Shown: positions 1-64,000 of the stretch, in pieces
Layout: the number at the start of each line of letters is the position of its first letter
Numbering within the stretch: the first letter of the stretch is position 1
Sequence record: MK234886
Direction: 5' to 3' (one strand)
Length of the DNA stretch: 64,000 bases
Origin: Escherichia phage AnYang
Program-made: the position numbers and the translations under genes
The notes under the pieces: model-generated
The model's input: the letters and a program-made list of their open reading frames with translations, nothing else
Databases searched by the model: none
Told to the model about the DNA's origin: nothing

Positions 1-52
1 CTCAGGTTTGTTTTTACATTATACTCCAAGGGAGGAGATTCCTCCCTATGCT

Positions 53-751
53 TTAGAACGAGTGGCTTGAGCCTGCTTCCATAGCCAATACATAAGAAGC
101 TTGTGAACCTTCAAACTTGGCTGCGAAACGAGCGTCCTGTCCTTCACCACGAGCCCATAGCAATACATGATAATCAGCCGGCATCATTTTCATATTAGTT
201 TTGTTAATAATGAATTTGAATTCGGGGCCATCATGGTCTGCAACCACTAAGGAATACAATGGACGTGCCAGGTCCTTATCATCAACTTGTTTGTAACCGT
301 TGATAACGATTTTACCATTGTCCGTGGTGATAGCAAATGTATCAATACTCAGTCCAGAGGACACACGCATCAACTGTTGGTAATCTTCGGCTTTAAGGTC
401 AAAAATAACTTCAGCCACTGGGAATGGAATAGCTTTGCTTGGGAATGCAATTGTGCTTGGGTCGGCAATAGGCCACTTAATAGTTGAACGTTGGTCTTTA
501 ATAATTAAAGTGGTTTGGTCTTCACTTACCGAAACTTCAGCACTATCGGATACCAATGACAGAATACTTAAGAAGCCGTTCAAATCATAAATTGCGGCTT
601 CGATATCAAAGGTATCAGATACGGTAGCTTCACCATAACTTGCACCCGTTACTGAACGAGTTAGAATAGTGTTACCAGGTTTAAGCATGATACCTGGGTT
701 AATACCGGAGAAGTTTTTCAGAATGTTCAGAGTTTCTTTAGAGAATTTCAT
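53..751 (-). CDS. 45: DNA polymerase sliding clamp gp45
   Basis: 232 aa; near full-length similarity to T4 gp45 as I recall it; synteny upstream of 46/47. Confidence 0.93.
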   Translation of the reverse strand: MKFSKETLNILKNFSGINPGIMLKPGNTILTRSVTGASYGEATVSDTFDIEAAIYDLNGFLSILSLVSDSAEVSVSEDQTTLIIKDQRSTIKWPIADPSTIAFPSKAIPFPVAEVIFDLKAEDYQQLMRVSSGLSIDTFAITTDNGKIVINGYKQVDDKDLARPLYSLVVADHDGPEFKFIINKTNMKMMPADYHVLLWARGEGQDARFAAKFEGSQASYVLAMEAGSSHSF

Positions 752-776
752 AATGTTTCCTTATCAAGTCAAATTA

Positions 777-1190
777 TTAAGCAATAACGATCATTTGTTT
801 ACGAATGGATTCAGGCAGAGATTCAATATACTCTGGAATCTGGGAAGCAACAATAGCACCAGCTTCAAGCAGTTGTTCGTCAAAATCTACGCAATAATCA
901 TCTTCGAGACGTTCAGAACCATCACGGTCGATAACCAGTTTAGCACCTGCGGCCAGTGAATCATTATAGTGGCGACGCATAATTTCTACCCACTTATCGG
1001 ATACGTCGTTATCAATGATACCGTAGAGCATGAACTTAGTTTCTTGTGGAAGAGACTGCAGACGACGTGCAGAGTCGGTATCAATATTCAGTACCCATGA
1101 TTTACGGATACGGTTTTGGTTATGTGGGTTGGAATCAGTACGGATAGTTTTAACTTGGATATCTTTAACAGTAATAGCGTTAGCAAACAT
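777..1190 (-). CDS. RpbA-like protein (RNA polymerase binding), start uncertain
   Basis: ORF between 45 and 45.2 as in T4; ORF-track start is TTG at 1232, internal ATG at 1190 or 1205. Confidence 0.45.
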   Translation of the reverse strand: MFANAITVKDIQVKTIRTDSNPHNQNRIRKSWVLNIDTDSARRLQSLPQETKFMLYGIIDNDVSDKWVEIMRRHYNDSLAAGAKLVIDRDGSERLEDDYCVDFDEQLLEAGAIVASQIPEYIESLPESIRKQMIVIA

Positions 1191-1252
1191 AATATTTTCT
1201 CTCATTTGGTTGGTAGATGTATTATAAATCAATATTTTAAAGCACTTAATGT

Positions 1253-1444
1253 TTAATCAAAGTATTCATAAACGAACCAGGCAGGGTTCCTGTTAGCCAT
1301 GATTTTAACATACTCTGACTTAAAAGCATTTTGGAGATAATCTTCAGTAACAAGGTGTTCGTCACCAGAGAAGTTGTTAACTAAAACATATCTCTTTATT
1401 TCCGGAACGGCCAACAAATGCTGGCCTGTTATAAAATCACTCAT
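1253..1444 (-). CDS. hypothetical protein (gp45.2 position)
   Basis: 63 aa ORF, ATGA overlap with gene 46 stop; T4 synteny. Confidence 0.5.
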   Translation of the reverse strand: MSDFITGQHLLAVPEIKRYVLVNNFSGDEHLVTEDYLQNAFKSEYVKIMANRNPAWFVYEYFD

Positions 1445-3123
1445 TCCATCACCGTGAATCGTCCAACTTTCTTCATCTGAAGATGTTGGCCATAAGCTTG
1501 TGGGTCATGGTCTCGGTGAGAGATAATGAACACGTTCGTATCCTCAAGGCTATTCAAGATGGTTGCAATGGTCTTAACGCCTTCAGCGTCAGTAGCACTG
1601 TCAAATACCTCATCAAGAATTAACGTGCTGATATTAACACCTGATACCTTAGAAGCAATATCACGCCATGTAAAAAGGAGTGCGATATCAATACGTGCTT
1701 TCTCACCCTGTGAAAATGAAGCATAACTAAAGTCTTCACGTCCACGTGATTTAATCGTCTCATTGAACTCTTCGTCTAGTGTAAAGACGTAGTCGGCTTC
1801 CATAATCTTCAAATAAGAATTTATCTGCTTATTAAAGATAGGAATGTATTTCTTAATAATGGAACCTTTAATACCGGTATCCTTCAACATTTCTGTCAGA
1901 ATTCCACGATGATATTTTTCCATTACCAAGGACGATTTGGTAGAGACGATTTTATCAAGCTCTGCTTGAAGCGTGGCAATCTCTTCGGCATTACTTACGA
2001 ACTCAGCAGCTGCTTGGTCAATTAATACTTTAACCTTTTTAGCTTTCTCTACAGCAGTAATGGCTTGTTGCTTATGAGTAGCTATCTGAGATTTAATGGC
2101 CAGCGCTTTATTACGTTGTTCGGTTACTTGGTCCTTAATGAGCTTGAGTTCTTGGTACTGCTCATTAATCTTATCCAAAGATTTTTGAAGCTCAAAGTTC
2201 TTATCCTTAATTTTAGTAAGGATGTTTCCATGCTCTTCCAGTCCTTGCATACATGTAGGACAACTACCACCGGTTTCGTATAATTTCACGACCTTAGTAA
2301 AGGTTGCCATATCATTCTTGATTGCAAATCCTTTATTGCTCAGGTCACTCATAGAGTCGCTAGGGTCATCATCGACTATGACATTGAGTAATTCATCAGT
2401 TAGTTTTTCTATATTGCCCTTCGCAGTCCTGGCTTCTTTAACGAGCTCGTCATACATTACTTGTAGACGTGCAGCGTTCTCACCAGATAATTTACGCTGG
2501 CGTTCTTCGTTGTCATTATAAATTTTAATCTGTTGGGTAATAGAATCCTGTTTAACGTCGATTACTTGGATTTGGCTATTAGTCTCACGAATCAAAGATT
2601 TGTTCAACTTGTCCATATCCGCTAATACAGAAACCTCTAACAGGTCTTCCACAAGCTTTCGGCGCGCAGGGGTCGACAAACCCATGAAAGGGGTATACCC
2701 TGCTGTACCAAGTACGACAATCTGTTTGAAACTGGCATATGACATTCCGATAAGCTGTTCAAATTCTGCTTGGAAGTCTTTACTGCTGGCAGATTCATCA
2801 AGACGTTCACCGCCACAAGAGATTTCAAAAATATTGGGTTTTTGCCCGCGTTTGATATAGTATTCTTTGCCATCATATTCCATCCACAGTTCGACCAAAA
2901 GGTCTTTCTTATTACTTGAGTTAATCAACTGCCCTTTCTTAACATCACGAAAAGGCTTACCGAACAGAGCAAATGTAACGGCTTCAAGGAACGTAGATTT
3001 CCCAGCGCCATTTTTACCCGTGACTAAGGTCTTTTGGACCTTATCAAGTTGGATTGTAATAGGTTGCTGGCCTACCGACATAATATTTTTATATGTTACT
3101 TTCTTTAACTTAAAAGTCTTCAT
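1441..3123 (-). CDS. 46: recombination endonuclease subunit gp46 (Rad50/SbcC-like ATPase)
   Basis: Walker A GKNGAGKST, Walker B LILDEVFD, coiled-coil middle; start set to MKTFKL as in T4 (560 aa). Confidence 0.93.
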   Translation of the reverse strand: MKTFKLKKVTYKNIMSVGQQPITIQLDKVQKTLVTGKNGAGKSTFLEAVTFALFGKPFRDVKKGQLINSSNKKDLLVELWMEYDGKEYYIKRGQKPNIFEISCGGERLDESASSKDFQAEFEQLIGMSYASFKQIVVLGTAGYTPFMGLSTPARRKLVEDLLEVSVLADMDKLNKSLIRETNSQIQVIDVKQDSITQQIKIYNDNEERQRKLSGENAARLQVMYDELVKEARTAKGNIEKLTDELLNVIVDDDPSDSMSDLSNKGFAIKNDMATFTKVVKLYETGGSCPTCMQGLEEHGNILTKIKDKNFELQKSLDKINEQYQELKLIKDQVTEQRNKALAIKSQIATHKQQAITAVEKAKKVKVLIDQAAAEFVSNAEEIATLQAELDKIVSTKSSLVMEKYHRGILTEMLKDTGIKGSIIKKYIPIFNKQINSYLKIMEADYVFTLDEEFNETIKSRGREDFSYASFSQGEKARIDIALLFTWRDIASKVSGVNISTLILDEVFDSATDAEGVKTIATILNSLEDTNVFIISHRDHDPQAYGQHLQMKKVGRFTVME

Positions 3124-3373
3124 CGTTATAAGCATCCTTGATGCATGATTCAGCCATATGAATTAATGTTTCTGGAGTATCATCTACCATTACATTAAAG
3201 CTAAATTCCACAGCCCAATCAGTAGCAACATAAACTTTAATAAGCTCGTTGGTATCACGAGTGCTCACGGCTTCAAACCAGAACTTAATGACACTCGTTT
3301 GGTTATCGTCATCAATAACGATACAGTCGTGTTCTAGTTCAAGGCCTGATTTTTTGAATTCATCTAAAGTCAT
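3110..3373 (-). CDS. hypothetical protein (gp46.1 position)
   Basis: 87 aa ORF wedged between 47 and 46 with ATGA overlap. Confidence 0.5.
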   Translation of the reverse strand: MTLDEFKKSGLELEHDCIVIDDDNQTSVIKFWFEAVSTRDTNELIKVYVATDWAVEFSFNVMVDDTPETLIHMAESCIKDAYNDEDF

Positions 3374-4392
3374 CGTGTAACCTCATTATAAAGTTGTGCA
3401 GCCATAGTCTTAAGGGCTTTAACATCGTCTTCAGTGTGGCCGTCAGGAAGGGCATCGATATAATCATACATCATATCCAAGAGGGACTTAACTTCATCTT
3501 CCTCTTCAGAATCATCGATATCAACACTGTTATCTACCTTAGACACAATACGTAAAGAATGGACAACCTTTTCAAGCTCTGATTCGAACTTAGTAAGGCC
3601 GTCATCAATTTTATCGACTATAACACGAACTGCGATATTTGTAAAATCTTTGTAATCGATAGTCGCGTTAGGATAATGAATCTTACGATGCCAACAGGTT
3701 TCATTGATGATGAAGTCCATCTTATGAGTTTCTGTATCGAAAATCCAGAAGCCGCGAGGGTCGTTCTCATCTCCAGCAGTCAGGGTCCATGGCGTACCAA
3801 TATATTTAACGTTTGCTGCATCAGAAATAGTGTGGAAGTGGCCTGACCAAACTTGCTTATACTTCTTAAGGAAATCAGGTTCTAAACCATGAGATTTCAT
3901 TCCTTTATAGAAATAAAAACCATTTAATTCCCAGTGGCCAATACAAAAGTCTGCTGTGGTATTTTTGATATGGTCCATGATATCAGTCGTGTTTTCTTCA
4001 CACATCCATGGAATCAAATCAATTTCGGTGCCATCAAAGTTAACAGTAGTAGGTTTCTCAATAACCTTGATATGGTCATATTTACCCAGAACTTCAGAAG
4101 CAGCGTTCGGAGTCAAGGTATTTTTGTAGTGCATATCATGGTTGCCAACAATGGTATACATGGTGATGCCGTTGGCTTTAAGCAAATCGGAGATTTCGCG
4201 AGCGAATTCCATGCACTTGTGGGTAATTGCTTTACGGACATCAAAGATATCGCCGTACTGAATCCATACAGTAATACCATTTGCTTTAGAATAATCAATA
4301 GCGTCTTGGATACCTTGACGTTGGATATTTTGTACCCATACATCATCGGCCTTAACTCCAAGGTGCCAATCACCTGTGTTTAATATTTTCAT
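3370..4392 (-). CDS. 47: recombination endonuclease subunit gp47 (Mre11/SbcD-like)
   Basis: 340 aa; phosphoesterase motifs GDWHLG, GDIFD, GNHD. Confidence 0.93.
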   Translation of the reverse strand: MKILNTGDWHLGVKADDVWVQNIQRQGIQDAIDYSKANGITVWIQYGDIFDVRKAITHKCMEFAREISDLLKANGITMYTIVGNHDMHYKNTLTPNAASEVLGKYDHIKVIEKPTTVNFDGTEIDLIPWMCEENTTDIMDHIKNTTADFCIGHWELNGFYFYKGMKSHGLEPDFLKKYKQVWSGHFHTISDAANVKYIGTPWTLTAGDENDPRGFWIFDTETHKMDFIINETCWHRKIHYPNATIDYKDFTNIAVRVIVDKIDDGLTKFESELEKVVHSLRIVSKVDNSVDIDDSEEEDEVKSLLDMMYDYIDALPDGHTEDDVKALKTMAAQLYNEVTR

Positions 4393-4437
4393 AATATCCT
4401 CGCTTAATTAAACCTATTTTATCATCCATTCAGAAAG

Positions 4438-4462
4438 CAAAAAAGGAGCCTAAGCTCCTTTA
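4438..4462 (-). terminator. hairpin plus U-tract on minus strand
   Basis: AAAGGAGC-TTAG-GCTCCTTT stem followed by T-run on minus strand. Confidence 0.35.
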
Positions 4463-4623
4463 CCAACTAATACACCATACAGAGGTTCACGATTAGACGT
4501 GAACTTGATTTTCTTATAGGTAATAGTACCTTCATTTTCTGCTTTAATACGAGCGGCTTCAAATTGAAGAATCATCTCGTTTTTGTCAGATTTAATCTTA
4601 TCAAAATCCGTCGAATTCGTCAT
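4450..4623 (-). CDS. hypothetical small protein (57 aa, below ORF-track cutoff)
   Basis: ATG with AAGAGG SD; stop lies inside the hairpin; hand-translated. Confidence 0.3.
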   Translation of the reverse strand: MTNSTDFDKIKSDKNEMILQFEAARIKAENEGTITYKKIKFTSNREPLYGVLVGKGA

Positions 4624-4681
4624 TCATACAACCTCTTAAACTTTTTCGTATTCGTCTTTCATTAGCCACCGGTCCATGTTA

Positions 4682-4882
4682 TCATCGTTGCCACCATTTC
4701 TTAAGTTGGTGTGAATCCACCCAAACCTTGGCTACAGGCTCAATCTGAAAAATACCATCAGAATATTGACCCATCATTTTGTATTCGGTTTCGGTCTGCT
4801 TAATACAAATATTACCATATGAGCGAAGTCTAAAGGCGGCTCCAATAAGAAGCCGTTTAAAAGGTTTATTTACTAGAGCCAT
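4682..4882 (-). CDS. hypothetical protein
   Basis: 66 aa ORF, ATG start, minus-strand gene tiling. Confidence 0.35.
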   Translation of the reverse strand: MALVNKPFKRLLIGAAFRLRSYGNICIKQTETEYKMMGQYSDGIFQIEPVAKVWVDSHQLKKWWQR

Positions 4883-5177
4883 TGACGATTTCCCAAATTT
4901 GTTTGCGGGTAGATTCCCACATCAATTGAACAAGTTCATCAGTAACAGGTTGACGGTAAATACCGCGTAATTTAATTAAAGCGTACTTATATGCTTCAAA
5001 GTTGTTTTCAAGTACAGCGCCTTGGGCATGGAGATTTAAACGACGGATTTCACGAGCATTCTTCTTAAGAATCTTAGCCGCTTGAGAATTAGCTTCTTTA
5101 ATATTGTGCTCTTCTAAACGTTGCTGGGCTTCTTCAATTTGCTCATCAGTCAATTGAGAAATGTCGTGGCTTTGCAT
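4866..5177 (-). CDS. hypothetical protein
   Basis: 103 aa, AAAGGAT SD, abuts upstream gene stop. Confidence 0.5.
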   Translation of the reverse strand: MQSHDISQLTDEQIEEAQQRLEEHNIKEANSQAAKILKKNAREIRRLNLHAQGAVLENNFEAYKYALIKLRGIYRQPVTDELVQLMWESTRKQIWEIVNGSSK

Positions 5178-5178
5178 A

Positions 5179-5409
5179 TTAATCCTTTGGAGTCAATTCA
5201 ATAGTGAAGTAGAAATTAGCGTTCTCGACATGATAACGATAATCTACGTTATTGTCAGGGGAAGTGAATTCAATATTCCTGACGTTAAGTGGGTCAATAT
5301 CAATAGGAAGGCCTTTAACATCCCGTAATATCAATTTAATAAAATATGGGAGTGCTTCGAAGTCTTCCATTCCATCTAAAAGTGGAGTGATATTAATCTG
5401 ATGTTCCAT
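5179..5409 (-). CDS. hypothetical protein (start uncertain)
   Basis: ORF 5179-5445 overlaps gp55 3' end; internal ATG at 5409 or 5370 more likely. Confidence 0.4.
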
Positions 5410-5950
5410 ATAAAAAATCCAGTTCACCAACTTTAGGTTCGGCACTCTTATCAGACCCTGGTGCTTTAGTTAAAGAGGTTTCATACTGAGTCATTTTGTC
5501 ATAGATATCTTGGATAAAGGTTTCATCTGCAATACCTACCATGTCGTCATCATTACTGTCATAGACATTATGGACGAAGTAGCTATATTTCTTTGCCATT
5601 TCTTTACGTTCTTTCTTGATACGCTGAACGAAGGCATTAAAACAAGCCATAGTGATATATGCATGTGGGTTGTCGTATTTTGTTTCGTCGAAGTTGTGAA
5701 GACCTTTAATCGAAGCTTCGATTCCGTCAGCAATCATTTCTTGCTTCCAAGATTGGGTATATCCTGAGAAGTTGAAACGTTTACTTAGTCCTTCAGCAAT
5801 GAGCATAATAGCCAAGCCAATAACATCGTTCTGTCGAACTATTTTATTAGGATCGGTATTTTCTCTGAGCTCTGTTTTCCATTGGGTAATAGCTTTAAGA
5901 AGCTCCTTATTATTTACATAGTTATTTTTAGTCAGTTTAATTTCGGTCAT
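5393..5950 (-). CDS. 55: late-transcription sigma factor gp55
   Basis: 185 aa; strong similarity to T4 gp55 as recalled (NYVNNKELL...[48 protein letters not shown]). Confidence 0.93.
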
Positions 5951-6016
5951 TGTTACCTCAGATAACTCAAATCATAGGTCTATTATATCATGGTATTTGA
6001 AGACCCTTTTAAAGCA

Positions 6017-6280
6017 TCAACGGAGTAAGCAATAAGCCTGAAATACTGTTTCAAGGATTTTTTTGAACTCTTCAAAGGAAGGAGCTCCTTCAAACCCTTG
6101 GCTTTGAATGTAAAGACAGAATTGTTGGTAAAGGGCCAAATATTCACGATGGTTGTATTTGGAAATATGAGACTTCCATACTTCAGAAGTCTCACCACAA
6201 ACAAACTCAACATCCATACAGTTATCTATTAAGAAAAATCCGAGACCTTCGTAGGCGAGGGTAGTGGATACAGGGGTCAT
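6017..6280 (-). CDS. hypothetical protein
   Basis: 87 aa ORF, ATGA-coupled to upstream gene. Confidence 0.5.
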   Translation of the reverse strand: MTPVSTTLAYEGLGFFLIDNCMDVEFVCGETSEVWKSHISKYNHREYLALYQQFCLYIQSQGFEGAPSFEEFKKILETVFQAYCLLR

Positions 6281-6543
6281 TGTAGGAACCGAGCTCCTTC
6301 TAGTGCGTCATCAAGATTATCAAACTCATCGACGTAATCAACACCGCCAACTTCATCCTTCGCATAAAGCCAGTACTGTTTAAATTCGTATTCGATGATA
6401 AAGTGGTCACCCTCAATCTGGAGAGTCCCATCACCATTAAATTGAACTGCATAACCTGTAAAGCGGACATCATTCAAGAGTTCTTCTTTCATAGCAATCA
6501 TTTCCAAGTTTTTATCGTAATTAGAGAGTTTTATTTTAATCAT
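6277..6543 (-). CDS. hypothetical protein
   Basis: 88 aa ORF in tiled minus-strand operon. Confidence 0.5.
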   Translation of the reverse strand: MIKIKLSNYDKNLEMIAMKEELLNDVRFTGYAVQFNGDGTLQIEGDHFIIEYEFKQYWLYAKDEVGGVDYVDEFDNLDDALEGARFLQ

Positions 6544-6784
6544 TCAAATAATCCTCAAATTCATTTAATGTCATGCCTTCATCCCAAGCTATTTTTGGGT
6601 CAGGCATTTTCATATAAGTGGTTTTAGAGCTTATAGGAAATATCCTGAAATCACGATGACTTCCACTTAGCATCTTAGCCGCTTTTATAATAGTTTCAAT
6701 ATTATTCATCATGGGTGTACGTTGGAACCCGGCTAAAGCTTTAAGGACTATTATAACCGATACACCCTCAGGCAAATTATTCAT
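6536..6784 (-). CDS. hypothetical protein
   Basis: 82 aa ORF in tiled minus-strand operon. Confidence 0.5.
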   Translation of the reverse strand: MNNLPEGVSVIIVLKALAGFQRTPMMNNIETIIKAAKMLSGSHRDFRIFPISSKTTYMKMPDPKIAWDEGMTLNEFEDYLND

Positions 6785-7110
6785 TTAGCTGCCTTAACAA
6801 TTTTCAGGTCGACGAATTTTTTCTTACGTTGGTTTTTCATACGACGGATAGTTTTATCCGTGATTTCACCAGGGCACCAAGCTTTGGATTCAACACCAAA
6901 GGCAGCGACATCGAATTCATCAAGGATATATTGAACCAGGATTTCACGAATACCGTTCTTACCAATTTTCTGGTCTTTAGAGTGCATGATAGGTAACAGC
7001 TCAGCAACCCATTGGTCGAGAATTTCAGGAGTCACAAAACCTGTTTTCATCAGTTCGTTTACTTTATCGAAAGCGAAAGAGTTCAGTACGTTTTTAATAG
7101 CTTGTGACAT
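6781..7110 (-). CDS. hypothetical protein
   Basis: start moved to internal ATG (MSQAIKN) with AAGGAAA SD, downstream of the early promoter at 7150-7179. Confidence 0.5.
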   Translation of the reverse strand: MSQAIKNVLNSFAFDKVNELMKTGFVTPEILDQWVAELLPIMHSKDQKIGKNGIREILVQYILDEFDVAAFGVESKAWCPGEITDKTIRRMKNQRKKKFVDLKIVKAAK

Positions 7111-7149
7111 AATAATTTCCTTAGTTTTAAAGTTATAATCCGTAGGACC

Positions 7150-7179
7150 ATTATACTCTGGTCCCAAGAGTTTGTAAAC
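7150..7179 (-). promoter_or_regulatory. T4-type early promoter (GTTTAC -35, TATAAT -10) with flanking inverted repeat
   Basis: minus strand GTTTAC-N18-TATAAT; GGGACCA/TGGTCC arms flank the -10. Confidence 0.5.
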
Positions 7180-7379
7180 TATTTTTGTGCTTTGGCGCCT
7201 TTCCAACCTTCGAACATCATTGCTGCGGAAATTAACAAAGCACCCGAGCAACTTGAATATTTGTGATTCCAAAACCAGTTTAGAAAAACTTCGTCATCAA
7301 TACCTTGAGCTATCATATTTTCAAAGAACTGACGACGAGCTTCAGCAATTCGCTGTGATAATTTAGATTCAGGATTCAT
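7179..7379 (-). CDS. hypothetical protein
   Basis: 66 aa ORF, ATG start. Confidence 0.4.
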   Translation of the reverse strand: MNPESKLSQRIAEARRQFFENMIAQGIDDEVFLNWFWNHKYSSCSGALLISAAMMFEGWKGAKAQK

Positions 7380-7511
7380 TTAAATTTTCCAGTTTCCGTG
7401 TTTATCAATGAATTTAATCCAGTCATTTACTGACCACGTGGTTGTATCGCCTTTTGGAGCCACATTTAAAGTATATAACCCTTGCTTAAAAAGCATTCGT
7501 TTGATATTCAT
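7380..7511 (-). CDS. hypothetical small protein (43 aa from internal ATG)
   Basis: GAGGAAA SD before ATG at 7511; the longer ORF would overlap the upstream gene. Confidence 0.3.
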   Translation of the reverse strand: MNIKRMLFKQGLYTLNVAPKGDTTTWSVNDWIKFIDKHGNWKI

Positions 7512-7518
7512 ATTTTCC

Positions 7519-7812
7519 TCAGCTGTAACGATAACATTCGTTTGATTTACGTTTTGCAACTTGATGAGAAGTATTGTAATCAGGTTCATCGTCGTTGTAA
7601 ACATCTTTTTTCAGCTTTCTCACTTCTTTACGAAGCTGGCGATTCATTTCGTTCTTAACTTCAGAATCAACACCGCGCATACGTTTCCACTTGTCAGAAC
7701 GGAAGATATTTTCTTCAACCAAATCCTGACTTACGCCGTCCGGTGCTTTACGACGTCCGGAATAATAAAAATCTTTTACAGACAATTCTTTACGACGGAT
7801 AGTTTTACCCAT
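7519..7812 (-). CDS. hypothetical basic protein
   Basis: 97 aa, Lys/Arg-rich, GAGGTAA SD. Confidence 0.5.
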   Translation of the reverse strand: MGKTIRRKELSVKDFYYSGRRKAPDGVSQDLVEENIFRSDKWKRMRGVDSEVKNEMNRQLRKEVRKLKKDVYNDDEPDYNTSHQVAKRKSNECYRYS

Positions 7813-7814
7813 AG

Positions 7815-8069
7815 TTACCTCAGCAGTTTGTATCCAATAAGATTTTTAATGTATTGGACATCTTTGACATCCAAATCCAACTTAATATCTTTCAGGCGTT
7901 CGGCCAGAGTAAGAAATGTTACGCGTTTCCAATTCTTAACAGGACAGCAATAAGTTTTCGGGCCATTAGCGATTTCAATATTCTTATCAGTGATGGTGAT
8001 AAAAATCAAACGTTCATCATCAAGATTAAGGGTGACTACATTTTTCATTGAATGTAATTTCAGGCTCAT
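7815..8069 (-). CDS. hypothetical protein
   Basis: 84 aa ORF, ATGA-coupled. Confidence 0.5.
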   Translation of the reverse strand: MSLKLHSMKNVVTLNLDDERLIFITITDKNIEIANGPKTYCCPVKNWKRVTFLTLAERLKDIKLDLDVKDVQYIKNLIGYKLLR

Positions 8070-8242
8070 AATTTGATTTCCTTAGCTATCGAACAAAATA
8101 CAGCACGGTCACAAATCATTTTAATATTAAGCTCAATTACGGTATACCACACATCCAGGCTAGATATTTCAGTTACTAGAACAGCTTTGCCGTTGATTGA
8201 ATAATACTGGTTGACTTTAATTTCTTTATCTTGGATAGTCAT
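8066..8242 (-). CDS. hypothetical small protein (58 aa, below ORF-track cutoff)
   Basis: GAGGAGAA SD, ATGA overlap with downstream gene, early promoter upstream; hand-translated. Confidence 0.45.
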   Translation of the reverse strand: MTIQDKEIKVNQYYSINGKAVLVTEISSLDVWYTVIELNIKMICDRAVFCSIAKEIKL

Positions 8243-8272
8243 AATGTTCTCCTCATGTGTTGATAGGATAGA

Positions 8273-8300
8273 CTATAACACGTGAGGAGAGGAAGTAAAC
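8273..8300 (-). promoter_or_regulatory. T4-type early promoter
   Basis: minus strand GTTTAC ... TTATAG upstream of the 58 aa ORF. Confidence 0.4.
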
Positions 8301-8301
8301 A

Positions 8302-8619
8302 CTAATCTTCAATTAAATCTTGGTCATAGCCAAGTTCAATCAAAAGTGATTTGAAGGCAGGAATATTTTCTATTTTCTTATTATCGACAAAGATGACAGG
8401 ATAGCGTATCGCTAAGCTCTTGAAGCCTGCACGTTTGGCCAATGATACTATAAGAGGCTTGTCATATACTGCGCCTGACGGCGTCTGGTTAATCACAGGA
8501 TAGAAAGTATGTGGGATAGAAAGGGAATTTAGGAGCGATAGAACTGCAATGCACCCTGGACAGCGCATGACTGTCTCAGGGATACCGTAAATCTCAATTT
8601 TAGTTAACTTTTGGTCCAC
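8302..8619 (-). CDS. glutaredoxin/thioredoxin-like redoxin (CPGC motif)
   Basis: 105 aa; IEIYG...CPGC active-site-like motif; GTG start with AAGGAG SD. Confidence 0.5.
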   Translation of the reverse strand: MDQKLTKIEIYGIPETVMRCPGCIAVLSLLNSLSIPHTFYPVINQTPSGAVYDKPLIVSLAKRAGFKSLAIRYPVIFVDNKKIENIPAFKSLLIELGYDQDLIED

Positions 8620-8896
8620 AGGAAATAACTCCTTGGTAGTCCCAGGTTTTTAGAACTTCGTCCTCAGTAGTTCCATACGGGACGTAAATCTGAATAAGAA
8701 AACCAGTGTCATCGAAAGAGAAATAAACAGTCGGTTTAATACCATGAATCTCTGACAGGGCATAGATGTCCTTGAGGTCTTCTTCCTTACCGACAAAGAA
8801 TTCCGGGTTCAGGTCACAGTCATGGAAGTACCAATCATCACCGAATTTGTCCCATGCGGTCCAATTGGTAGCTACATATTCTTCAAAACGTTTCAT
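8600..8896 (-). CDS. hypothetical protein
   Basis: 98 aa ORF. Confidence 0.5.
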   Translation of the reverse strand: MKRFEEYVATNWTAWDKFGDDWYFHDCDLNPEFFVGKEEDLKDIYALSEIHGIKPTVYFSFDDTGFLIQIYVPYGTTEDEVLKTWDYQGVISCGPKVN

Positions 8897-9108
8897 TCTT
8901 TCACCTTCATCATTTTGGAAATAACACCATGAACAGACTGGATTCGTTTTTCGAACTCAGACCCTTCAAGACCTTTTTCAGTACTCAGGGCACCAATAAT
9001 CACAAACAGCAATCCAAATGGGATGACCAGGATTAAAAGGCACACGATAAACAGGGCAAATGTAATATTGGCCAGGATATCGGAAACAGCATTACGAAAT
9101 TTGTTCAT
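8893..9108 (-). CDS. small membrane protein
   Basis: hydrophobic core; start at internal ATG coupled (TAATG) to the upstream micro-ORF. Confidence 0.45.
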   Translation of the reverse strand: MNKFRNAVSDILANITFALFIVCLLILVIPFGLLFVIIGALSTEKGLEGSEFEKRIQSVHGVISKMMKVKE

Positions 9109-9233
9109 TAAAGAACCCACATGTTAGTTACAACAAATAACCATTGAGCAGGATACTCAACACCCATAATACGCACCGCATCGTTCAGAGATTCGGCTAA
9201 AGCATAAAATGTGTAGCCATAAAAATTAATCAT
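9108..9233 (-). CDS. micro-ORF (41 aa) translationally coupled between gene 49 and the downstream gene
   Basis: ATGA overlap with gp49 stop and TAATG overlap with next start; hand-translated. Confidence 0.3.
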   Translation of the reverse strand: MINFYGYTFYALAESLNDAVRIMGVEYPAQWLFVVTNMWVL

Positions 9234-9703
9234 TTAAGCGATTTCCTCAGTTGTTTTTTAAACGAATCGACCATTTGTTTCTTAGTGGCAGATTCATTAT
9301 AAGTCATTCCATGTGAAAGCATTTCAGCAATCATTTCTTCCTTACCCAACCTGCTGAACTCTTTGGTTTTATCAGGAACGAAATTAGGATGAATATTGTT
9401 TTCAGTATAATCAGCTTTCAGATAGACAAGCAAATTCTCTAACCATTCGAGGTAGTCAACGTTTTGACCTTTAAGACCAGAACGGTTGAACTTATGCTTC
9501 ATTTGTCCTTCTGCAGCATTGCACAGGTTACATAGTAAACCACGAACCTTACCGGCTTTTGGCCCATTTAACTCGTGGTCGTGGTCAAGGTGGTTACTTT
9601 GAACATCAGGGTTTAATTCACGTTTACAAATCAAACACTTACCACATTGTGCATCATAAAGTTTTTGTTTTTCTTCTTTGTATAATTTGCCGGTCAACAA
9701 CAT
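9230..9703 (-). CDS. 49: endonuclease VII (Holliday junction resolvase) gp49
   Basis: 157 aa; near-identical to T4 EndoVII as recalled, with Cys-rich zinc site and HLDHDH motif. Confidence 0.95.
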   Translation of the reverse strand: MLLTGKLYKEEKQKLYDAQCGKCLICKRELNPDVQSNHLDHDHELNGPKAGKVRGLLCNLCNAAEGQMKHKFNRSGLKGQNVDYLEWLENLLVYLKADYTENNIHPNFVPDKTKEFSRLGKEEMIAEMLSHGMTYNESATKKQMVDSFKKQLRKSLK

Positions 9704-9738
9704 AATAAACCCTTACCATTATTAGATAAGGGTATTTA

Positions 9739-9924
9739 TTATTTTTCAAATGTACTATAGAACGAACGATGCAACCGTTTAAATTGACGAATCATCTTTT
9801 TGGTAGGGCGAGTATACAATCCTACACAGGTGGCCATAAACTGGTCGGTAGGACTTCCTTTGATAAGAAGTTTCCAGACCTTACTGCCATCCAACTTTTC
9901 GGTATAAACCAGTACAGTTTTCAT
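9739..9924 (-). CDS. hypothetical protein
   Basis: 61 aa ORF. Confidence 0.4.
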   Translation of the reverse strand: MKTVLVYTEKLDGSKVWKLLIKGSPTDQFMATCVGLYTRPTKKMIRQFKRLHRSFYSTFEK

Positions 9925-10097
9925 CAGAACGCCTTATCAGCAAAGCGAAGTTGAGCTTCAAGCCAATGAATATAATCGGCTGCAGCTTTAATCAAATCGG
10001 ATTCTAAGTCAGGTAAAGAACCTGAATCCGACAACTCGTAAAGCGAATGTTCAATAAGACGGCCTTTATGGCGACCAATTTCAATTTTGGTACTCAT
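9924..10097 (-). CDS. hypothetical protein (start uncertain)
   Basis: ORF-track ATG at 10139 lies inside the promoter -10; internal ATG with GGAG SD chosen. Confidence 0.35.
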   Translation of the reverse strand: MSTKIEIGRHKGRLIEHSLYELSDSGSLPDLESDLIKAAADYIHWLEAQLRFADKAF

Positions 10098-10137
10098 ATC
10101 CAAACTCCATATCGATGAAATCATTGTTTGAAGGTTC

Positions 10138-10167
10138 ATTATACTCTATTTCGGAATCGTTGTAAAC
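10138..10167 (-). promoter_or_regulatory. T4-type early promoter
   Basis: minus strand GTTTAC-N18-TATAAT preceded by a GCTCGGT/ACCGAGC hairpin. Confidence 0.45.
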
Positions 10168-10213
10168 CGGTTCCTCTGGCTCGGTAGTTTCCCACCGAGC
10201 GACATACCATGGC

Positions 10214-10522
10214 TTAACGGTCACACCACCAACTCGATACTTCAAAATCGGGTTCACCATCTTCCCAGTACCAAGGACCTACTGGATGCCAATCGCCATG
10301 TTCATCTTCTTCAAATTCTTCAGATTCAAGCCCAACGTATTGCCATTGGACTTCATAAGCAGTACCACCGATTACAACGGTGTTCTCACCGTATGGGTGA
10401 GCTACAGCAAAGTCAATACCTTCTGCTTTAGCCAGCCAAACCATATATTCGTATAGTTTATATTCCAGGTCATCTTCGGTACCATCACCTAGAAAAATAG
10501 TCTGTTCATTTAATTCAATCAT
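10214..10522 (-). CDS. hypothetical acidic Trp-rich protein
   Basis: 102 aa ORF, ATGA-coupled to nrdC. Confidence 0.5.
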   Translation of the reverse strand: MIELNEQTIFLGDGTEDDLEYKLYEYMVWLAKAEGIDFAVAHPYGENTVVIGGTAYEVQWQYVGLESEEFEEDEHGDWHPVGPWYWEDGEPDFEVSSWWCDR

Positions 10523-10782
10523 TTGAAATACGCTCTCAGCTGGTCAAACCCACCAATATGACTTCCGTCTGGAGCGAATACCTGAGGCATAGTCAAACCT
10601 ACCTGAGATTCACGTCCAAGAGCAGCCAAGAGTTCGGCAATCTTCTCATCATCAAATACACCTTTTTCAGGCATCACGTTAATGAATTCGTAAGGTTGTT
10701 TCTTAACATCAAGCAGACGTTTGGCATTATCACAGAAAACACAACGGTGAATATTTGAATCGTAACCATAAACTTTAAACAT
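10519..10782 (-). CDS. nrdC: thioredoxin NrdC
   Basis: 87 aa; CVFCDNAK active site; near-identical to T4 NrdC as recalled. Confidence 0.92.
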   Translation of the reverse strand: MFKVYGYDSNIHRCVFCDNAKRLLDVKKQPYEFINVMPEKGVFDDEKIAELLAALGRESQVGLTMPQVFAPDGSHIGGFDQLRAYFK

Positions 10783-10783
10783 T

Positions 10784-11020
10784 TTAAATTCCTAATATTT
10801 GTTTGAATGCTTCAGAACGGTCAAGTTCTGTTCCATATTTTTCCAGGTGCTCATATTTTAAATCATACACATCAGATAGTATATTATTATACGAACGAGT
10901 TAAAGCAGATTTTAAAACTGAATAACTGTCCGGAAATTTACCATGCTCTTTATAATAAGCTAGAGTAAGTTCGCGGACTGCCTTATCGGCAGCCTCTACA
11001 TATTCTTTACGCTTTGCCAT
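10784..11020 (-). CDS. hypothetical protein
   Basis: ORF-track start is TTG; ATG at 11020 chosen. Confidence 0.4.
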
Positions 11021-11315
11021 TTTCGTCTCGCTCAAATCGGTGTTTGCAATGGCGGCATTTGTAACAAAGATTACTAGTCTGCCAATGGACTAACTGAACC
11101 TGTTCTGTACCACACTTAGGACAGTTCGGAACGTTCTTAGAAGCTTGTTCTCGTCGTGCAACCATAGCCGTTACGGCATCCCAATTAACGACATCACTAT
11201 ACTCATCACCATGAATTTTACCAACCAATTCAGCTTCAACATCCTCGGCTTTAATAAATTTCAATAAACCGGTATTAGATGCTGAAGCAATATCTTCAGC
11301 TAAACGTTGTTTCAT
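11007..11315 (-). CDS. zinc-ribbon protein (CPKC ... CRHC)
   Basis: 102 aa; two CxxC pairs at C-terminus. Confidence 0.5.
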
Positions 11316-12322
11316 TTCAGCAGCTCCAGAGCCTGTTCAAGACGGTCTAAACGATTGGTAGACTCTTCCCAAAGTTTCTTGGCAGCGGTATATTGTCCAG
11401 TCAGTTTTTTGTTGATAGCAAGGGCATCTTTATACGCTTTTTCTAAGGCAACGATTTCCGGTAACTTGGATTTAGTAATTGGTGTAGGGGCCATGATAGG
11501 GCTGTTCAAGTCGTTAATCAAGTCTTCTAATGTAGCAGGCTCTTTATCAGTATTCACAATTTCCTCACATTTTTCTTGGTAAATTTCAGCATCAGTTTTT
11601 GGAACAGGGCATTTGATTTCACGAACTGTTACTAAAACTTCGTATCCTTTCCAGCCTAAGTGGTGTTTAACTTCTTGGGTCTCATATTTCTCTACTGTAT
11701 CCATCAAAGCTAAGGCTTGTTCGATAGTATTCAAGGTATCGTAAGCAATATCTTGATACTTTACAACTTCCGCATCATCTTTAGGTTTCCTATTAGGTGA
11801 CCAAATAACAGAAATAATAGCTTTTCCTTTATAACTATTTGTTTTAATCATGCAATTAGCCATTGGGTGAATAGTACGACAATCACCGGAAACTATAGTT
11901 TTAGAGCCCGCTTTGAGAATTAATGCAGAGTTAGCCTTGAATTCGCTAACCCAACGTTGCGGAAATAAACTACTAGGGTCCATACCTTTAATTTTGACAT
12001 AACCTTTTATGGTATCACCAAACCATTTGTAGCTAACAACATGGCTAGAACCCGGATATTTCTCTTTACCGAACTCAGAAAGGATATCCTTATTGACCAG
12101 ACGCGAAAGCAGTCGAGAACTTTTAAATGTATCTACGATATCAGTAATAAACAAACGACCCGCAATCTTTTCGATTTCAGCTTTGAAACAGCGCGATAAT
12201 GCATCATCAATTTGGTCGACCCATTTATTGATATTAGAAACTATTACCACATATGGGGTTAATGGAGGGGTGTTGGCAGTGATATACGTAGTAAAGGCAT
12301 TAATGTATTCAGTACGAGTCAT
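11312..12322 (-). CDS. hypothetical protein (336 aa)
   Basis: long ORF, GAGGAGAA SD, early promoter upstream. Confidence 0.6.
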   Translation of the reverse strand: MTRTEYINAFTTYITANTPPLTPYVVIVSNINKWVDQIDDALSRCFKAEIEKIAGRLFITDIVDTFKSSRLLSRLVNKDILSEFGKEKYPGSSHVVSYKWFGDTIKGYVKIKGMDPSSLFPQRWVSEFKANSALILKAGSKTIVSGDCRTIHPMANCMIKTNSYKGKAIISVIWSPNRKPKDDAEVVKYQDIAYDTLNTIEQALALMDTVEKYETQEVKHHLGWKGYEVLVTVREIKCPVPKTDAEIYQEKCEEIVNTDKEPATLEDLINDLNSPIMAPTPITKSKLPEIVALEKAYKDALAINKKLTGQYTAAKKLWEESTNRLDRLEQALELLK

Positions 12323-12348
12323 GATATTCTCCTCAAGTTGATAGAAAG

Positions 12349-12378
12349 ATTATACTCCATCCGTCCTTGGATGTAAAC
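12349..12378 (-). promoter_or_regulatory. T4-type early promoter
   Basis: minus strand GTTTAC-N18-TATAAT with CATCC/GGATG hairpin in the spacer. Confidence 0.5.
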
Positions 12379-12379
12379 A

Positions 12380-13279
12380 TTATTTTAGAGCTAATACTGC
12401 CGCGCGGAGCTTGTCACGCTGGAGTTCCATGTTCTTGATGCGAATCAATACGTCTTGGATACTCTTTTTCTCATCTTCGATCTGACCGTTTAAACGGTGG
12501 ATTGATTCCTGGATGTGGTCCTCATGATACTTCTCGATAGGTTTCATCGTAGGGTTAGTAACCACCATAGAATTATCAGGTGTAATTTTCCAATGATACG
12601 GTTTGGAATTGAATGGACTCGGTACAGCCGTGGTTTTGAATTTGTCATAGGCTGCATACTGGCCTACGCTATCACATGATACTGCAGAGGTAGAGATACG
12701 TCGTTCCATTTGTGGGTCCTTTTGTTGGGATTGATAAGGGGCATAAGACAAAAGATATTCGCGAGTTAGTTTAACATTAAAATAAACCGCATCAGCCCGA
12801 CCAGAACAATCAGCGTATTCATCGGTTGTAACTTTATATGATTCTACAGCCTTAATACGAGTCATTGCTTCCCTGAATAAGGTTTCGAATGCTTCACGAA
12901 GGGCCTTATTACCTTTTGAGGTAGGACGGAAACGAACTTGAATACCGTCATTCAGAATATTAATGACTAGGTTACGAGCCGTAAAATTAATATTCTTGAT
13001 ATTAACAGGAACCGTAGAAATACGTCCTGCAGTAGCCAATAGGTCTTTGATATTAGCTCGTAATGTTGCACCAAACAGATGGGCTGGGCAACGGCAATAA
13101 TCGTTCAAAGAACTGATGTAAGTTCCTTTACGGCCTACGCCATAAGTATAATTACCATTACAAATATGGCCAAAGTCGGCCAGCCGATCGATAGCGATAC
13201 GACGTGTGGTATCAAAATCATATCGAGAATATTCTTTACGTGTTTTAATGTTCATATTAAAGTCCAAATAATTTTTCAT
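12380..13279 (-). CDS. hypothetical protein (299 aa)
   Basis: long ORF, no recognised motif. Confidence 0.6.
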   Translation of the reverse strand: MKNYLDFNMNIKTRKEYSRYDFDTTRRIAIDRLADFGHICNGNYTYGVGRKGTYISSLNDYCRCPAHLFGATLRANIKDLLATAGRISTVPVNIKNINFTARNLVINILNDGIQVRFRPTSKGNKALREAFETLFREAMTRIKAVESYKVTTDEYADCSGRADAVYFNVKLTREYLLSYAPYQSQQKDPQMERRISTSAVSCDSVGQYAAYDKFKTTAVPSPFNSKPYHWKITPDNSMVVTNPTMKPIEKYHEDHIQESIHRLNGQIEDEKKSIQDVLIRIKNMELQRDKLRAAVLALK

Positions 13280-13460
13280 AGAATTTAGCGATTGGCCAGG
13301 TTATAATAAAAACTATCCCAAACATAGCAAGAACTGGCCAGATAAAGGTGGCAAACGCCGCTTCACCACCTGAGTTAATTTCCATATGATTACGACCAAT
13401 AAGGACAGTAATGAATCCTATCACAAGGTATCCAAAAATAAAACTGATAATTATAGCCAT
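13257..13460 (-). CDS. small membrane protein
   Basis: 67 aa, two hydrophobic helices, AAGGAT SD. Confidence 0.5.
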   Translation of the reverse strand: MAIIISFIFGYLVIGFITVLIGRNHMEINSGGEAAFATFIWPVLAMFGIVFIITWPIAKFYEKLFGL

Positions 13461-13461
13461 A

Positions 13462-14307
13462 TTAATCCTTAAGAAGATTTAGGATATCGATATATTTTTG
13501 ACGTTCGGCCTTGGCTTTAGCGTTCAGTCCAGAGAGTCGGAAAATCTCATCATCTTGTTGTTGGATTGTAACATTCAAGCAAGTAAGCAAATTGCTAAAA
13601 TACCCAATCTGGGCTTGATGCTTCTCATTGCTGCGCACTGGCACAGGTTCCGGTTTAGGAGCTTGTTCTGGATGCTCTTCAGCCAGGTCTTTAATTTTAT
13701 AAAGTTTAATACGCTGACCCACTCCAGTTTCGGCATCACCAAAACTAAGAACACCGTGCTGTTCTAATTCAGACAGGGCTAAGCGCAGGTGGAACTTCCA
13801 GTTGTCGTATTGACATCCACTGTAGTGGGAAATAGTATACTCATTTTCATTTCCGGGGTGGTTAACAATATTAAAGATAATCCAATCACCCGAACCATTG
13901 GTCTTAAAGATCATTTGTTTATCAAGACCTTTTGCAAGGCGAGCGCCAAGAGCCAGTAGACGTCGTTGGTTGGCATGAAGGTCTTGAACAACTTCGTCAA
14001 ATGACATCGCCGGGATTAAACGACCATAAAGGTCGTAGCCTTTGTTATAATTTTTAAGAATAATTTTGGCATTAGCACGAGACAACATACCTGTTTTACG
14101 AAGAGTTTTCATGACTCGGTCTTCTAACGTAAACGAACCTTTAGTCCTGTCAAAGATTTTAGTGAAGTCATCTTTAACAGTACAAACATTGAACTTGTCC
14201 CACATCATATATAGAACCTTTTCAACAACTTCTTTAGAACTCGGAATACGACCAAATTTAATAACTTTTTTAACTTCAGAACGAATTTGATTAATTGCCT
14301 GTGACAT
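13462..14307 (-). CDS. hypothetical protein (281 aa)
   Basis: long ORF with GAGGAAA SD. Confidence 0.6.
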   Translation of the reverse strand: MSQAINQIRSEVKKVIKFGRIPSSKEVVEKVLYMMWDKFNVCTVKDDFTKIFDRTKGSFTLEDRVMKTLRKTGMLSRANAKIILKNYNKGYDLYGRLIPAMSFDEVVQDLHANQRRLLALGARLAKGLDKQMIFKTNGSGDWIIFNIVNHPGNENEYTISHYSGCQYDNWKFHLRLALSELEQHGVLSFGDAETGVGQRIKLYKIKDLAEEHPEQAPKPEPVPVRSNEKHQAQIGYFSNLLTCLNVTIQQQDDEIFRLSGLNAKAKAERQKYIDILNLLKD

Positions 14308-14370
14308 AATAATTTCCTCAGTAAGTAATTAAGAACCTAGAACCATTATACCATCCTTGGTATAAAGCGT

Positions 14371-14895
14371 TTATGCGAGAACCGTCTTTAAACGCTCTTC
14401 AAATTTCTGAAGCAGAGCTTGGCGTTCAGCTCGTTGTGATTTGTACTGCTCGATACGACCTGAAGTGAGGGCGTACTGTTCATTTACTGATTCCCGCATG
14501 AATTCAGGAATCTCTTTACAAGCTTTGATTTCGTCAAACTTATCAATAACCGCTTGTTCCTCGGCAATCAGATTATCGAAATAAGCGATATCAGATTTAA
14601 CGTTTGCCAGGTCAGATTCAGTAGGCATTAAACGTTTGTTACGTTCAGCTTGATAAGCTTGATTGGTTTCACGACTCCAGTGAAGAGTACGTTTTTTGTT
14701 AGTATTTTTATAGAGCTCTACAATACCAACTGAATCGATGATAACAATCCAGTTCCAACGGCTTTTGTAAATCTCTCCTCCAGATACGGTAATCTCATTA
14801 CCACAAGCAACGTCGTTAAAGAACTTGCTTTGTTTTTCAGATTTGAAATTACCGTTGTTGAAATTAATCAGTGAAAAAATATCTTTAGCGTTCAT
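14371..14895 (-). CDS. hypothetical protein (174 aa)
   Basis: GGAGG SD embedded in the 3' arm of the promoter-flanking inverted repeat. Confidence 0.55.
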   Translation of the reverse strand: MNAKDIFSLINFNNGNFKSEKQSKFFNDVACGNEITVSGGEIYKSRWNWIVIIDSVGIVELYKNTNKKRTLHWSRETNQAYQAERNKRLMPTESDLANVKSDIAYFDNLIAEEQAVIDKFDEIKACKEIPEFMRESVNEQYALTSGRIEQYKSQRAERQALLQKFEERLKTVLA

Positions 14896-14921
14896 GATAA
14901 CCTCCAGTAGTTGATAGGTCT

Positions 14922-14950
14922 ATAGTATCATTTCTACTGGAGATGTAAAC
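14922..14950 (-). promoter_or_regulatory. T4-type early promoter with CTCCAGTAG/CTACTGGAG inverted repeat (PeSL-like cassette)
   Basis: GTTTAC -35, TACTAT -10; downstream arm contains the SD of the 14371-14895 gene. Confidence 0.5.
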
Positions 14951-14952
14951 AA

Positions 14953-15294
14953 CTAATAGAAACTTTTTTCACCTGCTTGTCCACTAAACCACACTGATTG
15001 GGTGTTCTCTTTCCGTTGGTGTTCAATACGAATGCGATATTCATTCCTGATGGCACAGAGTTCACCTCGGAAGTCGCCTGTCAACTTTACCTGCTTGTGG
15101 TCTAGATTTATTAAGGCCTGAGTCTTAGCTGCCAAGGCCAGTCTCTTATAGTCTCCTTCTTCACAATCGGTTTTATAAACCTTCTCGGCGAATTTGTATT
15201 TAAATTCATTATCATAGTCCTCGACGGACTGTTTCATGGCATTAGAGTACTTCAACTCTGCTTTTATAAGGTCATAACTAAATTGTTCAAACAT
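14953..15294 (-). CDS. hypothetical protein (113 aa)
   Basis: ORF with AAGGTG SD. Confidence 0.5.
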   Translation of the reverse strand: MFEQFSYDLIKAELKYSNAMKQSVEDYDNEFKYKFAEKVYKTDCEEGDYKRLALAAKTQALINLDHKQVKLTGDFRGELCAIRNEYRIRIEHQRKENTQSVWFSGQAGEKSFY

Positions 15295-15304
15295 AATTTC
15301 ACCT

Positions 15305-16297
15305 TTATTTCAGAAGGGTAACTTCAGCAATTTCGTTCCAGTCATTTTTATCGGTGGCAATGAAGTCCGCCAGATAAAGAGCTGTACGTAATGATACGTT
15401 ACGAAGACGAGATACATTAGCCTTCATCCATGCTAAAGCTTGATAAGTCTCAGCATCAGTCAGACCTCGATTTTGCATCATATCAGTGGACAGGATAACG
15501 TCTTCAACACGAACCATAATCTCTTCGTTCGAGTGAACTCCGAGGTCTAAGTAAACTGAACGAGATACTAAAGCCTGGAGGTGTGGAGCAAGTTTAGTTC
15601 CACGTTCTAATTCACGGTCAATATCAACGTTGGTGATGAATACGATGGTGCCTTCGTATTCGAATTCTTTATCGATATTTTTATCATCGAGGTAAGAACT
15701 TGAAGTGCTCCAGCACACCTTACGTTTTTCACCAGTATCTAATGCCGCTTTTAACAGGTTCAGGATATCCATATCAGAGAATACATCAACATCATCGATA
15801 AGAAGAACACTATTAGGGCCGCGGTTATTCCAAAGCTGCTCGTAAAGACCGATTCCACTAATCTTTCCGTTGATTGATTTATATTCGATAGTTTCATTTT
15901 CGTGGGCATTCTGTAATGCTTTATCCAAAGAATATGTTTTACCAATACCTGCGGCACCAGAGATGATAAGGGAACGAATTTTACCATCGATGATTCCGTT
16001 AGTCATCATGTTCATTACTTTAAAACGTTTGTTGATGCGATGTTTCATTTCTTCAGAGGATTCAGTAACAACTGCAGGAGCTTCAGCACCTTCCATTTCA
16101 ACGTCACATTTGAACACCCATACACCACGTTCAACACCATCAATCTGTACGAATACCTTGCCATCACCGAGGTGAGCTTCGGATTCATGAATTTTATTAG
16201 GGAACCAGGTTTTACCTGAACTCATGAACGTACCAGAGATTTCATTACCGCGATAGATACCTTTGTTGATTTTGATAGTTAACATTATATTCTCCAT
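15305..16297 (-). CDS. AAA-type P-loop ATPase
   Basis: Walker A GAAGIGKT, Walker B VLLIDDVD; ORF-track ATG at 16324 lies inside the promoter -10, so start moved to the next ATG. Confidence 0.7.
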   Translation of the reverse strand: MENIMLTIKINKGIYRGNEISGTFMSSGKTWFPNKIHESEAHLGDGKVFVQIDGVERGVWVFKCDVEMEGAEAPAVVTESSEEMKHRINKRFKVMNMMTNGIIDGKIRSLIISGAAGIGKTYSLDKALQNAHENETIEYKSINGKISGIGLYEQLWNNRGPNSVLLIDDVDVFSDMDILNLLKAALDTGEKRKVCWSTSSSYLDDKNIDKEFEYEGTIVFITNVDIDRELERGTKLAPHLQALVSRSVYLDLGVHSNEEIMVRVEDVILSTDMMQNRGLTDAETYQALAWMKANVSRLRNVSLRTALYLADFIATDKNDWNEIAEVTLLK

Positions 16298-16323
16298 TTC
16301 ACTCAGTAGATTTGATAGGTCCA

Positions 16324-16351
16324 TAATAACATGCTCTACGAGGTTGTAAAC
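16324..16351 (-). promoter_or_regulatory. T4-type early promoter
   Basis: minus strand GTTTAC ... TATTAT. Confidence 0.45.
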
Positions 16352-16357
16352 TACTTT

Positions 16358-16365
16358 TATAAATA
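16358..16365 (+). promoter_or_regulatory. T4 late promoter TATAAATA
   Basis: exact TATAAATA 22 nt upstream of the collagen-like gene ATG, followed by AGGAGAAGG SD. Confidence 0.5.
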
Positions 16366-16387
16366 TTTTATTTAAAGGAGAAGGTTT

Positions 16388-17146
16388 ATGATTATATCAG
16401 CAAAAACCATCGATGAATTGAACGAGAAGGTCCAGTTAGCATTAGACGATAACTGGCATCTTTTTGGTTCAACGGTAGTCCTTCCTAATACTGTAACTGA
16501 TAACAGCGAACGATTCTTTCAAACGATGTCAAAATCAGTTACCCAGATTCCAGGACCTCCTGGACAAAAGGGCGATAAAGGCGATCCCGGGAATACCGGT
16601 GCCCCGGGAGTTCAAGGTGAACCAGGAAAGTCTTCATACCAATTATGGATTGATGAAGGTAATAGTGGAACAGTAGATGATTTTTTGACTGCAACAGCAG
16701 GAAAGAGAAGAAAATCAGAAGTGTTTTGGACTGGACTAAACATTGCACTGCAGTCTGGAGCGACGGTTAATCTTATTGAAATATTAAAATCAACTCCTCC
16801 AACATTCGGAATTCTTGAACCATTCTTCAAAGTGTCTGACAATAAACTTTGGCCATTTAATGAAGACAGAACATTGAATTTCAAACTAAATTTAACCGGA
16901 GCATTTGCGGGCCCGTCGCAGGCAAGAAGCATAACATTAAATTTTGTTGGAACAAATGGAAATACTTTAATACAAAGCAGACCGGAAGGTAATGTAACTG
17001 ACGTGCTGTCATTTAACACATTTTTCAGTGTTGATAAAAATGGAGTAATGACAACTAATGGGACAGCAGTAACTTTAACTGCTAATGGAGGGACTTTTAC
17101 AATAAACTCAGTTCTACTTGTTGCTGAACAAACTGTTACAACATAA
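16388..17146 (+). CDS. collagen-like repeat protein (G-x-y triple-helix segment plus Thr/Asn-rich C-terminal domain)
   Basis: 252 aa; GPPGQKGDKGDPGNTGAPGVQGEPGKS; strong SD; only plus-strand gene in the early region; own terminator. Confidence 0.7.
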   Translation: MIISAKTIDELNEKVQLALDDNWHLFGSTVVLPNTVTDNSERFFQTMSKSVTQIPGPPGQKGDKGDPGNTGAPGVQGEPGKSSYQLWIDEGNSGTVDDFLTATAGKRRKSEVFWTGLNIALQSGATVNLIEILKSTPPTFGILEPFFKVSDNKLWPFNEDRTLNFKLNLTGAFAGPSQARSITLNFVGTNGNTLIQSRPEGNVTDVLSFNTFFSVDKNGVMTTNGTAVTLTANGGTFTINSVLLVAEQTVTT

Positions 17147-17149
17147 ATA

Positions 17150-17166
17150 AGGGGGAATTCCCCCTT
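17150..17166. terminator. bidirectional hairpin terminator GGGGGAATTCCCCC
   Basis: perfect palindrome between convergent genes with T-runs on both strands. Confidence 0.6.
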
Positions 17167-17169
17167 TCA

Positions 17170-18180
17170 TTAACTATAATAAGCGTTGTGGTTGTCAAGG
17201 TACACCTCTTCAACGAACTTGTCCCAGAACTTCATGTCTACCTTATCAGGCATACCATTCTTAGCGGCCCAGATAGCATTAGTTTCGACTTCATCAACGA
17301 TAGCTTCAAGTTCGGCCTGTACATCTTTAAAAGCATGAAGCCCTTGTTTGATTTCAAGGATAAATGGTGCTGTACGTAAAGGGTATTGGAGGTCACCTGT
17401 TTGATAGATTTCCTTCAACTGGTATCCAGCACGATAAGCATGGCTCAGAGCTTTCCAGTCAATACCTTCATTGGCTTCTGCCTTACGAGCACGTTCACCA
17501 TATTCGGCATCGAGCTTATTCAGAGATTGCTTGAGCTCGATTAAAGACAGGGTGGTTTGGTACTTACGTCCAAGAACAGTATAGAACGTTTGAGGACCTG
17601 TTTTCTCGTGGTTATGGAATACCCATTCACAGAACTCATTTTCAGGGAGTCGATGTTTGATATCTTCTACCTTAGTTCGACGTTGCTTAGTCGAACCATC
17701 TTCTTGATAGTCGACCCACTGTTCAGGAATCCGGTTAATGATTGTCAGTACACCACGTAGAGCGGCCAATCGTGAACCTTTAACACCATATTTGGAAGCT
17801 TGCTTACGGACATACCCCAAATAGGCTTTCATGTTGGTTGTATAGAACCGCGAACGGTTATCCTGAATAAACTTCCATACATCTGGTAAATCGGATTTGA
17901 CAACCAGGTCAGCCGGCGTGTGAATCATGTCCAGAGCAACGGTTTCGCCTTCGGCTGCCAGTTTAAAGAAATATTTCAGACTATAAAGTTCATGGTCAAC
18001 ATCATCTTTTGTATTTTTGGTGGCCGTGTTATTCGTGTTCAGGTTGGTATGGTTCATCGCCGTCCCAAGTAGAATATCACGAGGATGTGGAACAAAGATT
18101 TCTTTAAAATCGACATCAGATTCCGGAGTACTTGTTCCATAAAGGTGGCTACCGAAGTAGCCTTTCATAACTGTTCTCAT
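17170..18180 (-). CDS. Pol-beta superfamily nucleotidyltransferase
   Basis: 336 aa; N-terminal GSHLYGTSTPESDVDF (hG[GS]...[DE]hD) nucleotidyltransferase signature. Confidence 0.65.
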   Translation of the reverse strand: MRTVMKGYFGSHLYGTSTPESDVDFKEIFVPHPRDILLGTAMNHTNLNTNNTATKNTKDDVDHELYSLKYFFKLAAEGETVALDMIHTPADLVVKSDLPDVWKFIQDNRSRFYTTNMKAYLGYVRKQASKYGVKGSRLAALRGVLTIINRIPEQWVDYQEDGSTKQRRTKVEDIKHRLPENEFCEWVFHNHEKTGPQTFYTVLGRKYQTTLSLIELKQSLNKLDAEYGERARKAEANEGIDWKALSHAYRAGYQLKEIYQTGDLQYPLRTAPFILEIKQGLHAFKDVQAELEAIVDEVETNAIWAAKNGMPDKVDMKFWDKFVEEVYLDNHNAYYS

Positions 18181-18629
18181 TCTTTGTCCTCGAAGTGGAT
18201 TACCGGACAGACCTTAGATTTACGAGCTTTGATATATTGAATAACGATATTTTCTTTAATTTCCTTTCCTTCACGTTTAGCTTTAATTAGTTCCCATTCT
18301 TTTTCTTCTTTACGTAAATCATACCAGGCCCAGAAACTCATTATACAATACACAATACCAACAGCTACCGCTAGAATAAGAGCCAGCGTAACCAGTCCTA
18401 AAATAAAACCTAAACCCAAACCAACAGGAGTACTCAATACAAAGAACTGCTCCAATATACCGGCACCTGCAACAGTTAAGCCGAAAATAGTACTACCTGC
18501 AAGCACAGAACACATAAAGAACACCCAAACCATTTTCCAGAAGTATGCGCATAATGAGCGCGGACGTGAATAACTGGCATAAAAACGGTCATGTAGTTTA
18601 ACGTGCCAAGAGTTTGTATTGATAATCAT
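18177..18629 (-). CDS. membrane protein
   Basis: 150 aa, several hydrophobic helices, AAGGAAA SD. Confidence 0.55.
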   Translation of the reverse strand: MIINTNSWHVKLHDRFYASYSRPRSLCAYFWKMVWVFFMCSVLAGSTIFGLTVAGAGILEQFFVLSTPVGLGLGFILGLVTLALILAVAVGIVYCIMSFWAWYDLRKEEKEWELIKAKREGKEIKENIVIQYIKARKSKVCPVIHFEDKE

Positions 18630-18639
18630 AATATTTTCC

Positions 18640-19200
18640 TTAAGCGTTCATAGTTGGGATAACAGAGTTCAGATAAGAGACTAAAGCTTTGAGCTCGTCC
18701 TTAGTAAATACCACTTCATTTTCACCGTCGTGTCTTTGGGTCAAGGATAGCAAATCACGACCCTGATGTTGATACACGGACAATTCGGTGTCATAATCCA
18801 GTTCTTCTTCATCACCTTCAAATGTTTCACTAGAACGAATCACTGCATCTTGGCCAGGGACTTTCCATTCAACTTCTGGCTTACATTCTTCTTGGAACAG
18901 TTTAAAAATACATTTAAAGAAATTAGCAGAATCACTAATGCTTAGGCATTCTGCATCCGTTTCTAAATTAAACCCGTTGTCATGGTTATAAATCTGGGCC
19001 CACATATCATCGTTAATATCAAATACACCTCTAAAACTACCCTTAAGATATTCATGTTTGTCCAAAACCTTTAAATTATAAAGCGGCTTGATATCTTGGA
19101 TAGTCAGTACGATTTTATCGTCTTCTTGTGAAAGCACAATTGCATTATCAACTACTTCAGCAGTCAGGTCACCAAACAGCCCAGATGTTTCAATAATCAT
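18640..19200 (-). CDS. hypothetical acidic protein (186 aa)
   Basis: ORF with GAGGAA SD. Confidence 0.55.
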   Translation of the reverse strand: MIIETSGLFGDLTAEVVDNAIVLSQEDDKIVLTIQDIKPLYNLKVLDKHEYLKGSFRGVFDINDDMWAQIYNHDNGFNLETDAECLSISDSANFFKCIFKLFQEECKPEVEWKVPGQDAVIRSSETFEGDEEELDYDTELSVYQHQGRDLLSLTQRHDGENEVVFTKDELKALVSYLNSVIPTMNA

Positions 19201-19210
19201 TTTCCGTTCC

Positions 19211-19393
19211 TCATTTCACATTTTGTTTAATAAAATTTAACAACTCTTTAAGAGCTTCATCTTCTTCTTTAGAAAGCCTGCTGCATTCACTAGCTGGGTA
19301 ATCATTGCAAAACGCAGTTTCAAATCTGGCCACTGCTCCAGAATATATCTCGATAAGCTCTTCAAGTTTTAAATGCTTTTCTTCGGTTTTCAT
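19211..19393 (-). CDS. hypothetical protein
   Basis: 60 aa ORF. Confidence 0.4.
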   Translation of the reverse strand: MKTEEKHLKLEELIEIYSGAVARFETAFCNDYPASECSRLSKEEDEALKELLNFIKQNVK

Positions 19394-19396
19394 AAA

Positions 19397-19606
19397 TCAC
19401 CGGTTGTGTTTTAAAATACTATAAAGCTCTTCAACTTGGCTTGCATCCAGATAAATGACCTCGTCATCTTGTTCCAGAACAATACCACCTTTAACAAGGT
19501 TCCATTCTACCACTTCAACAGTCATATCATCACCAGAACCGGCTAATGTCTCAGGTTCTAGAACAATAATACCATCTTCAGAATTACCACTCGGGTCATA
19601 TAACAT
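19397..19606 (-). CDS. hypothetical acidic protein (start uncertain)
   Basis: ORF-track start is TTG at 19681; ATG at 19606 has GAGGAAA SD. Confidence 0.4.
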   Translation of the reverse strand: MLYDPSGNSEDGIIVLEPETLAGSGDDMTVEVVEWNLVKGGIVLEQDDEVIYLDASQVEELYSILKHNR

Positions 19607-19701
19607 TACAGTTTCCTCGCTAACCATGAAAAGAATAAACCAATTAAAACTGGCCCTACAGCCATTGTTAGCCAAGCCCAAGGTTCAAGATAGTAAATCA
19701 T
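19606..19701 (-). CDS. possible 31 aa hydrophobic micro-protein
   Basis: AGGAG SD; TAATG coupling to downstream gene; hand-translated. Confidence 0.25.
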   Translation of the reverse strand: MIYYLEPWAWLTMAVGPVLIGLFFSWLARKL

Positions 19702-19725
19702 CTCATGCTCCTGTGCCATCAGCCA

Positions 19726-19908
19726 TTATGCTTTCAATTCTTCTAAATAATCAACCAAAGCCTGTTTTGATTTAGCCAAATCTCGTTTACACCGTTCTAT
19801 TCCGGAATATGAATAACCTTCACACATCTCAACCGCAAGGTCGTTAGAATCTCTTTCAATTTCAATAGCCAATTTAAGAATTTTTGCACACTGTTCAGTA
19901 GTTAACAT
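19726..19908 (-). CDS. hypothetical protein
   Basis: 60 aa ORF. Confidence 0.4.
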   Translation of the reverse strand: MLTTEQCAKILKLAIEIERDSNDLAVEMCEGYSYSGIERCKRDLAKSKQALVDYLEELKA

Positions 19909-19912
19909 AATA

Positions 19913-20149
19913 TCACCAGTATTTGTTGATGGTAGAAATTAATTCTTGGACCTGGGCTGTATTCAGTTTACATCCACATCCCTTTAATGTGTCTTTAAGG
20001 AGCCACGGTTCCTTGAGCTCGTCCTTTTCTAGACGAATTCTGTATCCTCGATAATCGGCGAAGATACTTCGATCGTCGAATATCTTAATCTCAAGGATAC
20101 GACCGTTGATTTCATATTCTAATGAAACCGTAGTACTTGCAAGTTTCAT
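19913..20149 (-). CDS. hypothetical protein
   Basis: 78 aa, GAGGAAAA SD, early promoter upstream. Confidence 0.5.
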   Translation of the reverse strand: MKLASTTVSLEYEINGRILEIKIFDDRSIFADYRGYRIRLEKDELKEPWLLKDTLKGCGCKLNTAQVQELISTINKYW

Positions 20150-20177
20150 ACTGTTTTCCTCATTAGTTGATAGGTCT

Positions 20178-20206
20178 ATAGTATCATGTTCCTAGAGGAT
20201 GTAAAC
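20178..20206 (-). promoter_or_regulatory. T4-type early promoter
   Basis: GTTTAC -35, TACTAT -10. Confidence 0.5.
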
Positions 20207-20213
20207 ACCTAAA

Positions 20214-20241
20214 CGAAAAAAGGTCCCACCGAAGTGAGACC
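20214..20241 (-). terminator. rho-independent terminator (minus strand)
   Basis: GGTCTCAC-TTCG-GTGGGACC hairpin (G-U wobble only on minus strand) followed by U6. Confidence 0.55.
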
Positions 20242-20246
20242 TTTGA

Positions 20247-20630
20247 TTATTCTAACGTCAGCAAATACTTAGTCTGGTAAAAGACACCAGTGATATCGTC
20301 CAAAGTCGACTGGATGGCCTTAGGAAGAGTGTCATAGATTTTATCAGATGCTTTAAGAAGCTCGTCAAGAAAATCTACCGGGTCCTTAGGCAAGTCTGAA
20401 GCAGACGGTAATGATGCTTTATATTCTTTGCCACTGAATCCAAGATATTGCTCACTAAATTGGTCCAGAGGTCCTTGAACTTCTACATAATAGAAGTCAT
20501 ACGCTTTGTGTCTTGCATAGCTTTTGGTTTCTAAATGGGCTGACTTAAAATAGGCTAAAGAAACCAGTAGCCAGCCAATATAAGAATCCACTTCAGACCC
20601 TCGACCGGGTACGAAATCATTGAATTTCAT
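20247..20630 (-). CDS. hypothetical protein (127 aa)
   Basis: ORF ending at terminator. Confidence 0.5.
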   Translation of the reverse strand: MKFNDFVPGRGSEVDSYIGWLLVSLAYFKSAHLETKSYARHKAYDFYYVEVQGPLDQFSEQYLGFSGKEYKASLPSASDLPKDPVDFLDELLKASDKIYDTLPKAIQSTLDDITGVFYQTKYLLTLE

Positions 20631-20910
20631 CTTCTACCTTCATTAGTTTTACATAACGCTCTCCGATGGCACGACCTTCAATTGAGCACGTTTCTATAGT
20701 CCGACAACTTGAAATCTTCCAAGACGTCTTAAGATAGGCCCAATAGTCTTCGGAGGCCTTTACGCTGGGTCTACTCATTTGCGCATAAACAGGCATCGCA
20801 CTACTAGCAAATGCATCCATCAATTTATCATTGGTATTATTTGCTAGTGAAACTGTAGGGCTTAAACATCCCGCCATAAGGATACAAGCCGCTGTACGGA
20901 AAATATCCAT
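20617..20910 (-). CDS. rI: lysis-inhibition regulator rI-like membrane-anchored protein
   Basis: 97 aa with N-terminal signal anchor; position upstream of tk as in T4; sequence similarity only loosely recalled. Confidence 0.45.
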   Translation of the reverse strand: MDIFRTAACILMAGCLSPTVSLANNTNDKLMDAFASSAMPVYAQMSRPSVKASEDYWAYLKTSWKISSCRTIETCSIEGRAIGERYVKLMKVEDEIQ

Positions 20911-21002
20911 ACAAAAGTCCTTTGTTGTTTTATACTATTTGCCTTTCGGCCTTAACCGATAGCGATTACCAAAAGCTAAAGCTCTACGGTTAGTATTATT
21001 AT

Positions 21003-21281
21003 TTATAGCTTTTTAAGCTTACTACAATAAGAATAGAACACGTCGTTAAAATTATATTCAACCCAATTCCTCTGTATAGGCGAGGTAATAGAAAGCATAT
21101 AATGCGCTTTAATTAAATCCATCCCATTTTTATTAGGACACTCTTTATTATTAGCATTATACGTCGCTGCTACAACCTCTATCTCTCTTTTGTAAGCCAC
21201 ACCATCCATGATAGGCAAAAGAACAATATAAGAAATAGCCACAGCGAGCGCTAGAATTAAAATCTTTGAATTTAGGTCCAT
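21003..21281 (-). CDS. small membrane protein
   Basis: 92 aa, N-terminal TM helix. Confidence 0.5.
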   Translation of the reverse strand: MDLNSKILILALAVAISYIVLLPIMDGVAYKREIEVVAATYNANNKECPNKNGMDLIKAHYMLSITSPIQRNWVEYNFNDVFYSYCSKLKKL

Positions 21282-21288
21282 AGTACCC

Positions 21289-21861
21289 TCAACTCGTTAT
21301 TTCTATCCAGTGCTTCCTGCACAATGACACGTAAGAATCGTTGCCACCTATAGAAACTTGGGCTCCGTCCTTAATTGCGATACCATCTTGGATACGAGCC
21401 GTCATAGTAGCTTTACGGCCGCAATGGCACACACCTTTGTACTCAACGAGTTTATCTGCTGTAGCGAGTAATTCAGCAGAGCCAGGAAACAGTTTACCCT
21501 GAAAATCAGTTCTTAGTCCATAGCACATAACCGGAACATTATAATTGTCTACTATCTTTGCCAGTTGTTTTATCTGTACAGGTTCTAAGAACTGCGCTTC
21601 ATCCACAAACACACAGTGGATATCTTTTTGAGATTCAGCCCAACGATAGAACTCGTATAGGTCCATATCCGGAGTCACTGCATTAGCCTCTTGGCTAATC
21701 CCTATACGAGACGAAATGCTATGGCTTGATTCTCTATTGTCTATCGCAGGCTTTAAAAGAAGTACGCCCATACCACGTTCTTTGTAGTTATGAGCGGCTG
21801 TTAGCAATGAAGCGGTCTTCCCGGAATTCATTGCTGCGTAGTGAAAATAAAGTTGGGCCAT
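21289..21861 (-). CDS. tk: thymidine kinase
   Basis: 190 aa; P-loop MNSGKT, C-terminal Cys cluster typical of type II thymidine kinase. Confidence 0.9.
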   Translation of the reverse strand: MAQLYFHYAAMNSGKTASLLTAAHNYKERGMGVLLLKPAIDNRESSHSISSRIGISQEANAVTPDMDLYEFYRWAESQKDIHCVFVDEAQFLEPVQIKQLAKIVDNYNVPVMCYGLRTDFQGKLFPGSAELLATADKLVEYKGVCHCGRKATMTARIQDGIAIKDGAQVSIGGNDSYVSLCRKHWIEITS

Positions 21862-21870
21862 ATTACCTTC

Positions 21871-22062
21871 TTAAAGACTATTTACATAAGCTATTAATTC
21901 ATTTTCTTTCTCATCAAATCGATTGGCAAATTCTTCCTGATGTTCGGGAGATAGTGGGCCGTATTCATCATAAAAGGCGTTTGCTTCTGTATGCTCGTCC
22001 AAAAGCTCATGGATAAGCTCAAACAATTTATCTTTCTGTTCTTTACTCAGACTCATAACCAT
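21871..22062 (-). CDS. hypothetical protein
   Basis: ORF-track start is TTG; ATG with AAAGGTG SD chosen. Confidence 0.4.
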   Translation of the reverse strand: MVMSLSKEQKDKLFELIHELLDEHTEANAFYDEYGPLSPEHQEEFANRFDEKENELIAYVNSL

Positions 22063-22265
22063 TGCACCTTTAAGCAATATTCTTCTACATGCTGTTTACG
22101 TTTATTTTTATCTATAAAAGTATATTCAACGTATTCACCGATATACCATTTATCGGTGTTGTGTTGACTTTTTATAGGGCATTTAGTTACTCGGGTTTCG
22201 GTCCAGCGTCGAATAATTTCCGCTTTGTTTTTAGGGTCAAACGGATGCGGGTAATGGGCTTTCAT
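22053..22265 (-). CDS. hypothetical protein
   Basis: 70 aa ORF. Confidence 0.4.
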   Translation of the reverse strand: MKAHYPHPFDPKNKAEIIRRWTETRVTKCPIKSQHNTDKWYIGEYVEYTFIDKNKRKQHVEEYCLKVQWL

Positions 22266-22704
22266 AATCTACCACCACTAAATTAATATCAGGAGTAAAC
22301 AAATTAATCAATTGATAAACCTTGTCCCAATCACCACCAGCAATACCACAACCAATGCGAGGAATATAAATTCTTGGTTTAAACAAAAGACCTTTTGCGG
22401 TACGGTTTAATTCTATCATACAGTTTACTAAAGCACCGTAATCAAGATTAGGGCCTGGTTCGTATTGGGTGTATAAATTATAGCAAATTTGCCCATTATT
22501 ACCTGTGGCTTGAGTAAACGTGCCAAGTTTTTCCAAATGGCCTAAATAAGTGGTTTTATCGATAGCGAGAATAGGCGGATAAGCCTTAGCTAATTGCCCG
22601 GCTACACCTGAACCCATTGTGTGGAAACAGTTGCACCCGTGTGCAACATTATTACCTTGAAGAAACAGGGCGACAATATCGCCCTTAATATAATCAATAA
22701 TCAT
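22237..22704 (-). CDS. macro-domain-like protein (possible ADP-ribose binding or hydrolase)
   Basis: 155 aa; VAHGCNC...MGSGVAGQ and RIGCGIAGGDW resemble macro-domain glycine-rich loops. Confidence 0.5.
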   Translation of the reverse strand: MIIDYIKGDIVALFLQGNNVAHGCNCFHTMGSGVAGQLAKAYPPILAIDKTTYLGHLEKLGTFTQATGNNGQICYNLYTQYEPGPNLDYGALVNCMIELNRTAKGLLFKPRIYIPRIGCGIAGGDWDKVYQLINLFTPDINLVVVDYESPLPASV

Positions 22705-23057
22705 TTAGAGTTTAATCCTCGATTGTATGAATCAACGAGTCTGTCTACCATAGACGCGCACATTTCTTTGTACTTTTTATCAGATGGAACACATTCAGTA
22801 ACATTTAGACGTTGCTCGTACCTTTTAGAAAGAGTTTTCTCTTTCATTCTGCGATGCTCTACGTCGTTCTGTCCATCTTTAAAAGCCGCTGTGATTTTTG
22901 AACTGAATTCGATAACACATTCAGTATTACTTGGATGACAATAATCTTTTGCTGTGCGGGTAGCATACTCAACAATTGAATTATTGCTATCATCAACTTG
23001 TGACGCTAATACTCCCGGAGCGATCAACATAAGCGCTATAGTCATCTGCTTAATCAT
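22701..23057 (-). CDS. secreted/periplasmic protein
   Basis: 118 aa with N-terminal signal peptide. Confidence 0.5.
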   Translation of the reverse strand: MIKQMTIALMLIAPGVLASQVDDSNNSIVEYATRTAKDYCHPSNTECVIEFSSKITAAFKDGQNDVEHRRMKEKTLSKRYEQRLNVTECVPSDKKYKEMCASMVDRLVDSYNRGLNSK

Positions 23058-23597
23058 TTAATATACCGCCTCAAACATCTTTTTAGATTTTAGGTAATTG
23101 GCCTTTTCTAGAACTTCAGAAGCATACTTACTGCCTGCTTTGACGTTCCAGCCCGCATTATAAGAAGCAATCGCTTTTCTCAGGTCACCTTTGTGAACAT
23201 CAATCCAATAAGACAGCTCAATGTAGGCCCAAGAGGCACTGTTCTGTCGTTTTTGGACCATACGAATTATTTCTTTGTCAGACATCTTCCAACCTACCTG
23301 TTGAACACGACTTCTTAACGTAGGCAAGTAATTTTGGAACATGCCATAAGCATGGTGCTTATCTTTATTTAAACCCTGATTAATTCCGGCGGATGATTCC
23401 TGCCATAGTAATCCGGCCATGATATATCCTAATCCTTTTTGATTAGGGTTTTCTTTGAACTTTCCCGACTTTTGGTATTGTTCACCGAAAGCATACGCAT
23501 AATGTAAATTATCGAGTTGTTCATTACTGAAAGTAGGCTCTACGCTATGGGCAGACATACTAACTGTCAATAGTAAAGTGGCTAATACTTTTTTCAT
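23058..23597 (-). CDS. secreted lytic-transglycosylase-like protein
   Basis: 179 aa; signal peptide; LLWQESSAG...AYGMFQ resembles SLT catalytic motif. Confidence 0.55.
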   Translation of the reverse strand: MKKVLATLLLTVSMSAHSVEPTFSNEQLDNLHYAYAFGEQYQKSGKFKENPNQKGLGYIMAGLLWQESSAGINQGLNKDKHHAYGMFQNYLPTLRSRVQQVGWKMSDKEIIRMVQKRQNSASWAYIELSYWIDVHKGDLRKAIASYNAGWNVKAGSKYASEVLEKANYLKSKKMFEAVY

Positions 23598-23609
23598 GAG
23601 ACCTCATTA

Positions 23610-24068
23610 TTAAAGATAGATTACTTTAGTGCTTGTTTTACCTTCTAAACGTTTAGAGTTAACAAATGCCATACGGCATTTAAGGGAATATCCTTTATCA
23701 GGATGTTTACGGTCTACTGTCATACCTAGCCATAAGGTTTTATCGGTAATTTCGAGACGCAATGGACGATACACTTTACCAGGGACAATTTCGGATTCTA
23801 CATCAGGCAGAGGTTCCTGGATTAAGAATTCATGGATTTCTTTAACATGGTTATGGAGTTGCTTGAATAAAGCAAAAACGTATTTTTCGTCGATTTCACG
23901 TTGGATAGCACGGTCCAACAAATGATTAGAGTACTTAATAAAGAAGGCTGGGACTCCGCTCTTAACGGCGGCTTTTTTGATGGACGCATTCAGTTCGCGG
24001 AATTCGGTTTCGAACTGACGACGTAATTTGTTGCGGCGGATGAATACTTCTGAATTAATTTCTGACAT
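23610..24068 (-). CDS. regB: endoribonuclease RegB
   Basis: 152 aa; strong similarity to T4 RegB as recalled (EVFIRRNKLRR...HLLDRAIQREIDE). Confidence 0.9.
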   Translation of the reverse strand: MSEINSEVFIRRNKLRRQFETEFRELNASIKKAAVKSGVPAFFIKYSNHLLDRAIQREIDEKYVFALFKQLHNHVKEIHEFLIQEPLPDVESEIVPGKVYRPLRLEITDKTLWLGMTVDRKHPDKGYSLKCRMAFVNSKRLEGKTSTKVIYL

Positions 24069-24096
24069 TTTGTAATCTCCTGTAGTTGATAGGGTT

Positions 24097-24125
24097 ATAG
24101 TATCACGTCTACAGGAGATGTAAAC
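24097..24125 (-). promoter_or_regulatory. T4-type early promoter with CTCCTGTAG/CTACAGGAG inverted repeat
   Basis: GTTTAC -35, TACTAT -10; downstream arm holds the regB SD. Confidence 0.5.
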
Positions 24126-24129
24126 AGCT

Positions 24130-24339
24130 TTATTCTTGGAATGGGGTAAGTTTTCCAGCAGCAGAACAAATTTCTACCAATACAGGATAAAACTCTTTCA
24201 CCTGTTCAAGGCGTTGGGCTGCATACTGTACTTCACCTTCTTCGAGACAAGCCATTTGGTCGTCAAGCAAGTATTTGTGGTAGCCAGTACAGGCTTCACC
24301 GATGATACGCTGGAAATCTTGTAAACTTTCAATTTTCAT
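24130..24339 (-). CDS. hypothetical protein
   Basis: 69 aa ORF. Confidence 0.45.
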   Translation of the reverse strand: MKIESLQDFQRIIGEACTGYHKYLLDDQMACLEEGEVQYAAQRLEQVKEFYPVLVEICSAAGKLTPFQE

Positions 24340-24617
24340 CAGTATTTTTCCTCAGGTTGGAAAACGGAACGACACGCCCACATGCTTGCTTCTTTCAAGC
24401 GTTCGATTGCCGTACGAATCTGGGTGATGCGTTCATGAGCCTGGTCTAGTTCTTGTTCAGAAACCTCTTCGGTGTCTAAACCCATATAATGGTTGACATG
24501 CTCTTCTTCCAGAGCTTTAAACATTAACCCAAGACGAACTTCAGCATCTTTGATAGCGTTCACTTTACCGATTTTATCGTCGGTATGCGGCTTATAACCC
24601 TTAATATCTTCAATCAT
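24339..24617 (-). CDS. hypothetical protein (vs.4 position)
   Basis: 92 aa ORF downstream of regB in tiled operon. Confidence 0.5.
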   Translation of the reverse strand: MIEDIKGYKPHTDDKIGKVNAIKDAEVRLGLMFKALEEEHVNHYMGLDTEEVSEQELDQAHERITQIRTAIERLKEASMWACRSVFQPEEKY

Positions 24618-24832
24618 TTCACTTCCTCATCAGATGCAATATCGTATTCAACTAAATGAATCCCATCATATCCACCACGAACAGAGATATATGTGCTAGG
24701 ATAAACGGTTTCTTTACCATTCCATTGTCCGCTATCCCAGCATTCCAAAAAGCCTTGTTCGCCCTGTTCGTGGAACCAGTCAACAAACATCTTCAGAGCT
24801 TCATCAGAGCCTTCAATTGTCAATTTAGACAT
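24614..24832 (-). CDS. hypothetical protein
   Basis: 72 aa ORF. Confidence 0.45.
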   Translation of the reverse strand: MSKLTIEGSDEALKMFVDWFHEQGEQGFLECWDSGQWNGKETVYPSTYISVRGGYDGIHLVEYDIASDEEVK

Positions 24833-25121
24833 ATTTTTTCCAGTCAGAAATCATATGAATCTCTTGGTCATAAGTTAAGAGACTGCGAGTAATAATACCC
24901 TTACAAGGCCCTGAGATGAACTCGAGAGTGAAGTAAGGAACCTGTTTCATTAATCGGATGCTTGGGGCATGACATCTAAAACGAGAGCCCTTAAAGGGCC
25001 CTGTCATGAACACGTATTCTAGTGGGTAAAAATAAGCATATTCAAAATTCGCGGTAAGGTCCTCTCTTCGAACCTTACGTGAGAAATAACAGAACTCAAA
25101 AAGTTCTTCATCAGTCATCAT
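24825..25121 (-). CDS. hypothetical protein
   Basis: ORF-track start is GTG; ATG ATG with AGGAA SD chosen. Confidence 0.45.
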   Translation of the reverse strand: MMTDEELFEFCYFSRKVRREDLTANFEYAYFYPLEYVFMTGPFKGSRFRCHAPSIRLMKQVPYFTLEFISGPCKGIITRSLLTYDQEIHMISDWKKYV

Positions 25122-25645
25122 TGCATTCCTATCACAAAGAACAGAGGCAAAGGCTTGTCGCCTTGGCACATAAATTTATTAATCATTACCTGATAAGCTT
25201 CATAGAACTTATCCATTGCCGGAAGACGCATCGGCTCTTCAATAATAATCAATAATCGAGTAACAGATAGTCCACGATACTTATGAAAATTGTCTTCATC
25301 AAGGAAACTGCGCACAGTATCATAGACAACAAAACCAGGACCTTCGACTTGGAGATGTGGGTATGCCTTAGAAACCTGTTTTATTACATTACAAATTTCT
25401 CGCGAGCGATGCGAAGAACTTGACATAACAATCACATCATTACCCTTAGAAACCCAATCAGCCGCGAACTGAGCAAGGGCACTTGTTTTACCTGTTTGGC
25501 GTCCGCCATCAAGTCGAAGAGTACCAAACTCTTGCATTCTTGAAGCTGGTTCATACCAGGTGTATTGGTCTGAATCTAAACGTTCAATGGCGCGTTCAGC
25601 GAAGGCGTGCATTAAGGTTAGATAAATGGGAGTTAAAAATTTCAT
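25118..25645 (-). CDS. small P-loop NTPase
   Basis: 175 aa; Walker A GGRQTGKTS, Walker B LLIIIEE. Confidence 0.55.
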   Translation of the reverse strand: MKFLTPIYLTLMHAFAERAIERLDSDQYTWYEPASRMQEFGTLRLDGGRQTGKTSALAQFAADWVSKGNDVIVMSSSSHRSREICNVIKQVSKAYPHLQVEGPGFVVYDTVRSFLDEDNFHKYRGLSVTRLLIIIEEPMRLPAMDKFYEAYQVMINKFMCQGDKPLPLFFVIGMQ

Positions 25646-25806
25646 AGTAGTCTCTTAGCGGTGGGGCCATTCCTTGGCACATTAAGTCGTCCATGTATCC
25701 GTATGTAAACCCTTTACCGCACTTGGGCTCGACCTTATTACAGGTAGGGAAAGGTCCATCACTCAGAGGACGCGACGTTCATGAGGAGAGGGCCGGCTTG
25801 CCTTTA

Positions 25807-26106
25807 TTAGAAAGAACCAGAGCCTTTAATTGTGTTCTGGCGACCTTTATTTTCTAATTCAGAGTGGTCGATTTCATATGCTTGTGCTACGCCAAAGGCC
25901 TTTTTAACTTTAGCTAAAGAACCTTTAGATGTAACAATATTAAAAGTATTACCTTTGGTAAAATCAACCAAATCGACTTGTACACCCTGTTTACCAAGGC
26001 TTGCTACAATAGCGTCAACATATTCTTGGTCTAAATTACCTTGAACTCCAATTTGAAATGCTTTAGGAGCTTTGGCTTCTGTAATAAATTCTTGATAAGT
26101 TTTCAT
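25807..26106 (-). CDS. internal-protein-like protein with capsid targeting sequence (CTS)
   Basis: 99 aa; N-terminus MKTYQEFITE matches the T4 IP leader with Glu at position 10. Confidence 0.65.
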   Translation of the reverse strand: MKTYQEFITEAKAPKAFQIGVQGNLDQEYVDAIVASLGKQGVQVDLVDFTKGNTFNIVTSKGSLAKVKKAFGVAQAYEIDHSELENKGRQNTIKGSGSF

Positions 26107-26114
26107 ATTATTCC

Positions 26115-26474
26115 TTAAAGATGGTCAAGCGCCGGGTTATGAGGTTTTTCTGCTTTAGTAGTGTTTTTATGCCAATCTGATTTGGAAACACGAATTGCAT
26201 CAGCACCATAAGAACTCTTAAGGATACCTTTTTTATTGTACACGCTTATTGAAGTAAGAGAATCGCCATTCCAAGTAGCATGGACAAAGTTAGATTTAGA
26301 TTTAAGTTCTTTAGCCAAGCTCTGGTTAGATGCCATAGAAGCGAAATCTTTACCCGTAACTTTAAAAACTTCAGATGGGTTCAACCCTTCTTTAGCTTTA
26401 GCCAACTGTTCAGGCGACATAGCTTCATTAAGACGCTGAGTTGATTCTGTAATAAATTCTTGATAAGTTTTCAT
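26115..26474 (-). CDS. internal-protein-like protein with CTS
   Basis: 119 aa; N-terminus MKTYQEFITE. Confidence 0.65.
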   Translation of the reverse strand: MKTYQEFITESTQRLNEAMSPEQLAKAKEGLNPSEVFKVTGKDFASMASNQSLAKELKSKSNFVHATWNGDSLTSISVYNKKGILKSSYGADAIRVSKSDWHKNTTKAEKPHNPALDHL

Positions 26475-26516
26475 ATTATTCCTTAAGTTGATAGAAGTAT
26501 TCTATCACGGATTTAA

Positions 26517-26933
26517 TTAAGCGTAAATAGCCTTGCCATAATATTTGTACCAAGTAGGTCGCTGTGCAATTTTTTCGTCCAAACGGGCCTGAGATATAGC
26601 TATAGAAGCTTCGTGAGGAGTATAGTCACCACGGAATTCCTGAGGAATATCACTAATGTCCTGGACCGTAGTGTCCTTGATATTAAAACCACGTTTTAAA
26701 CATTCGGCTATAAGCTCGATTTGACGTTTACGTAAAAATTCAAGCTTATCATAAAAGAAAGTAACATGGCCTGTACCGAGGATAAAAGTAGAGCTAATTT
26801 TAAAATCACGAACACGTTTACCATTAGCAACATGCTTACGAACTGTGCCGAAAACACGTGGTAATTCGCGATATTCAGCCATTAAGTGCTGGTCGGCCAA
26901 TTCAGATACTAAGGTAAGGTTGATACGAGTCAT
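26517..26933 (-). CDS. denV: endonuclease V (pyrimidine dimer DNA glycosylase) DenV
   Basis: 138 aa; near-identical to T4 DenV as recalled. Confidence 0.95.
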
Positions 26934-26993
26934 TTTAGTGTTCTCCGTGTTTGTATGAGAACACTATATCACAGCTGTTGTAAAAGTAAACTG

Positions 26994-27296
26994 TTATTTA
27001 GCTTTAATTGCTTTAGCTGCTTCGGTAGCCGCTTGCTGAAGGTCATCCATAGACATACCGAACTTAGAAGCAAAGTTATCAATTTTCTTTTCGACAGAAT
27101 TCAAAGGCTTGGCCTGTTTACCTTCATTAGCGCCAGGGAGAGCGAGAATACGCTCTTTCTCAATATAAAGGCTTACAAGTTTCTTACGGTCTTTATCTGA
27201 CAAATCATGAAATGAATGGGCCTTTTTATTTACAGCGGCTTCTAATTTACCTGCGGTTACGCGGGCTTCAGTGATAAATTCTTGGTAGGTTTTCAT
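26994..27296 (-). CDS. ipII: internal protein II
   Basis: 100 aa; MKTYQEFITEARVTAGKLEAAVNKK...; matches T4 IPII as recalled; synteny. Confidence 0.8.
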   Translation of the reverse strand: MKTYQEFITEARVTAGKLEAAVNKKAHSFHDLSDKDRKKLVSLYIEKERILALPGANEGKQAKPLNSVEKKIDNFASKFGMSMDDLQQAATEAAKAIKAK

Positions 27297-27324
27297 ATGT
27301 TTCCTTTAAAGGTAAATCGCTTTA

Positions 27325-27921
27325 TTAATTACCACGGGCTGCATTAGCAACGGCGTAAGCGTACTGAATATTAGCATCTTTAAACGTACCTTTAGAGGTA
27401 TCTATCTCTGCCTTAAAGCCGCCTTTAGCCATAACATCGGCAAATTCTTTACGGAAGGCCATTGCATCAAGACCCTTCCATGTTGATTTGTGCTTGGCAA
27501 ATTCAAGACCGGCGAAGTTGACCGCCTTAGCCAATTTATTATCAATAGTCCATTTACCTGCTTTAGGTACAAATACCGGACCTTTCTGTTTAGAGAACAG
27601 TTTTAAATTCCAGCGACGAAGGTCACCATCAGCTTTAACAAAAGCTGCGTCCAAGTTACTAGCAACAACATCCTGAATATGGCCAAATTTAAGTCCATCA
27701 GTTTCAATATTTAGGTCGTTACGCCAGCGAAGTCCTTCCCAGGCGAAAGCTTTAAAGTCGGAAGCCTTTGTAGCTAAATACCGTTCAATAGGAGTTGTTT
27801 TAGCGTCAAAACCGTTTCCTGGGTTGTCAACGCCGTTTCCTCGGTAAGTCCACTCATCTTTATTAATGCCTTGGACCTTTCCTACAGAAGCTTCGGCGAT
27901 AAATTCTTTATACGTTTTCAT
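27325..27921 (-). CDS. ipIII: internal protein III-like
   Basis: 198 aa; CTS MKTYKEFIAE; position between ipII and e. Confidence 0.65.
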   Translation of the reverse strand: MKTYKEFIAEASVGKVQGINKDEWTYRGNGVDNPGNGFDAKTTPIERYLATKASDFKAFAWEGLRWRNDLNIETDGLKFGHIQDVVASNLDAAFVKADGDLRRWNLKLFSKQKGPVFVPKAGKWTIDNKLAKAVNFAGLEFAKHKSTWKGLDAMAFRKEFADVMAKGGFKAEIDTSKGTFKDANIQYAYAVANAARGN

Positions 27922-27974
27922 ACGGGTTCCTTAAAGGTAAATATTTTAATTGGTATGTTCAAGTAACTGTAGAT

Positions 27975-28003
27975 ATACTATCACAATTCTAGGAGATGTA
28001 AAC
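27975..28003 (-). promoter_or_regulatory. T4-type early promoter
   Basis: GTTTAC -35, TAGTAT -10, 17 nt spacer. Confidence 0.45.
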
Positions 28004-28402
28004 TTATTTGTAGGTTTTCATCCAATTCTTGAACAAAGCCGCGACGTCTTTCTCTTTAACGTTCAGTTTAACGTCCAACATTTTACCACCCGCTGCTCTC
28101 GTTTGGCGAATCTTAGCAGTACCGGTTTCGCCATTCCACTCAACATAATACTGTCCAGTGTTCATTGCAATACCGTCGCCGTAGTCTTCATTTTTAGAAG
28201 TGGTGAAGGCCAGCTTCATAGTCTTAGAGACGCGGGCCTGCATGCCTGTCTTCAGAGCGTTACGAACGCGAATAACCTGAGGAGTGGCCTGGGTCAGGTT
28301 CTCATTCAGGTCTTCAGTGAACTCTTCAGATTCAAACATCGCCAAAAGTTCTTTAGATGCAGGAATTACATTCTCTGCGATAAATTCATTATAAGTTTTC
28401 AT
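28004..28402 (-). CDS. internal-protein-like protein with CTS
   Basis: 132 aa; N-terminus [10 protein letters not shown]; overlaps start of e by 14 nt. Confidence 0.6.
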
Positions 28403-28883
28403 ATGCTTTCCAAGTACCTGTTTTAAATGTTGAAATCACGCGCTTAGCACGATTAGGAGTTTGTTTATACCAACGGGATTGAGCCAGGTTAACTGCCGCA
28501 TCATCCCAACGTTTCTGTTGGAGCATACGTAAAGAGTTAGTGAACCCAGCTACACCTGCTTCACCCATCTGGAAGACCATGTTAATTAAAGCACAACGAC
28601 GAACTTCGTCCAGTACATCATAAACAGGTTTCAATTTAGGATTACGCAGAATAGCTCTACGAGCATTTTCAACTGATCGGTTAAAGAGTTGTTCAGCTTC
28701 AGCCATAGTAATACGACCGTTGCAAACTCGGCCTATAAGCTTATCTAGTTCAGCGCGAGCAACATCTTTAGATGGGTTCTTGGTAACTAACTGGCCAATA
28801 CCAATAGTCCAATAACCTTCAGTGTCTTTATAAAGATTTAAATCAAGACCTTCGTCTTGACGTAACATATCAAAAATATCCAT
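28389..28883 (-). CDS. e: lysozyme (endolysin) e
   Basis: 164 aa; T4 lysozyme fold with catalytic Glu11/Asp20 context ([21 protein letters not shown]). Confidence 0.95.
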
Positions 28884-28884
28884 A

Positions 28885-28914
28885 ATACCTCCTGAGTATA
28901 GGAGGTATTTATAT
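28885..28914 (-). promoter_or_regulatory. gene e translational-control hairpin with embedded late promoter
   Basis: ATACCTCCT/AGGAGGTAT inverted repeat holding the SD; minus-strand TATAAATA overlaps the 5' arm. Confidence 0.6.
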
Positions 28915-29363
28915 CAAAAGAGCGAATCTAAAACCTTAAACATCGACTTACCCATGACATATTCCCATTGCGGACGTTTAATCAAGGCGAACGCATCGAA
29001 TTCAGGAATCGTACGACCATCAGGGAACGTATGGTAAGCCGTACATTTGCAATTCTTGAACTGCTCGTGTTCCACAGGCACTGTATATAAGAACAGATGT
29101 AGATTCTTATTGCTTGAATATTTGAACTCACCTAGGTCTTTCAGGAATGCAGGATCGTATGCTGTGAATCCAATCTCTTCTTCGGTTTCGCGCATTGCCG
29201 CTTGAATAGGCTCTTCGCCTGGTTCGACATGACCTTTAGGAATGTCCCATTTATGACGCATGTTCTCTGGATTACGAGAGCCTGTTACACGACCCATGAC
29301 CAGTTCTTTATCAACGGTCATGAACAAAATACCTGCCGATAATTCCTTAGCTTTCTTACCCAT
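28914..29363 (-). CDS. nudE: Nudix hydrolase NudE
   Basis: Nudix box GHVEPGEEPIQAAMRETEEEIGF; start set to MGKKAKEL (149 aa). Confidence 0.85.
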   Translation of the reverse strand: MGKKAKELSAGILFMTVDKELVMGRVTGSRNPENMRHKWDIPKGHVEPGEEPIQAAMRETEEEIGFTAYDPAFLKDLGEFKYSSNKNLHLFLYTVPVEHEQFKNCKCTAYHTFPDGRTIPEFDAFALIKRPQWEYVMGKSMFKVLDSLF

Positions 29364-29592
29364 CGTCTCGTTCCCATGATTGTTTAAAAATATCTTGCAT
29401 AATAATTTGAAGTCTATTTTCTGATGATGGACTTTCACTATCAGACACTTGAAGCATATAGTCACCAATAGGACAGAACATATCCATATCGCTTTCTAAA
29501 TCTTCTTTGATTTTCTCTTCTGATGTTCCGGTATCATAGGAATATAGATATGAATCGCATGACTCAGATTTAATATAAATTGCAATGCTCAT
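29356..29592 (-). CDS. hypothetical acidic protein
   Basis: 78 aa ORF, ATGA-coupled. Confidence 0.45.
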   Translation of the reverse strand: MSIAIYIKSESCDSYLYSYDTGTSEEKIKEDLESDMDMFCPIGDYMLQVSDSESPSSENRLQIIMQDIFKQSWERDDG

Positions 29593-30176
29593 TTACGACA
29601 TTCCTTAATAAAAGAGTTTAATGTATTTTTCTTAGTGATATCGTCATATACCTTTTTAACTTTAGAAATACGAAAAGGTACTTCGATAACAGAGGTCCAT
29701 AAAAATGATGCGATAAGACCTAAGATAGCAGCAGACATCGCTGAAGCGAATACACAAATAGGCAGGTCATTATCTGTTGTCAGGAAAAACCCTAGGAGTG
29801 GGAAAAATAATATACCCATCCAAACATAGAATCTAGAACTCACCAATTTGTCGTATTCATCACTCCAGGCACGGAAGCCGTATTTTTTGCTATAACAAAT
29901 CAATGGGTCTGGAGTCTGTTCTTTATGTGGTTCCGCTTGCCAGCCGTTTACGATATAGCCCATTTTATATTCCTCAATTAAAAGCTGTTTCATTTCGGCA
30001 GTACAACCTGACCAATCTATTGTACTGGCTGAAATTCCTTCATCACCGTCATCGATATTTCGCCAGGACTTTTTAATAATCATAGTCTCACCACTTGGGA
30101 TAATAATTCCAGCATTTTCCGACCGACGGATGAAGTTTGTATCAATACCCATACACCCGGGTTCATAAAGGGCCAT
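29589..30176 (-). CDS. membrane protein
   Basis: 195 aa; C-terminal TM helices; GGAGGG SD. Confidence 0.55.
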   Translation of the reverse strand: MALYEPGCMGIDTNFIRRSENAGIIIPSGETMIIKKSWRNIDDGDEGISASTIDWSGCTAEMKQLLIEEYKMGYIVNGWQAEPHKEQTPDPLICYSKKYGFRAWSDEYDKLVSSRFYVWMGILFFPLLGFFLTTDNDLPICVFASAMSAAILGLIASFLWTSVIEVPFRISKVKKVYDDITKKNTLNSFIKECRK

Positions 30177-30865
30177 TACCAGCCCTCCATAGGGAATTCC
30201 AGATAAACTTGAGCATTAACACGGATTTCATTAGTAATCTTTTTAACACGGTCGGTATTACGAGAGACACGACCAAACCAGCGCCACCCGTTACTTACTG
30301 CACGAGAACCTGTATGCCATGTCTGCCAATCAAACTGGAGCAACGTGCGGTCAGGAGCATCCCACTTGGTTAATTCATTGGACTCAATTTTTTCCAGAAC
30401 TTCTTTATGCCACTGGCGATAGATAAGTTCGCCTTCAGGAATCTGACTAAATTGTGCAGTTCCGGTTGCAAAATGGGTAGGACACACATCAGCGTTAACA
30501 AGACCAAGAATATGTTCAGAATGGTAACGAGGATTATCATAATCAGGTTGCCCTGCGGTAATAAAGTGTTGACCAACCGGAATATCCGGGCGTGGTACAT
30601 CATCATGGTGGAAGCCTGGAATTGCAGGGTACCAGCCGGGCATTAACATGTGTACACGGGAATCAAATACAATATCAGGCCCACATTGCCAATCTTCAGG
30701 CAGGTTTTCAATAAAGCTACGAGTAATAGGACCGCCGTGTTTATGAGCAAAATAAGCATCGCAATTAAAGAACATAGGCTCATTTTTAATCATATCATTA
30801 CTGATATCTTGAGCAAAATTACCTACTATAGAAGCTTTGGAATTAAAAGTTTTTGGACCATTCAT
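30176..30865 (-). CDS. hypothetical protein (His/Asp-rich, possible metal-dependent enzyme)
   Basis: 229 aa; GAGGAAA SD; FHHDDVP and HF motifs but no firm family assignment. Confidence 0.55.
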   Translation of the reverse strand: MNGPKTFNSKASIVGNFAQDISNDMIKNEPMFFNCDAYFAHKHGGPITRSFIENLPEDWQCGPDIVFDSRVHMLMPGWYPAIPGFHHDDVPRPDIPVGQHFITAGQPDYDNPRYHSEHILGLVNADVCPTHFATGTAQFSQIPEGELIYRQWHKEVLEKIESNELTKWDAPDRTLLQFDWQTWHTGSRAVSNGWRWFGRVSRNTDRVKKITNEIRVNAQVYLEFPMEGW

Positions 30866-30879
30866 AATATTTTCCTCAC

Positions 30880-31104
30880 TTACTTTTTGTTGAAAAAGTA
30901 CATTTTACCTTTAGGAGATAAAGATACACGAAGTGCGTTACCAATACCAACTGAACATTTAACCAGGTCAGCAGATTTCAATTCACCAAATGCTTGACGA
31001 AGGTCACCGTCACGAGTGTTAACCATCAGGCATTTAGCGCCAGCTGCACGAACTTCGTTTAACATGTTGATTGCTTGATTAGAAAGTTTCATTTTATTCT
31101 CCAT
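30880..31104 (-). CDS. hypothetical protein
   Basis: ORF-track TTG start lies upstream of the promoter; ATG at 31104 or 31092 chosen. Confidence 0.45.
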   Translation of the reverse strand: MENKMKLSNQAINMLNEVRAAGAKCLMVNTRDGDLRQAFGELKSADLVKCSVGIGNALRVSLSPKGKMYFFNKK

Positions 31105-31129
31105 TTCACTCTGTTGTTTTGATAGGTCT

Positions 31130-31159
31130 ATAGTATCACACCTATAGACCTTGTACACT
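31130..31159 (-). promoter_or_regulatory. T4-type early promoter with AGGTCTATAG/CTATAGACCT inverted repeat
   Basis: GTGTAC -35 variant, TACTAT -10; cassette nearly identical to those at 36608 and 40958. Confidence 0.45.
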
Positions 31160-31170
31160 GTTTTGTGCAA

Positions 31171-32130
31171 TTATTTTTCGAAAGGACGAATTAAATGATG
31201 GTTATCTTGGAAACGCTTGATGTAGTCGTTTTCACCTAAAGTCTTGTACATATTAACCACAGCTTGGTAGTTTTCCCAGGCGTACTCACGGAACCAACCT
31301 GAAGTGATTGAGGTGCACACTTTCTCAAGAGCCATATAGAAACTTAATGATGGTGAAATATTGAAGTCATTAGGAACCTGCGAACGTTCTAGCGCCAGGA
31401 CACAAGTTTCTTCATACACACCAGCCAATTTAATAGCTTCAGGCAAAGCCTCGAACTTCTCACGAGAGGTCATGACTTCAGAACCTTCCTTCATATAAAA
31501 GGTATATGCAGGGCGCCCTGCCAATGCCACGGCTTCATGGATAGAGTCATGGTCTAGCGTATAAATGGTGTCATTAAAGAACGATGATTTGTTTACATCC
31601 AATTTAGGATGAGAATAGCTCAACGTTTCTTTTTGGCGTTGCAGCATAATTTCCTGGAGTTCTTCATTCAGGGTGATACCTTTATTACGAAGGTATTTGA
31701 TGTGGGACATAGTTTTCAGGAAGAAAGGATTATTCTTCAGGAAACGATGAGAGGTTTTGATAGCCAGACAGATATCAGGCGTCGCCCAATAGAAGCCTGT
31801 CATACGGTCCTTTTTAATATGCTTTTTAGCATAATTCAGAAGGCGGTAGCTTGAGGTGTAGTCTTCATCTTGGAGCTCACCGGTGATTTCTCGTACGTTA
31901 GTCAGGGCACGGACGATATAAGCTTCGAAATAGGTTTCTTTACCATTATGCATACATTTGAAAGCCTGGACATCAGGGTTATCAACGTGTACATGGGCAC
32001 CGAACATCTGTGCTTTAAAATTATTCCATGAACCTTGGTCGGCAATGAAATCCCAATCAGAATTTTCGATATACTTACTTTCAATCAGACCAGCATGGTG
32101 CAGTGCACGAGAACCAATAACTAACATCAT
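31171..32130 (-). CDS. hypothetical protein with nucleotidyltransferase-like N-terminal motif
   Basis: 319 aa from MMLVIGSRAL...; GS...SDWDF resembles Pol-beta NTase signature; GAGGAAA SD. Confidence 0.55.
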   Translation of the reverse strand: MMLVIGSRALHHAGLIESKYIENSDWDFIADQGSWNNFKAQMFGAHVHVDNPDVQAFKCMHNGKETYFEAYIVRALTNVREITGELQDEDYTSSYRLLNYAKKHIKKDRMTGFYWATPDICLAIKTSHRFLKNNPFFLKTMSHIKYLRNKGITLNEELQEIMLQRQKETLSYSHPKLDVNKSSFFNDTIYTLDHDSIHEAVALAGRPAYTFYMKEGSEVMTSREKFEALPEAIKLAGVYEETCVLALERSQVPNDFNISPSLSFYMALEKVCTSITSGWFREYAWENYQAVVNMYKTLGENDYIKRFQDNHHLIRPFEK

Positions 32131-32149
32131 AATATTTTCCTCAGTAAAC

Positions 32150-32389
32150 TTAAATTTCGGCAACATAAGTATTATGCAATTCCCACATATCATCGGAATT
32201 ACTCTCAACGATAGGAATTATCTCATTAGAGATTTCTTCTGCATAAGGGTCATTGATACAATGGGCATCTTCAAAACGAACACCGTAATCAGACTTCTTA
32301 TAAGCAAAGCCATAAATCTTTTTAAACTTGGCACGAGTAATGCGTACCGGTTCATTAGACTTATCGGACATCGGAGCGTAATACCACAT
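32150..32389 (-). CDS. hypothetical protein
   Basis: 79 aa, GAGGAGAA SD. Confidence 0.5.
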   Translation of the reverse strand: MWYYAPMSDKSNEPVRITRAKFKKIYGFAYKKSDYGVRFEDAHCINDPYAEEISNEIIPIVESNSDDMWELHNTYVAEI

Positions 32390-32432
32390 ATGTTCTCCTC
32401 ATGTTTGTGTAGGGTAATAGTAACACGTATTT

Positions 32433-32762
32433 TTAGAGTTGTACATCACTTCTGCAATATTCTAAAAATAATTTATCGTTGTCTACCGTATCCCAACGAC
32501 GCCAAGATGGATTCCAGACCAGAGCGTTGTCACCACAATCATTGAGCTTAAAATGGTCGTAGTACATAGCTATACGTTTAGTCTCGTCGCCAGAGAACCC
32601 CAGTATAGGCTCACCGTGGGTATGATACATATGATGGTGCATTGAGAGGTCGCATTTGTAAAACATCTCACGTTTACCACGAACGAACAAGAAGGCTTGC
32701 CCATTCATATAGAATTCTTTATCTGTTTTCAAAAGATATTTGAATACTGAATCTTTATGCAT
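32433..32762 (-). CDS. hypothetical His/Cys-rich protein
   Basis: start at internal ATG with AGGAGGA SD; contains CDLSMHHHMYHTHGE. Confidence 0.5.
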   Translation of the reverse strand: MHKDSVFKYLLKTDKEFYMNGQAFLFVRGKREMFYKCDLSMHHHMYHTHGEPILGFSGDETKRIAMYYDHFKLNDCGDNALVWNPSWRRWDTVDNDKLFLEYCRSDVQL

Positions 32763-32792
32763 AAGTCCTCCTATCACATCCATGTGGTTAAA

Positions 32793-33020
32793 TTATTTTC
32801 CTAACGAAACACGAGTAGGTTTTTTACCAAAATAGTCCTCATAAGAACCATCTAAACGACCCGCTTTAGACCGACAATATGAATCGTACTTTTTGTAATA
32901 AGTCATCTCAGTATTATAACGTGGGTGTCTATCAGCCATAATAATACTTAGTGGCCAACCTTTGGCATAATCGCGAAGACCATTTATTTTACGAATGTAT
33001 CGTTTTTTCAATTTTAGCAT
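32793..33020 (-). CDS. hypothetical basic protein
   Basis: 75 aa, Lys/Arg/Tyr-rich. Confidence 0.45.
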   Translation of the reverse strand: MLKLKKRYIRKINGLRDYAKGWPLSIIMADRHPRYNTEMTYYKKYDSYCRSKAGRLDGSYEDYFGKKPTRVSLGK

Positions 33021-33238
33021 GAGCTTGGGTACCAGATTTTACCATCGGAACGAGCAACGAAGGTGCGACCAGCTTCTTCACCATAACAAGAGCTATTCAG
33101 CCAATCTTCGAGACGAACTTCACCGTCATAATCATCGAGCTCAACGCCAAAATCCTGAGCAGAAGCCATATCTTTTACTTTCTTATACAGTGCAGCCAGT
33201 TCAAGTGCAGCTTTTTCTAATTCATTAATATCAGTCAT
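33014..33238 (-). CDS. C-terminal W-x-S-S-Cys family protein (member 1)
   Basis: 74 aa from ATG with AAGGTGA SD; ends ...WYPSSC; also internal WLNSSC. Confidence 0.5.
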   Translation of the reverse strand: MTDINELEKAALELAALYKKVKDMASAQDFGVELDDYDGEVRLEDWLNSSCYGEEAGRTFVARSDGKIWYPSSC

Positions 33239-33248
33239 TTTTATCACC

Positions 33249-33458
33249 TTAGCAAGACATAGAGGAGCTAAACCAGAAACCTTCACCTTCTGGAATACCG
33301 TAATCATCACGGGCCCATTCGTAATCATCATATTCCGGACTAGAAGCTGGAATATATTCTTCGCCACCAGCGTGGAAGTGTTGACCTGTTTCGTCAGCCA
33401 CGGACTGGCCTTTACGTACTAATTCACGGATTTGTTTTTCAATTTCATCAATAGTCAT
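33249..33458 (-). CDS. C-terminal W-x-S-S-S-x-x-Cys family protein (member 2)
   Basis: 69 aa; ends ...GFWFSSSMSC; AAGGAAA SD overlapping upstream stop. Confidence 0.55.
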   Translation of the reverse strand: MTIDEIEKQIRELVRKGQSVADETGQHFHAGGEEYIPASSPEYDDYEWARDDYGIPEGEGFWFSSSMSC

Positions 33459-33467
33459 TTTATTTCC

Positions 33468-33665
33468 TTAGCATTCGTAAGAGGAGGACACCCAAGAGGT
33501 ACCACTAATAGTAATACAACCGTTATAAAGCGTGATATGTCGTTCTAGGTCACGAACACCATCGATATAGATATCAGCTTCTTCGCGTTCTTCTTTACAA
33601 ATCTGGATAACGTTTTCAATAGCTGCGGCTGCAGTACGGATTGCACAATCTAGTTCACGAGACAT
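33468..33665 (-). CDS. C-terminal W-V-S-S-S-x-x-Cys family protein (member 3)
   Basis: 65 aa; ends ...TSWVSSSYEC. Confidence 0.55.
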   Translation of the reverse strand: MSRELDCAIRTAAAAIENVIQICKEEREEADIYIDGVRDLERHITLYNGCITISGTSWVSSSYEC

Positions 33666-33674
33666 AATAATTCC

Positions 33675-33956
33675 TTAACATTCAGAAGAAGAGGACACCC
33701 ATCCACCATTTTCTAGGCTGGTGGTGTAATCATGTTGGTTTACAATAGCGTACTGAGCTTCACCGTATTCTTCCCAGTGGGCAAGGTCGGCTTTCAGGGC
33801 GCCAGGAGAATAATAGTCACCGCCCATACCGCGAGCAGGGTATATATTAAAATGAGTCTCATATTTGTTAGCAATTTCCTCAGCACGACGAATAGCTTTA
33901 TGAATATCATTTACTGCTTCAGCCAGCTCTTTATTTTTACGGTAATCATTCATCAT
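33675..33956 (-). CDS. C-terminal W-V-S-S-S-x-x-Cys family protein (member 4)
   Basis: 93 aa; ends ...GGWVSSSSEC. Confidence 0.55.
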   Translation of the reverse strand: MMNDYRKNKELAEAVNDIHKAIRRAEEIANKYETHFNIYPARGMGGDYYSPGALKADLAHWEEYGEAQYAIVNQHDYTTSLENGGWVSSSSEC

Positions 33957-33965
33957 AGCGTTTCC

Positions 33966-34256
33966 TTAGCACATTGCCGAAGAGGAGACCCAAGCACCGA
34001 CTGTAACGACACCGTTTTCAACTTCACCGCCATTGTTTTCAATTTCATCTTTAAACCACTGGGAGCATTCATAACCGACAGGATAATATGTACGGCCTGA
34101 ACCATAATCACCTGTACCGAATTGGATACCATACTTATCGGCAATAGCTTCACATTCATGTTCGATGGTATTCACTTTATTCAGAAGAGCATAGATAGCC
34201 TTTTCTGCAGATTTCTCATCATTGTGTTCTGGGATTTCAATTTCAATTTTATTCAT
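33966..34256 (-). CDS. C-terminal W-V-S-S-S-x-x-Cys family protein (member 5)
   Basis: 96 aa; ends ...GAWVSSSAMC. Confidence 0.55.
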   Translation of the reverse strand: MNKIEIEIPEHNDEKSAEKAIYALLNKVNTIEHECEAIADKYGIQFGTGDYGSGRTYYPVGYECSQWFKDEIENNGGEVENGVVTVGAWVSSSAMC

Positions 34257-34606
34257 GATTTACATTCCTTAATAAAGGTTTCAAGGTCATTACGATTGGT
34301 TTGTTTTACATACTCATTATAATTAGCCATCGATACAGCATATCTCTTACGGATGGGAGCATTCAAAGCATTTGTATGGCAAATATCATACACTACAGGG
34401 ATAAAATAAGCCACGACAGCCGGAGCGATTATCATATAGAAACCCATCTCAATAGGTGTGACTCCTTCGATTACAGCCATAACCACGGTCATTACCAGGC
34501 CAATTAGGCCGCCAAGCATGGCTGTAACAATCCCTAATAATAAATTGGCACCAATATCATATTCAGCCAATTGATAAACATGTGATGAAAGACTAGGCCG
34601 CTCCAT
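34253..34606 (-). CDS. membrane protein
   Basis: 117 aa from MERPSL... with AAAGAGG SD; TM helices; C-terminal ...ETFIKECKS. Confidence 0.45.
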   Translation of the reverse strand: MERPSLSSHVYQLAEYDIGANLLLGIVTAMLGGLIGLVMTVVMAVIEGVTPIEMGFYMIIAPAVVAYFIPVVYDICHTNALNAPIRKRYAVSMANYNEYVKQTNRNDLETFIKECKS

Positions 34607-35135
34607 TTTGAACCTCTTTAGCGTATTCGCGACATTCAGCAATAAAACGATTAAGCTTCCGTTGTTGTTTTCGAATCTCTGATGTATACTCATTAGCCAA
34701 AATAATAAGCTCATCTTTATCGTAATTTTTAATATCCGAATAACTCGGGCGGCGGTCGACCATACCAAAGTGGTCACCATTTTCTAACATCAAATAGCAT
34801 ACTAAATGGTAATCATCGTCAGCATCAACAAGCTGTTTACAATCACTTGGTTCATTTAAAGCGTATACTGAATAGCATAATCCAGCGAATTCCACTCGTT
34901 GAATACCTAGATTTAAGTCAATAATTTCTAAAGCTTCTGCAAAAGAAAGGTCCTCAGCTAAAGCAAAGATAAAAGGTAATTTGCTAGTGTATCCACGGCT
35001 ATTTGTTCGACTTAAGAAATCATTGGAATAACCTAAGTCTTGGCGAATTCTATAAAGAACTGAATTAGTTTCATGGGAAAGACCACTATGCTTAAACCAG
35101 TCAATATTTGATATCAGGTCGTCATATAAACTCAT
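34593..35135 (-). CDS. hypothetical protein (180 aa)
   Basis: strong GGAGGAGAGGAG SD; C-terminal ...NRFIAECRE. Confidence 0.55.
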   Translation of the reverse strand: MSLYDDLISNIDWFKHSGLSHETNSVLYRIRQDLGYSNDFLSRTNSRGYTSKLPFIFALAEDLSFAEALEIIDLNLGIQRVEFAGLCYSVYALNEPSDCKQLVDADDDYHLVCYLMLENGDHFGMVDRRPSYSDIKNYDKDELIILANEYTSEIRKQQRKLNRFIAECREYAKEVQNGAA

Positions 35136-35158
35136 AATATTCTCCTCTCCTCCAAATA

Positions 35159-35176
35159 GGGAGACCGAAGTCTCCC
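35159..35176 (-). terminator. hairpin GGGAGAC-CGAA-GTCTCCC (minus strand)
   Basis: perfect 7 bp stem downstream of 35184-35777; same core as the terminator at 36664-36690. Confidence 0.4.
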
Positions 35177-35183
35177 AGTAACA

Positions 35184-35777
35184 TTACTTAAGTGAATTAA
35201 TGTAGTCGTCGATATCGGCAGAAGTCGTATCCATTCCAACTTGTGGGCCTTTAAACGTTTCTACACGCAGCAGGGTATCTTCAATATCAATCTTAGTCAG
35301 TGCAGCGATTTCAACAACATCATCGGCAGTAGCAATACCAAGGGCAGCCATATTGCGAGTTTCACGGATGTACTCGAGCTTAACGGCCAGTTCCTGACGA
35401 GAGTCATCAAGTTCCTTGACCTTCAGTTTAATTTCATTACGCATTTCGATATAATCATCGGCCTTCTTACGAAGCTGAGTAGCTGTACGACGATAAAGGA
35501 GGCCAAGTTTAGCATGTACCTGGACATCAGCACCTTCGGCAATCAGTTTACGAATTTCACGTTCTTTAGAAGCGGCAAGCTGGTCTTTTTCATTAGCCAA
35601 CGCACGAATACGTTTTTCTTCATTCACAGACTTAACATGAGCGGTCTGGAGTTCAGTAATTTTATCAATCAGGGTAGAAGCAGCTTTGGTGTATTGGTCT
35701 TCGATTGACAGGTTCTGAGCCATTGCAGTACCCAGTTTAGAACGGATGAATTCAACGATTTTCTTTAAAGTGTTCAT
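35184..35777 (-). CDS. coiled-coil protein
   Basis: 197 aa, heptad-rich helical sequence, AAGGAAA SD. Confidence 0.55.
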
Positions 35778-35852
35778 AGTATTTCCTTCAGTTGATTAAG
35801 ATTTATAATCCATGAGGACATTATACCCTGTCCTCTGAGGTTTGTAAATATT

Positions 35853-36251
35853 TTATTTCATTTTTGCGAGGCAAATTTCATTGGCTTCCCATTGAGCTTG
35901 CTTAATAATAGCTTTGGATACAGGAACCCTTTGGCCATAAGTTTTTGACGTTGAGAGAACAATATGTTTGTTTGCTTCATTATGCCAGCCCCATGATTTT
36001 TCGCCATGAGTACCTTTAACTACAGCTGACACCTCAACAGAGCAACCACCATCAGAAATCTTGGTTTCGACAATCCATTCATTTCTTTCGACGGCTTCAA
36101 GTTCTAATCTAGTTTTTTCTTCATACATAGCGGCCCAATCAGTTTTTGCCAAGTTGAAAGTAAGAGCTTTCTCCAATTCTTTGGCAGCTTTTTGTTGTTC
36201 AGGCGTTAATGAATTATACAACTCTTGCATTTCTTTATCTTCGATATTCAT
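35853..36251 (-). CDS. hypothetical protein (132 aa)
   Basis: GAGGAGAA SD. Confidence 0.55.
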   Translation of the reverse strand: MNIEDKEMQELYNSLTPEQQKAAKELEKALTFNLAKTDWAAMYEEKTRLELEAVERNEWIVETKISDGGCSVEVSAVVKGTHGEKSWGWHNEANKHIVLSTSKTYGQRVPVSKAIIKQAQWEANEICLAKMK

Positions 36252-36269
36252 TATGTTCTCCTCAAATTA

Positions 36270-36299
36270 CGGGCTCATAATATCTTAATCATGAGCCCG
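36270..36299 (-). terminator. stem-loop CGGGCTCAT/ATGAGCCCG
   Basis: 9 bp inverted repeat immediately downstream of 36309-36572. Confidence 0.35.
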
Positions 36300-36308
36300 T
36301 GTAAACAA

Positions 36309-36572
36309 TTATTTCATATTATTGAAATAATCTTCCGCATCAAAATCGTTATCATGATAAACTTTGGTAGACAATTTAGCATAACCTTCAGCTGAGAACA
36401 TATTAATCACAACCTTAATTGTATACCATTGTCCATCATCATTACCCATTACTGCGTAAGTTTCAAATATAGGATGGTCATCACCTATAACCTTAATATC
36501 GTTAACAGTAGCACCAAATTCTTCAGGAACGCATTTCATAAAGAAATTAAACAATTCACCATAATTATCCAT
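36309..36572 (-). CDS. hypothetical acidic protein
   Basis: ORF-track start is GTG; ATG at 36572 with AAGGAG SD chosen. Confidence 0.5.
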   Translation of the reverse strand: MDNYGELFNFFMKCVPEEFGATVNDIKVIGDDHPIFETYAVMGNDDGQWYTIKVVINMFSAEGYAKLSTKVYHDNDFDAEDYFNNMK

Positions 36573-36607
36573 TTTACTCTCCTTCACTCTGTTGTTTTGA
36601 TAGGTCT

Positions 36608-36636
36608 ATAGTATCATGTTTAAAGGAGGTGTAAAC
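36608..36636 (-). promoter_or_regulatory. T4-type early promoter
   Basis: GTTTAC -35, TACTAT -10. Confidence 0.5.
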
Positions 36637-36663
36637 AACTTTGTGAAATTATTTTTAGTCTAA

Positions 36664-36690
36664 CCCCCAAAAAGGAGACCGAAGTCTCCT
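36664..36690 (-). terminator. rho-independent terminator (minus strand)
   Basis: AGGAGAC-TTCG-GTCTCCT hairpin followed by TTTTTGGGGG. Confidence 0.6.
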
Positions 36691-36694
36691 TTCA

Positions 36695-37303
36695 TTATTT
36701 ACGAGTCTTTTCGAACTGGGCTGCGTCACCTGCAAGGCGGCCGGCTTGGCGAAGTTTGTTATTGATTTCTTCGCGCATAGGCTGGGTATACTTAAGGCCT
36801 TCAACCGTCAGATAGAGACGATACAGGTCTGGGGTATCCAGGTTGTTAATGTGTTGACCATTACGAAGAGCGTTGAATTCACGAACAAGGTGTTTAGTTT
36901 CAGATTCGATTTCAGAAACTAAAGAAGCCAGTTGGTTATATTTTTTAACTATAGTGCTGGTGTCAAACTTGATTTTAGGTTTAGGAGCTTCTTTTACAGG
37001 TTCTGGTTTAGGCGTCGGTTTCGGTGTTGCAACTTTGGGCTGAGCCGCAGGTTTAGCAACAGGAGCTTTAGTAGGTTTAGTAGCGCCACCAGCTACGATA
37101 TCTTTAAAAGCTTTGGAAGCTTTGTAATATTCTTTCTGGTTACTGGTGTCGAGCCCATACATATCATAGACGTTTTTAAAGAATTCGGTGGTGGTTTTAG
37201 TCCCAGAAATTTTATCATAAGCTGCTTGCCACATATCTTTAGTCATGCGAACGCCGGCTTCACTCAGAATGCTTTCGTTCAAAAATTCATTGTAAGTTTT
37301 CAT
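36695..37303 (-). CDS. internal-protein-like protein with CTS and Pro/Ala/Lys-rich linker
   Basis: 202 aa; N-terminus MKTYNEFLNE; KPTKAPVAKPAAQPKVATPKPTPKPEPVKEAPKPK low-complexity segment. Confidence 0.6.
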   Translation of the reverse strand: MKTYNEFLNESILSEAGVRMTKDMWQAAYDKISGTKTTTEFFKNVYDMYGLDTSNQKEYYKASKAFKDIVAGGATKPTKAPVAKPAAQPKVATPKPTPKPEPVKEAPKPKIKFDTSTIVKKYNQLASLVSEIESETKHLVREFNALRNGQHINNLDTPDLYRLYLTVEGLKYTQPMREEINNKLRQAGRLAGDAAQFEKTRK

Positions 37304-37331
37304 TGGTATTTCCTAAGTTAATTAACTTATC

Positions 37332-37366
37332 TATTTATACAAAAAGCCCAACCTTTCGGAAGGGCT
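37332..37366 (-). promoter_or_regulatory. terminator plus late promoter (TATAAATA) module
   Basis: minus-strand hairpin AGCCC...GGGCT with U-run, then TATAAATA about 28 nt upstream of the CTS gene ATG. Confidence 0.5.
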
Positions 37367-37371
37367 GTAAA

Positions 37372-37926
37372 TCAGTTCTTATAGAATCGGAACGGGTTTA
37401 CGTGGAAGGCTAACATAGCCTTAGGGATTTTACGAGACAAAAGACTCTTAAGTTTCCAACCACAGTACACGCGAAGGTAAAAGGTAATACCTCCAACCTT
37501 AAGATAAGGAACCGAAGCAAAAACTCCCCATGCGTCATCATTCCACATCCATAGCCACCCGTGATGAGCTTTATCAGGGGAACCTGATTCCACATCAGGA
37601 TTACCGCGATAATGGAATTCTGAGCTACAATCACGTCCGAGTTTATGGTAAGCAAAGTTATAAGCTTTATTTCGCCATAGCCAAGCTACTCTCTGGAGAT
37701 AAACGCCAAAAGGTAGTTTTCTGATTTTAGCCCAACGTTTAATGTGACCTTTATCACCGTCAATTGGATTATCGTATGTCATCATCCAATCAAAGCCATA
37801 TGGTAATTTACCGGTCTTTTTATTGTGGAAAGGGACTACAAAAGGTGCAAGGATAACAGCCAGAACCATAGAGATAAAATCTAGAGGGACCAACAGAACC
37901 CAACTCAAATATTTTAAAAGTTTCAT
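37372..37926 (-). CDS. membrane-anchored Trp-rich protein expressed from a late promoter
   Basis: 184 aa, N-terminal TM helix, AGGAAAT SD. Confidence 0.55.
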   Translation of the reverse strand: MKLLKYLSWVLLVPLDFISMVLAVILAPFVVPFHNKKTGKLPYGFDWMMTYDNPIDGDKGHIKRWAKIRKLPFGVYLQRVAWLWRNKAYNFAYHKLGRDCSSEFHYRGNPDVESGSPDKAHHGWLWMWNDDAWGVFASVPYLKVGGITFYLRVYCGWKLKSLLSRKIPKAMLAFHVNPFRFYKN

Positions 37927-37952
37927 ATTATTTCCTAAGTTAGTTTACTACA

Positions 37953-37989
37953 TATTTATACAAAAAAGGCCCGACCTTTCGGAAGGGCC
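37953..37989 (-). promoter_or_regulatory. terminator plus late promoter (TATAAATA) module, second copy
   Basis: GGCCCTTCCGAAAGGTCGGGCC hairpin with U6, then TATAAATA; near-duplicate of the module at 37332-37366. Confidence 0.5.
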
Positions 37990-38225
37990 TTTAACCTAGG
38001 GTAACCTTGTCGGGGTTCCACCTGCTAGGCAAGTGTTCGGTGCGCCGTTTCAGCTGTGATATAAGGGACTTTAAGAGGAACTCATGTACGCCTTAAAGTC
38101 GGGTCTTATTCAGGGAACTTCAGTCCGACGACTTACCGGTAGCGACCCGGTTTCTTGTTTGTTGCGCCGGTGAATGCTGGTAATCAGTCTTCATACGACG
38201 GCTTGACTATATAATAGTCTTCATT
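37990..38225 (-). ncRNA. candidate small stable RNA(s) distal to tRNA-Arg
   Basis: 236 nt non-coding gap between tRNA-Arg and a terminator; internal hairpin GACTTTAAG/CTTAAAGTC; T4 has stable RNA species 1/2 at this position as I recall. Confidence 0.3.
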
Positions 38226-38300
38226 TGGTATCCCGCCCTGGGATCGAACCAGGACCGCAAACTTAGAAGGATCGTATGCTATCCATTACACCAGCGGGAC
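38226..38300 (-). tRNA. tRNA-Arg (anticodon UCU)
   Basis: hand-folded cloverleaf: acceptor GTCCCGC/GCGGGAT, T-arm CCTGG-TTCGATC-CCAGG, anticodon loop CTTCTAA, encoded CCA. Confidence 0.8.
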
Positions 38301-38305
38301 GTAAT

Positions 38306-38971
38306 TCAAAATTTTATTTTACGGCCTTTATTCCAACCTTCAGGAATAATATCCGTTTTGTTAATACGTTTAGAAACTTTTTCTTCTAAAGAATGAATCC
38401 ACATTTTTCCATATCCGGAATTATTTTCACCTTGTTGGTGTTTATTTCTGGCGTGAGATTCTTTCATTTTATTTTTGGTTTCATCTGAATGGGTCTTACC
38501 CAAGAAAGATTTAGTATTTGAAAATTTCTCTCTATACTTAGGATTATCCCAAAGTTGTTTAAACCTTTCTGAACCCATTTTACGATATTTTTCTTTAAGG
38601 TCTGGGTCGTTCTCAAATCTGGTTTTAAAAGCGGCAACTCCTTTTAAGGAAGCTTCTTTCTTTTTATCTAAATATTCTTCAGTGTTTAAATGGTCCCAAC
38701 CACCTTCACCGCCTAATTTCAAATTATAAACATCGGGGCGCTTTAAAAACTCTTCAGTCACAATATTCTTTTCTGACTCAAACATAGAGATTTTATCGTC
38801 AAAGAACTCTAATATTTCTTTAGAGAAATTTTCTATACCGTATTTGGCCTGGGCCCTTTTCAAGAGTTTACCGGAACCAAAATATGCATCATTCAAATTT
38901 TCGGTTGAATGGGCTCCTATATAGATTTTATTATTAATTTTGTTTGTTATTTTATAAGTGTAATGGAACAT
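38306..38971 (-). CDS. segB: GIY-YIG homing endonuclease (SegB-like)
   Basis: 221 aa; N-terminal YKITNKINNKIYIG GIY-YIG motif; sits between the two tRNA genes. Confidence 0.8.
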   Translation of the reverse strand: MFHYTYKITNKINNKIYIGAHSTENLNDAYFGSGKLLKRAQAKYGIENFSKEILEFFDDKISMFESEKNIVTEEFLKRPDVYNLKLGGEGGWDHLNTEEYLDKKKEASLKGVAAFKTRFENDPDLKEKYRKMGSERFKQLWDNPKYREKFSNTKSFLGKTHSDETKNKMKESHARNKHQQGENNSGYGKMWIHSLEEKVSKRINKTDIIPEGWNKGRKIKF

Positions 38972-39012
38972 AAATATCTCCTATTTCTAAGAGTATTTAT
39001 GTTCTCAAAATA

Positions 39013-39083
39013 TGGCCCTGGGTGGAATCGAACCACCATCCAGCGATTATGAGTCGCTCGCTTGACCGTCCAGCTACAGGGCC
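39013..39083 (-). tRNA. tRNA with CAU anticodon (Ile-lysidine type or Met)
   Basis: hand-folded cloverleaf: acceptor GGCCCTG/CAGGGCC, anticodon stem AGCGA/TCGCT, loop CTCATAA, T-arm GGTGG-TTCGATT-CCACC; CCA not encoded. Confidence 0.7.
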
Positions 39084-39088
39084 TTAAT

Positions 39089-39355
39089 TTAAATTACAAA
39101 TCCAGCAGGAGCATTATCATCTTTAGCCATGTGCTGAATTGTATGATAAGTCATTTCTTCAGGAGCAACCAGATAAGCCGCAGCGTTAACTAGTGGAATT
39201 ATTTTTGGTTTAGCGAATGTGCTATCGGCAATTGCCATAAAGGGCTCGCCGTCGGTCTCAACTTCACCAAATTGGCATTCATATGAAATAGAACAACGTT
39301 TGGTAGTTGTTGTCTTGGTTTCCGGGTCATAAAAAGCTAATTTTAATACTAACAT
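39089..39355 (-). CDS. hypothetical protein
   Basis: ORF-track start is GTG; ATG at 39355 with GAGGTG SD chosen. Confidence 0.45.
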   Translation of the reverse strand: MLVLKLAFYDPETKTTTTKRCSISYECQFGEVETDGEPFMAIADSTFAKPKIIPLVNAAAYLVAPEEMTYHTIQHMAKDDNAPAGFVI

Positions 39356-39484
39356 AAACACCTCAAATAAAATTAAGTAAAGTAAGTTTGATTAATAGAC
39401 CTTGTCTATTATGAAAGGTTCTTTGAGGGAAGAACCTTTGGTAATAGAGGGTATTAATGATAGAGTAATAATATCACATAATTC

Positions 39485-39769
39485 TTAAAGCATATTAATG
39501 TAATCAAGTTTAATAGAAGCAATCTTCAAAGGATTTTTAAAGATGTCATATTCGACCAATCCATTTTCAGTTGCGGTATAAAAAGTAAAGTTAACAGAAT
39601 TATAACGATGGCTGTTAACTTTGAGTTTAACATCGCTTGAACTACGGCCAATATTAACCTGTTGAACATCAAGCACAGCATCTTTGCCATAATTGCGAAT
39701 CAACAACTCAGCTGCAACCTGGTCTGAATTATAGCCATTCTCTGGATTAGTAACCTTAACGTATAGCAT
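39485..39769 (-). CDS. hypothetical protein
   Basis: 94 aa ORF. Confidence 0.5.
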   Translation of the reverse strand: MLYVKVTNPENGYNSDQVAAELLIRNYGKDAVLDVQQVNIGRSSSDVKLKVNSHRYNSVNFTFYTATENGLVEYDIFKNPLKIASIKLDYINML

Positions 39770-40171
39770 TTAACCCTCGTCTACAATGGTGTGGGTGTTG
39801 GCATTAACAATTTGCCACCAGTCAAAACGATTAGACCCATAAAGAGGCTTATTCTCGTTTTCTTTAATAATATCACGCAGTTCATCTTCAGAGAATGCTT
39901 TAGCGATTAAATCAGTATATCCACCACGTGGATAATAGTTGTCACCCGCGAACAAAAGGAAATTTACCTTTCCAGAAGGAATATATGCTTCCTTAGGATA
40001 CTTGTTTCCTGCATGGTCTAACACTTCAATATAACGATAAGGGATATCAGTACTTTCAACCCATTGCCAAGCCGCAGCAGGAGAGTCAAAAGCATCTACA
40101 CCTAAACGGTTATCTTCATCTTTAGACGGATTATTTTCATAATCCGCATATACATAATATTCAACGTTCAT
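39770..40171 (-). CDS. hypothetical protein (133 aa)
   Basis: ORF coupled to upstream gene. Confidence 0.5.
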   Translation of the reverse strand: MNVEYYVYADYENNPSKDEDNRLGVDAFDSPAAAWQWVESTDIPYRYIEVLDHAGNKYPKEAYIPSGKVNFLLFAGDNYYPRGGYTDLIAKAFSEDELRDIIKENENKPLYGSNRFDWWQIVNANTHTIVDEG

Positions 40172-40356
40172 TATTCACCTTTAGAGATTTTATCCATAAC
40201 AAAAGAGATTGAACCAATTAAAAATGCCACTACTAAAGAGATTATATTCTCGGAAGTTGAAAGCATATCGAGCATGAATCCTGCAAACATACTAAAGCCA
40301 AAAGCAGTAACGGCGGCCAGTGCAGTAACATTTCTAATTAATTCGCAACGTTTCAT
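40171..40356 (-). CDS. small membrane protein
   Basis: ORF-track start is TTG; ATG at 40356 with GGAGAA SD chosen; two TM helices. Confidence 0.45.
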   Translation of the reverse strand: MKRCELIRNVTALAAVTAFGFSMFAGFMLDMLSTSENIISLVVAFLIGSISFVMDKISKGE

Positions 40357-40392
40357 TTTATTCTCCAATCACTCATTTGTTTTGATAGGGCT

Positions 40393-40422
40393 ATAGTATC
40401 ACCACTAGAGCCCGTTGTAAAC
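40393..40422 (-). promoter_or_regulatory. T4-type early promoter
   Basis: GTTTAC -35, TACTAT -10, GGGCTCTAG/CTATAGCCC imperfect inverted repeat. Confidence 0.5.
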
Positions 40423-40424
40423 AA

Positions 40425-40697
40425 TTATTTTAGATAAATTGCATACTTTTTATAACCAGCCGTTTCGTGACGCAGTCCTTTTTCATTAGCAAAACGTTCA
40501 ATATTGTTAATTTGATTCTGGTCAAGTTCTGAAGTATCAAAAACAAAAAAGTTTCGCTTATTGCCTAAAGTTACATGATTAGTCAAATCAATGTTATAGA
40601 GATGATTTATATTATCAATCATGGTCTTAACAGATTTGTTAATTTTTACTTCTTCATTAAGAACAGATTCAGCGATAAATTCTTGATAAGTTTTCAT
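40425..40697 (-). CDS. internal-protein-like protein with CTS
   Basis: 90 aa; N-terminus MKTYQEFIAE. Confidence 0.65.
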   Translation of the reverse strand: MKTYQEFIAESVLNEEVKINKSVKTMIDNINHLYNIDLTNHVTLGNKRNFFVFDTSELDQNQINNIERFANEKGLRHETAGYKKYAIYLK

Positions 40698-40698
40698 T

Positions 40699-40920
40699 TT
40701 ATTCTACGCCAGCGGCTTTCAAAAGTTTTTTAAGATTGGCGGTGCCTTGAGCAGAAAATGTGACCTTGCCGCCTTTTTCGCTGATGCTCCCAGTCAATTT
40801 AGCAAGTTTATCACTAGAGACTTTTTTAAAATCAGCCAATGTACCGTCAAAGGTTTTTGTAACAACCGGCAGTTGGTCATGTTTTTTAGCTTCTGTAATA
40901 AATTCTTGATAAGCTTTCAT
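40699..40920 (-). CDS. internal-protein-like protein with CTS (ipI position)
   Basis: 73 aa; N-terminus MKAYQEFITE; immediately upstream of 57B as ipI is in T4. Confidence 0.6.
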   Translation of the reverse strand: MKAYQEFITEAKKHDQLPVVTKTFDGTLADFKKVSSDKLAKLTGSISEKGGKVTFSAQGTANLKKLLKAAGVE

Positions 40921-40957
40921 TTTGATTTCCGTTTGGTTAGTTTGTTTTGATAGGTCT

Positions 40958-40986
40958 ATAGTATCACGCCTATAGACCTTGTAAAC
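40958..40986 (-). promoter_or_regulatory. T4-type early promoter with AGGTCTATAG/CTATAGACCT inverted repeat
   Basis: GTTTAC -35, 17 nt spacer, TACTAT -10. Confidence 0.5.
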
Positions 40987-40998
40987 ACCTTTTTTAAA

Positions 40999-41676
<678 letters not shown>

Positions 41677-41684
<8 letters not shown>

Positions 41685-42438
41685 TTTTATTTCCTAATAA
41701 TTTATCAATAGTAGTGTATAGTTCAGAAAGAGTGCCGTTATTTTCAACAACAACGTCACCAGGTAAAATTGGTAGACCCGCTTCAGTGATGTGCGAGTCT
41801 TGTACTTGACCGGTTTCAGAGCGAACTACATGAATAATCGTAGCACCCATCGCTCTGAGCGAATCAATTTCGTGTGTTTGACGAACATCAGGTACGACAT
41901 AGTATTTCGCATCAGAGTATATTTTATCAAAATAGTCTAAAGCGAACAACTTAACCCAATACATCTTATCAAATTGGTTAACAATAATATCAGTCCCAAG
42001 GGTCTGCATGAGACGACGTACTGACCAATTGTTATTTTTATTTATTACTTCAAACAGTTGGTCTTTTGTTTCTTCAGACAGATACTGGACTGGGGTAAGA
42101 CCATAATGATATGCGGTACGAACGTCCATTCCTGGAATAGGAAGGATATTATTCAGTTTGACAATAGCATTTTCAAAGATATCAACCACATCATATGGTT
42201 TTAAAGGAAGGATTTCTTCACGGTCGTAACCGATACCTTCAAAACAGTTGAAATCCAGTTTAGGCATATAACTACGGTCGAATACAGGGTCATCAGAGAT
42301 GTATTCATAGGCTTCAGCCAGATACTTTTTAATAGGACCTGCGAGCTGAAATTTTACCGAATCCATATTTTCGATTACATAGTTAGCAACGGTATCCTTA
42401 CCGCTACGTTTGATTCCTACAATTGATATTAGTTTCAT
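41677..42438 (-). CDS. 1: dNMP kinase gp1
   Basis: 253 aa; P-loop GIKRSGKDT; synteny. Confidence 0.85.
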
Positions 42439-43028
42439 TATTTTCTCATAGATGGATGCATAGACATACGAGCCACACGTTGTTCGGCATACGAATCAAT
42501 TTGTGGACGACCTGTAACTATTGTACCATCTATTTCTACAGCAAACGATTTGAAGTTGAATGTTGCTGTAGCGATTATCGCAGGGTCAGAATCTTCTTTA
42601 TACGAATACTGGATTTCCGAGAGGTCGGATGGCCAACCACCGTAGTAATGAATGCTCATTACTATTTTCTGTTTGTTATTATCAAGGATATGGAGGGTAA
42701 TTGCTTCAGGTAAGCCTTTAGGATGCCAAGCTTCGGATTCGTGGGTTACATAGTTGTTTAATGACAACATCCACTTATAAACGTCAAGCCATGATTTCAA
42801 TTCACGGTCCACAAGAAAGTTCACAATCAATGGGTCGAATTCTACTGTAGAACCTGGCAGCTTAGCACGATGTATGCCCTGGGTCGATCCTGGGACGTCT
42901 GAGATCGGAATATGGATACCAGGTAGTGTTACATCTTGTACGTTCAATTTGAATGACTGTGTCATTCCTGAGTCACTAACCTCTAAGATAAAGTTGGTGG
43001 TGTTAGTTTGGTTAAATAAACCGTTCAT
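42438..43028 (-). CDS. 3: tail completion / sheath stabiliser gp3
   Basis: 196 aa; position between genes 1 and 2. Confidence 0.7.
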   Translation of the reverse strand: MNGLFNQTNTTNFILEVSDSGMTQSFKLNVQDVTLPGIHIPISDVPGSTQGIHRAKLPGSTVEFDPLIVNFLVDRELKSWLDVYKWMLSLNNYVTHESEAWHPKGLPEAITLHILDNNKQKIVMSIHYYGGWPSDLSEIQYSYKEDSDPAIIATATFNFKSFAVEIDGTIVTGRPQIDSYAEQRVARMSMHPSMRK

Positions 43029-43110
43029 AGGATTCCTATATTGCTTAAATCCCGGACAGGGTATAATGGTCCTAGGTCTGTTCCATTCAATAACTGGCCG
43101 GGATAATAGA

Positions 43111-43947
43111 TTATGAATTCTTCCATACTTTCTGAGCTGAGTAACGCTTGCCTTTAGACATGAACTGTTGGAGAGGCATCATGACCACATTAGCCCAATC
43201 AGCAGGTTTTATCTCTACTAAAGGTCCTTTAATATTTCCTGGGATATAGGCCTTAATCATAACGTCTGCGCCAGCGAATCCTTTTACCTTACTCCAATCG
43301 ATTTTTAATTTAGTCGAGTTGGTAATGGTAGGTGTACTCGCGTATTGCTTCAGCAATTCTTCTAGAAATTGTTGGCGTGCTTTAGGCGGGATATAGTGTA
43401 GGTTCAGCCCATACATTAAATTATGCTTACCTAACCCAAGATAAATGATTAAAGGATATTTGTCCCAGTATGGCAGGGTATCCTTGTGTTTAGCGTCATA
43501 GATATAAGCATAAAGCTTACCGGGTTGTGGTTTAGATACCTGGTGTCCACGAATTCCTTTCTTTAATGTTTCTGTAAACCATTTAGCTGATTTATTGTTT
43601 ACAGCAGCGCCTTCGTTAGCAATCTTATCACGAATACTCTTTCTAAAACTATTCACCAAAATTAATTGACGTTCGGCTTTGGTTAATTTATTGCCAGGTT
43701 TCTTCTGAAGTTTTTCAACCTGTACAGCAGTTTTAATTCGACTCGAGTATCGAGACATCGCAGATGTAAAGCTAGAATACTTAATGCCTTTATCTTCAGC
43801 GAATTTCTTAGCCGAGACACCTTTAGCCTTAGCTTTGGCATATTCAACACCTAAAGCTATCCATTGTTGTTCTGAACGGGTAGGCTTAGAACCTTTTGTG
43901 GTTTCAGTAGCCTCATTGATGTAGGAAAATATACTCATCCTTTCCAT
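43111..43947 (-). CDS. 2: DNA end protector gp2
   Basis: 278 aa basic protein; position between genes 3 and 4. Confidence 0.7.
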
Positions 43948-44384
43948 CCTAATTTTTTCAGTGAATGTTCGGTAATCAATCTAAAGGTGATACCCATTTT
44001 ATCTGCAGTAGCTTTAGCTGCTTTCCACTTATCGGTATTAACAGACCAAGTATAGTGTTCGTTGATATATCTCTTTTTAGCAGCCGTAGTCATTTTAACA
44101 GGCACCGCAGGAGCATGGGTTTCTTTAAAAGGTTTGACTTCAAAAAAGAATTGTTGGCCTGTATCAAATTTAACCCAGAAGTCCATAAAATATCGTCTTT
44201 TCTTTCCTTCGGCATTGCAAAAGTATGGGATAACCACCTCTTCTGAATTCCACTGGACTACATTAGGATGGTTGTCAAGCCAACGCATAAACCATGCTTC
44301 CCAAGAGGAACGATATTGGATTTTCTTCCAGTCACCTTTATATTTTTGTAAGTTTGTAGGTTTAAATTTCCCTGAGTAAGCCAT
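43935..44384 (-). CDS. 4: head completion protein gp4
   Basis: start set to MAYSGKF with AAGGAGG SD (149 aa); minus-strand late promoter upstream. Confidence 0.75.
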
Positions 44385-44395
44385 AGTTGCCTCCT

Positions 44396-44418
44396 TATAA
44401 ATATTAATATTATTTATA
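44396..44418. promoter_or_regulatory. divergent late promoters (TATAAATA on each strand)
   Basis: plus-strand TATAAATA at 44396-44403 for gene 53; minus-strand TATAAATA at 44411-44418 for gene 4. Confidence 0.6.
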
Positions 44419-44430
44419 CTCGGAGGCCCT

Positions 44431-45033
44431 ATGCTCTTCTCATTTTTCGATCCCATCGATTACGAATCAAAAACAGTCAAGCCAGATTCGGGCTCATTAA
44501 CAAATGCCGATGTACTGAGCGTGCCGATGACTGATATATTTAGAAATTATAAAGAATATTTTGATAAAGTGGCTAAAAACTATACACTAAAGACTTATTA
44601 TATCAACGGGGCCCCTCGTCCGGAAGAATTGGCCAATCAACTTTATGGTAACGTTCAGTTATACTGGGTTTTATTGATGTGTAACAATATCTATGACCCT
44701 TATTATGGTTGGATTACAGGTCAAGAAGCAGCCTACCAAGCGGCAATCCAAAGATATTCTACTGCAGGCGGTAATCAAGTTCTTTATCACGTTAATGAAA
44801 AGGGTGAGAAATTCTGGAATCTTGTTAATACTCCAGAAAACCCGTATACTTGGTATGATAAAGGCGATACAGAAAAACGTTATCCTCAATATGAGGGCCC
44901 TTTGGCTGCAGTAGATATTTATGAGGATGCTATTCGTAAAAATGAATATAAGCGCGAAATAAAGATTGTAGACCCTAATGATATTGAGTCCTTTATTTCT
45001 GCCCTTATTCGCGAAATGGAGAAAGCCCTCTAA
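44431..45033 (+). CDS. 53: baseplate wedge protein gp53
   Basis: 200 aa; position and size as T4 gp53; late promoter and SD. Confidence 0.8.
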   Translation: MLFSFFDPIDYESKTVKPDSGSLTNADVLSVPMTDIFRNYKEYFDKVAKNYTLKTYYINGAPRPEELANQLYGNVQLYWVLLMCNNIYDPYYGWITGQEAAYQAAIQRYSTAGGNQVLYHVNEKGEKFWNLVNTPENPYTWYDKGDTEKRYPQYEGPLAAVDIYEDAIRKNEYKREIKIVDPNDIESFISALIREMEKAL

Positions 45034-46775
45034 TGATTAACATGTCTGATAATGTAAGTTGGTTCGTCGGTGTAGTTGAAGACCGAATGGACCCGCTCAA
45101 ACAAGGCCGAGTACGCGTACGTGTATGGGGTATGCATCCCTATGAAAAAGTTCAAGGCCCTGTAAAAGGCCTTCGTACAGAAGATTTACCATGGATGTCG
45201 GTATTAATGCCTACATCTTCTGCCTCTGTTTCTGGTATACAAACCGCCATGACTGGTATGGTCCCGGGTACACAAGTTTATGGTCACTTTCTTGATAAGT
45301 GGAAATTAAACGGACTTGTCCTTGGTACATACGGTTCTGCTTCAAAACAAAAAGCGAATCCTAATGAAGGTTTTAGTGACCCAACAGGCCAATATCCACT
45401 TTATTTAGGTAACGATGCTGCTGCACTAAACCGAGGTGGTGAAGTTGGATATGATGCAACTTCTAACGTAATACAGGATGCAAACACCGATGTAGGTATT
45501 AATCCTGATGGTTTAGATTTAAGTCAAGTCAAGCCTGACGATAATCCTAATTTCACAATAGAAAACATGCTTCATCGTGATGAGGGTCTTCGTCTTAAAG
45601 TATATTGGGACACTGAAGGATATCCTACTATAGGTATAGGTCACCTTATTACGCCACAACCTATTAGAGATATGAACCAGATAAACAAAATATTATCTAA
45701 TCAGGTAGGACGGGAAGTTAAAGGTAACCCTGGTGCAATATCAATGGACGAGGCTTCTAAATTATTTCAAGAAGACCTTAAAAAAGTCCAAAACGATATA
45801 GGCAGGCATAGTGTTGTAGGTCCTGTTTACAATAAAGAAAACCGTTCAAGACAAATGGCTCTTGAAAACATGGCTTTCCAAATGGGATTAGGTGGATTGG
45901 CTAAATTCCGTGGAATGCTTAGTGCAATGTTAATAGGCGATTATAAAAAGGCATTTGAAGAAGCTCGTAATTCAGTGTGGTTTAACCAAACTAAAGGACG
46001 TGCATCAAGGGTATCAATGATTATCCTTACAGGTAATATGGAATCATACGGTATTATGGCCCCTAAAGAAAGGTCATTTAAAGGGCGTTCGTATAGAATG
46101 ATTCAAACCTTTGCGGCCCCTACAAATTCTGACCCGGCCGATCCGTGGACCCCAGAAGACACAAGGATTCTTTTTAAAGAACCTGATTCTAGTTATAAAG
46201 GTGAGTACCCATATGTCCAAACCATGCAAACTGAAGGTGGACACGTCCAAGAATTTGATAACACCCCAGGGCAAGAACGTTATCGTTTAATCCATCCAAC
46301 CGGTAGTTATGAAGAAGTTGCTCCTGATGGTCGCAAAACTTCTAAGACGGTAGCCGATGGGTATTATATGACCCAAGGCGATTCTAATACTTATGTTGGT
46401 GGTAATAATAAAGTCAACATAGGTGGTGATGAAACCTATTATAATATGGCAAACGTGCGCCGTCAAACTGATGGGTCTGAAAGCATCCATATTCGTGGTA
46501 ATGAAACCAAAACGGTAGAAGGTGACGGAACCCTTATTGTTAAAGGGAACGTTACGGTTATTGTTGAAGGCAATGCAGATATAACTGTTAAAGGTGATGC
46601 AAAAACACTAGTTGAAGGCAATCACGACTATACCGTAAATGGAAACGTTAAATGGTCTGTAAACGGAAACGTTGATATGACTGTTGCCGGTAATTGGTCT
46701 GAAACTATGTCAACCATGAGTTCTATCGCATCAGGTCAATATACTATTGATGGTTCGAGGATTGACATTGGCTAA
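45033..46775 (+). CDS. 5: baseplate hub and tail lysozyme gp5
   Basis: 580 aa; central T4-lysozyme-like domain (RDEGLRLKVYWDTEGYPTIGIGHL) and C-terminal VxGxxxxxV beta-helix repeats. Confidence 0.93.
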   Translation: MINMSDNVSWFVGVVEDRMDPLKQGRVRVRVWGMHPYEKVQGPVKGLRTEDLPWMSVLMPTSSASVSGIQTAMTGMVPGTQVYGHFLDKWKLNGLVLGTYGSASKQKANPNEGFSDPTGQYPLYLGNDAAALNRGGEVGYDATSNVIQDANTDVGINPDGLDLSQVKPDDNPNFTIENMLHRDEGLRLKVYWDTEGYPTIGIGHLITPQPIRDMNQINKILSNQVGREVKGNPGAISMDEASKLFQEDLKKVQNDIGRHSVVGPVYNKENRSRQMALENMAFQMGLGGLAKFRGMLSAMLIGDYKKAFEEARNSVWFNQTKGRASRVSMIILTGNMESYGIMAPKERSFKGRSYRMIQTFAAPTNSDPADPWTPEDTRILFKEPDSSYKGEYPYVQTMQTEGGHVQEFDNTPGQERYRLIHPTGSYEEVAPDGRKTSKTVADGYYMTQGDSNTYVGGNNKVNIGGDETYYNMANVRRQTDGSESIHIRGNETKTVEGDGTLIVKGNVTVIVEGNADITVKGDAKTLVEGNHDYTVNGNVKWSVNGNVDMTVAGNWSETMSTMSSIASGQYTIDGSRIDIG

Positions 46776-46809
46776 TATTTTACCTATGAGCACAGATTTA
46801 GGAGACTCC

Positions 46810-47307
46810 ATGGAAGGGGCCTCAATCGATGTTACGTTTACTGCTCAATTAGAAACAAACGAAACATTAGTTGAAATAAATATAACAGAATATGAGCCTA
46901 CAGAAGGCATTATTGTCGATGGAGCCCATTTATATGGAACCTACGAATCGGTATTTGGATTCTCTGAGGATGCATTAAAATACCGATTAAACGATGAATT
47001 TAAAACTGCCGGTTCATGGAAAGATTTACCAGAGGACGAGAGCACTCAATTATACCTCTGGAAAGCCCCTAGCAATCTCCAGAAGACTTTTTCTTATACT
47101 GTCACATTAATCTATGACTTTCAGGAAGAGACGTCAGGAGGTGATACAGGGAGCTCAGGAGGGAGTAATTCTAGAGCCGGTAACGAAACAGACCCTCCTC
47201 CAGCACCAGTAAGAAAAACCCTTACTAAGGTTTATACCAAGGTTATAGTGGGTAATTGGAGCAAATGGGCTAACCAATTAAGAGAATACGTATATGCGAG
47301 GCCATAA
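46810..47307 (+). CDS. 5.1: gp5.1-like protein
   Basis: start at ATG with AGGAGA SD downstream of gp5 stop; Ser/Gly-rich C-terminus. Confidence 0.6.
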
Positions 47308-47600
47308 TGTCAGGCTTAAGTTACAACCAATGCGTAACGGCAGGTCATGAAGCATGGCCTCCTACAGTAATAAATGCCACCCAAGGTAAAGTATTTACGG
47401 GCGGTATTCCTGTATTAGTTGCAGGAGACCCTATTACAGAACATACAGAAATTAAAAAACCATATGAAACCCACGGTGGGGTAACCCAACCTAGAACATC
47501 AAAGGTATATGTTACAGGCAAAAAGGCTGTCCAGATGGCAGACCCTATTTCATGCGGAGATACAGTCGCACAAGCCTCATCCAAAGTATTCATAAAATAG
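47307..47600 (+). CDS. 5.4: PAAR-repeat spike tip protein gp5.4
   Basis: 97 aa; size and position as T4 gp5.4; PAAR-like fold motifs. Confidence 0.8.
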
Positions 47601-47608
47601 GAATTAAA

Positions 47609-49567
47609 ATGGCTACTCCTACGAATTACCAATTAACAAGAACCGTTAACGCTATCCCAAAAGTATTTGTGGGAGCTACGTTTGAAGAAATTAAAAAGAA
47701 TATTATAGACTGGCTTTCTAGCCAGGACGAATTTAAGGATTATGATTTCGTTGGTTCTCGAATGAATATCCTTATTGATATGCTTGCTTATAATACCCTT
47801 TATATGCAACAATTTGCTAACACAGCTTTATACGAATCTTTTATAGGAACCGCAAACCTTCGTTCTTCGGTTGTCCAGGCTGCACAAGATAATGGATATC
47901 TTCCTAGTTCTAAATCAGCGGCAAAAACCACCGTAATGCTTACGTGTACTCAAGCCCTTAATGAAAAGAATATTCGTATTCCAAGAGGCACTAAATTCTT
48001 AGCTTATGCCCGTGATACATCCGCCGATCCATATTCTTTTGTGACGACCGATAACGTTATTGCAGTGCGTGATGTTAATAACCAGTATTGGCCTATTGTT
48101 TCTCTGGCTCAAGGACGTATTATTCGTACCGAACTTAAATACGACCCTAAAACTCCTATTCTTATTCGTGACCCGGATATTGATAGACAAGAAGTTAAAC
48201 TTTATGTTGATGGCGCGGAATGGATTAACTGGACCAACAAATCAATGGTTCACGCTGGTAGCACCTCTACCATTTACTATATGCGCGAAACCGTAGATGG
48301 TAATACTGAATTCTTCTTTGGTGAGGGTGAAGCCGAGAAATCTGTTGCAGGTGGAGTATTAGAAGCTAATTATATTGGCGGTCTAAAACCTGTTAAAGAT
48401 TCTACCATTGTTATAGAATACCTTCGTACCGATGGTGAAGTTGCAAACGGTGCGGTTGACTTCAGTTATGCCGACTCCTTGGCTTATATTACTGTAGAAA
48501 AAATTACTGAAAACTATAACGATGACCCTGATTATGTTGGTGCCGATGGTGGTGGTGACCCTGAAGATATTGAACGAATCCGTGAATTAGCTGTAGTTAA
48601 ACGTGAAGCCCAGATGCGTGCTGTAACAGGAACCGACTACGATACATTCGTGTCCGAACGTTTTGGTTCTATTGTACAAGCAGTACAAACCTTTACAGAC
48701 CCAAATAAACCAGGTTATGCTTTTGTCACCATTAAACCTAAATCAGGGCTATATTTGACAGCAGTCCAACGTGAAGATATCCAAGACTACCTAAAAGAAT
48801 TTAACTTAGCCCCTATTACCGCTTCTGTTATTTCTCCCGATTATTTGTTCTTAAAGCATAAAATTAAGGTGTCGTATGCCTTGAATAAATTACAGGAATC
48901 TGAACAGTGGTTATCGGCTCAAATTCTTTCTCAGATAGACCGTTATTATATTAACGAAGTAGAAATTTTTAACCACGGGTTCGCCAAGTCAAAAATGCTG
49001 ACTTATATTGATAATGCTGACCATAGTATTTTAGGCTCCTCTGCTACCATAACAATGGTTCGTGAGGTATTGAACTTTTTCAAAACCCCTGAATCAGGTA
49101 TTAAATACTATAATCAATACACTAACCGTTCTGTGGTTTCTAGTGAATTTGAGTTTGTCCCTACTATCGTTTCTGAAGACAGTCCTGCATATAATGTCAG
49201 AATTGCTGCTACAGATAAAGACGAACGTGGTGATGGTAAAATTGTTATTGGGCCTTTCCGTCCAGGAGATGTAATTGAAAACCAATATATTAAACCATAT
49301 ACAGGAAATGACTTTGATAAAATGCCTGCTCCTGCAGACCAATCCGTTTATTACGTTATAGGTGAAATTGATTATTATTCAGATTTCATTTTCTGGGACA
49401 TTGCGGCTATAGGTTTAACGTCCGATCGTTTTGAAGTTCAATCTATAGAACTTTATGCGGGACCTGACCAAGATAACATCTTTACAAAAGACGGTTCGTT
49501 AATCGTATTTGAAGATGACCTCCGCCCTCAATACACGACCATTGAATTAGAACCTATTACAATATAA
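47609..49567 (+). CDS. 6: baseplate wedge protein gp6
   Basis: start at MATPTNYQ after gp5.4 stop; about 652 aa as in T4 gp6. Confidence 0.85.
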   Translation: MATPTNYQLTRTVNAIPKVFVGATFEEIKKNIIDWLSSQDEFKDYDFVGSRMNILIDMLAYNTLYMQQFANTALYESFIGTANLRSSVVQAAQDNGYLPSSKSAAKTTVMLTCTQALNEKNIRIPRGTKFLAYARDTSADPYSFVTTDNVIAVRDVNNQYWPIVSLAQGRIIRTELKYDPKTPILIRDPDIDRQEVKLYVDGAEWINWTNKSMVHAGSTSTIYYMRETVDGNTEFFFGEGEAEKSVAGGVLEANYIGGLKPVKDSTIVIEYLRTDGEVANGAVDFSYADSLAYITVEKITENYNDDPDYVGADGGGDPEDIERIRELAVVKREAQMRAVTGTDYDTFVSERFGSIVQAVQTFTDPNKPGYAFVTIKPKSGLYLTAVQREDIQDYLKEFNLAPITASVISPDYLFLKHKIKVSYALNKLQESEQWLSAQILSQIDRYYINEVEIFNHGFAKSKMLTYIDNADHSILGSSATITMVREVLNFFKTPESGIKYYNQYTNRSVVSSEFEFVPTIVSEDSPAYNVRIAATDKDERGDGKIVIGPFRPGDVIENQYIKPYTGNDFDKMPAPADQSVYYVIGEIDYYSDFIFWDIAAIGLTSDRFEVQSIELYAGPDQDNIFTKDGSLIVFEDDLRPQYTTIELEPITI

Positions 49568-49595
49568 GCCTCTTAGGAGGCTTTGAGGAGATTTA

Positions 49596-52500
49596 ATGTC
49601 TGTGCAAGCGCCTTCCGTTACTAGTTTGAGAATTGATAAACTCTCGGCTAACCATGTAAGTATTCTTTGGGATGACGTAGGCGCCAATTTCTATTATTTC
49701 GTAGAACTGGCCCAAACCAAGGATGCGGGTGAATCTATACCCGATGATAAGTTATTTTGGAGAAATTTAGGTTACACCCCGAACAATAACTGGTTCGAAG
49801 AAAGATTTATTTCTCCTAATTCGTTTTATAAAATGCGTGTCGCTGTAGCTGCTCAAGGATTTGAACAATCCGACTGGGTTTATACAGAAGAATTCGAGAC
49901 ATTTTCTACTAACGCATATACCTTCGAGCATATGCGTGAATTCACTTTATCCAATAAATTCATTGAAGAAAAATTTACCAAAAATAACCAGAGTTACGTG
50001 GATTTTAATAGCGACGCTATTATGGCCTCTATGATGACCGAAGATTTTACTTGGACTCCGGCATATTCACACCTTTCTTCAATTTCCAATTATGTATTAA
50101 AGGCCGACCGCTTCCATGAGATTCAAGGAAGTATCCAAGCCGTTTGTAAAGACCCTAATCGTTCTATTTTAATGGAGCTTGGTGGTGTACTTTACCTTTT
50201 AGAAAGATTCCAGAACACCGCTAAGGTATCTAACGATAAGGCCCAGAACTGGCATTATATCCGTTTGTTTAATGATAGAGTAGGTAATCCGGTTTCACGT
50301 ACGGCTCATTATCAAACAGACACAACAACTTATGTTCTAGGGTATGACCGTATATTTTACGGACGTAAATCAAGTGATATTCGTTGGTCTGCTGATGATG
50401 TACGTTTTAGCTCACAAGACGTGACATTTGCCAAAATTGGTAGTGATATCGATTTGGACTTCGAAATCGAAATTTTCGGTTCTTATGCCCGTTTACCATT
50501 AGCTATTTCTACTATCGCAGAAGCTATGTGTGCTTCGGATGATTTTATTTACGTTGCAGCCCGAGACAGAGTTTACAAAGCAAAAACTACTGATGCCCCT
50601 ATTGATACCGACCCAGGCTCTCCTACTTACGGTGAGAAAATATTTGAAAGTGGCTATTCGACCATAACCGGTAATCCTAAAGCGGTTTGTTATAAATTGG
50701 ATTCTATTCAAGGAAATACCTTTGCCTTAATTACGGGTGAAGTTAAAGAAGAAAGAATGGACCCTACTAAAGAAGAAAATGTGGTTGATTCTGAATCTAA
50801 AGGTGTTTATTGGTTGGATGTTGAAACTGATACATGGACCCGAGTATTTGGTAATACTGTAGAAGAGAGACGTCGTATTGAGCATGGCTATACTAGCATG
50901 TCTACCGATGGCGAAGAAATATTCTTTAGCTCAAGTAACTTCAAATATGAAGTAGAAGTTGATAACGAATTACCTTTAGAATACCCTATTGTGGCCTCAG
51001 CGGTAAAATATGTTAAGGATGAACAGTGGATTCACGATAAACATTATCTGATGATGAGCTTTAGAGCTAACAGTAAATCAGATTTTAAAGAATTCAAACC
51101 CGGTCGAATGGCTTATTATGCTGAACCGTTCTTTAGTTGGTCTAGACGCGACGGGACCCGTTCTTGGATTACCACAAGTAATCATGCAATGGTTGTTTAT
51201 AATGATGCCTTATACCAGAAAATTATTGATTTAAACAGCGGTTCTTCTCCTGAACGTATTATTCGTGAAATTTGGGATAAAGGCTTTTGTACCGTAACAT
51301 GCCCTAATATCGAATTCAATGGATTTAAAAAATACTCTTCAGGTATAATGATTCACAAATCATCAGGTGAATTGGTTGGATATTTCGAGTTCGACTACCG
51401 AGTTCGAGATGAAGTTAGAATAATCTGGAAGCCTAAAGAAATAATGTTTACGGCTGAACTTCAAAACCAAGAGCATGAAATTCCATGGACCCCTAAAGAG
51501 GAAACCGGTGAACAAGACCCTGATTTGCGTCCTTTATTGGTTAAAATGGTTCCTGATAGTTATTTGCTTCAAGATTCTAACTTTGAAAAATTCTGCGAAT
51601 ATTATCTCCAGTTTATTAGTGATGGCTCCGGCACCCATTATAATAATCTATTAAATCTTATTCGTAACCAATATCCTAGAGAAGAAGATGCCTGGGAATA
51701 CTTATGGTCTGAAATCTATAAACGCAATATCTATTTGTCTAAAGAAAAACGCGACGAAGTAGTTCGTTTCTTCCAAGCAAGACAATCGGATTTCTGGTCT
51801 ACAAAAGGTACCGAAGCTTCATATAAATTCCTGTTTAAATTGCTTTATAACGAAGATGTTGAAATTGACATCGAGTCCAAGAACTCGATTGAATATGATA
51901 TCATCGTAGAATCCGACAATATCAGTGAAGATATCGTAGGCCAAACGATTTATACCCCTACAGGAAGAAGTAATGTTACTTATATAGAACGAAATTACAA
52001 AGATGGTAAATTGCAATGGCGTTTAACCATTCACAATCTTTTAGGCCGTTTTATAGTTGGACAAGAGATTAAATCTGAACGCACCTCATTTAAAGGTATG
52101 ATAGTGCAGGGTGTACGCGGTAAAGAATTGTTAAGTAACAATATCGATTATATTAACCGTAACCGTTCTTATTATGTTATGACTATTAAATCCAACCTCC
52201 CTACTTCTCGATACCGTAATGACGTGTTGAGATTTGTCCACCCTGTAGGATTTGGTTTTATAGGTATTACGTTGCTTTCTATGTTTGTTAATGTTGGTTT
52301 GACATTAAAGCACACGGAAACCATTATTAATATACTTAAGAACTATAAGTGGGACTCAGGTCTTCCGTCCGAGTGGTACGATAGAGTTGCTGTAATCGGA
52401 TTTGATGGTAATATAGAAAGAGACCCTAGAACAGGACTTCCGGTTTATAACGTTGGGCCTAAAGCAGGCGAACCGTTCCCTATTCCTGATGGTTATGATG

Positions 52501-52688
52501 CAGAAAATGATTTCTCTGTATTCCAAGGTCAATTACCTCATGAACGTATTAAAAAGCATAGTCCTTTATTTGACCAAAGTGCAGTAACATTTTCAAAATG
52601 GCGTGCTTTAGTTGATGACAGACTTAAAGCTGATATTGGAAACCCTAGAGACCCGCAAGACCCAACTCAGGTAAAAATTGATGATTAA
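49596..52688 (+). CDS. 7: baseplate wedge protein gp7
   Basis: 1030 aa (T4 gp7 is about 1032 aa); synteny. Confidence 0.88.
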   Translation: MSVQAPSVTSLRIDKLSANHVSILWDDVGANFYYFVELAQTKDAGESIPDDKLFWRNLGYTPNNNWFEERFISPNSFYKMRVAVAAQGFEQSDWVYTEEFETFSTNAYTFEHMREFTLSNKFIEEKFTKNNQSYVDFNSDAIMASMMTEDFTWTPAYSHLSSISNYVLKADRFHEIQGSIQAVCKDPNRSILMELGGVLYLLERFQNTAKVSNDKAQNWHYIRLFNDRVGNPVSRTAHYQTDTTTYVLGYDRIFYGRKSSDIRWSADDVRFSSQDVTFAKIGSDIDLDFEIEIFGSYARLPLAISTIAEAMCASDDFIYVAARDRVYKAKTTDAPIDTDPGSPTYGEKIFESGYSTITGNPKAVCYKLDSIQGNTFALITGEVKEERMDPTKEENVVDSESKGVYWLDVETDTWTRVFGNTVEERRRIEHGYTSMSTDGEEIFFSSSNFKYEVEVDNELPLEYPIVASAVKYVKDEQWIHDKHYLMMSFRANSKSDFKEFKPGRMAYYAEPFFSWSRRDGTRSWITTSNHAMVVYNDALYQKIIDLNSGSSPERIIREIWDKGFCTVTCPNIEFNGFKKYSSGIMIHKSSGELVGYFEFDYRVRDEVRIIWKPKEIMFTAELQNQEHEIPWTPKEETGEQDPDLRPLLVKMVPDSYLLQDSNFEKFCEYYLQFISDGSGTHYNNLLNLIRNQYPREEDAWEYLWSEIYKRNIYLSKEKRDEVVRFFQARQSDFWSTKGTEASYKFLFKLLYNEDVEIDIESKNSIEYDIIVESDNISEDIVGQTIYTPTGRSNVTYIERNYKDGKLQWRLTIHNLLGRFIVGQEIKSERTSFKGMIVQGVRGKELLSNNIDYINRNRSYYVMTIKSNLPTSRYRNDVLRFVHPVGFGFIGITLLSMFVNVGLTLKHTETIINILKNYKWDSGLPSEWYDRVAVIGFDGNIERDPRTGLPVYNVGPKAGEPFPIPDGYDAENDFSVFQGQLPHERIKKHSPLFDQSAVTFSKWRALVDDRLKADIGNPRDPQDPTQVKIDD

Positions 52689-53685
52689 TTCAACAGTAAT
52701 ATACCGTTCTATTGTTACTTCTAAATTTAGAACGGAAAAGATGTATAACTTTTACAGAACAATCGGTGATGGTGAAGACCAGAACACAATGTATGTATCT
52801 TTCGGGAGAGCCCAACCATGGGCTCCTAACGAAAACGACCCAGGCTTTGCTCCACCTTATCCTGTAGATGATTCTGAGGGCGTAGAAGACGTCTGGACAA
52901 ACATGATGGGTTGTGTTAAGGTTTATAAGAGTATGTTGGATTGTGTTGTTCCTCGCAAAGACTGGGGCGATACCTCTTATCCTAACCCTTTCACTTTCCA
53001 AATCGGTGAAATTGTAGTGGCTAACAGCCAACCTCAAAACCGTACTGATGTTGGTGCAGGTTGGATGGTTTATCGTTGTGTAGACGTGCCTGAATCAGGA
53101 GCATGTTCTATTTTGTCCCTTGATAATAAAACCGAGTGTATTAAACTTGGTGGTAAATGGACTGCTAACGTTCCTTCAGTTAAAGCCCCGGCCGGACAAG
53201 GCGATACGGAAGGTATGGTAGACACCGGTGACGGTTACCTTTGGGAATATCTTTATGAGATTCCACCTGATGTAAGTATCAACCGTTGTACTAATGAATA
53301 TATTGTAGTACCATGGCCAGAAGAAATTGCCGAAGACCCTGAACGTTGGGGATACGAGAATAACCTTACTTGGCAGCAAGACGATTATGGGTTAATTTAT
53401 CGTATTAAAGGCAATACTATTCGTTTTAAAGCATTCTTAGATTCGGTTTATTTCCCTGAATTTAGTCTGCCTGGTAACAAAGGGTTTAGACAGCTTTCGA
53501 TAATTTCTAACCCATTAAAAGCTAAAGCTCACCCATCCGATCCGATCATTAAAGCTGAAAAAGAGTACTATGATGTTATAGACCTCTCCCGCCATTCAGG
53601 TGAAATGATTTATATGGAAAACCGTCCTCCGGTTATTCGTTCCATGGACCAAACAGAAGAAATTAACATTATCTTCGAATTCTAA
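52678..53685 (+). CDS. 8: baseplate wedge protein gp8
   Basis: 335 aa; synteny. Confidence 0.85.
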   Translation: MMINSTVIYRSIVTSKFRTEKMYNFYRTIGDGEDQNTMYVSFGRAQPWAPNENDPGFAPPYPVDDSEGVEDVWTNMMGCVKVYKSMLDCVVPRKDWGDTSYPNPFTFQIGEIVVANSQPQNRTDVGAGWMVYRCVDVPESGACSILSLDNKTECIKLGGKWTANVPSVKAPAGQGDTEGMVDTGDGYLWEYLYEIPPDVSINRCTNEYIVVPWPEEIAEDPERWGYENNLTWQQDDYGLIYRIKGNTIRFKAFLDSVYFPEFSLPGNKGFRQLSIISNPLKAKAHPSDPIIKAEKEYYDVIDLSRHSGEMIYMENRPPVIRSMDQTEEINIIFEF

Positions 53686-53688
53686 TAA

Positions 53689-53719
53689 GGGCCGCAAGGC
53701 CCTTTCGGGGGTATAAATA
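53689..53719 (+). promoter_or_regulatory. terminator hairpin followed by late promoter TATAAATA
   Basis: GGGCC-GCAA-GGCCC plus T-run, then TATAAATA at 53712-53719 upstream of gene 9. Confidence 0.6.
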
Positions 53720-53745
53720 CATTATATCAATAATGAGGCATACCT

Positions 53746-54606
53746 ATGATTAAGCAAACTGGTAAGTTACTAATTGACGTCGGTGAGATTGGTAATGCCA
53801 GCACCGGCGACATCTTATATGACGGCGGTGTTAAACTGAACACCGACTTAAACAACATCTATAATACTTTTGGTGACCAACGTAAAGCAGCCCTTACAGG
53901 TGAAACTACCGGTCAAAAATTACATGCCACTGGATACTATCAAAAATTCGGTGATACTGACCAAGCGGGTTCTGTTGATTTAGGCTCTTTGGTGGATATC
54001 GATGCTTCTACCGGTTCTATAGTTTTAACAACTGTAAAAGGGGCTGTGGGTGAAGGTATTGAAATAATTAACTCTAACGGAAGCATTTCAGCTACTAACT
54101 ATCTTGAAATCCGTATATTGGATTCATTTTTAAATCACCCTACATCAACCTTAAGAATAGTAACTCCTTATACTCGAGTTCTTTTATGGTGTGTAAGTGA
54201 TATAAATGGTATAGCTGTATGGGATTATTCTATTGAGAGTATGTTTGGTGACAAACGAGTACCATTAAATAGAACATATAACATTTCTAACGTACCTAGA
54301 GATATCCCAGTGGTTTTTTCAGGTCAATATTCTTTAGTTAAGCTTTTAGTTACGGCAGTAAATGCCAATGAAACCATTTATAAAGCTTCTGAATATCTTT
54401 TGTTTATGGATAACCAAGCTAAAAAAATATATTCTACGGAATACGCTGTTATCCGTCGTGGACAAGCCACTGATGAAGACGAAATTTACAATCTCGATTT
54501 TAAATTTGATACATCCAACTATATAGTGGCTACGGCATCATCTGAAATCCCTATGAGATTGGCAATTAAAGTCGTAGATACCCAAACTATTGGAGTCCCA
54601 GTATAA
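53746..54606 (+). CDS. 9: baseplate protein gp9 (long tail fiber socket)
   Basis: 286 aa; synteny. Confidence 0.85.
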   Translation: MIKQTGKLLIDVGEIGNASTGDILYDGGVKLNTDLNNIYNTFGDQRKAALTGETTGQKLHATGYYQKFGDTDQAGSVDLGSLVDIDASTGSIVLTTVKGAVGEGIEIINSNGSISATNYLEIRILDSFLNHPTSTLRIVTPYTRVLLWCVSDINGIAVWDYSIESMFGDKRVPLNRTYNISNVPRDIPVVFSGQYSLVKLLVTAVNANETIYKASEYLLFMDNQAKKIYSTEYAVIRRGQATDEDEIYNLDFKFDTSNYIVATASSEIPMRLAIKVVDTQTIGVPV

Positions 54607-56417
54607 TGAAACAAGAATTAAAAATCGGCCAGGCCGTTGACGATGGCTCCGGAGATTACCTGCGCGCAGGTGGTCTAAAAATCAATAATAACTTTAATGA
54701 GTTATATTATCAATTAGGTGATGGAGATAATCCACACGCTGCTGGTGCCTGGAAACAATATTCTACTGCAGACGGTCCTTTACTTAATGCCGTTATGGGT
54801 CATAGCTATACATTGAATACTCAAGGTGGAAGGATTAACGTTCAACTTCCTAAAGGCACCCCATCAGAATATAACTTTGTAATTCGTTTACGTGACGTTT
54901 ATTCCTCTTGGCAAGCTAACCCTGTGACTATTATACCGGCCCCAGGCGATACAATTAAAGGTTCCGCTGTACAGGTTGAAATAGCTCGTAATTTTGCTGA
55001 CCTTGAACTTGTTTACTGTGCCCCAGGACGTTGGGAATATGTTGAGAACAAACAAGTTAACCGTATCCCAAATAACGACCTCGCTACTGTAGCAACTAAA
55101 CAGTTTATTGCCACTGAAGGCCAGACCGATTTCTTGGATATTTTCCCAGGTCTAACCTATAATATTTCAAGTCTTAGCGTTATCCAACGTGGTAACAACT
55201 TGTTCTACGGTGTGGATGATGTATTTGATGAAGCTACTTCTGAGTTTGGTAGCCCAGGCGCAAACCCGGGTGAATTAGTTGAATTGAACGGTAAAGATAT
55301 CCGTTTGAAATATCCTTGTGAAGCTGGCGATACGGTAATTATTAAATCATATAACGATGGATTGGCCCAATGGCGTAGTTCTTATAATCGTCGCGATATT
55401 ACTATTTTAGATAGAACCCTGACCCATGAAACCACAGTTAATGGTTCTAAAGTAGTATTAGACCTTTCTACCGTACAGACTATTACATCAGCAGAATTAA
55501 ACGTTTCTCCTACAAGCCCTATTAACCCTAATGCTTGCCAGGTAATGCTTAACAGTACTTTATTGCATCAAGCTGGTACTGCAGGGTTCCCTGCTTTCTA
55601 TTGTGAAGGTGTTGATACGGATGATGCAGGCCTTTGTGCAGATTCTGGTGGTGTATGGACCCAATCTAAATCTGATTATATTTTGAATATAGCAGATGAC
55701 GATAAAATCGAGTCATTTGAATTTGGACGTAAACTGGAACATGGTGATATCCTTACTGTAATTTGGTATAATAACGATATCGGTACCACTATGACTATTG
55801 ACGAGATTTTAGATACTACAAATGATATCTACATTTCTCAAGGTCCTTCGGTATCTTTGACTGGCCAGGTTCGTATTACTGATGTGGATAATCCATTTTC
55901 TCCTAACTTTGAACCTGTAGCAGAATCTGAAGTTTCTATTAATACGGCAGCAGTGATGTTTGATTTGTTCCATCCTATCGGAACCATTTATGAGAACACC
56001 GTGAACCCTAATAACCCTGCAACTTATATGGGTATGGGTAGCTGGAAACGTCTATCTGATAGTTTCCTTGTAGGTTGGTCTCCGGATGCTGACTCGTTGT
56101 TCAATGCGAACAATAATGATTTAGACTCTGGTGGTGCTCCTAAATCTACTGCAGGCGGTACAGGTGGTTCTCATAATATTTCCATTAAATATGAAAACGT
56201 TCCTGAACTTAATACAGACGACAATGTATTAGTTGCTGATGATAATGGTCCTATTGTTATTGGTGGATGTTTGGTAGACCCGGATGCCCAAGGCCCGGCT
56301 TATACAAAATATCGTGAAGATAAAGCTACTATAAACAAACAGCAATCTACAACGCCTATTCCTATTGATACTTTGCCTCCATATACAACCGTTTATCGCT
56401 GGGTGAGGATTGCGTAA
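54606..56417 (+). CDS. 10: baseplate wedge protein gp10
   Basis: 603 aa; synteny. Confidence 0.88.
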   Translation: MKQELKIGQAVDDGSGDYLRAGGLKINNNFNELYYQLGDGDNPHAAGAWKQYSTADGPLLNAVMGHSYTLNTQGGRINVQLPKGTPSEYNFVIRLRDVYSSWQANPVTIIPAPGDTIKGSAVQVEIARNFADLELVYCAPGRWEYVENKQVNRIPNNDLATVATKQFIATEGQTDFLDIFPGLTYNISSLSVIQRGNNLFYGVDDVFDEATSEFGSPGANPGELVELNGKDIRLKYPCEAGDTVIIKSYNDGLAQWRSSYNRRDITILDRTLTHETTVNGSKVVLDLSTVQTITSAELNVSPTSPINPNACQVMLNSTLLHQAGTAGFPAFYCEGVDTDDAGLCADSGGVWTQSKSDYILNIADDDKIESFEFGRKLEHGDILTVIWYNNDIGTTMTIDEILDTTNDIYISQGPSVSLTGQVRITDVDNPFSPNFEPVAESEVSINTAAVMFDLFHPIGTIYENTVNPNNPATYMGMGSWKRLSDSFLVGWSPDADSLFNANNNDLDSGGAPKSTAGGTGGSHNISIKYENVPELNTDDNVLVADDNGPIVIGGCLVDPDAQGPAYTKYREDKATINKQQSTTPIPIDTLPPYTTVYRWVRIA

Positions 56418-57082
56418 TGACTTTAACAGAAATGAAAAGCGGGTTAAAATCCCGCCTTGCCGACTTTTTAGAATTTTCTTTTACAACTAATCAACCTGCC
56501 GCAGTGGCAGGTCAACGCCCTATTGGTGGTCCATCGGCAAACCAAACCCAAAAAGGCGTTTATTATCCTACAGTCCAAAGTGCTATTGATGATATTGCTT
56601 TCCGTGCAGAACTTCCTGTCAATGCGGTGGTAACTACTACTGAAAACAGAGCACCTGGCTTTATTCAACAATCAGATAAATTAACTTTCTCCGGCTCCAT
56701 TTCTTCCGGTGGCGAATTAGGCGATACGGTTATTATTAAGGTATTCGGTTTGCCTGTTGAAGTTATTGTAGGTGATTCTTCGGTCCTGGTTGCTTCTAAA
56801 GTTAACGATGCTTTTATAAGCGCTATTGCCGATAGTTATATTTTGGCAGAAACGTCTATTGACCCTCTAGACCAGTCTACTTTAAACATTAAATATAACG
56901 ACTACCAAAACCATATTTTTGAGCCATTTAAACAAGCAGGATGCACCATTTCTCAGACCATAGTTCAAGAGCCTCGTGCAGGTTATGGATACTGGGAATA
57001 TTTAGGTTCTACTACAGAATCTATGACAGGTGGAACCGTAAATGGAACAACAACCTTATATCACTATAAGCGAGTAAGTTAA
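56417..57082 (+). CDS. 11: baseplate wedge protein gp11
   Basis: 221 aa; synteny. Confidence 0.85.
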   Translation: MTLTEMKSGLKSRLADFLEFSFTTNQPAAVAGQRPIGGPSANQTQKGVYYPTVQSAIDDIAFRAELPVNAVVTTTENRAPGFIQQSDKLTFSGSISSGGELGDTVIIKVFGLPVEVIVGDSSVLVASKVNDAFISAIADSYILAETSIDPLDQSTLNIKYNDYQNHIFEPFKQAGCTISQTIVQEPRAGYGYWEYLGSTTESMTGGTVNGTTTLYHYKRVS

Positions 57083-58614
57083 TGTCTACAAATACACTAA
57101 AACACATAAGTGATAAATCAGAATTTAAAACATTCGACCCTACCGGGTCGAATTTTGACCCCTCTATTACTAATGTCCAGGATGCATTGGCGTCTATTTC
57201 CGCTATAGGTGTTACAGGTAATATACCTTCGGCTTCTGAAACAGAACAGGGTATTATTAGATTAGCGACCCAACAAGAAGTTATTGATGGTACTGATACT
57301 TTCTCTGCGGTAACTCCGGCCACTTTAAAAGGTCGTTTAGATATTCCTACTCAAGCAACAGAAACTTATGTGGGTATCACCCGTTATGCCACTAATGCTG
57401 AAGCCATTGCCGGAACAGAAACCCAGGCTGCAATCGTAGCATCGTCTTTGAAAGCTACTATAGATTATACATTCACCAATCGTTTAGCCACAGAGAACAC
57501 TACAGGCGTACTCAAGATTTCAACCCTGCCTGCTGCTCTAGCAGGTACAGACGATACGACGGCAATGACACCTCTGAAAACCGCTCAGGCAATTGGTGCC
57601 GCTACATCCGCATTACCGACTTATGCCAGTGCTACTCAAACTACTGAGGGTATTGTTAGAATCGCAACAAATGCTGAAGTGGCAAATGGTACATTGACCA
57701 ACGGTGTAGCGATTTCTCCTTCCGGGTTAAAATCTTTAACTTCTACCCAAGGACGAGCAGGTATTATTAGATTAGCCACCCCGCAAGAAGCTTCTGCCGG
57801 CAGCGATTCCAATATAGCTTTATCTCCTTCAACTCTTCTTTCTCGTACTGGCACTACCGGAAGGTTGGGTGTTGTTAAATTATCGACTACGGTCGGTTCT
57901 GGTGATGGTAATACGGCATTGGCATATAATGCTAACGTTATTTCTACCACAGGTGGCACCATTAATGGTACTTTAAACGTTAATGGTACTTTACGTCGCA
58001 ATGGGCGTGATGTTGTTACTATCGACCAATTAAAAGATTCTGTCCCTATCGGTACTATTGTTATGTGGGGAGGCCAGATTAATAATATTCCTGCGGGTTG
58101 GGCTGTTTGTGATGGCGGTAACTCCGGTGAACAAGGATTCCGAAATGTAGTTGGTAGTAAATGGGGTTCAACCGGAGCACGTCCTGACTTCCGTGGATTA
58201 TATCCTAGAGGCGCAAACCAGACTAATGATGGTGGATTAAAAGAATGGGACGCTAACGTCAGAATTAGAGATGCTAAAGGTAATGATGCTAAAGGTAAAC
58301 CTAAATTAGGTGTAGGCTGTGGTTCATATGGTCACGGCACTGTACAAGCCCAGCAACTTCGTTTCCATAAACACGCCGGCGGCTTTGGTGAACACGACAA
58401 TGCGGGTGCATTTGGTAATACCGTTCGTTCTAATTTTGCCGGCACTCGTAAAGGCCTGGACTGGGATAACCGTTCTTACTTTACAAACGAAGGATACGAA
58501 ATTGATGGTTCAGGTTCACGAGATTCAAGAACTACTCTAAACAGTGAAGGGTTAATTGGTAACGAAAACCGTCCTTGGACTATGTCCATCCTATTCATTA
58601 TTAAAGTTGCTTAA
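57082..58614 (+). CDS. 12: short tail fiber gp12
   Basis: 510 aa; N-terminal tandem repeats (GIIRLATQQE..., GITRYATNAE..., GIVRIATNAE...); His-rich C-terminal head. Confidence 0.88.
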   Translation: MSTNTLKHISDKSEFKTFDPTGSNFDPSITNVQDALASISAIGVTGNIPSASETEQGIIRLATQQEVIDGTDTFSAVTPATLKGRLDIPTQATETYVGITRYATNAEAIAGTETQAAIVASSLKATIDYTFTNRLATENTTGVLKISTLPAALAGTDDTTAMTPLKTAQAIGAATSALPTYASATQTTEGIVRIATNAEVANGTLTNGVAISPSGLKSLTSTQGRAGIIRLATPQEASAGSDSNIALSPSTLLSRTGTTGRLGVVKLSTTVGSGDGNTALAYNANVISTTGGTINGTLNVNGTLRRNGRDVVTIDQLKDSVPIGTIVMWGGQINNIPAGWAVCDGGNSGEQGFRNVVGSKWGSTGARPDFRGLYPRGANQTNDGGLKEWDANVRIRDAKGNDAKGKPKLGVGCGSYGHGTVQAQQLRFHKHAGGFGEHDNAGAFGNTVRSNFAGTRKGLDWDNRSYFTNEGYEIDGSGSRDSRTTLNSEGLIGNENRPWTMSILFIIKVA

Positions 58615-58624
58615 GGAAATAAAA

Positions 58625-60169
58625 ATGATTGACAAACTGAGTATTAAAGAACTTCCGTTTGTCGATGGTGTACCCGATGCATCCCAAGAGCGTATCCGTT
58701 GGATACGCAATGGAGAATGTATTGAAGGAGCCACGACTAAATACGGTCACGACGGTAATTTGAATGCCCCTGCTTTAGGAGTACAAACCAACGTAGTTAG
58801 ATTAGAAGAAAACAGTATAGCTTCTAAAGACAAAATTAACGAGCTTGTGGATAACGTTAATTTGATTAATGAAGCCCTAGATATTTCTACTGATACAGGT
58901 GTTATTCAGCAAATTGAAAAGAACCGTGTCGATATACTGGCTGTGGATGAAAAGGCTTCCGAAACTAAACAAGAATTAGGTGACTTAACCGTTAATTTTA
59001 ATTTTTTAGAAGAAGATGTAGGTTATTATGACCCTTCTTTAGACGGCCCGTATCTCACTGTCAGAGAAAATATAAATCTTCTTAAATCTGAAATAGGTCA
59101 TTATGCGAACCAGGATATAAACAGCCAACCGCTTCCTCCAGGTGAAACTTCTGAAGCCACCGGCATGAAACGTCGCATTATGGATAATACCAGTGCTATT
59201 GTCGACCATTCACAACGTATAGATACCCTTGAAAAGAATTACGAAGATTCTGATGTAGGGCAGCTTGGGCTTAAGATTAACGAAATTCGTGAAGAACTTG
59301 GCCCTCATATCGATACCATAGGTAAACAACCGGCGTATACCAGGATTTCCACTCTTGAAACTGCTGCTGTAAGCTTTAACGAATCAATAGATTCTATCAA
59401 AACCAGTATAGGTTTTAATAAAGGCCCTATTGATACAAGAGTAACCACGCTGGAAACTAAAACTTCCACTTTAGAAAACACTGTTAATAACGGTTTGACC
59501 CCTAGAGTTACTGCAGTGGAAACCGCTATCGGTGCAGCAGATACCCCTACTTCTATTAACGGTAGATTAGGTGGCTTACGTACTGATGTTAACGAACTAA
59601 AAACTATAGTAGGTGCTAGTTCATCCGAAGGGCTTCGTTTCCAGATTTCTGATATTGACCGTAAAATTGGTGCCGATGTAAGTCCGGCTGCAGGAACAAT
59701 TAATAAACGTCTGAATGACCTTACGACTCAAGGTAATACTTCAGCCTCTACTATTCAGGACTTGCAGGCCGAAATTGGTAATAACCAAACGGGTATTAAA
59801 GGGTCTATTCTTAAAATTACCAACCAAATTGAAGGAACAAACCCTAACGGTAGTACTGTAGAAGAACGAGGGTTAATAAACTCTGTTAAAGGCCTTGAAG
59901 CTCAAATGCCTACTAAATTGGGTGACGCCCCTGCTGATGGTAAATTATACGGACGCAAAGATGCGGCTTGGGCTGAAATCCTTGGCACTACAGAAATTGA
60001 TACAGTCAAAGCTTCTTTATTGGTGGCTGAAGGTAAAATCACTGCACTAGAAACTGAGTTGGCTAAACGCCCTCCTGTTGCTCCTGTGGCTGACGGACTT
60101 CCGTATGTTCTGGTTAATAACGCATGGGTACTATTGTCAGATTTTGTGACTTTAAACCCAGCACCATAA
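58625..60169 (+). CDS. wac: fibritin (whisker) wac
   Basis: start at MIDKLSIKEL after gp12 stop; coiled-coil segments; C-terminal foldon-like DGKLYGRKDAAW motif plus extension. Confidence 0.8.
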   Translation: MIDKLSIKELPFVDGVPDASQERIRWIRNGECIEGATTKYGHDGNLNAPALGVQTNVVRLEENSIASKDKINELVDNVNLINEALDISTDTGVIQQIEKNRVDILAVDEKASETKQELGDLTVNFNFLEEDVGYYDPSLDGPYLTVRENINLLKSEIGHYANQDINSQPLPPGETSEATGMKRRIMDNTSAIVDHSQRIDTLEKNYEDSDVGQLGLKINEIREELGPHIDTIGKQPAYTRISTLETAAVSFNESIDSIKTSIGFNKGPIDTRVTTLETKTSTLENTVNNGLTPRVTAVETAIGAADTPTSINGRLGGLRTDVNELKTIVGASSSEGLRFQISDIDRKIGADVSPAAGTINKRLNDLTTQGNTSASTIQDLQAEIGNNQTGIKGSILKITNQIEGTNPNGSTVEERGLINSVKGLEAQMPTKLGDAPADGKLYGRKDAAWAEILGTTEIDTVKASLLVAEGKITALETELAKRPPVAPVADGLPYVLVNNAWVLLSDFVTLNPAP

Positions 60170-60174
60170 TAAAA

Positions 60175-60203
60175 GGGCTTCGGCCCTTTTTTTGCTATAA
60201 ATA
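60175..60203 (+). promoter_or_regulatory. rho-independent terminator followed by late promoter TATAAATA
   Basis: GGGC-TTCG-GCCC plus T7, then TATAAATA at 60196-60203 upstream of gene 13. Confidence 0.65.
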
Positions 60204-60224
60204 CGGTTATTAGAGGAATAAAAC

Positions 60225-61157
60225 ATGGCAAGCGAATCATTTAACCCTAAGCAACTCAAGGACGCTATCCTGCGCCGCCTGGGTGCGCCGATTACAAATA
60301 TTGAAGTAACTACAGACCAAGTATACGATTGCATCCAGCGGGCCCTAGAGCTCTACGGTGAGTATCATTATAACGGGTATAACAAAGGTTATCAGGCTTT
60401 TTATATCGGTCATGATGATGAAGAAAAATTCCGTAATGGAGTGTTTGACCTTAAAGGACGTAATATATTTGCAGTGACACAAATTTTGAGAACTAACGTG
60501 GGTTCTTTAACATCTATGGACGGGCAAGCAACTTATCCATGGTTTACTGATTTTGTATTAGGCTTAGCAGGTATTAATGGCGGGTTAGGGTCTTCGTGTA
60601 ACAGTTTTGGACCTAATGCCTTCGGCGCCGACCTTGGTTATTTTACCCAGTTAATGCAATATCGTTCTATGATGCAGGACCTTTTGGTTCCACTACCTGA
60701 TTATTGGTATAACGACGCCACCGAACAGTTGAAGGTAATGGGTAACTTTGTTAAAGGCGATTTTATTGTAATTGAAGTTTATACTCGCTCTTTTAATGGA
60801 GTGGATTCTATGGTAGGAAATACTGTAGGATATGGTTATGCTTCAGCTTGTGGTGAAGATGCATGGAGCCCGGGTGCTGTTTGGGATAACCCGTCACGTC
60901 GTATTTCTGGTATGCGTGTAGGTGAGGACCTTGGTCTTCAAGATGGTGCATATAATAACCGTTGGGTTAAAGATTATGCTACTGCATTGGTTAAAGAAGT
61001 CAATGGTAATATTTTGGCCAAACACCAAGGCATGCAACTTGCAGGTGGAACCACTGTAGATGGTATTCGATTGATTGAAGAGGCTCGTTTAGAAAAAGAA
61101 CGTCTTCGTGAAGAATTAGATTTGCTCGACCCACCAACACCTATTTTAATTGGATAA
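60225..61157 (+). CDS. 13: neck protein gp13
   Basis: 310 aa; synteny. Confidence 0.85.
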
Positions 61158-61159
61158 TT

Positions 61160-61933
61160 ATGGCTACTTTCGATTCGAGTTTATTCGCTAAGCTAGAAGA
61201 TAATACTGGCTATGCTAATACGAACGAAACTGAAATAATGAACCCTTTCGTCAACTTTTACAAGCATGAGAATACCCAAACATTGGCTGATGCTTTAGTT
61301 GCTGAGTCTATCCAGATGCGTGGTATTGAGCTTTATTATATACCACGTGAATATGTTAAACCGGACCAGCTATTTGGCGAAGACCTTCAGAACAAATTTA
61401 CTAAAGCCTGGAAGTTTGCAGGATATTTGGATTCCTTTGAAGGTTATTCAGGTGACAATACTTATTTCAGTAAGTTCGGTATGATGGTTAATGATGAAGT
61501 AACAATCACAATTAACCCTAACCTTTTTAAACATCAATGCAATGGCACTGAACCCGTTTCAGGCGACTTGATTTATTTCCCAATGGACAACAGCCTATTT
61601 GAAATTAACTGGGTTCAACCTTACGACCCGTTCTATCAAGTGGGTGCTAACGTCCAGCGTCGAATCACTGCTACCAAGTTCATTTACAACGGTGAAGAAC
61701 TTCGTCCTGAATTACAGAGAAATGAAGGTATTAATATTCCTGAGTTTAGTGAGCTTGATTTAATGCCTGTTAAGAATATCGACGGATTAGCTGATATCTC
61801 CGACATTCAATACGAAGAGGTCAATGAGATTAATGCTGAAGCGGCGGAATTCGTACATCCTTATGTTGTAATTAATGGACGAGGAGAAGATGCTCCTCCT
61901 ACAGCATTTGATGATGCTTTTTTAGATGATTAA
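61160..61933 (+). CDS. 14: neck protein gp14
   Basis: 257 aa; synteny. Confidence 0.85.
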
Positions 61934-61940
61934 ATAATAC

Positions 61941-61959
61941 ATGGCGCATGGTGCGCCAT
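61941..61959 (+). promoter_or_regulatory. intergenic hairpin ATGGCGCA-TGG-TGCGCCAT
   Basis: 8 bp inverted repeat between gene 14 stop and gene 15 SD. Confidence 0.35.
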
Positions 61960-61971
61960 TTAGGAGGTTTG

Positions 61972-62834
61972 ATGTTTGGACATTGGTATAATAGTTCGCT
62001 ACGTCGCTATATTGTTTTGATGGGTGATTTATTTTCCCATGTTCAAGTAGCACGTCAAAGAGAAGATACAGGGCTTAAATTTATTAAAGTTCCTATCACG
62101 TATGCTTCTAAAGAAAGATTTATGGCAAATTTGGGTAAATGGACTGCTGTTCAAAATATTCCAAACCCTAATATGTCTCCTAAAGAACGAGCTGAACAAA
62201 AAGCTAAAGTGGAAACAGTTCTTCCACGTATGAACCTTCAAATGGTCGATATGCTTTATAACTCACAATACAAAACAGCTCTTCAGAACAGAACCCAAAT
62301 TCAATTTGAGAATGGTGACCCGAGAAAACGAGTTAGCCAATATTCTCCTACTCCGGTTAAAATGATTTTCGAACTGGGTATTTACACTAGAACCCAAGAT
62401 GATATGTTCCAAATTGTGGAACAGATTATGCCTTATTTCCAACCTCATTTTAATACAACAATCACTGAACTCTATACAAACGAGATTAAATTTGACCGCG
62501 ATATTCGTATTGTGTTCCAGTCTATTGCAATGGACGAACAATTAGAAGGTGATACCACTTCACGTCGTCGTTTAGAATGGTCTATGATGTTTGAGGTTAA
62601 CGGGTGGTTATATCCTCCTGTGAAAGAAATGGAAGGCGAAATTAAAACCATTTATCTTGATTTCTTTGCTAACTCAAAGGAACTCGCTCCTGAAGGTAAT
62701 TTCGAATCGGTTGATAGCGAAGTGGTTCCGAGAGGTGTAGAACAAACAGAATGGGACGGAAGTTCCGTTCAAACATATTCACAAGATATTCCAGTGCCTG
62801 TCGAGCCAGCGCCTCCAGCCCCAAGGAGAAACCC

Positions 62835-62838
<4 letters not shown>
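61972..62838 (+). CDS. 15: tail sheath stabiliser / tail terminator gp15
   Basis: start at [13 protein letters not shown] with GGAGG SD (T4 gp15 begins MFGYFYNSSFRRY as recalled). Confidence 0.88.

Positions 62839-64000
<1,162 letters not shown>

Follow-up and report, generated by a model that had tools for sequence, protein, structure and literature searches.

The stretch of DNA analysed here (64,000 nucleotides of the phage AnYang genome, hereafter the window) can be assigned to a Dhakavirus, that is, to a JS98/IME08/C6-like relative of T4 (Straboviridae, Tevenvirinae), and its positions 4393..9230 very probably represent the ordinary 47-55-49 early/middle block of this genus, collinear with T4 and cleanly missing two T4 cassettes. 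The original prediction was that this phage lacks the alpha-glucosyltransferase (a-gt) and anaerobic ribonucleotide reductase (nrdD and nrdG) genes at their T4 positions. Our results demonstrate that the absence of glucosyltransferase and anaerobic ribonucleotide reductase (RNR) genes is real, but that it is not peculiar to one phage: it is ordinary, belongs to the standard gene content of Dhakaviruses and Gapriverviruses, and has already been published for the genus.

The genus assignment rests on the close nucleotide identity of the window to recognised members, with which it is also collinear. Identity to C6, IME341, IME08, WG01, QL01, JS10 and JS98 ranges from 91 to 96%, with 96.1% for C6, 94.9% for IME08 and 91-95% for others over 7 kb, and 92-95% for JS10 and JS98 over 24 kb. 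The closest complete relative is C6 (about 96% identical), in which positions 31,986-96,475 are collinear with the window in blocks along its whole length. The phage collection searched contained no record identical to this DNA, and no contig with exactly its gp45 or gp45.2 protein was found. The GC content of the window is about 39%.

Gene content of the 47-55-49 interval

We placed the anchor genes by tblastn with T4 proteins and compared the small ORFs with the T4 proteins of the region by blastp, T4 gene sizes and positions being taken from NC_000866. The left anchor is gene 47 (3370..4392), encoding an SbcD-like recombination endonuclease subunit (71% identity to T4 gp47 over 339 aa, E=4e-163), and the right anchor is gene 49 (9230..9703), encoding endonuclease VII (87% identity to T4 gp49 over 157 aa, E=3e-93). 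It follows that positions 4393..9230 are exactly the 47-to-49 interval. Genes 47, 55, nrdH and 49 are all on the minus strand and in T4 order, and the genes described below are on the minus strand as well.

The interval between genes 47 and 55 spans 1,000 bp, and the only genes in it are homologs of T4 a-gt.2 (4450..4623, 57 aa, 57% identity, E=4e-20), a-gt.3 (4682..4882, 66 aa, 43%, E=6e-16), a-gt.4 (4866..5177, 103 aa, 41%, E=1e-23) and a-gt.5 (5179..5409, about 76 aa, 41%, E=2e-16), which bears out the claim that a-gt is missing here. The a-gt.4 homolog is assigned to DUF2654 from the Pfam label on genes in identical context. For a-gt.5, the mechanical ORF reaches 5445, the alignment to T4 starts at residue 13 of that ORF, and the calls in relatives have 76 aa. 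The empty a-gt slot is the 57-nt spacer that separates a-gt.2 from gene 47 (4393..4449), whose T4 counterpart has 2,283 nt and holds 47.1, a-gt and mobB. A terminator-like hairpin (minus strand, 4461..4442) spans the a-gt.2 stop.

Gene 55, for the late sigma factor, follows at 5393..5950 (79% identity to T4 gp55 over 185 aa, E=2e-96). The 3,279 bp between genes 55 and 49 are filled by small genes, and here too the predicted absence of nrdD and nrdG holds. They comprise homologs of 55.1 (6277..6543, 88 aa, 53% identity, E=6e-23), 55.2 (6781..7110, about 109 aa, 65%), 55.3 (7179..7379, 75%), 55.4 (7380..7511, 88%), 55.5 (7519..7812, 74%) and 55.6 (8066..8242, 58 aa, 57%), the glutaredoxin-like nrdH (8302..8619, 105 aa, 60% identity to T4 NrdH, E=3e-37) and a homolog of 55.8 (8893..9108, about 71 aa, a predicted membrane protein, 42%, E=2e-14). 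The mechanical ORF of the 55.2 homolog (6781..7272) has 163 aa from an upstream TTG; its alignment to T4 starts at ORF residue 55, and relatives have 109-aa calls. At about 109 aa it is the largest product in this interval, so that the earlier description of ORFs of 105 aa or less was nearly exact, and the difference is immaterial.

Five further small ORFs have no T4 counterpart. The 87-aa ORF at 6017..6280 (RB69 ORF072c-like, DUF7200) was named from the syntenic IME08 annotation and the Pfam label of relatives, the 84-aa ORF at 7815..8069 (DUF7290) from the Pfam label in relatives, and the 98-aa ORF at 8600..8896 (RB69 ORF082c-like) from the syntenic IME08 annotation; none of the three has a T4 match. 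The 82-aa ORF at 6536..6784, which matches no T4 protein of the region, has gene calls of the same length (82 aa) in relatives. The last, a 41-aa ORF at 9108..9233, is the sole occupant of the nrdG/mobC/nrdD slot, which measures 4,053 nt in T4 and 2,395 nt in RB69. This ORF overlaps the stop of gene 49 by 4 nt, as T4 nrdD does.

The window thus shares with T4 (Tequatrovirus) the backbone order and nearly all of the small genes (41-88% amino-acid identity). What T4 has in addition is 47.1/a-gt/mobB (2.3 kb) and nrdG/mobC/nrdD with the I-TevII intron (4.05 kb), and also 46.1, 49.2 and a full-length pin. The order 47, a-gt.2-5, 55, 55.x, nrdH, 55.8, 41-aa ORF, 49 is common to the window and its Dhakavirus relatives, and JS98, JS10, IME08, C6, IME341, WG01 and QL01 likewise have neither a-gt nor nrdDG.

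Absence of the two cassettes and its alternatives

The missing T4 cassettes number exactly two, 47.1/a-gt/mobB and nrdG/mobC/nrdD, and neither has left remnants, split genes or introns. Across the 64 kb window, no glucosyltransferase or NrdD/NrdG query gave a tblastn match better than E=0.3: the best values were 0.46 for T4 a-gt (400 aa), which we read as no homolog, 0.52 for T4 NrdD (exons joined, about 603 aa) and 0.33 for NrdG (156 aa), T4 b-gt (351 aa) and T6 beta-alpha-gt (279 aa) had zero matches, and RB69 NrdD and NrdG found nothing at E<0.01. Pfam recognised no glycosyltransferase family in 10 larger early-region ORFs, a set that took in every ORF of at least 250 aa between gene 49 and the gene 1/gene 2 block, and the largest early-region ORF has 345 aa, against the roughly 600 aa expected for NrdD.

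The original prediction left room for these genes to lie elsewhere in the genome, or to be split or intron-containing versions misread as small ORFs. Relocation has in its favour that, in a genome of roughly 170 kb, the window covers no more than about 38%; as this is the only part of the AnYang genome examined, whole-genome absence claims rest on relatives 91-96% identical to it. The complete genome of the collinear C6 (about 96% identical), which is annotated with nrdA and nrdB, gave no hit to any of the five proteins (alpha-gt, beta-gt, beta-alpha-gt, NrdD, NrdG) with T4, T6 or RB69 queries. JS98 has genes 42 and 56 and no glucosyltransferases (Petrov et al., 2010, PMC2993671), and JS98, JS10, IME08 and VR7 are tabulated with class I RNR only, nrdB-nrdA (Dwivedi 2013, Table S1, PMC3653736). 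In addition, the position of nrdD in other T4-like genera is beside gene 49. We consequently regard relocation as very improbable. The chance that the genes lie within the interval but are split, frameshifted, interrupted or too diverged is smaller still. A group I intron is indeed present in T4 nrdD, and both T4 cassettes carry homing endonucleases; nevertheless, a 1.2 kb gene would not fit into the 1,000 bp between 47 and 55, and most of the small ORFs are specific homologs of T4 small genes in T4 order. Within 4393..9230, tblastn at E<=10 found no fragments of NrdD, NrdG or a-gt, exon-sized ones included, and Rfam found no group I intron and no other family. The 41-aa ORF was also considered as a remnant of NrdD, NrdG, mobC, a-gt or mobB, but Smith-Waterman scores were at shuffle level (z from -1.05 to 1.16).

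The same appearance might result from faulty assembly or from a deletion that this one isolate acquired in the laboratory, and T4 genetics has established that a-gt and nrdD are non-essential, so that deletion mutants would be viable. Against this, the junctions recur in 46-82 independent records, as well as in metagenome-derived contigs from unrelated sequencing runs. The contiguous 55.8-orf41-49 junction was found in 46 records and the contiguous 47-a-gt.2 junction in 82; six contigs encode an identical gp49 and share the same gene order, two of the six having come from independent sequencing runs, and all (6/6) have the 41-aa gene. In an independent contig the 57-nt spacer recurs almost unchanged, and it is similar to that of RB69, with which it shares the motif CCTTTTTTGCTTT...GGATGATAAAAT. 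We give this possibility hardly any credence and retain the reading of a standard Dhakavirus block.

The comparison of relatives also sheds light on how the two loci may have evolved. Based on its contents, the 47/a-gt.2 slot is best described as a variable insertion site that is empty or holds a 47.1 homolog, a GIY-YIG homing endonuclease or, in T4, a-gt with mobB. It measures 57 nt in the window, 57 in L009, 69 in RB69, 196 in C6, 563 in IME08 and 891 in SHP1, the window having the most reduced form relative to its Dhakavirus relatives. C6 and others retain a 47.1 homolog; SHP1 has a full ORF of 284 aa with a weak GIY-YIG match, of which a truncated, 98.7%-identical copy forms the homing-endonuclease remnant of IME08, and the window has neither. 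The window also lacks gene 46.1. RB69 (Mosigvirus) resembles the window in that 47 adjoins a-gt.2 and in having ORFs 072c and 082c, yet it has retained nrdG-nrdD between 55.8 and 49. NrdD is present in 2,923 phage records and adjoins endonuclease VII in Tequatrovirus, Mosigvirus, JD18-like and EcS1 phages. With direction judged from distribution among phages, the a-gt cassette would be a T-even-specific acquisition, since the slot is variable and its empty form is common to RB69-like phages; and because nrdG-nrdD lies beside 49 in T4, RB69 and several T4-like genera, its absence in Dhakaviruses and Gapriverviruses would be a deletion.

DNA modification in the Dhakavirus lineage

The genes for alpha-glucosylation are absent as predicted, and virion DNA would not contain glucosyl-hydroxymethylcytosine. 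This should not be taken to mean that the DNA is lightly modified or restriction-sensitive: relatives carry an RB69-type cytosine arabinosylation cluster, and arabinosylated 5-hydroxycytosine is its predicted product in this lineage. RB69 likewise has no glucosyltransferases, and the clusters of RB69 and the Dhakavirus relatives are homologous. In C6 the cluster lies between uvsX and gene 43, and the corresponding locus would be just outside the window; no homologs of the RB69 arabinosylation genes were found inside the 64 kb, the locus lying upstream of gene 45. By homology to RB69, the C6 cluster would encode a 5-hydroxy-dCMP synthase, an arabinosyltransferase and UDP-arabinose synthesis, with identities of 79% for p048, 64-69% for p046:047, 63% for p051, 41-44% for p052:053 and 37% for p045, and with Pfam matches to Thymidylat_synt and to NTP_transferase plus APH. 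It is kept at 93% nucleotide identity or more in 50 records, JS98, JS10 and IME08 among them. T4 makes glucosyl-hydroxymethylcytosine via gp42, to which the Dhakavirus ThyA-family protein is only 25% identical, against 79% to the characterised RB69 5-hydroxy-dCMP synthase. That RB69 enzyme is gp48, and the syntenic clusters were extended to Dhakaviruses in the same study (Lee et al., 2026, PMC13326640), which showed arabinosylated 5-hydroxycytosine in virion DNA of RB69 and DLP3. IME08 gp43 has been described as a fused ORF053c/052c homolog (Thomas 2018, PMC6024577).

Petrov et al. (2010, PMC2993671) had allowed for plain unglycosylated modified, or unmodified, cytosine, with survival through anti-restriction proteins rather than sugars. 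This possibility is compatible with the lack in C6 of homologs of p003, p050 and p055; RB69 itself has both p003, a second arabinosyltransferase, and p055, an arabinose-5-phosphate isomerase. Furthermore, C6 ORF42, the putative arabinosyltransferase, has no Pfam match, and we found no direct chemical measurement on any Dhakavirus in the literature. We nevertheless consider it quite unlikely, given that ORF42 shares 64-69% identity with p046:047, for which the role of first arabinosyltransferase has been proposed, and that the p051 and p052:053 homologs for sugar activation are conserved across 50 genomes. The missing isomerase would be supplied by the host, the arabinose-5-phosphate isomerase of E. 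coli being KdsD/GutQ. Dhakaviruses are, moreover, counted among the lineages with syntenic arabinosylation clusters (Lee et al., 2026, PMC13326640). Arabinosylation is thus the predicted modification, based on homology and published synteny, and, since C6 lacks p003, p050 and p055, the sugar structure may not be exactly the one found in RB69.

Ribonucleotide reduction, oxygen and annotation

Ribonucleotide reduction by the phage would be of class Ia only, through NrdAB with the NrdC thioredoxin, and without oxygen the phage would depend on host NrdDG. Radical formation by class Ia NrdAB requires O2. The hydroxyl oxygen added by the RB69-type 5-hydroxy-dCMP synthase also comes from O2 (PMC13326640). 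Every phage-specific DNA-precursor step of the lineage may then need molecular oxygen, an idea that we consider tentative and unlikely. If it were true, productive replication of these gut-derived, therapy-candidate phages would be confined to oxygenated niches; and if anaerobic infection cannot be completed anyway, loss of nrdDG could reflect relaxed selection. The link between oxygen and nrdDG is weak, because RB69 keeps nrdDG, and because Gapriverviruses, which have no nrdDG, reportedly have no ThyA-family modification gene either.

These results carry little weight as a discovery. That JS98-type phages have no glucosyltransferases was published in 2010, and their class-I-only RNR in 2013; in 2026 the replacement pathway, which leads to arabinosylated 5-hydroxycytosine, was elucidated in RB69 and, on the basis of synteny, extended to Dhakaviruses. 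Their use is in annotation. The phage of the window should be labelled non-glucosylating, and its 'gene 42' homolog, which would lie beyond the window, is best annotated as a probable 5-hydroxy-dCMP synthase, not a dCMP hydroxymethylase; T4 is no guide to the sensitivity of this phage to modification-dependent restriction or to its anaerobic (gut) behaviour. Within the window, nrdH is kept despite the missing nrdD and nrdG, and the NrdC thioredoxin gene lies at 10519..10782.

Gene content between genes 47 and 49

The window (G+C ~39%) shares 91-96% nucleotide identity with Dhakavirus phages (Straboviridae, Tevenvirinae), reaching 96.1% with C6, 95.6% with IME341 and 94.9% with IME08 over positions 3000-10000, and 92.5% with JS10 and 91.8% with JS98 over positions 20000-44000. 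It is collinear with positions 31,986-96,475 of C6 and extends from gene 45 as far as the neck genes. Using the T4 reference genes (NC_000866) as tblastn queries against the window, we located gp47 (3370..4392, 71% identity), gp55 (5393..5950, 79%), NrdH (8302..8619, 60%) and gp49 (9230..9703, 87%), all on the minus strand, and nrdC, 87% identical to T4, lies at 10519..10782. From the positions of gp47 and gp49, the interval 4393..9230 is therefore exactly the 47-to-49 segment. When each minus-strand ORF was compared by blastp with the proteins that T4 encodes in its syntenic segment, strict collinearity with T4 was found: 47, a-gt.2, a-gt.3, a-gt.4, a-gt.5, 55, 55.1, 55.2, 55.3, 55.4, 55.5, 55.6, nrdH, 55.8, 49. 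For five small ORFs of the interval, T4 has no counterpart; according to the IME08 annotation, two of these are RB69 ORF072c-like and ORF082c-like. Promoter-like sites occur in the interval at chance level (17 found, 17.6 expected), and the same promoter/terminator scan placed one terminator-like hairpin at the a-gt.2/47 junction.

The original prediction held that a-gt is missing between genes 47 and 55, and nrdD and nrdG between 55 and 49, and our results bear this out at both places. Only 57 nt separate a-gt.2 from gene 47 (2,283 nt in T4), small genes alone lie between 55 and 49, and T4 alpha-gt, beta-gt, NrdG and NrdD (joined exons) gave no tblastn match over the entire window with an E-value lower than 0.3. 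The proposed ceiling of 105 aa for the ORFs between 55 and 49 has to be relaxed for the 55.2 homolog (~109 aa, with a mechanical ORF of 163 aa) and otherwise stands. RB69 NrdD and NrdG matched nothing in the window at E<0.01, and the T6 beta-alpha-gt query had zero matches there. No ORF of the entire early region is longer than 345 aa. Pfam found nothing relevant among the large hypothetical ORFs of the nrdC-tk region, which had been considered as substitute transferases or reductases: some have DUFs that also occur in T4, one is an AAA/HTH protein, one an RlaP nucleotidyltransferase and one a tail-needle-knob protein.

Split or intron-containing versions, which could have been misread as small ORFs, were not found by Rfam, remnant alignment or interval size. 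The 47-55 interval measures 1,000 bp and therefore has no room for a 1.2 kb gene. Over the 47-to-49 interval, Rfam detected no group I intron, no other family and no ribozyme remnant; its only matches in the window are two tRNAs, both distant from the interval. The gap between 55.8 and 49 contains solely a 41-aa ORF (9108..9233), as against 4,053 nt in T4 and 2,395 nt in RB69. This ORF shares 4 nt with the stop of gene 49, and because T4 nrdD has exactly such an overlap, it was tested as a remnant. Local alignments of the 41-aa ORF with NrdD, NrdG, mobC, a-gt and mobB do not outscore shuffled sequences, and an origin from NrdD, NrdG or mobC was rejected on these scores.

Distribution of the two cassettes among relatives

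Both cassettes are absent from a conserved backbone, and the trait is lineage-wide. The 55.8-orf41-49 junction (811-nt query) is contiguous in 46 phage records and the 47-a-gt.2 junction in 82, the Gapriverviruses VR5, VR26 and SP18 among them. The order 49, 41-aa ORF, 55.8 recurs in all six contigs with identical gp49, two of which come from independent sequencing runs. NrdD was found in 2,923 phage records and adjoins endonuclease VII in Tequatrovirus, Mosigvirus, JD18-like and EcS1 phages. Based on the distribution of the junctions and of NrdD, we infer that nrdDG was deleted in the Dhakavirus/Gaprivervirus lineage.

The slot between 47 and a-gt.2 seems to be a site of variable insertion. 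At 57 nt, it is empty here and in a metagenomic contig, as it is in RB69 (69 nt), while in C6 and others it holds a well conserved 47.1 homolog (~196 nt). In IME08 (2682..3244 of its contig), its 563 nt carry an unannotated, truncated homing endonuclease, 98.7% identical to an ORF of Salmonella phage SHP1, whose slot (891 nt) contains a free-standing 284-aa GIY-YIG-like ORF (15060..15914 in KY979109.1). A weak match to GIY-YIG and a lack of resemblance to a-gt and mobB led us to reject the SHP1 ORF as a glycosyltransferase. In T4, the 2,283 nt accommodate 47.1, a-gt and mobB (an HNH endonuclease). This pattern of contents favours a-gt as a T-even-specific cassette rather than as a gene lost in the present lineage. 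RB69 resembles the window in the direct adjacency of gene 47 and a-gt.2 and in the spacer motif between them, but beside gene 49 it retains nrdG-nrdD.

In the whole C6 genome, T4, T6 and RB69 queries found no homolog of alpha-gt, beta-gt, beta-alpha-gt, NrdD or NrdG; the C6 annotation includes aerobic nrdA and nrdB. For AnYang itself, the absence beyond the window would follow from these relatives. The absences at both loci were already known. Homologs of genes 42 and 56 were described in JS98 and RB69, with glucosyltransferase genes missing (Petrov et al., 2010, PMC2993671), and the only reductase entry for JS98, JS10, IME08 and VR7 is "nrdB-nrdA, class I" (Dwivedi et al., 2013, Table S1, PMC3653736).

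Arabinosylation cluster and predicted consequences

RB69 DNA contains arabinosylated 5-hydroxycytosine, RB69 gp48, a ThyA homolog, is an O2-using 5-hydroxy-dCMP synthase, and the range of syntenic arabinosylation clusters includes Dhakaviruses (Lee et al., 2026, PMC13326640). The uvsX-gene 43 segment of C6 encodes homologs of several RB69 cluster proteins, namely p046:047, the proposed first arabinosyltransferase (64-69% identical; one 297-aa ORF in C6), p048 (79% identical, against only 25% for T4 gp42), the p045 kinase (37%), the p051 phosphatase (63%) and the bifunctional sugar kinase/nucleotidyltransferase p052:053 (41-44%). Pfam identifies Thymidylat_synt and NTP_transferase + APH domains in this cluster; homologs of RB69 p003, p050 and p055 were not found in C6. 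The full-length cluster is conserved, with nucleotide identities of at least 93%, in 50 records (JS98, JS10 and IME08 among them), and IME08 gp43 had earlier been noted as a fused ORF053c/052c homolog (Thomas et al., 2018, PMC6024577). Relative to the window, the cluster is located ~5-10 kb upstream of the left edge; the window itself contains no RB69 cluster gene homologs. C6 ORF42 (21899..22792 of the C6 contig), the p046:047 homolog, is labelled "RNA polymerase binding protein" in GenBank, and several Dhakavirus records call the homolog of the 5-hydroxy-dCMP synthase a "thymidylate synthase" or "dCMP hydroxymethylase"; both are probably misannotations.

The original prediction took the missing genes to mean DNA without alpha-glucosylation and a phage without anaerobic reductase at these loci. 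The absences are real; they are also the norm for the genus, and DNA modification appears to be replaced rather than lost. AnYang DNA is predicted to carry arabinosyl-5-hydroxycytosine in place of glucosyl-hmC, and its restriction behaviour should therefore differ from that of T4, yet the DNA would not be unprotected. Ribonucleotide reduction would be performed by phage NrdAB and NrdC together with host enzymes, and under anaerobic conditions dNTP supply would be reliant on host NrdDG. One could speculate that nrdDG is dispensable because NrdAB and the 5-hydroxy-dCMP synthase both need O2. We consider this improbable, as RB69 retains nrdDG, and Gapriverviruses without nrdDG reportedly also lack the modification gene.

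Other loci in the window

At the 46/46.2 boundary (3110..3135), gene 46.1 (DUF5487), present in T4, RB69, IME08 and C6, is missing from the window, and nothing separates 46.2 from gene 46; at this point the megablast alignment with C6 breaks, skipping C6 35,106-35,311. In the pin region (9739..10260), from which 49.2 is absent, a 71-aa ORF (9924..10139) matches only residues 102-146 of T4 Pin (161 aa), and the version in some relatives is Inhibitor_I24-like and 100 aa long.

Within the minus-strand early nrdC-tk region, a 252-aa ORF (16388..17146) lies on the opposite (plus) strand and combines a collagen-like Gly-X-Y stretch with an Sf6-type tail-needle-knob domain (Pfam Phage_tail_NK, 3e-32). 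It is preceded by a perfect T4 late-promoter box, TATAAATA (16358..16365), and a Shine-Dalgarno sequence. Its amino-acid identity to the C6 copy is only 81%, with flanks ~93-96% identical in nucleotides; five other Dhakavirus contigs do not have the ORF, and only 41 phage records carry it at full length. It probably encodes a trimeric fibre or knob accessory protein that is variable and expressed late. The 339-aa ORF at 15305..16324 (minus strand) has weak AAA/STAND-type NTPase and C-terminal HTH_37 matches, all below Pfam cut-offs, and relatives keep a 326-aa version of the gene.

Finally, the window's only two tRNA genes (38229..38300 and 39013..39083) flank a 221-aa ORF (38306..38971, within 38229..39083, minus strand) for a seg-like homing endonuclease (GIY-YIG/NUMOD3), and the C6 alignment of the window is interrupted from 37,365 to 39,013.

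Follow-up and report, generated by a model that had tools for sequence, protein, structure and literature searches.

The minus-strand intergenic regions of Escherichia phage AnYang harbor a family of repeated cassettes whose best explanation, to which we assign a probability of about 0.6, is that they are sigma-70-dependent early promoters of the PeSL (promoter-early stem-loop) type with predicted start sites, and that in a subset of them, here called class A, one arm of the stem hides the Shine-Dalgarno sequence (SD) of the downstream gene in read-through RNA. What the preliminary description of these sites had observed is confirmed, and its interpretation is supported in all three parts: the PeSL-like nature of the cassettes, the hiding of the SD only in read-through transcripts, and modular shuffling.

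The window analysed, a stretch of 64,000 nt (MK234886), is 92–97% identical to Dhakavirus genomes and colinear in gene order with JS10 genes 46 to 6 (spanning 46-55-nrdC-tk-regB-denV-ipIII-e-tRNA-57B); by sequence it is assigned to a JS98/JS10-like T4-type phage, Dhakavirus. In the whole window, the motif GTTTAC-N17/18-TAYWAT matches exactly at 12 sites, every one of them on the minus strand, where shuffles would lead one to expect 0.19 (shuffle maximum 1), an excess of about 60-fold; counting one-base variants raises the total to about 19, of which 17 are intergenic. The motif had been proposed for 13 positions, ten of which are exact, while 8273 (-10 TATAGT), 27975 (-10 TAGTAT) and 31130 (-35 GTGTAC) are one-base variants; the earlier list lacked the site at 36277-36306, the denV promoter (26963-26991) and the sites with ATTTAC or ATGTAC as -35 at 35849, 26528 and 32446. 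Two exact matches fall within coding sequence, one in a 49.1-like gene (10138..10167, minus strand), already listed, and one in 55.5 (7573..7602, minus strand), not listed, and since both are kept as codons in T4 they are doubtful promoters. CTATCAA follows ten cassettes (8266, 12344, 14917, 16318, 20173, 24092, 31125, 36603, 40388 and 40953) and not, as had been suggested, every module. Likewise, the near identity over about 37 nt described for three cassettes applies to 31101-31138 and 36581-36618, which have 34 identical bases in common, whereas 40361-40400 is about 85–90% alike to that pair. A repeat search joined five cassettes in one group over 91 nt at 60–80% identity, and the repeated cassettes extend over 57–91 nt.

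The cassettes occupy the gaps between minus-strand early genes, and a common build can be proposed for them. On the 5′ side, the upstream gene would finish with its stop codon in an A/T-rich tract; the core would consist of the -35 GTTTAC, a spacer of 17–18 nt, (TG)n-TAYWAT and the conserved CTATCAA as putative start region, and on the 3′ side would follow a leader of about 20 nt carrying SD and ATG. Transcription starts were set by rule at 7 nt after the -10. Around the -10 two classes of stem are found: in class A, about a quarter of the cassettes, the 5′ arm precedes the predicted start and pairs with the SD of the gene, which lies in the 3′ arm, whereas in class B the hairpin is located entirely upstream of the predicted start.

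All cassettes described here lie on the minus strand. Class A is strong at four genes. In the cassette of the 55.6 homologue (8240..8300, site 8273), TCTCCTCACGTGTT (8277-8290) pairs with AACACATGAGGAGA (8248-8261, SD inside) in a stem of 14 bp with one mismatch (z -3.5), the cognate duplex scoring -19.7 against a swapped median of -8.6 and ranking first. At nrdC.8 (14893..14950), ATCTCCAGTAG (14934-14944) pairs with CTACTGGAGGT (14900-14910, SD inside; z -4.8), and at regB (24066..24125), ATCTCCTGTAG (24109-24119) with CTACAGGAGAT (24075-24085, SD inside; z -4.3, duplex rank 1). In the denV cassette (26931..26991) the 5′ arm, on the -10 and directly after it, forms a stem of 9–10 bp between TAGTGTTCTC (26957-26966) and GAGAACACTA (26936-26945, SD inside; z -3.0). 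The preliminary description had placed the SD in the 3′ arm at 14922 (CTCCAGTAG/CTACTGGAG) and 24097 (ATCTCCTGTAG/CTACAGGAGAT); both cases hold, but two is an undercount, as the 8273 and denV (26963) sites bring the strong ones to four. Weak class A stems occur in two further cassettes (20178 and 36608), the only ones with a separate canonical terminator upstream: that of a 78-aa ORF (20147..20244), where an intrinsic terminator at 20216-20244 precedes the cassette proper (20147-20206; anti-SD TCCTC/GAGGA), and that of an ORF missing from JS10 (36570..36692), with a terminator at 36669-36692 followed by the cassette at 36570-36636 (CTCCTT/AAGGAG).

Class B comprises the cassettes of the 55.2 homologue, named from JS10 colinearity (7108..7179; GGGACCA/TGGTCCT, 7159-7165 / 7144-7150, around the -10 TATAAT; z -2.3), of a 70-aa-class ORF (31090..31158; -35 GTGTAC; AGGTCTATAG/CTATAGACCT, 31142-31151 / 31124-31133; z -3.2), of e.6 (35775..35849; -35 ATTTAC; GAGGACA/TGTCCTC, 35829-35835 / 35814-35820), of a 132-aa ORF (36249..36306; a G+C-rich stem of 10–13 bp, ACGGGCTCAT/ATGAGCCCGT, 36291-36300 / 36269-36278; z -5.2), of a 73-aa internal-protein-like gene (40918..40986; AGGTCTATAG/CTATAGACCT, 40970-40979 / 40952-40961; z -3.6) and of trna.4 (40354..40422; short stem GGGCT/AGCCC). 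In the first five of these, the hairpin sits where the upstream gene ends and leaves the SD untouched. In the nrdC.4 cassette (12320..12378) the sole hairpin is a small one in the spacer, CATCC/GGATG, and the fold is not significant (z -0.4), while the nrdC.10 cassette (16283..16351), which stands back to back with a plus-strand late promoter, has a weak bulged stem. At ipIII (27919..28003) a significant stem is absent here and present in T4. Two variants complete the set: one before a 119-aa internal-protein-like gene (26472..26528), whose -35 ATTTAC overlaps the end of denV and which has CTATCAAC 3′ of the -10 and no stem, and one of uncertain status before a 79-aa ORF (32387..32446), with -35 ATGTAC and no clear stem.

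Folded against their own shuffles, eight of 14 read-through leaders reached z ≤ -2.2; a second folding run gave z from -3.0 to -5.2 for seven cassettes, and a stem of at least 5–6 bp is found near the -10 in about 10–13 of 19, so that the inverted repeat reported around most -10 elements is borne out. The same folding check was favorable to the masking of the SD: its predicted unpaired probability fell from the local to the read-through leader at 55.6 (0.59 to 0.16), nrdC.8 (0.48 to 0.01), regB (0.59 to 0.20) and denV (0.61 to 0.19). For the duplex between the pre-start region and its own leader, the window gave -11.1 kcal/mol (swapped partners, -8.4) and T4 gave -11.9 (swapped partners, -8.8), with 0 of 20000 permutations reaching the observed value in either case. 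In the class A subset, cognate stems exceeded swapped ones by 8–15 kcal/mol and took rank 1 or 2 when all promoters were compared. Paired SD-window nucleotides in the minimum free energy fold were, nevertheless, no more numerous in cognate than in swapped combinations (5.29 vs. 5.32 in T4; 4.25 vs. 3.56 in the window, P = 0.13), nor was mean SD accessibility significantly lower. Pairing of the SD region with pre-start bases is thus partly generic, and specificity is confined to the long-stem subset; since leaders measure about 20 nt, a 3′ arm downstream of the start must overlap the SD.

Relatives provided evidence of covariation, as the proposed masking had predicted. Of the T4-like denV leaders, 30 have a -35 that closely matches GTTTAC, and in every one of these the partner of the SD lies before the predicted start, with at least 10 different arm sequences and two different arm positions in use. 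In the aligned subtype with the arm on the -10, 91% of cells were paired as compared to 43–59% with partners slid, both sides had changed in five of 10 pairs, and none of 500 shuffles matched the score. With the SD as their sole common target, the two denV architectures suggest that selection has acted on the hiding of the SD. Stems of differing sequence that sequester the SD are kept at regB and nrdC.8 in Dhakavirus, T4 and other lineages, although the regB stem is missing in some of those compared (L007-L009). T4 itself has class A stems at regB, denV, nrdC.8, alc and others, and the same cassettes stand there before regB, denV, nrdC.8, ipI-III and trna.4; together with the consensus match and the intergenic placement, these shared elements at orthologous genes uphold the PeSL-like assignment. 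For the T4 denV and mobD.5 promoters, 5′ ends have been detected by primer extension (Durand, 2006; PMC1702504).

In the mechanism that we propose, the 5′ arm of class A, an anti-SD-like pyrimidine tract directly after the -35 or on the -10 and thus ahead of the start, would pair with a 3′ arm that is the gene's own SD. Locally started RNA would lack the 5′ arm and therefore be translatable, while RNA presumed to arrive, in whatever amount, from upstream promoters would fold and hide the SD. Class A products may consequently be made only in the first minutes, while their own early promoter fires, and their genes be insulated from later middle and late read-through, as could apply to denV with the heavily transcribed internal-protein genes directly upstream. 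The class B hairpin, leaving the SD free, may act as an attenuator, protect the 3′ end of the upstream message, or tie up the pyrimidine tract.

The function proposed for PeSLs, by which the stem-loops are terminators or attenuators of upstream RNA and any overlap with the SD is incidental, is an unlikely account, although a phi1 PeSL stem-loop inserted ahead of lacZ was reported to reduce expression to an extent similar to that seen with the rrnB T1 terminator (Arbiol et al., 2010; PMC2839356) and although it would suit the class B hairpins, which lie where the upstream gene ends, clear of the SD. The promoter-embedded stems are not canonical terminators: no U-tract follows them and a terminator scan of the cassettes did not flag them. 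If they were terminators, the separate ones upstream of two cassettes would be redundant, whereas the specific covariation of class A arms with the SD-to-ATG sequence and the convergence of two denV arm placements on the SD are features that a terminator does not need. Class A stems might instead act mainly on RNA decay, hiding GGAG in such a way that long delayed-early and middle read-through transcripts are protected from RegB and local early transcripts are cleavable. RegB cleaves GGAG where it lies in the SD region of early mRNAs, secondary structure inhibits the enzyme, 16 RegB-resistant T4 RNAs have their GGAG in stable structures (Durand, 2006; PMC1702504), and class A 3′ arms contain GGAG or GAGG; in T4 denV, however, the resistance of the SD is due to the sequence 3′ of GGAG and not to structure (Durand, 2006; PMC1702504), the AnYang denV leader has that same sequence, and several class A SDs misfit the RegB/S1 consensus GGAGRAYARAA. 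We consider a main role in decay quite improbable, and RegB protection and translational masking could in any case operate together instead of competing as explanations.

PeSLs reportedly recombine and give rise to mini-circles (Arbiol et al., 2010; PMC2839356), and different cargo is found here between conserved cassettes, as would be expected if the inverted repeats acted as DNA, being cruciform- or hairpin-prone recombination or replication-restart sites, or were recombination by-products devoid of RNA function. Recombination requires the shared promoter sequence but not the variable arms, which are the least conserved part between copies and, as had been noticed from the outset, still complementary; in addition, a functional RNA signal recurs as the 3′ arm. 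When sense and antisense RNA were compared, the sense strand gave the better fold in 12 of 12 cases for nrdC.8 and eight of 12 for regB, and G-U pairs numbered 80 in sense folds against 46 in antisense ones; as the overall bias is modest, with denV strands folding about equally well, some room is left for a DNA-level role, which we nevertheless regard as very improbable. There is similarly little chance that the stems have no selected function and that a pyrimidine-rich promoter spacer complements purine-rich SDs by coincidence. The SD window is indeed paired with about equal frequency in swapped and in cognate promoter/leader combinations, and SD accessibility in the swapped ones is already about 0.35–0.5, yet the strength and rank of the class A cognate stems, the compensatory changes across lineages and fold z values down to -5 are not what coincidence would give, and for the strong class A subset this explanation is already disfavored.

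The proposal that the cassettes mediate modular shuffling agrees with a cargo swap: between the conserved cassettes 40986 and 40422, which form the upstream and downstream edges of an internal-protein module, AnYang and JS10 carry different genes. One cassette type precedes regB in AnYang and denV in T4, the two copies being about 90% identical over 51 nt. The shared 60–90 nt can serve as portable homology, so that genes between two copies are exchangeable; the cargo exchanged in AnYang would be mostly internal head protein genes. Breaks in JS10 homology coincide with cassettes at 7–8 of about 30 endpoints (among them 16333, inside the nrdC.10 cassette, 27991/28004 at ipIII and 36262 at the 132-aa ORF) against about five expected under a gene-boundary preference, and once this preference is allowed for the enrichment is weak.

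Reading such elements as promoters and PeSLs is already known. The AnYang motif equals the PeSL promoter consensus of T4/PST, TTTACW-N17-TAYWAT (Comeau et al., 2014; PMC4122927), and the PeSLs of RB49/phi1 (Arbiol et al., 2010), T4/PST and KVP40/nt-1 (Comeau et al., 2014) have the same intergenic composite build of A/T-rich tract with stop codon, sigma-70-type promoter, variable stem-loop, SD and ATG; they too are numerous in hyperplastic early regions and are found where close relatives differ by insertions, deletions or gene swaps, and JS98 was previously noted as having PeSL-like sequences. In publications on PeSLs the stem is taken for a terminator or attenuator, whereas in the AnYang subclass the 3′ arm lies past the start, on the SD, and lacks a U-tract. 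T4 early promoters, with their -35 GTTTAC, TGn, -10 and UP element (reviewed by Hinton, 2010; logos in Nolan et al., 2006), are matched in -35 hexamer, spacing, extended -10, A-rich upstream tract and orientation, and in position before regB, denV, nrdC.8, ipIII and trna.4; unlike them, the AnYang promoters are predicted, and their lineage favors the -10 TACTAT followed by AGACCTATCAA.

Small accessory genes that code for free-standing homing endonucleases in T4-type phages (Aeh1 mobE, with T4 segB implicated) likewise have their ribosome-binding site covered by an intramolecular helix, but this is neither built around their own early promoter nor part of a repeated cassette family. Lambdoid morons, as promoter-gene-terminator units, resemble the AnYang cassettes in giving accessory genes their own transcription signals; these signals are not, as in AnYang, conserved repeats serving as recombination substrate, and lack a promoter-embedded anti-SD arm. 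The SD-hiding early-promoter design, common to AnYang and T4, was not found in T4 reviews as far as we checked, and older literature may describe it; it looks like an under-described variant of the principle known from T4 e, soc, 49 and I-TevI, whose translation-blocking hairpins contain an internal promoter (Uzan and Miller, 2010; PMC3014915). There, as in class A, SD and/or AUG pair with sequence upstream of the promoter-proximal start, so that long transcripts are silent and locally started ones translated. The window holds the classical, accepted late-promoter form of this design in gene e (lysozyme; 28871..28913, minus strand), where the late promoter TATAAATA (28906-28913) lies inside a hairpin, ATACCTCC/GGAGGTAT (28901-28908 / 28885-28892), covering the SD. 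In those T4 genes the internal promoter is late (or middle) and translation is delayed; in class A it is early, and the predicted effect is therefore reversed, with translation limited to the first minutes.

The 20000-28000 interval matched coliphages C6, MX01, QL01, WG01 and JS10 (JS98/JS10-like, genus Dhakavirus) with 92-97% identity in megablast searches, and the window is colinear with JS10, running on the minus strand through gene 46, 55, nrdH, 49, nrdC, mobD, tk, vs, regB, denV, ipIII, e, the tRNAs, 57B, 1, 3, 2 and 4, after which the comparison with JS10 places the baseplate genes on the plus strand. Given this colinearity, the stretch with the cassettes corresponds to what in T4-type genomes is the classical "hyperplastic" early region. 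The early-promoter motif GTTTAC-N17/18-TAYWAT gave 12 exact matches in the window, all 12 on the minus strand, against 0.19 expected, and the preliminary description of repeated early-promoter/stem-loop modules is essentially right, apart from minor mistakes in its list of sites. One deviation from the motif is found at cassettes 8300 (-10 TATAGT), 26991 (upstream of denV), 28003 (-10 TAGTAT) and 31158 (-35 GTGTAC), each named here after its upper coordinate, and three copies (35849, 26528 and 32446) have the -35 variants ATTTAC or ATGTAC. Of the resulting total of about 19 copies, 17 are intergenic, between minus-strand ORFs of the 55-nrdC-tk-regB-denV-ip-e-tRNA region, and none lies in the late region of the window (42-64 kb). 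The minus-strand matches at 7573-7602 and 10138-10167 are not counted as secure promoters, since they are located inside coding sequence and are kept as codons in T4.

Several features of T4-type early promoters, whose consensus has been described (Nolan, 2006; Hinton, 2010), are present: the -35 GTTTAC, a TGn extended -10, the -10 TAnnnT, an UP-like A tract and orthologous early genes. A generic sigma-70 scan located the TG before the -10 at 9 sites, with no overall promoter enrichment (64 vs. 57 expected, and 45 vs. 43). Just 5' of the -35 the sequence reads as an A/T-rich tract containing the stop codon of the upstream gene (e.g., ctaaaaTAAtGTTTAC, gaaTAAagctGTTTAC and aaaaTAAtttaaaaaaggtGTTTAC). 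The cassettes form repeat families spanning 57-91 nt, in which five members are related over 91 nt at 60-80% identity and a 30-nt core is common to seven. CTATCAA, assigned earlier to every module, follows ten cassettes but not the rest of the approximately 19 copies. Among three cassettes described as nearly identical, 31101-31138 and 36581-36618 have 34 identical bases in common, and 40361-40400 shows a similarity of about 85-90%.

Leaders were folded in two forms: for read-through RNA, the segment beginning 10 nt ahead of the -35 and ending at ATG+12, and for local RNA, a transcript starting 7 nt after the -10. Compared with dinucleotide shuffles, 8 of 14 read-through leaders had z ≤ -2.2. 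A second folding tool gave seven cassettes z-scores between -3.0 and -5.2, namely 8300 (-3.5), 14950 (-4.8), 24125 (-4.3), 26991 (-3.0), 31158 (-3.2), 36306 (-5.2) and 40986 (-3.6); about six cassettes showed no convincing stem. Two arrangements can be distinguished. In class A, a 5' arm upstream of the start site, as inferred from the position of the -10, pairs with the Shine-Dalgarno (SD) of the gene, as at cassettes 8300 (55.6; arms TCTCCTCACGTGTT/AACACATGAGGAGA), 14950 (nrdC.8; ATCTCCAGTAG/CTACTGGAGGT), 24125 (regB; ATCTCCTGTAG/CTACAGGAGAT) and 26991 (denV; TAGTGTTCTC/GAGAACACTA, where the -10 is covered by the 5' arm), all on the minus strand, while cassettes 20206 and 36636 carry weak versions. 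For these four strong cases an unpaired SD was predicted with a probability of 0.48-0.61 when the RNA was local but only 0.01-0.20 when it was read-through, and the computed folding thus agrees with the expectation that read-through and promoter-initiated leaders differ. In class B (7179, 31158, 35849, 36306, 40422 and 40986) the entire hairpin is contained between -35 and start site, leaving the SD free.

As to the specificity of the SD pairing, in many promoters the -35 is immediately followed by a pyrimidine tract (ATCTCC, TTTCCTC) able to pair with any SD. When promoters and leaders were exchanged, the number of SD-window bases paired to pre-start bases in the minimum free energy (MFE) structure was no better in cognate than in swapped combinations, nor was mean SD accessibility significantly lower. 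The MFE count is dominated by generic CUCC:GGAG pairing, so that the 13/31 T4 promoters it flagged are not evidence of specificity, and duplex energy was used instead. Its mean was -11.1 kcal/mol for cognate vs. -8.4 kcal/mol for swapped combinations in the window and -11.9 vs. -8.8 kcal/mol in T4, values reached by none of 20000 permutations in either case. The energies were bimodal: 8300, 14950 and 24125 stood at about -19 to -20, each ranking first among all promoters for its own leader, and 26991 ranked second at -13.9. Splitting each leader at a fixed point 24 nt before the ATG was rejected, as it under-detects stems whose 5' arm is on the -10. SD pairing is therefore partly generic and partly specific and, as the energies are bimodal and four cassettes rank first or second for their own leader, four is the robust class A count in the window. 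The two sites originally proposed to hide the SD only in read-through RNA, 14922 and 24097, are both retained with rank 1, but their number has to be raised to four with 8300 and 26991. As to class B, predicted folds of the read-through RNA left the SD of cassettes 40422, 36306 and 40986 more accessible than did folds with the leader placed on other promoters (e.g., 0.72 vs. 0.44), and the same was seen in T4 for trna.4, ipII and ipI with their own cassettes (e.g., trna.4, 0.71 vs. 0.35). In these models the promoter-internal hairpin may keep the pyrimidine tract off the SD.

The regB, nrdC.8 and denV loci from IMG/VR genomes, together with 129 kb of T4, were used for comparison. T4 has class A-type arms at regB (TTTTCCTCTTGACTG/CAGTTAAGAGGAGAA, -23 kcal/mol), nrdC.8 (GTTCCTCTGTGG/CTACGGAGGAAC) and denV (ATCTCCTGTAG/CTACAGGAGA). 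The regB cassette of the window and the denV cassette of T4 share about 90% identity across 51 nt, and one cassette therefore precedes different genes in different phages. A T4-wide scan recovered long cognate-specific stems in 7 of 31 promoter-gene units (motB.2, denV, regB, nrdC.8, alc, alt.-3 and one in the ndd region); the SD-sequestering cassettes of the distant genes alc (promoter 136336) and alt.-3 (promoter 123093), GTTTACAAGTCCCTCGTGTTGTGTTATAGTAGTCTTACT.ACATAACATGAGGA, are nearly identical and duplicated within T4.

At denV, each of the 30 T4-like leaders with a close GTTTAC -35 match had its SD paired with sequence lying upstream of the predicted start, through at least ten unrelated arm sequences (e.g., CTCCGTTTG/CAAACGGAG, TTCCTCCAAG/CTTGGAGGAA, GATGTCTTCC/GGAGGACATC and AGTAGCCTT/GGAGGCTACT). 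Here arm sequence varies while pairing is maintained: in the alignment of 15 "-10 arm" sequences 91% of the cells were paired, vs. 43-59% with the partners slid, 5 of 10 pairs had changed on both sides, in 19 cells, and 0/500 shuffles reached the score of the alignment. The denV 5' arm either follows the -35 directly or sits on the -10; these two placements have only the SD target in common, and this argues that SD hiding, rather than enclosure of the -10, is what selection would act on at this gene. For the 12 "spacer-arm" cassettes RNAalifold on a MAFFT alignment returned no consensus structure, the arms standing in different registers and not being alignable by sequence, and per-sequence folds with permutation tests were used in its place. 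An SD-sequestering stem of different sequences occurs at regB in Dhakavirus, T4 and two further lineages, in some lineages as an outer helix around an inner class B hairpin; in one lineage (L007-L009) the only stem present misses the SD. Different arms were found across relatives at nrdC.8 too. Sense RNA folded better than antisense in 12/12 cases at nrdC.8 and 8/12 at regB, with no such advantage at denV, which gives modest support to a role at the RNA level. No SD pairing was found at the denV homologues of jumbo phages, preceded instead by a terminator and a TTGAC promoter: in three contigs of 345-378 kb (L061, L063 and L071) a strong terminator hairpin lies about 60 nt ahead of the gene, and the -35 TTGAC is part of its stem (e.g., aaaagggTTGACttcggtcagccctttttgcTATAAT). 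This arrangement resembles the RB49-type G(n)-loop-C(n) promoter-early stem-loop (PeSL), and the SD is not sequestered there.

Cassettes of this kind had also been proposed to mediate the shuffling of genes. Homology with JS10 breaks at or within cassettes at 16333, 24131, 26936, 27991/28004, 36262, 40431 and 41003. In the clearest example, between the conserved cassettes 40986 and 40422, there are two small genes (73 and 90 aa) in place of one different gene in JS10. In addition, the ORF 28004-28402 lies between ipIII and e here and between denV and ipIII in JS10, and the denV cassette differs from that of JS98-type genomes. Breakpoints at cassettes (7-8) only weakly exceed the roughly five expected under a preference for gene boundaries, where breakpoints tend to fall anyway. 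Shuffling appears therefore to be supported by examples and not by statistics. The swapped genes open with the N-terminus MKTYQEFI, an ipIII-type signature found in eight genes of the window, and because of it they are classed as internal head protein genes and the cassette-flanked cargo as largely a family of such genes, whose polymorphism has already been linked to PeSL elements (Comeau et al., 2014; PMC4122927). The eight genes start at 26106, 26474, 27296, 27921, 28402, 37303, 40697 and 40920 (minus strand), each opening with a near-identical stretch of 30-40 nt.

Other features were observed in the same region. A plus-strand ORF of 252 aa (16388-17146), absent from JS10, lies between nrdC.10 and nrdC.11 inside the minus-strand early region and encodes an Sf6-type tail needle knob domain (Pfam PF16532, E 3e-32) with a collagen-like repeat; it is preceded by the late-promoter motif TATAAATA at 16358-16365 (plus strand), back to back with early cassette 16351. 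A repeated 37-nt unit (37329-37365 and 37952-37988, minus strand, 81% identical) flanks ORF 37372-37926 and consists of an intrinsic terminator hairpin (GCCCTTCCGAAAGG..GGGC and a T-run) with TATAAATA immediately after it; this combination of terminator and late promoter forms a counterpart to the early cassettes. A GIY-YIG/NUMOD3 homing-endonuclease-like ORF (segB-like; 38306-38971, minus strand) is located between the tRNA genes 38229-38300 and 39013-39083.

What the stems do can be considered in light of these results. PeSLs have been described as terminator/promoter composites at indels (Comeau et al., 2014), and their stem, in five positions all ending before the start site, has been read as a terminator (Arbiol et al., 2010; PMC2839356). 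The promoter-embedded stems of the window have no U-tract after them and differ in this from intrinsic (Rho-independent) terminators, defined by a G+C-rich stem and a direct U-tract, and a terminator scan called none of them. Separate canonical terminators lie only upstream of cassettes 20206 (20216-20244) and 36636 (36669-36692), the two with just weak anti-SD pairing. An Rfam search of the window returned two tRNAs and no known RNA family on the cassettes, and RNase III sites were rejected on stem length (9-14 bp). Translational coupling to the upstream gene is unlikely as the main reading, since the 5' arm, as read from the sequences, begins too far past the upstream stop codon in both designs (about 30 nt or more in the "-10 arm" and 9-12 nt in the "spacer arm" design). 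Judged by ribosome footprints, a terminating ribosome would reach 9-12 nt barely or not at all, and 30 nt or more lies well outside its range; coupling is therefore unlikely to undo SD hiding.

The cassettes are most likely early promoters doubling as portable linkers, with functional steps that we infer from sequence. A class A RNA started locally would be without the 5' arm and be translated, while one arriving from upstream would fold and hide its SD; translation would thus follow the brief activity of the early promoter belonging to the gene itself, and would be insulated from later read-through, originating, for denV, in the internal-protein genes just upstream. A broader reading, to which we assign a probability of about 0.2, is that the anti-SD arm tags the origin of the transcript in roughly one fifth to one quarter of predicted Tevenvirinae early-promoter units, including regB, denV, nrdC.8, alc, motB.2 and alt.-3 of T4. 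With the SD accessible in RNA begun at the promoter but hidden in RNA arriving from upstream, the origin of a transcript would control its translation as well as its cleavage by RegB; class B would be the opposite setting, with the pyrimidine tract tied up and the SD open, and PeSL stem-loops would be mainly translational insulators and not terminators. If true, this would partly account for the inactivation by RegB of early messages, with middle and late ones spared, and for the arrest of early protein synthesis while the genes are still transcribed. The anti-SD subclass is conserved with compensatory change in T4-like phages and present at the well-studied T4 genes regB, denV and alc, and it is directly testable in T4 with existing genetics. 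Working as predicted, it would provide a simple cis device confining translation to the time during which the gene's early promoter is active, and PeSL stem-loops would have a function distinct from termination. Annotation and the engineering of T4-like therapeutic phages may also be concerned, as a gene moved without its cassette, or with a strong promoter placed upstream, could be silenced.

Overall, the motif observation is confirmed and its interpretation supported. Early promoters are textbook T4 biology and PeSL shuffling has already been published, with PeSL-like sequences mentioned in JS98 (Arbiol et al., 2010), and at this level the window is a new genome for a known family. Its cassettes indeed resemble PeSLs, as initially suggested, in their intergenic, co-oriented position, in the TTTACW-N17-TAYWAT boxes reported for T4/PST promoters (Comeau et al., 2014), in the A/T tract with a stop codon, in the variable stem and in the multiple copies adjoining gene replacements. 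In T4, the regB early promoter shuts off within 2-3 min and the gene is tightly controlled (Uzan and Miller, 2010; PMC3014915), structure blocks RegB, the denV SD is RegB-resistant, and primer extension has located 5' ends at the denV and mobD.5 promoters (Durand, 2006; PMC1702504). Together with the likeness of the T4 denV cassette to the regB cassette of the window, these ends indirectly support the start sites predicted here. The SD context of the regB leader in the window (24066-24085, minus strand; GGAGAUUACAA) departs from the RegB/S1 consensus GGAGRAYARAA: position 6 is U, and position 9 is C, a base never seen there in RegB-cleaved sites (Durand, 2006); because of this deviation, RegB self-cleavage may be weaker in this lineage than in T4.

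Among the closest known systems are the inhibitory leaders with a late promoter inside the hairpin, which a 2010 review names only for e, soc, 49, I-TevI, mobE and segB, the anti-SD early-promoter subclass being absent from it (Uzan and Miller, 2010). Early promoters carrying an anti-SD arm were not described in the literature found by our search, some older papers being outside its reach. Valerie and colleagues reportedly noted in 1986 stem-loops before T4 ORFs in this region. The window contains a classical late-promoter hairpin of its own at gene e (lysozyme; 28871-28913, minus strand; TATAAATAcctcc...ggaggtattATG), where the late promoter TATAAATA, found in the window only here and at a few other sites, overlaps the 5' arm ATACCTCC and the SD forms the 3' arm GGAGGTAT; the window thereby supplies its own positive case of the principle. 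Class A shares with the e, soc, 49 and I-TevI hairpins the pairing of the SD with sequence upstream of the start and a helix kept by compensatory change; in those leaders, however, the internal promoter is late (gp55) and translation is delayed, whereas in class A the promoter is of the early sigma-70 type. For this reason class A appears as a variant and not a strict member of that type, and the SD-sequestering early promoters as a testable variation, of modest novelty, on a principle already known from T4.

Follow-up and report, generated by a model that had tools for sequence, protein, structure and literature searches.

Do very short open reading frames (ORFs) that fall below the length cutoff of an ORF track encode proteins, and if so, what might these proteins do for the phage? 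The question is raised by a stretch of 64,000 nucleotides from Escherichia phage AnYang (sequence record MK234886), the whole of which is referred to here as the window. An initial annotation had proposed four such micro-ORFs, of 58, 57, 41, and 31 amino acids (aa). The closest match of the region is Escherichia phage C6 (96.4% identity), and its sequence places the window in a T4-like Dhakavirus of the JS98 group. The genes of the region are directed along the minus strand. In this direction, nrdC is followed further on by 49, the 41-aa ORF, 55.8, a gene similar to RB69 ORF082c, and nrdH; after nrdH come a promoter, 55.6 (the 58-aa ORF), a DUF7290 gene, 55.5, and 55.4, and, after an interval, 55. 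Past 55, the series ends with a-gt.3, a-gt.2 (the 57-aa ORF), a terminator, and 47. IMG/VR scans using the neighboring genes returned the same isolate genomes and nothing else. The 43-aa homologue of T4 55.4 is an additional micro-gene that was absent from the initial list; T4 gp55.4 was seen as an early protein according to the supplements of PMC9697503.

All four micro-ORFs had been placed precisely, on the minus strand (Table 1), and each had been credited with a Shine-Dalgarno (SD) sequence of its own. Such sites were found in all four, with duplex energies between -6.1 and -9.4 kcal/mol, where SD strength is the energy of the duplex with the anti-SD sequence; the 58-aa and 41-aa starts were also ranked among 1325 minus-strand ATGs. 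The 58-aa ORF has the site GAGGAG (-9.4 kcal/mol, best 0.7%), the 31-aa ORF GGAG (-6.6 kcal/mol), the 57-aa ORF AAGAGG (-6.5 kcal/mol), and the 41-aa ORF GAGGAAA (-6.1 kcal/mol, best 6.6%), the last at a spacing of 11 nt, which is rather long. The overlaps with neighboring genes, which had been claimed for the micro-ORFs in general, hold for three of them. The stop codon of the 58-aa ORF overlaps the next start as ATGA. The 41-aa ORF lies, as described, between 49 and a membrane protein gene, with its ATG on the TGA of 49 (ATGA) and its TAA on the ATG of the 55.8 homologue (TAATG), and the 31-aa ORF shares a TAATG with the downstream DUF7189 gene. The 57-aa ORF does not overlap any neighbor. 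The true start of 55.8 is ATG 9108, not the GTG 9120 of the ORF list. An alternative start that would extend the 31-aa ORF to 37 aa was rejected: it has no SD site (-1.5 kcal/mol) and is not conserved, and the PHROG profile fits the 31-aa form.

Table 1. Positions in the window of the micro-ORFs and associated features
Feature	Position	Strand	Family match or basis
Intrinsic-terminator hairpin, then T run	4442..4461	-	Scan; spans the a-gt.2 stop codon
57-aa gene, T4 a-gt.2 homologue	4450..4623	-	DUF5486 (PF17588), phrog_2140
43-aa homologue of T4 55.4	7380..7511	-	Coordinates correspond to JS98 55.4, C6 ORF72
58-aa gene, T4 55.6 homologue	8066..8242	-	phrog_2283, E 3.1e-33, residues 1-58/58
Early-type sigma-70 promoter before 55.6 (putative)	8272..8300	-	Consensus scan; GTTTAC-17-TATAGT, upstream TG
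71-aa homologue of T4 gp55.8 membrane protein	8893..9108	-	phrog_1930, E 6.5e-30
41-aa gene	9108..9233	-	phrog_3350, E 1.2e-22
31-aa putative single-pass membrane peptide gene	19606..19701	-	phrog_12165, E 3e-25, profile positions 1-31

Signals for transcription were also found. The 58-aa gene had been said to possess its own early promoter, and a promoter-like element is indeed located about 30 nt ahead of it, with hexamers at a constant distance from the ATG in T4, Mosigvirus G53, and the Dhakaviruses. Promoter-like matches across the region were not above chance (17 found versus 17.7 expected); the claim stands in that the sequence is of the early type and its position is kept in T4 and G53, and the element probably functions as a promoter. 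The stop codon of a-gt.2 is in the loop of an intrinsic-terminator hairpin, which is kept in VR5 and VR7 despite changes on both arms, and T4 has an equivalent hairpin after the a-gt.2 stop. This conservation indicates that the transcription unit ends with a-gt.2.

The initial annotation had named conservation in related phages and peptidomics of infected cells among the ways to check the micro-ORFs. The first of these gave a clear answer: in relatives the frames remain open, and substitutions in them follow a coding pattern. By tblastn, homologues were detected in 728 phage records for the 58-aa protein, 795 for the 57-aa protein, 64 for the 41-aa protein, and 104, from Dhaka-, Gapriver-, and Mosigvirus, for the 31-aa peptide. 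Of the 11 relatives whose DNA was inspected for the 41-aa ORF, 10 have it open; the 31-aa ORF is intact in 13 of 14, and the most variable codon position in the micro-ORFs is the third. In simulations, the observed number of substitutions was placed at random, and the outcomes were scored for an open frame and as few amino-acid changes; P was ≤0.004 in 11 of 13 pairs, the two exceptions being nearly identical a-gt.2 pairs (P of 0.013 and 0.06). The dN/dS ratios were 0.16-0.45 for the 41-aa ORF, 0.18-0.47 for 55.6, and 0.24-0.53 for a-gt.2, as compared with 0.04-0.25 for the flanking genes. As these values are several-fold above those of the flanking genes, the constraint is weak, and the substitution patterns point to purifying selection on the proteins that is real but relatively weak in comparison with neighboring genes. 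Conservation at the ORF ends may be due in part to overlapping signals: the SD site of the downstream gene falls within the 3'-terminal codons of the 31-aa ORF, which explains part of the C-terminal conservation of the peptide, and the 41-aa ORF has its initial codons in a translation-initiation region. As for detection of the products, T4 provides part of an answer, since the gp55.6 and a-gt.2 proteins of that phage were seen by mass spectrometry (PMC9697503 supplements).

Two of the micro-ORFs correspond to named T4 genes. The 58-aa ORF can be assigned to the T4 gp55.6 family (phrog_2283/PF26806): the protein is present in T4 at 57% identity (tblastn), the JS98 homologue is annotated as gp55.6, PF26806 is carried by all database relatives, and the gene is found downstream of nrdH and behind an early-type promoter. 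In the multi-omics study, T4 55.6 has an early RNA, and gp55.6 is classed as an early protein, which implies its detection by mass spectrometry (PMC9697503 supplements). The 57-aa ORF is likewise assigned to a-gt.2/DUF5486, with a PF17588 match of 69.4 bits against a gathering threshold of 27 (E 2.3e-19), and its homologues are labeled a-gt.2 in JS98, VR5, and VR7. According to the same supplements, T4 a-gt.2 has an early RNA and a late protein (PMC9697503).

The 55.6 gene is locally variable. Between the window and C6, the flanking genes are 99-100% identical, whereas 55.6 has 62% amino-acid identity, and the nucleotide identity drops to 50% at 8119-8172. The allele in the window is that of JS98. 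In the AlphaFold2 (AF2) model (pLDDT 88), the 58-aa protein forms an SH3/Tudor-like five-stranded beta-barrel, and the variable stretch coincides with the predicted beta3-beta4 loop, which carries a two-residue indel; the window has a short-loop allele of 58 aa, as opposed to 60 aa in C6, VR5, and VR7. Modular shuffling has been described for the hyperplastic regions of T4-type genomes (PMC2839356), and a local exchange of 55.6 alleles would fit this pattern.

The 41-aa ORF required a wider comparison. An AF2 model of moderate confidence (pLDDT 68) predicts a helix-loop-helix hairpin, with a helix at residues 4-22, a loop at the conserved MG.EYP motif, and a helix at residues 29-40; the hydropathy of 0.91 is too low for a membrane span. 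That the region is an RNA element was ruled out by the absence of an Rfam match and of excess RNA structure (folding z-score of -0.36). In JS98 and Bp7, the ORF has lost 15 nt in frame, at a site flanked by a short, imperfect direct repeat; the stop is thereby shifted one codon further on, which turns TAATG into ATGA and preserves the overlap with 55.8. With the 41-aa protein, tblastn retrieved sequences from Dhakavirus, Gaprivervirus, and one Mosigvirus only, a HMMER search run exhaustively over 1.84 billion representatives added one further cluster only, and blastn of the locus against the T4 locus gave nothing. The 41-aa ATG overlaps the TGA of 49 exactly where the nrdD ATG does in T4. Given this position, the narrow range, and the blank at the T4 locus, a de novo birth of the ORF at an nrdD-nrdG deletion scar was considered. 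It was refuted by Gaprivervirus PSD2001, which retains nrdD and nrdG and has, between nrdG and 55.8, a 37-aa ORF of the same PHROG.

This comparison extends to T4 itself. A T4-type ORF of 37 codons is found in 703 phage records, including T2, T6, RB5, and resequenced T4, and matches phrog_3350 with an E value of 5.5e-26, close to those of the JS98-type (8e-24) and window (1.2e-22) forms. Comparison with the T4-type ORF by hhalign gave a probability of 89.5% (E 2e-6), and the T4-type and JS98-type forms, both of 37 residues, share 12 identities without gaps. In the window, as expected for phrog_3350, the ORF is directly upstream of 55.8, and its start overlaps the upstream stop. We thus assign the 41-aa ORF as an orthologue of the 37-codon ORF located between nrdG and 55.8 in T-even phages. 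In the T4 reference NC_000866.4, a TTTT run replaces the TTTTT of T4 'wild' (KJ477684), PSD2001, and PhAPEC2, and this loss of one T shortens the ORF to 27 codons, with an unannotated gap of 117 nt as the result; in KJ477684 the ORF is intact yet unannotated. The two micro-ORF types combined account for about 740 phage records and 55.8 for 737, with the same host and genus breakdown, and these near-identical record sets indicate a conserved gene pair. In G53, the 41-aa ORF is accompanied by 49 and not by its own 55.8 type, an observation that weakens the idea of a partnership.

The 31-aa ORF belongs by its profile match to phrog_12165. The peptide has one hydrophobic span, WLTMAVGPVLIGLFFSWLA, with a best 19-residue hydropathy of 1.76, and membrane insertion is predicted. 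The N-terminal side of the span is acidic and the C-terminal flank is RK; by the positive-inside rule, the predicted orientation is N-terminus out and C-terminus in. In phage vB_EcoM_005, a deletion has shortened the gene, which indicates that it is dispensable. It is retained behind two different upstream neighbors, and no T4 homologue was detected.

Several explanations of these ORFs have to be weighed against one another. In this AT-rich DNA, frames of 25 to 60 codons are common, and the count of 85 ORFs of at least 25 aa in 7.5 kb over all six frames means that ORF length alone is no evidence for a gene; the micro-ORFs might accordingly be untranslated chance frames in intergenic spacers. 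This possibility is effectively refuted by conservation in 64 to 795 genomes, the coding substitution pattern, the in-frame indel, the strong SD sites, the matches to family profiles, and the detection of two T4 orthologues as proteins (PMC9697503 supplements). On these comparative grounds, the four micro-ORFs qualify as genuine conserved protein-coding genes. For the 41-aa ORF, the act of translation rather than the product could be what matters, in that ribosomes that have finished 49 (or nrdG) would re-initiate there and be carried to 55.8, the peptide itself having no function. Such a translational bridge would agree with the weak SD site of 55.8 (-3.1 kcal/mol, near the median of ATGs in general), the overlap of the micro-ORF start with the upstream stop in every lineage, the overlap of its stop with the start of 55.8 in the 10 inspected relatives of Dhaka, Gapriver, and G53 type (in T4-type, Mosigvirus, and PSD2001 sequences, the stop is 8-12 nt before that start), and a dN/dS above that of the neighboring genes. 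However, amino-acid changes were significantly fewer than under random substitution (P of 0.0000-0.0016), and synonymous changes occur under the invariant residues N3, F4, Y5, E14, R21, M23, G24, E26, Y27, P28, W31, and F33. The T4 and JS98 types also share 12 of 37 residues and the PHROG profile, which makes the micro-ORF about as conserved as gp55.8 (39-42%). Selection on the 41-aa sequence thus disfavors a pure bridge, which we regard as quite unlikely. The ORF is moreover kept where a segE-like gene replaces 49 upstream (PSD9 and Bp7) and beside the divergent 55.8 type of G53, a persistence with changed neighbors that argues for a function of its own. It is possible, though doubtful, that phrog_3350 and gp55.8 constitute a two-gene membrane module acting jointly, for example, in exclusion, modulation of host membrane proteins, or counter-defense. 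Such a module would have been overlooked through the one-base truncation in T4, and its Dhakavirus form would have been fused in register to the end of 49 after the loss of nrdD-nrdG.

Two further proposals concern the targets of the products. The gp55.6 model shares the five-stranded Tudor/SH3-like barrel fold with the UvrD/PcrA C-terminal domain and the CarD/Mfd RNA polymerase-interacting domain, a lead from the fold only, and the protein might therefore be a take-over factor that docks on the beta-subunit lobe of RNA polymerase (RNAP) in the manner of the Tudor-like domains in UvrD/PcrA and CarD. With just 7-10% identity to these domains and no chain matched in a PDB sequence search, gp55.6 is not placed among the RNAP-binding Tudor-like domains, and such a role is very unlikely; the SH3/Tudor fold is too common to identify a target. 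The initial annotation had pointed out that micro-proteins of this kind in T4 include regulators and anti-defense factors, and one or more of the four might accordingly act against host defense. They are small, early, nonessential-looking, and fast-evolving, and the swapped 55.6 alleles with their hypervariable loop, in phages that are otherwise 99-100% identical, are compatible with an arms race. Nevertheless, none resembles any characterized anti-defense protein: no homology to a characterized inhibitor and no functional family was matched among Pfam, NCBIfam, PHROGs, and the PDB, and the PDB sequence searches and the NCBIfam search were empty. We therefore consider an anti-defense role unlikely for these proteins.

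The interpretation that we favor, and that is very probably correct, is that the four micro-ORFs are accessory protein-coding genes of pre-replicative (early) clusters, translated from their own SD sites, three of them in coupling with a neighbor, with a role that can be proposed for each product. Each would be translated from its own SD site, and the ATGA or TAATG overlaps would additionally couple three of them to a neighbor. The gp55.6 homologue would be a cytoplasmic early protein, a free-standing SH3/Tudor-like barrel that binds a host macromolecule, with the hypervariable beta3-beta4 loop as its likely specificity element; the confidently predicted barrel, this loop, and the swapped alleles make it reasonable to regard the protein as a candidate binder of a host target. 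The a-gt.2 product is probably a small soluble protein made from the last gene before the terminator. The two-helix hairpin of the 41-aa ORF would be made together with gp55.8, the pair probably acting jointly at the inner membrane, and its translation may also deliver ribosomes to the weak 55.8 start. The 31-aa product would be a single helix in the inner membrane, with its N-terminus out and its C-terminus in. The loss of the 31-aa gene in one relative and the swapping of 55.6 alleles suggest for all four genes a dispensable role in interaction with the host.

The micro-ORFs had been presented as proteins that are routinely missed, and this is true in part. Annotation is lacking for the 41-aa ORF in JS98, IME08, and CUA3 and for its T4-type orthologue in both T4 records examined, and the 31-aa ORF, annotated as VR7ORF105c, PhAPEC2_94, and P8 ORF105, is unannotated in JS98, WG01, and C6. 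They are not new genes, however: 55.6 and a-gt.2 are named T4 genes, all four are in PHROG families, and all four are annotated in several GenBank relatives. The finding is thus correct and largely ordinary, as all four belong to families already in public databases. Only one thing is added, and it is modest: the 41-aa ORF is the orthologue of an overlooked T-even micro-gene that pairs with 55.8, in which the T4 reference shows a one-base discrepancy; a micro-gene lies beside 55.8 in roughly 740 T-even-type genomes, and the T4 reference annotation is without it owing to this single-base difference. Literature searches found no functional papers on 55.6, a-gt.2, or the nrdG-55.8 ORF. The result matters mainly as quality control, since the length cutoff of the ORF track hides real genes that are recovered by hand translation guided by SD sites and stop-start overlaps, and it adds four further members to the large pool of uncharacterized accessory micro-proteins of T4-like phages.

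T4 gp55.6 (UniProt P07078) resembles the window protein in size (60 versus 58 aa) and in its place downstream of nrdH, and in both phages a GTTTAC...TATnnT promoter stands in front of the gene, whose stop overlaps the next gene; unlike T4, the window has an additional DUF7290 gene (RB69 ORF079c-like) between 55.6 and 55.5. T4 a-gt.2 (UniProt P13328) is 56% identical to the window protein over 54 residues. In both genomes the gene comes after a-gt.3, with a terminator hairpin at the 3' end. In the window, 47 comes directly after a-gt.2; in T4, the two are separated by mobB and a-gt (and 47.1).

The T-even counterpart of the 41-aa ORF (PhAPEC2_73; 'hypothetical protein' in RB5, T2, and T6) is of the same PHROG and likewise directly upstream of 55.8, and shares with the window ORF the start on the stop of the upstream gene and the pattern ND...G.E[YF]..Q...V..N.W. 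VR7ORF080c is the Dhaka/Gapriver form of this micro-ORF. The window ORF differs from the T4 type in four to five additional N-terminal residues and is about 30% identical to it, and its stop codon runs into the start of 55.8, whereas that of the T4 type ends 8-12 nt short of it. The upstream neighbor is nrdG for the T-even ORF and 49 for the window ORF; T4 has nrdD, mobC, and nrdG between 49 and 55.8, and since all three are absent from this locus in the window, the ORF adjoins 49. The relatives of the 31-aa peptide in phrog_12165, VR7ORF105c and PhAPEC2_94, are also 31 aa long, 74-100% identical, and have the same TAATG overlap with the DUF7189 gene, whereas the upstream gene is mobD.3 in the window and a TraR-like zinc-finger ORF in VR7, JS98, and P8. 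Small membrane or adaptor micro-proteins are exemplified by AcrZ and MgrB of E. coli and Stp of T4. The products described here are like these in size class and in their single-helix or small-domain architecture, a resemblance that is one of analogy, with no sequence or demonstrated functional relationship.

The 41-aa open reading frame (ORF) upstream of 55.8 has a T-even orthologue, a 37-codon ORF between nrdG and 55.8. This orthologue is conserved in ~700 genomes, yet is annotated in neither T4 record (NC_000866.4 and KJ477684). The T4 reference NC_000866.4 contains TTTT where the resequenced T4 "wild" (KJ477684), PSD2001 and PhAPEC2 have TTTTT, and the shorter run reduces the ORF to 27 codons. 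Either an error in sequencing or a polymorphism between strains could account for this difference. On either side of the 15-nt indel in the 41-aa ORF lie the copies of a direct repeat that is imperfect (TTTTATGGCT ... TTTTATGCT), which suggests slippage or a repeat-mediated deletion. Product names in the GenBank record of ESCO10 (comparison locus L011, OM386655) appear to be misassigned or shifted. There, the 41-aa ORF carries the name single-stranded DNA-binding protein, 55.6 that of RNaseH and 55.8 that of a DNA helicase loader. Similar mislabels were noted in the record of Yersinia phage P8.

Coordinates of variable features and signals (L numbers are comparison loci cut from relatives' records, with their own coordinates)
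Feature	Position	Strand	Remarks
Micro-gene, T4 55.4 homologue, 43 aa	window 7380-7511	(-)	under the 60-aa cutoff
Hypervariable segment	window 8119-8172		inside 55.6; comparison with C6
15-nt indel	window 9195-9225, 5' part of 41-aa ORF	(-)	separates 41/42-aa from 37-aa forms
9-bp stem-loop with T-rich tail; promoter-like TTTAAA-18-TATAGT	window 9709-9733 and 9754-9783	(-)	just upstream of gene 49
SegE-like GIY-YIG homing-endonuclease gene, 357 aa	PSD9 (L010) 411-1484; Bp7 (L006) 414-1351; PSD2001 (L009) 411-1686		PF19835 (5e-34), phrog_7363 (1e-179)
Deletion	vB_EcoM_005 (L017) 601-660		31-aa ORF and start of DUF7189 gene
Shortened T run	T4 NC_000866.4 (L003), between 55.8 (locus 5829) and nrdG (locus 5947)		cf. 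KJ477684 (L034) 401-511

At the locus of the 41-aa ORF, the position of gene 49 (EndoVII) is taken by the SegE-like gene in three relatives: the replacement is complete in PSD9 and Bp7, and in PSD2001 the last 40 codons of gene 49 persist, adjoining a 5' fragment of the 41-aa ORF that contains a stop. In vB_EcoM_005, a deletion leaves only the first 19 codons of the 31-aa ORF and takes away the start of the DUF7189 gene that follows it; this phage can therefore do without both.

Within 55.6, the hypervariable segment is only 50% identical between the window and C6, whereas the flanking genes are 99-100% identical. Two allele classes of 55.6, of 58 and 60 aa, show a mosaic distribution among Dhakaviruses and differ in the predicted beta3-beta4 loop. 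For the 55.4 homologue, the mechanical ORF list gives a 74-aa frame, with an upstream ATG as start.

JS98 and T4 differ from the window in that the small membrane protein gene 47.1 is annotated in both, whereas it is not present between a-gt.2 and gene 47 in the window, where the gap spans only 57 nt (4393-4449) and contains the a-gt.2 terminator. The arrangement of promoter-like sequence and stem-loop upstream of gene 49 is similar to that of the cassettes, each with a promoter and a stem-loop, that have been described in hyperplastic regions of T4-type genomes.

Follow-up and report, generated by a model that had tools for sequence, protein, structure and literature searches.

The tk.4 locus of phage AnYang

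The DNA considered here, a single stretch of 64,000 nucleotides from Escherichia phage AnYang (sequence record MK234886; hereafter, the window), carries a minus-strand open reading frame of 155 codons that begins with ATG and is the ortholog of the phage T4 gene tk.4, or adfM. An initial annotation, drawn from the letters alone, had described a macro-domain-like protein of 155 residues at 22237..22704, situated between tk and regB. The ORF listing of the window contains exactly this frame, and the Pfam matches to thymidine kinase (TK) and RegB (REGB_T4) on either side bear out its placement between those two genes, an interval that it shares with tk.2, tk.3, vs, and vs.1. The principal features are as follows.

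21289..21861: tk, thymidine kinase (Pfam TK, E 6.8e-57)
21871..22077, minus strand: tk.2 (Pfam DUF7438, E 6.9e-19)
22053..22265, minus strand: tk.3 (Pfam DUF7202, E 2.5e-37)
22237..22704, minus strand: tk.4 / adfM ortholog, encoding a 155-residue single-domain macrodomain protein (ORF listing)
22701..22704, minus strand: ATGA, in which the tk.4 start codon overlaps the stop codon of vs (ORF coordinates and sequence)
22716..22720, minus strand: GAGGA, Shine-Dalgarno-like, 11 nt upstream of the tk.4 ATG (read from the sequence)
23610..24068, minus strand: regB (Pfam REGB_T4, E 4.8e-69)

In its annotation, phage IME08 (Straboviridae, Tevenvirinae, genus Dhakavirus) carries regB, vs.1, vs, tk.4, tk.3, tk.2, and tk, in this order and on one strand, and the T4 order matches that of IME08 with the addition of tk.1. 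Around tk.4, a stretch of 2.9 kb in the window matches Escherichia phage C6 at 98.7% identity and IME08 at 97.9%. The encoded protein shares 53% identity with T4 Tk.4 over 155 of 155 residues (E 5e-62) and, given this full-length identity together with the common gene order, the window ORF is the positional ortholog of T4 tk.4. Both proteins are 155 residues long, both genes lie between vs and tk.3, and the H-G-C-N-C, N-L-Y-T-Q, and G-x-G motifs are present in both. On the other hand, 47% of the residues differ, and the second glycine-rich loop reads GCGIAGGDW in the window as opposed to GAGIGKGNW in T4.

The ATGA overlap at its 5' end suggests, as read from the sequence, that translation of tk.4 is coupled to that of vs; at the opposite end, tk.3 starts inside the 3' end of tk.4, with an overlap of 29 nt. 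A scan of 21000..24800 returned eight promoter-like sites as against 11.2 expected in shuffled sequence, and four terminator-like sites as against 2.6 expected. Because such counts do not rise above those of shuffled sequence, neither a promoter nor a terminator can be assigned specifically to tk.4, which is probably transcribed within a long leftward transcription unit. A terminator-like hairpin with an 8-bp GC-rich stem, AGGGCGAT-ATT-GTCGCCCT, is found at 22667..22685 (minus strand), near the start of the tk.4 reading frame and inside its first 40 nt; it might influence translation initiation of tk.4, or might have arisen by chance. Two antisense ORFs overlie tk.4, at 22621..22938 and 22089..22286 (both plus strand). 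These were set aside in favor of the minus-strand frame, since it is the latter that is conserved at the protein level across thousands of phages, as judged by tblastn.

A widespread macrodomain family

Homologs of tk.4 are found by tblastn in 2732 of 50,697 phage records, with coverage of at least 80% in 2372 of the 2732, and these records span many host genera; homology on this scale argues that tk.4 is not a chance ORF. In the protein database, 358 homologs of its product are retrieved at E ≤ 0.001. Macrodomains are common among phages generally, being encoded by 41% of myoviruses (PMC9503650).

That the product is a macrodomain, as had been surmised from its glycine-rich segments, is supported by profile searches and by structure prediction. 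Pfam Macro (PF01661) matches it at 32.5 bits, above the gathering threshold of 22 (E 9.5e-8, model positions 2-117 of 118), and PHROG 335 matches at E 7e-67. A profile built from an alignment of 60 homologs (A1) detects solved macrodomain structures, namely BT1257 (4e-20), human TARG1 (6e-18), SCO6735 (1.6e-16), and yeast Poa1p (7.5e-15), as well as the DarG macrodomains of M. tuberculosis (7.7e-11) and T. aquaticus (2.3e-9). The AlphaFold2 model computed on the same alignment retains the mixed alpha/beta macro fold, with a pLDDT of 94.3 and a pTM of 0.89. The tk.4 product is a macrodomain of the ALC1/TARG1-like class. In many GenBank records the tk.4-type gene is already labeled either "macro domain protein" or "phosphatase," the second of which is probably misleading.

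Some members of the family are longer. The homolog P0109, for example, has 247 residues, is 39% identical over 95% of the query, and gives Pfam matches to NUDIX (PF00293) and to PF22327, which suggests that a Tk.4-like macrodomain is here fused to a Nudix domain of the kind that degrades ADP-ribose. Several of the BFVD phage homologs likewise run to 238-260 residues, suggestive of extra domains.

Residues at the catalytic positions

Three segments of the protein bear upon how it might work.

22594..22647, minus strand: first glycine-rich loop, VAHGCNCFHTMGSGVAGQ, residues 20-37 (aligned to the TARG1, DarG, and BT1257 loops)
22465..22479, minus strand: NLYTQ, residues 76-80 (hmmsearch against TARG1 and BT1257; hhalign against Mtb DarG)
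22327..22359, minus strand: second glycine-rich loop, RIGCGIAGGDW, residues 116-126 (alignments to homologs and structures)

The two glycine-rich loops are the very segments that had been singled out as resembling ADP-ribose-binding loops, and both stand in the translation as they had been quoted. The first holds H22, G23, N25, G31, and G33, with MGSGVA as residues 30-35, and of these H22, G23, N25, and G33 are invariant in alignment A1. N25 corresponds to Asn27 of SCO6735 and to the conserved Asn of DarG, and is an asparagine in all 119 of the listed homologs that lack a gap there. In the second loop, GCGIAGG (residues 118-124) aligns with the TARG1, DarG, and BT1257 loops; G118, G120, and W126 are invariant in A1, and G120 corresponds to Gly128 of SCO6735.

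At the position of the catalytic lysine of DarG (K80) and TARG1 (K84), the phage protein has a glutamine, Q80, the equivalent of Gln85 of SCO6735. Three independent alignments concur on this placement, hmmsearch pairing Q80 with TARG1 Lys84 and both hhalign and MAFFT pairing it with DarG Lys80, and the residue is Gln in 120 of 120 non-gap homologs listed. The HMMER alignments show that BT1257 and SCO6735 also have Gln at this position; they were used for these two proteins since an eight-sequence MAFFT alignment misplaced their "NMIGQHG" strand. In the profile alignment, moreover, A122 occupies the position of the catalytic Asp125 of TARG1. Relative to human TARG1/OARD1 (PDB 4J5R/4J5S), then, the Lys84/Asp125 dyad is replaced by Gln80/Ala122, and a TARG1-like Lys/Asp mechanism was rejected on these grounds.

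The closest parallels at these positions are cellular. SCO6735 (PDB 5E3B) and BT1257 (PDB 2FG1/2AFC) belong to a Gln-type, ALC1-like subclass that is ~25% identical to the phage protein and shares with it the glutamine at the Lys position and the equivalents of Asn27 and Gly128 (Q80, N25, and G120). These proteins differ from it, however, in the mobile loop, which in the SCO6735/BT1257 subclass is ~5-6 residues longer than in DarG or TARG1 and carries lysines; this loop defines the subclass, and the authors of the SCO6735 study link it to DNA activity (PMC9411070). The corresponding region of the tk.4 product, QYEPGPNLDY, is short, of TARG1-loop length, and has no basic residue; BT1257 shows a six-residue insertion relative to the Tk.4 profile.

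Relation to DarG and to the PhiKZ macrodomain

A free-standing phage macrodomain might in principle be a DarG-derived "orphan antitoxin," and this candidate was rejected. In the DarG macrodomain of DarTG2 (PDB 5M3I, 5M31/5M3E) the catalytic Lys80 stands where the phage protein has Gln80. DarG has, in addition, a C-terminal DarT-binding domain that the single-domain phage protein lacks; against the PADLOC DarG model of 329 positions, it matches only positions 3-142. With this model the window protein scores 23.8 bits, T4 Tk.4 36, and BT1257 and SCO6735 32-35, as compared with 66.3 for human TARG1, 132.9 for PhiKZ gp104, and 264.4 for Mtb DarG. The NCBIfam equivalog antitoxin_DarG (NF048014) gives 20.2 bits for the window protein, far short of its cut-off of 250; the likeness to DarG stops at the level of the class. 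Neither the ORF list of the window nor the IME08 annotation places a darT beside tk.4, the neighbors being vs and tk.3. The window protein is not a DarG, and it is probably not a captured DarG antitoxin.

A related case is that of PhiKZ gp104, likewise a free-standing phage macrodomain that counters DarTG2 and likewise called "AdfM" (Cell Rep 2026, PMC13309987). It is DarG-like and of a different lineage, keeps the catalytic lysine in a P-T-K motif, and enters the phage nucleus by import; it is ~20% identical to the window protein and ~18-20% to T4 Tk.4. This lysine-type AdfM removes DarT2-made ADP-ribose from DNA in vitro (PMC13309987). The name AdfM consequently covers two distinct macrodomain lineages, the Gln type of T4 and the Lys type of PhiKZ.

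A likely anti-DarTG2 function

The most direct functional evidence comes from T4. When a T4 transposon library was screened on E. coli expressing DarTG2, tk.4 was the single significant hit, and a clean tk.4 knockout rendered T4 sensitive to DarTG2 (bioRxiv 10.1101/2025.11.20.689424, November 2025). These workers renamed the gene adfM, for "anti-DarT factor Macrodomain," and proposed from the genetics that T4 Tk.4 removes ADP-ribose from DNA (bioRxiv 10.1101/2025.11.20.689424). Within the Tk.4 type the anti-DarTG2 phenotype has been shown for T4, by genetic evidence in this single preprint, which in the literature searched is also the one paper found to link tk.4 with DarT; the CmdTAC paper (PMC11618068) and the AdfN/DarTG1 paper contain no mention of tk.4. 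The knockout phenotype agrees with the earlier suggestion that the window gene counters host ADP-ribosylating toxins or defense systems.

DarT2 ADP-ribosylates thymidine within the TNTC motifs of single-stranded DNA, a modification that a macrodomain can reverse (PMC13309987; PMC9411070). The Gln-type enzyme SCO6735 takes thymidine-linked ADP-ribose off DNA faster than does DarG or TARG1 and rescues DarT toxicity; its Q85A mutant is devoid of activity, N27S is nearly so, and G128E is reduced (PMC9411070). In the mechanism proposed by the authors of that study, the attacking water is held by the backbone, and the glutamine serves to position the distal ribose (PMC9411070). As the equivalents of all three residues (Q80, N25, and G120) are present in the phage protein, a lysine-independent mechanism resembling that of SCO6735 is favored. 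By analogy, then, we think it likely that the window gene encodes the Dhakavirus ortholog of AdfM, an anti-DarTG2 macrodomain that would hydrolyze thymidine-ADP-ribose on phage DNA in the lysine-independent manner of SCO6735. Upon triggering of the host DarTG2, DarT2 would ADP-ribosylate thymidines at TNTC sites in phage single-stranded DNA, and replication would be blocked. The two glycine-rich loops of the phage macrodomain would bind the ADP-ribose between them, with Gln80, itself held by Asn25, probably positioning both the distal ribose and a water molecule in the way suggested for SCO6735. Hydrolysis of the thymidine-ADP-ribose bond would then restore the base and release ADP-ribose. We infer for the window protein the activity and substrate proposed for T4 Tk.4 and the mechanism proposed for SCO6735. 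Counting against this reading are an identity to T4 Tk.4 of no more than 53%, the lack of the lysine essential in DarG and TARG1, the lack of the lysine-bearing mobile loop of SCO6735, and the weak match to the DarG model. With a PADLOC DarG score below the one for human TARG1, along with these other mismatches, the fold alone does not fix the substrate.

Could the enzyme instead serve the phage's own ADP-ribosylation? The initial annotation had raised regulation of phage ADP-ribosyltransferases (ARTs), and one can picture the protein reversing the marks placed by Alt, ModA, and ModB, either those on proteins of the host or the RNAylation due to ModB, so as to time or limit the modification program. 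T4-like phages do carry such transferases (PMC9503650), and the product is a bona fide macrodomain. Against this, the stretch of IME08 that matches the window has no annotated ART gene. Alt and Mod enzymes, moreover, modify arginine. The closest enzymes, for their part, have as reported substrates thymidine- and uracil-linked ADP-ribose and the ADP-ribose of PARP-automodified protein (PMC9411070; PMC13036486), and in the T4 screen tk.4 was conditionally important on the DarTG2 host only (bioRxiv 10.1101/2025.11.20.689424). The suggestion of self-regulation is thus unsupported, and we regard it as very improbable. The "phosphatase" label carried by some records would imply a Poa1p-like ADP-ribose-1''-phosphate phosphatase, or else an enzyme of O-acetyl-ADP-ribose, a signaling nucleotide, or another small ADP-ribose derivative. 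This label comes solely by way of homology to Poa1p, while the sole functional data for the ortholog point to DarTG2. Nor, to our knowledge, is an Appr-1''-p-producing tRNA-splicing pathway known in T4 infection, and a role of this kind seems to us quite unlikely.

A broader eraser, one that acts also on RNA (uracil-linked ADP-ribose) or on acidic protein residues and so counters several ART-based defenses or toxins beyond DarTG2, is compatible with the anti-DarTG2 explanation. SCO6735 and TARG1, the closest characterized enzymes to the tk.4 product, are active on DNA bearing thymidine-ADP-ribose, on RNA bearing uracil-ADP-ribose, and on PARP-modified protein (PMC9411070; PMC13036486), and the family is very widespread, with its 2732 phage records and many host genera. 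On the other hand, T-even phages are still sensitive to CmdTAC, an mRNA adenine ADP-ribosyltransferase system (PMC11618068), so that not every RNA ADP-ribosylation is erased; we hold so broad a range to be unlikely. Returning to the Gln-type, lysine-independent reading, one might extend it tentatively: the invariant Gln80 and Asn25 and the short acidic loop could mark the Tk.4-type AdfM as an independent phage branch among the TARG1/SCO6735-like macrodomains, one that does without the lysine. Its hydrolysis would be water-mediated and Gln-positioned, perhaps with several substrates (thymidine in DNA, uracil in RNA, acidic residues in protein), it would counter ART-based defenses broadly, and the two AdfM lineages would have been recruited convergently.

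That T4 tk.4 encodes a macrodomain with an anti-DarTG2 role is already known, and the present analysis adds little to it; what is noteworthy is the glutamine at the lysine position and the short, non-basic loop of this T4-type family of 2732 phage records. Since AnYang carries tk.4/adfM, it is predicted to resist DarTG2-bearing E. coli, a prediction of use in host-range prediction and phage therapy.

Other genes of the interval

As for the neighbors, tk.2 and tk.3 fall in families of unknown function, and it is conceivable that they may be further accessory or anti-defense genes. At its N-terminus, MKKVLATLLLTVSMSAHS, the product of vs.1 (23058..23597, minus strand; 179 residues) resembles a signal peptide, and its match to the SLT lytic transglycosylase domain stays below threshold (15.9 bits, cut-off 21.3; E 0.0099). 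For regB, the IME08 RefSeq gene is 552 nt long and corresponds to 23610..24161, whereas the longest ORF in the window, 23610..24068, encodes 152 residues, of which residues 4-150 already span the Pfam REGB_T4 model in full. Either the start annotated in IME08 lies too far upstream, or the two phages differ in their upstream sequence.

The strand of tk.4 also carries, some 1.6 kb upstream of it, a 92-residue ORF at 24339..24617 (minus strand), vs.4 in IME08, which matches Pfam Acb2_Tad1_hairpin above its cut-off (E 6.4e-16). Its family is that of Acb2, a cyclic-nucleotide sponge directed against CBASS, and at least two likely counter-defense genes are thereby brought together within one short stretch.
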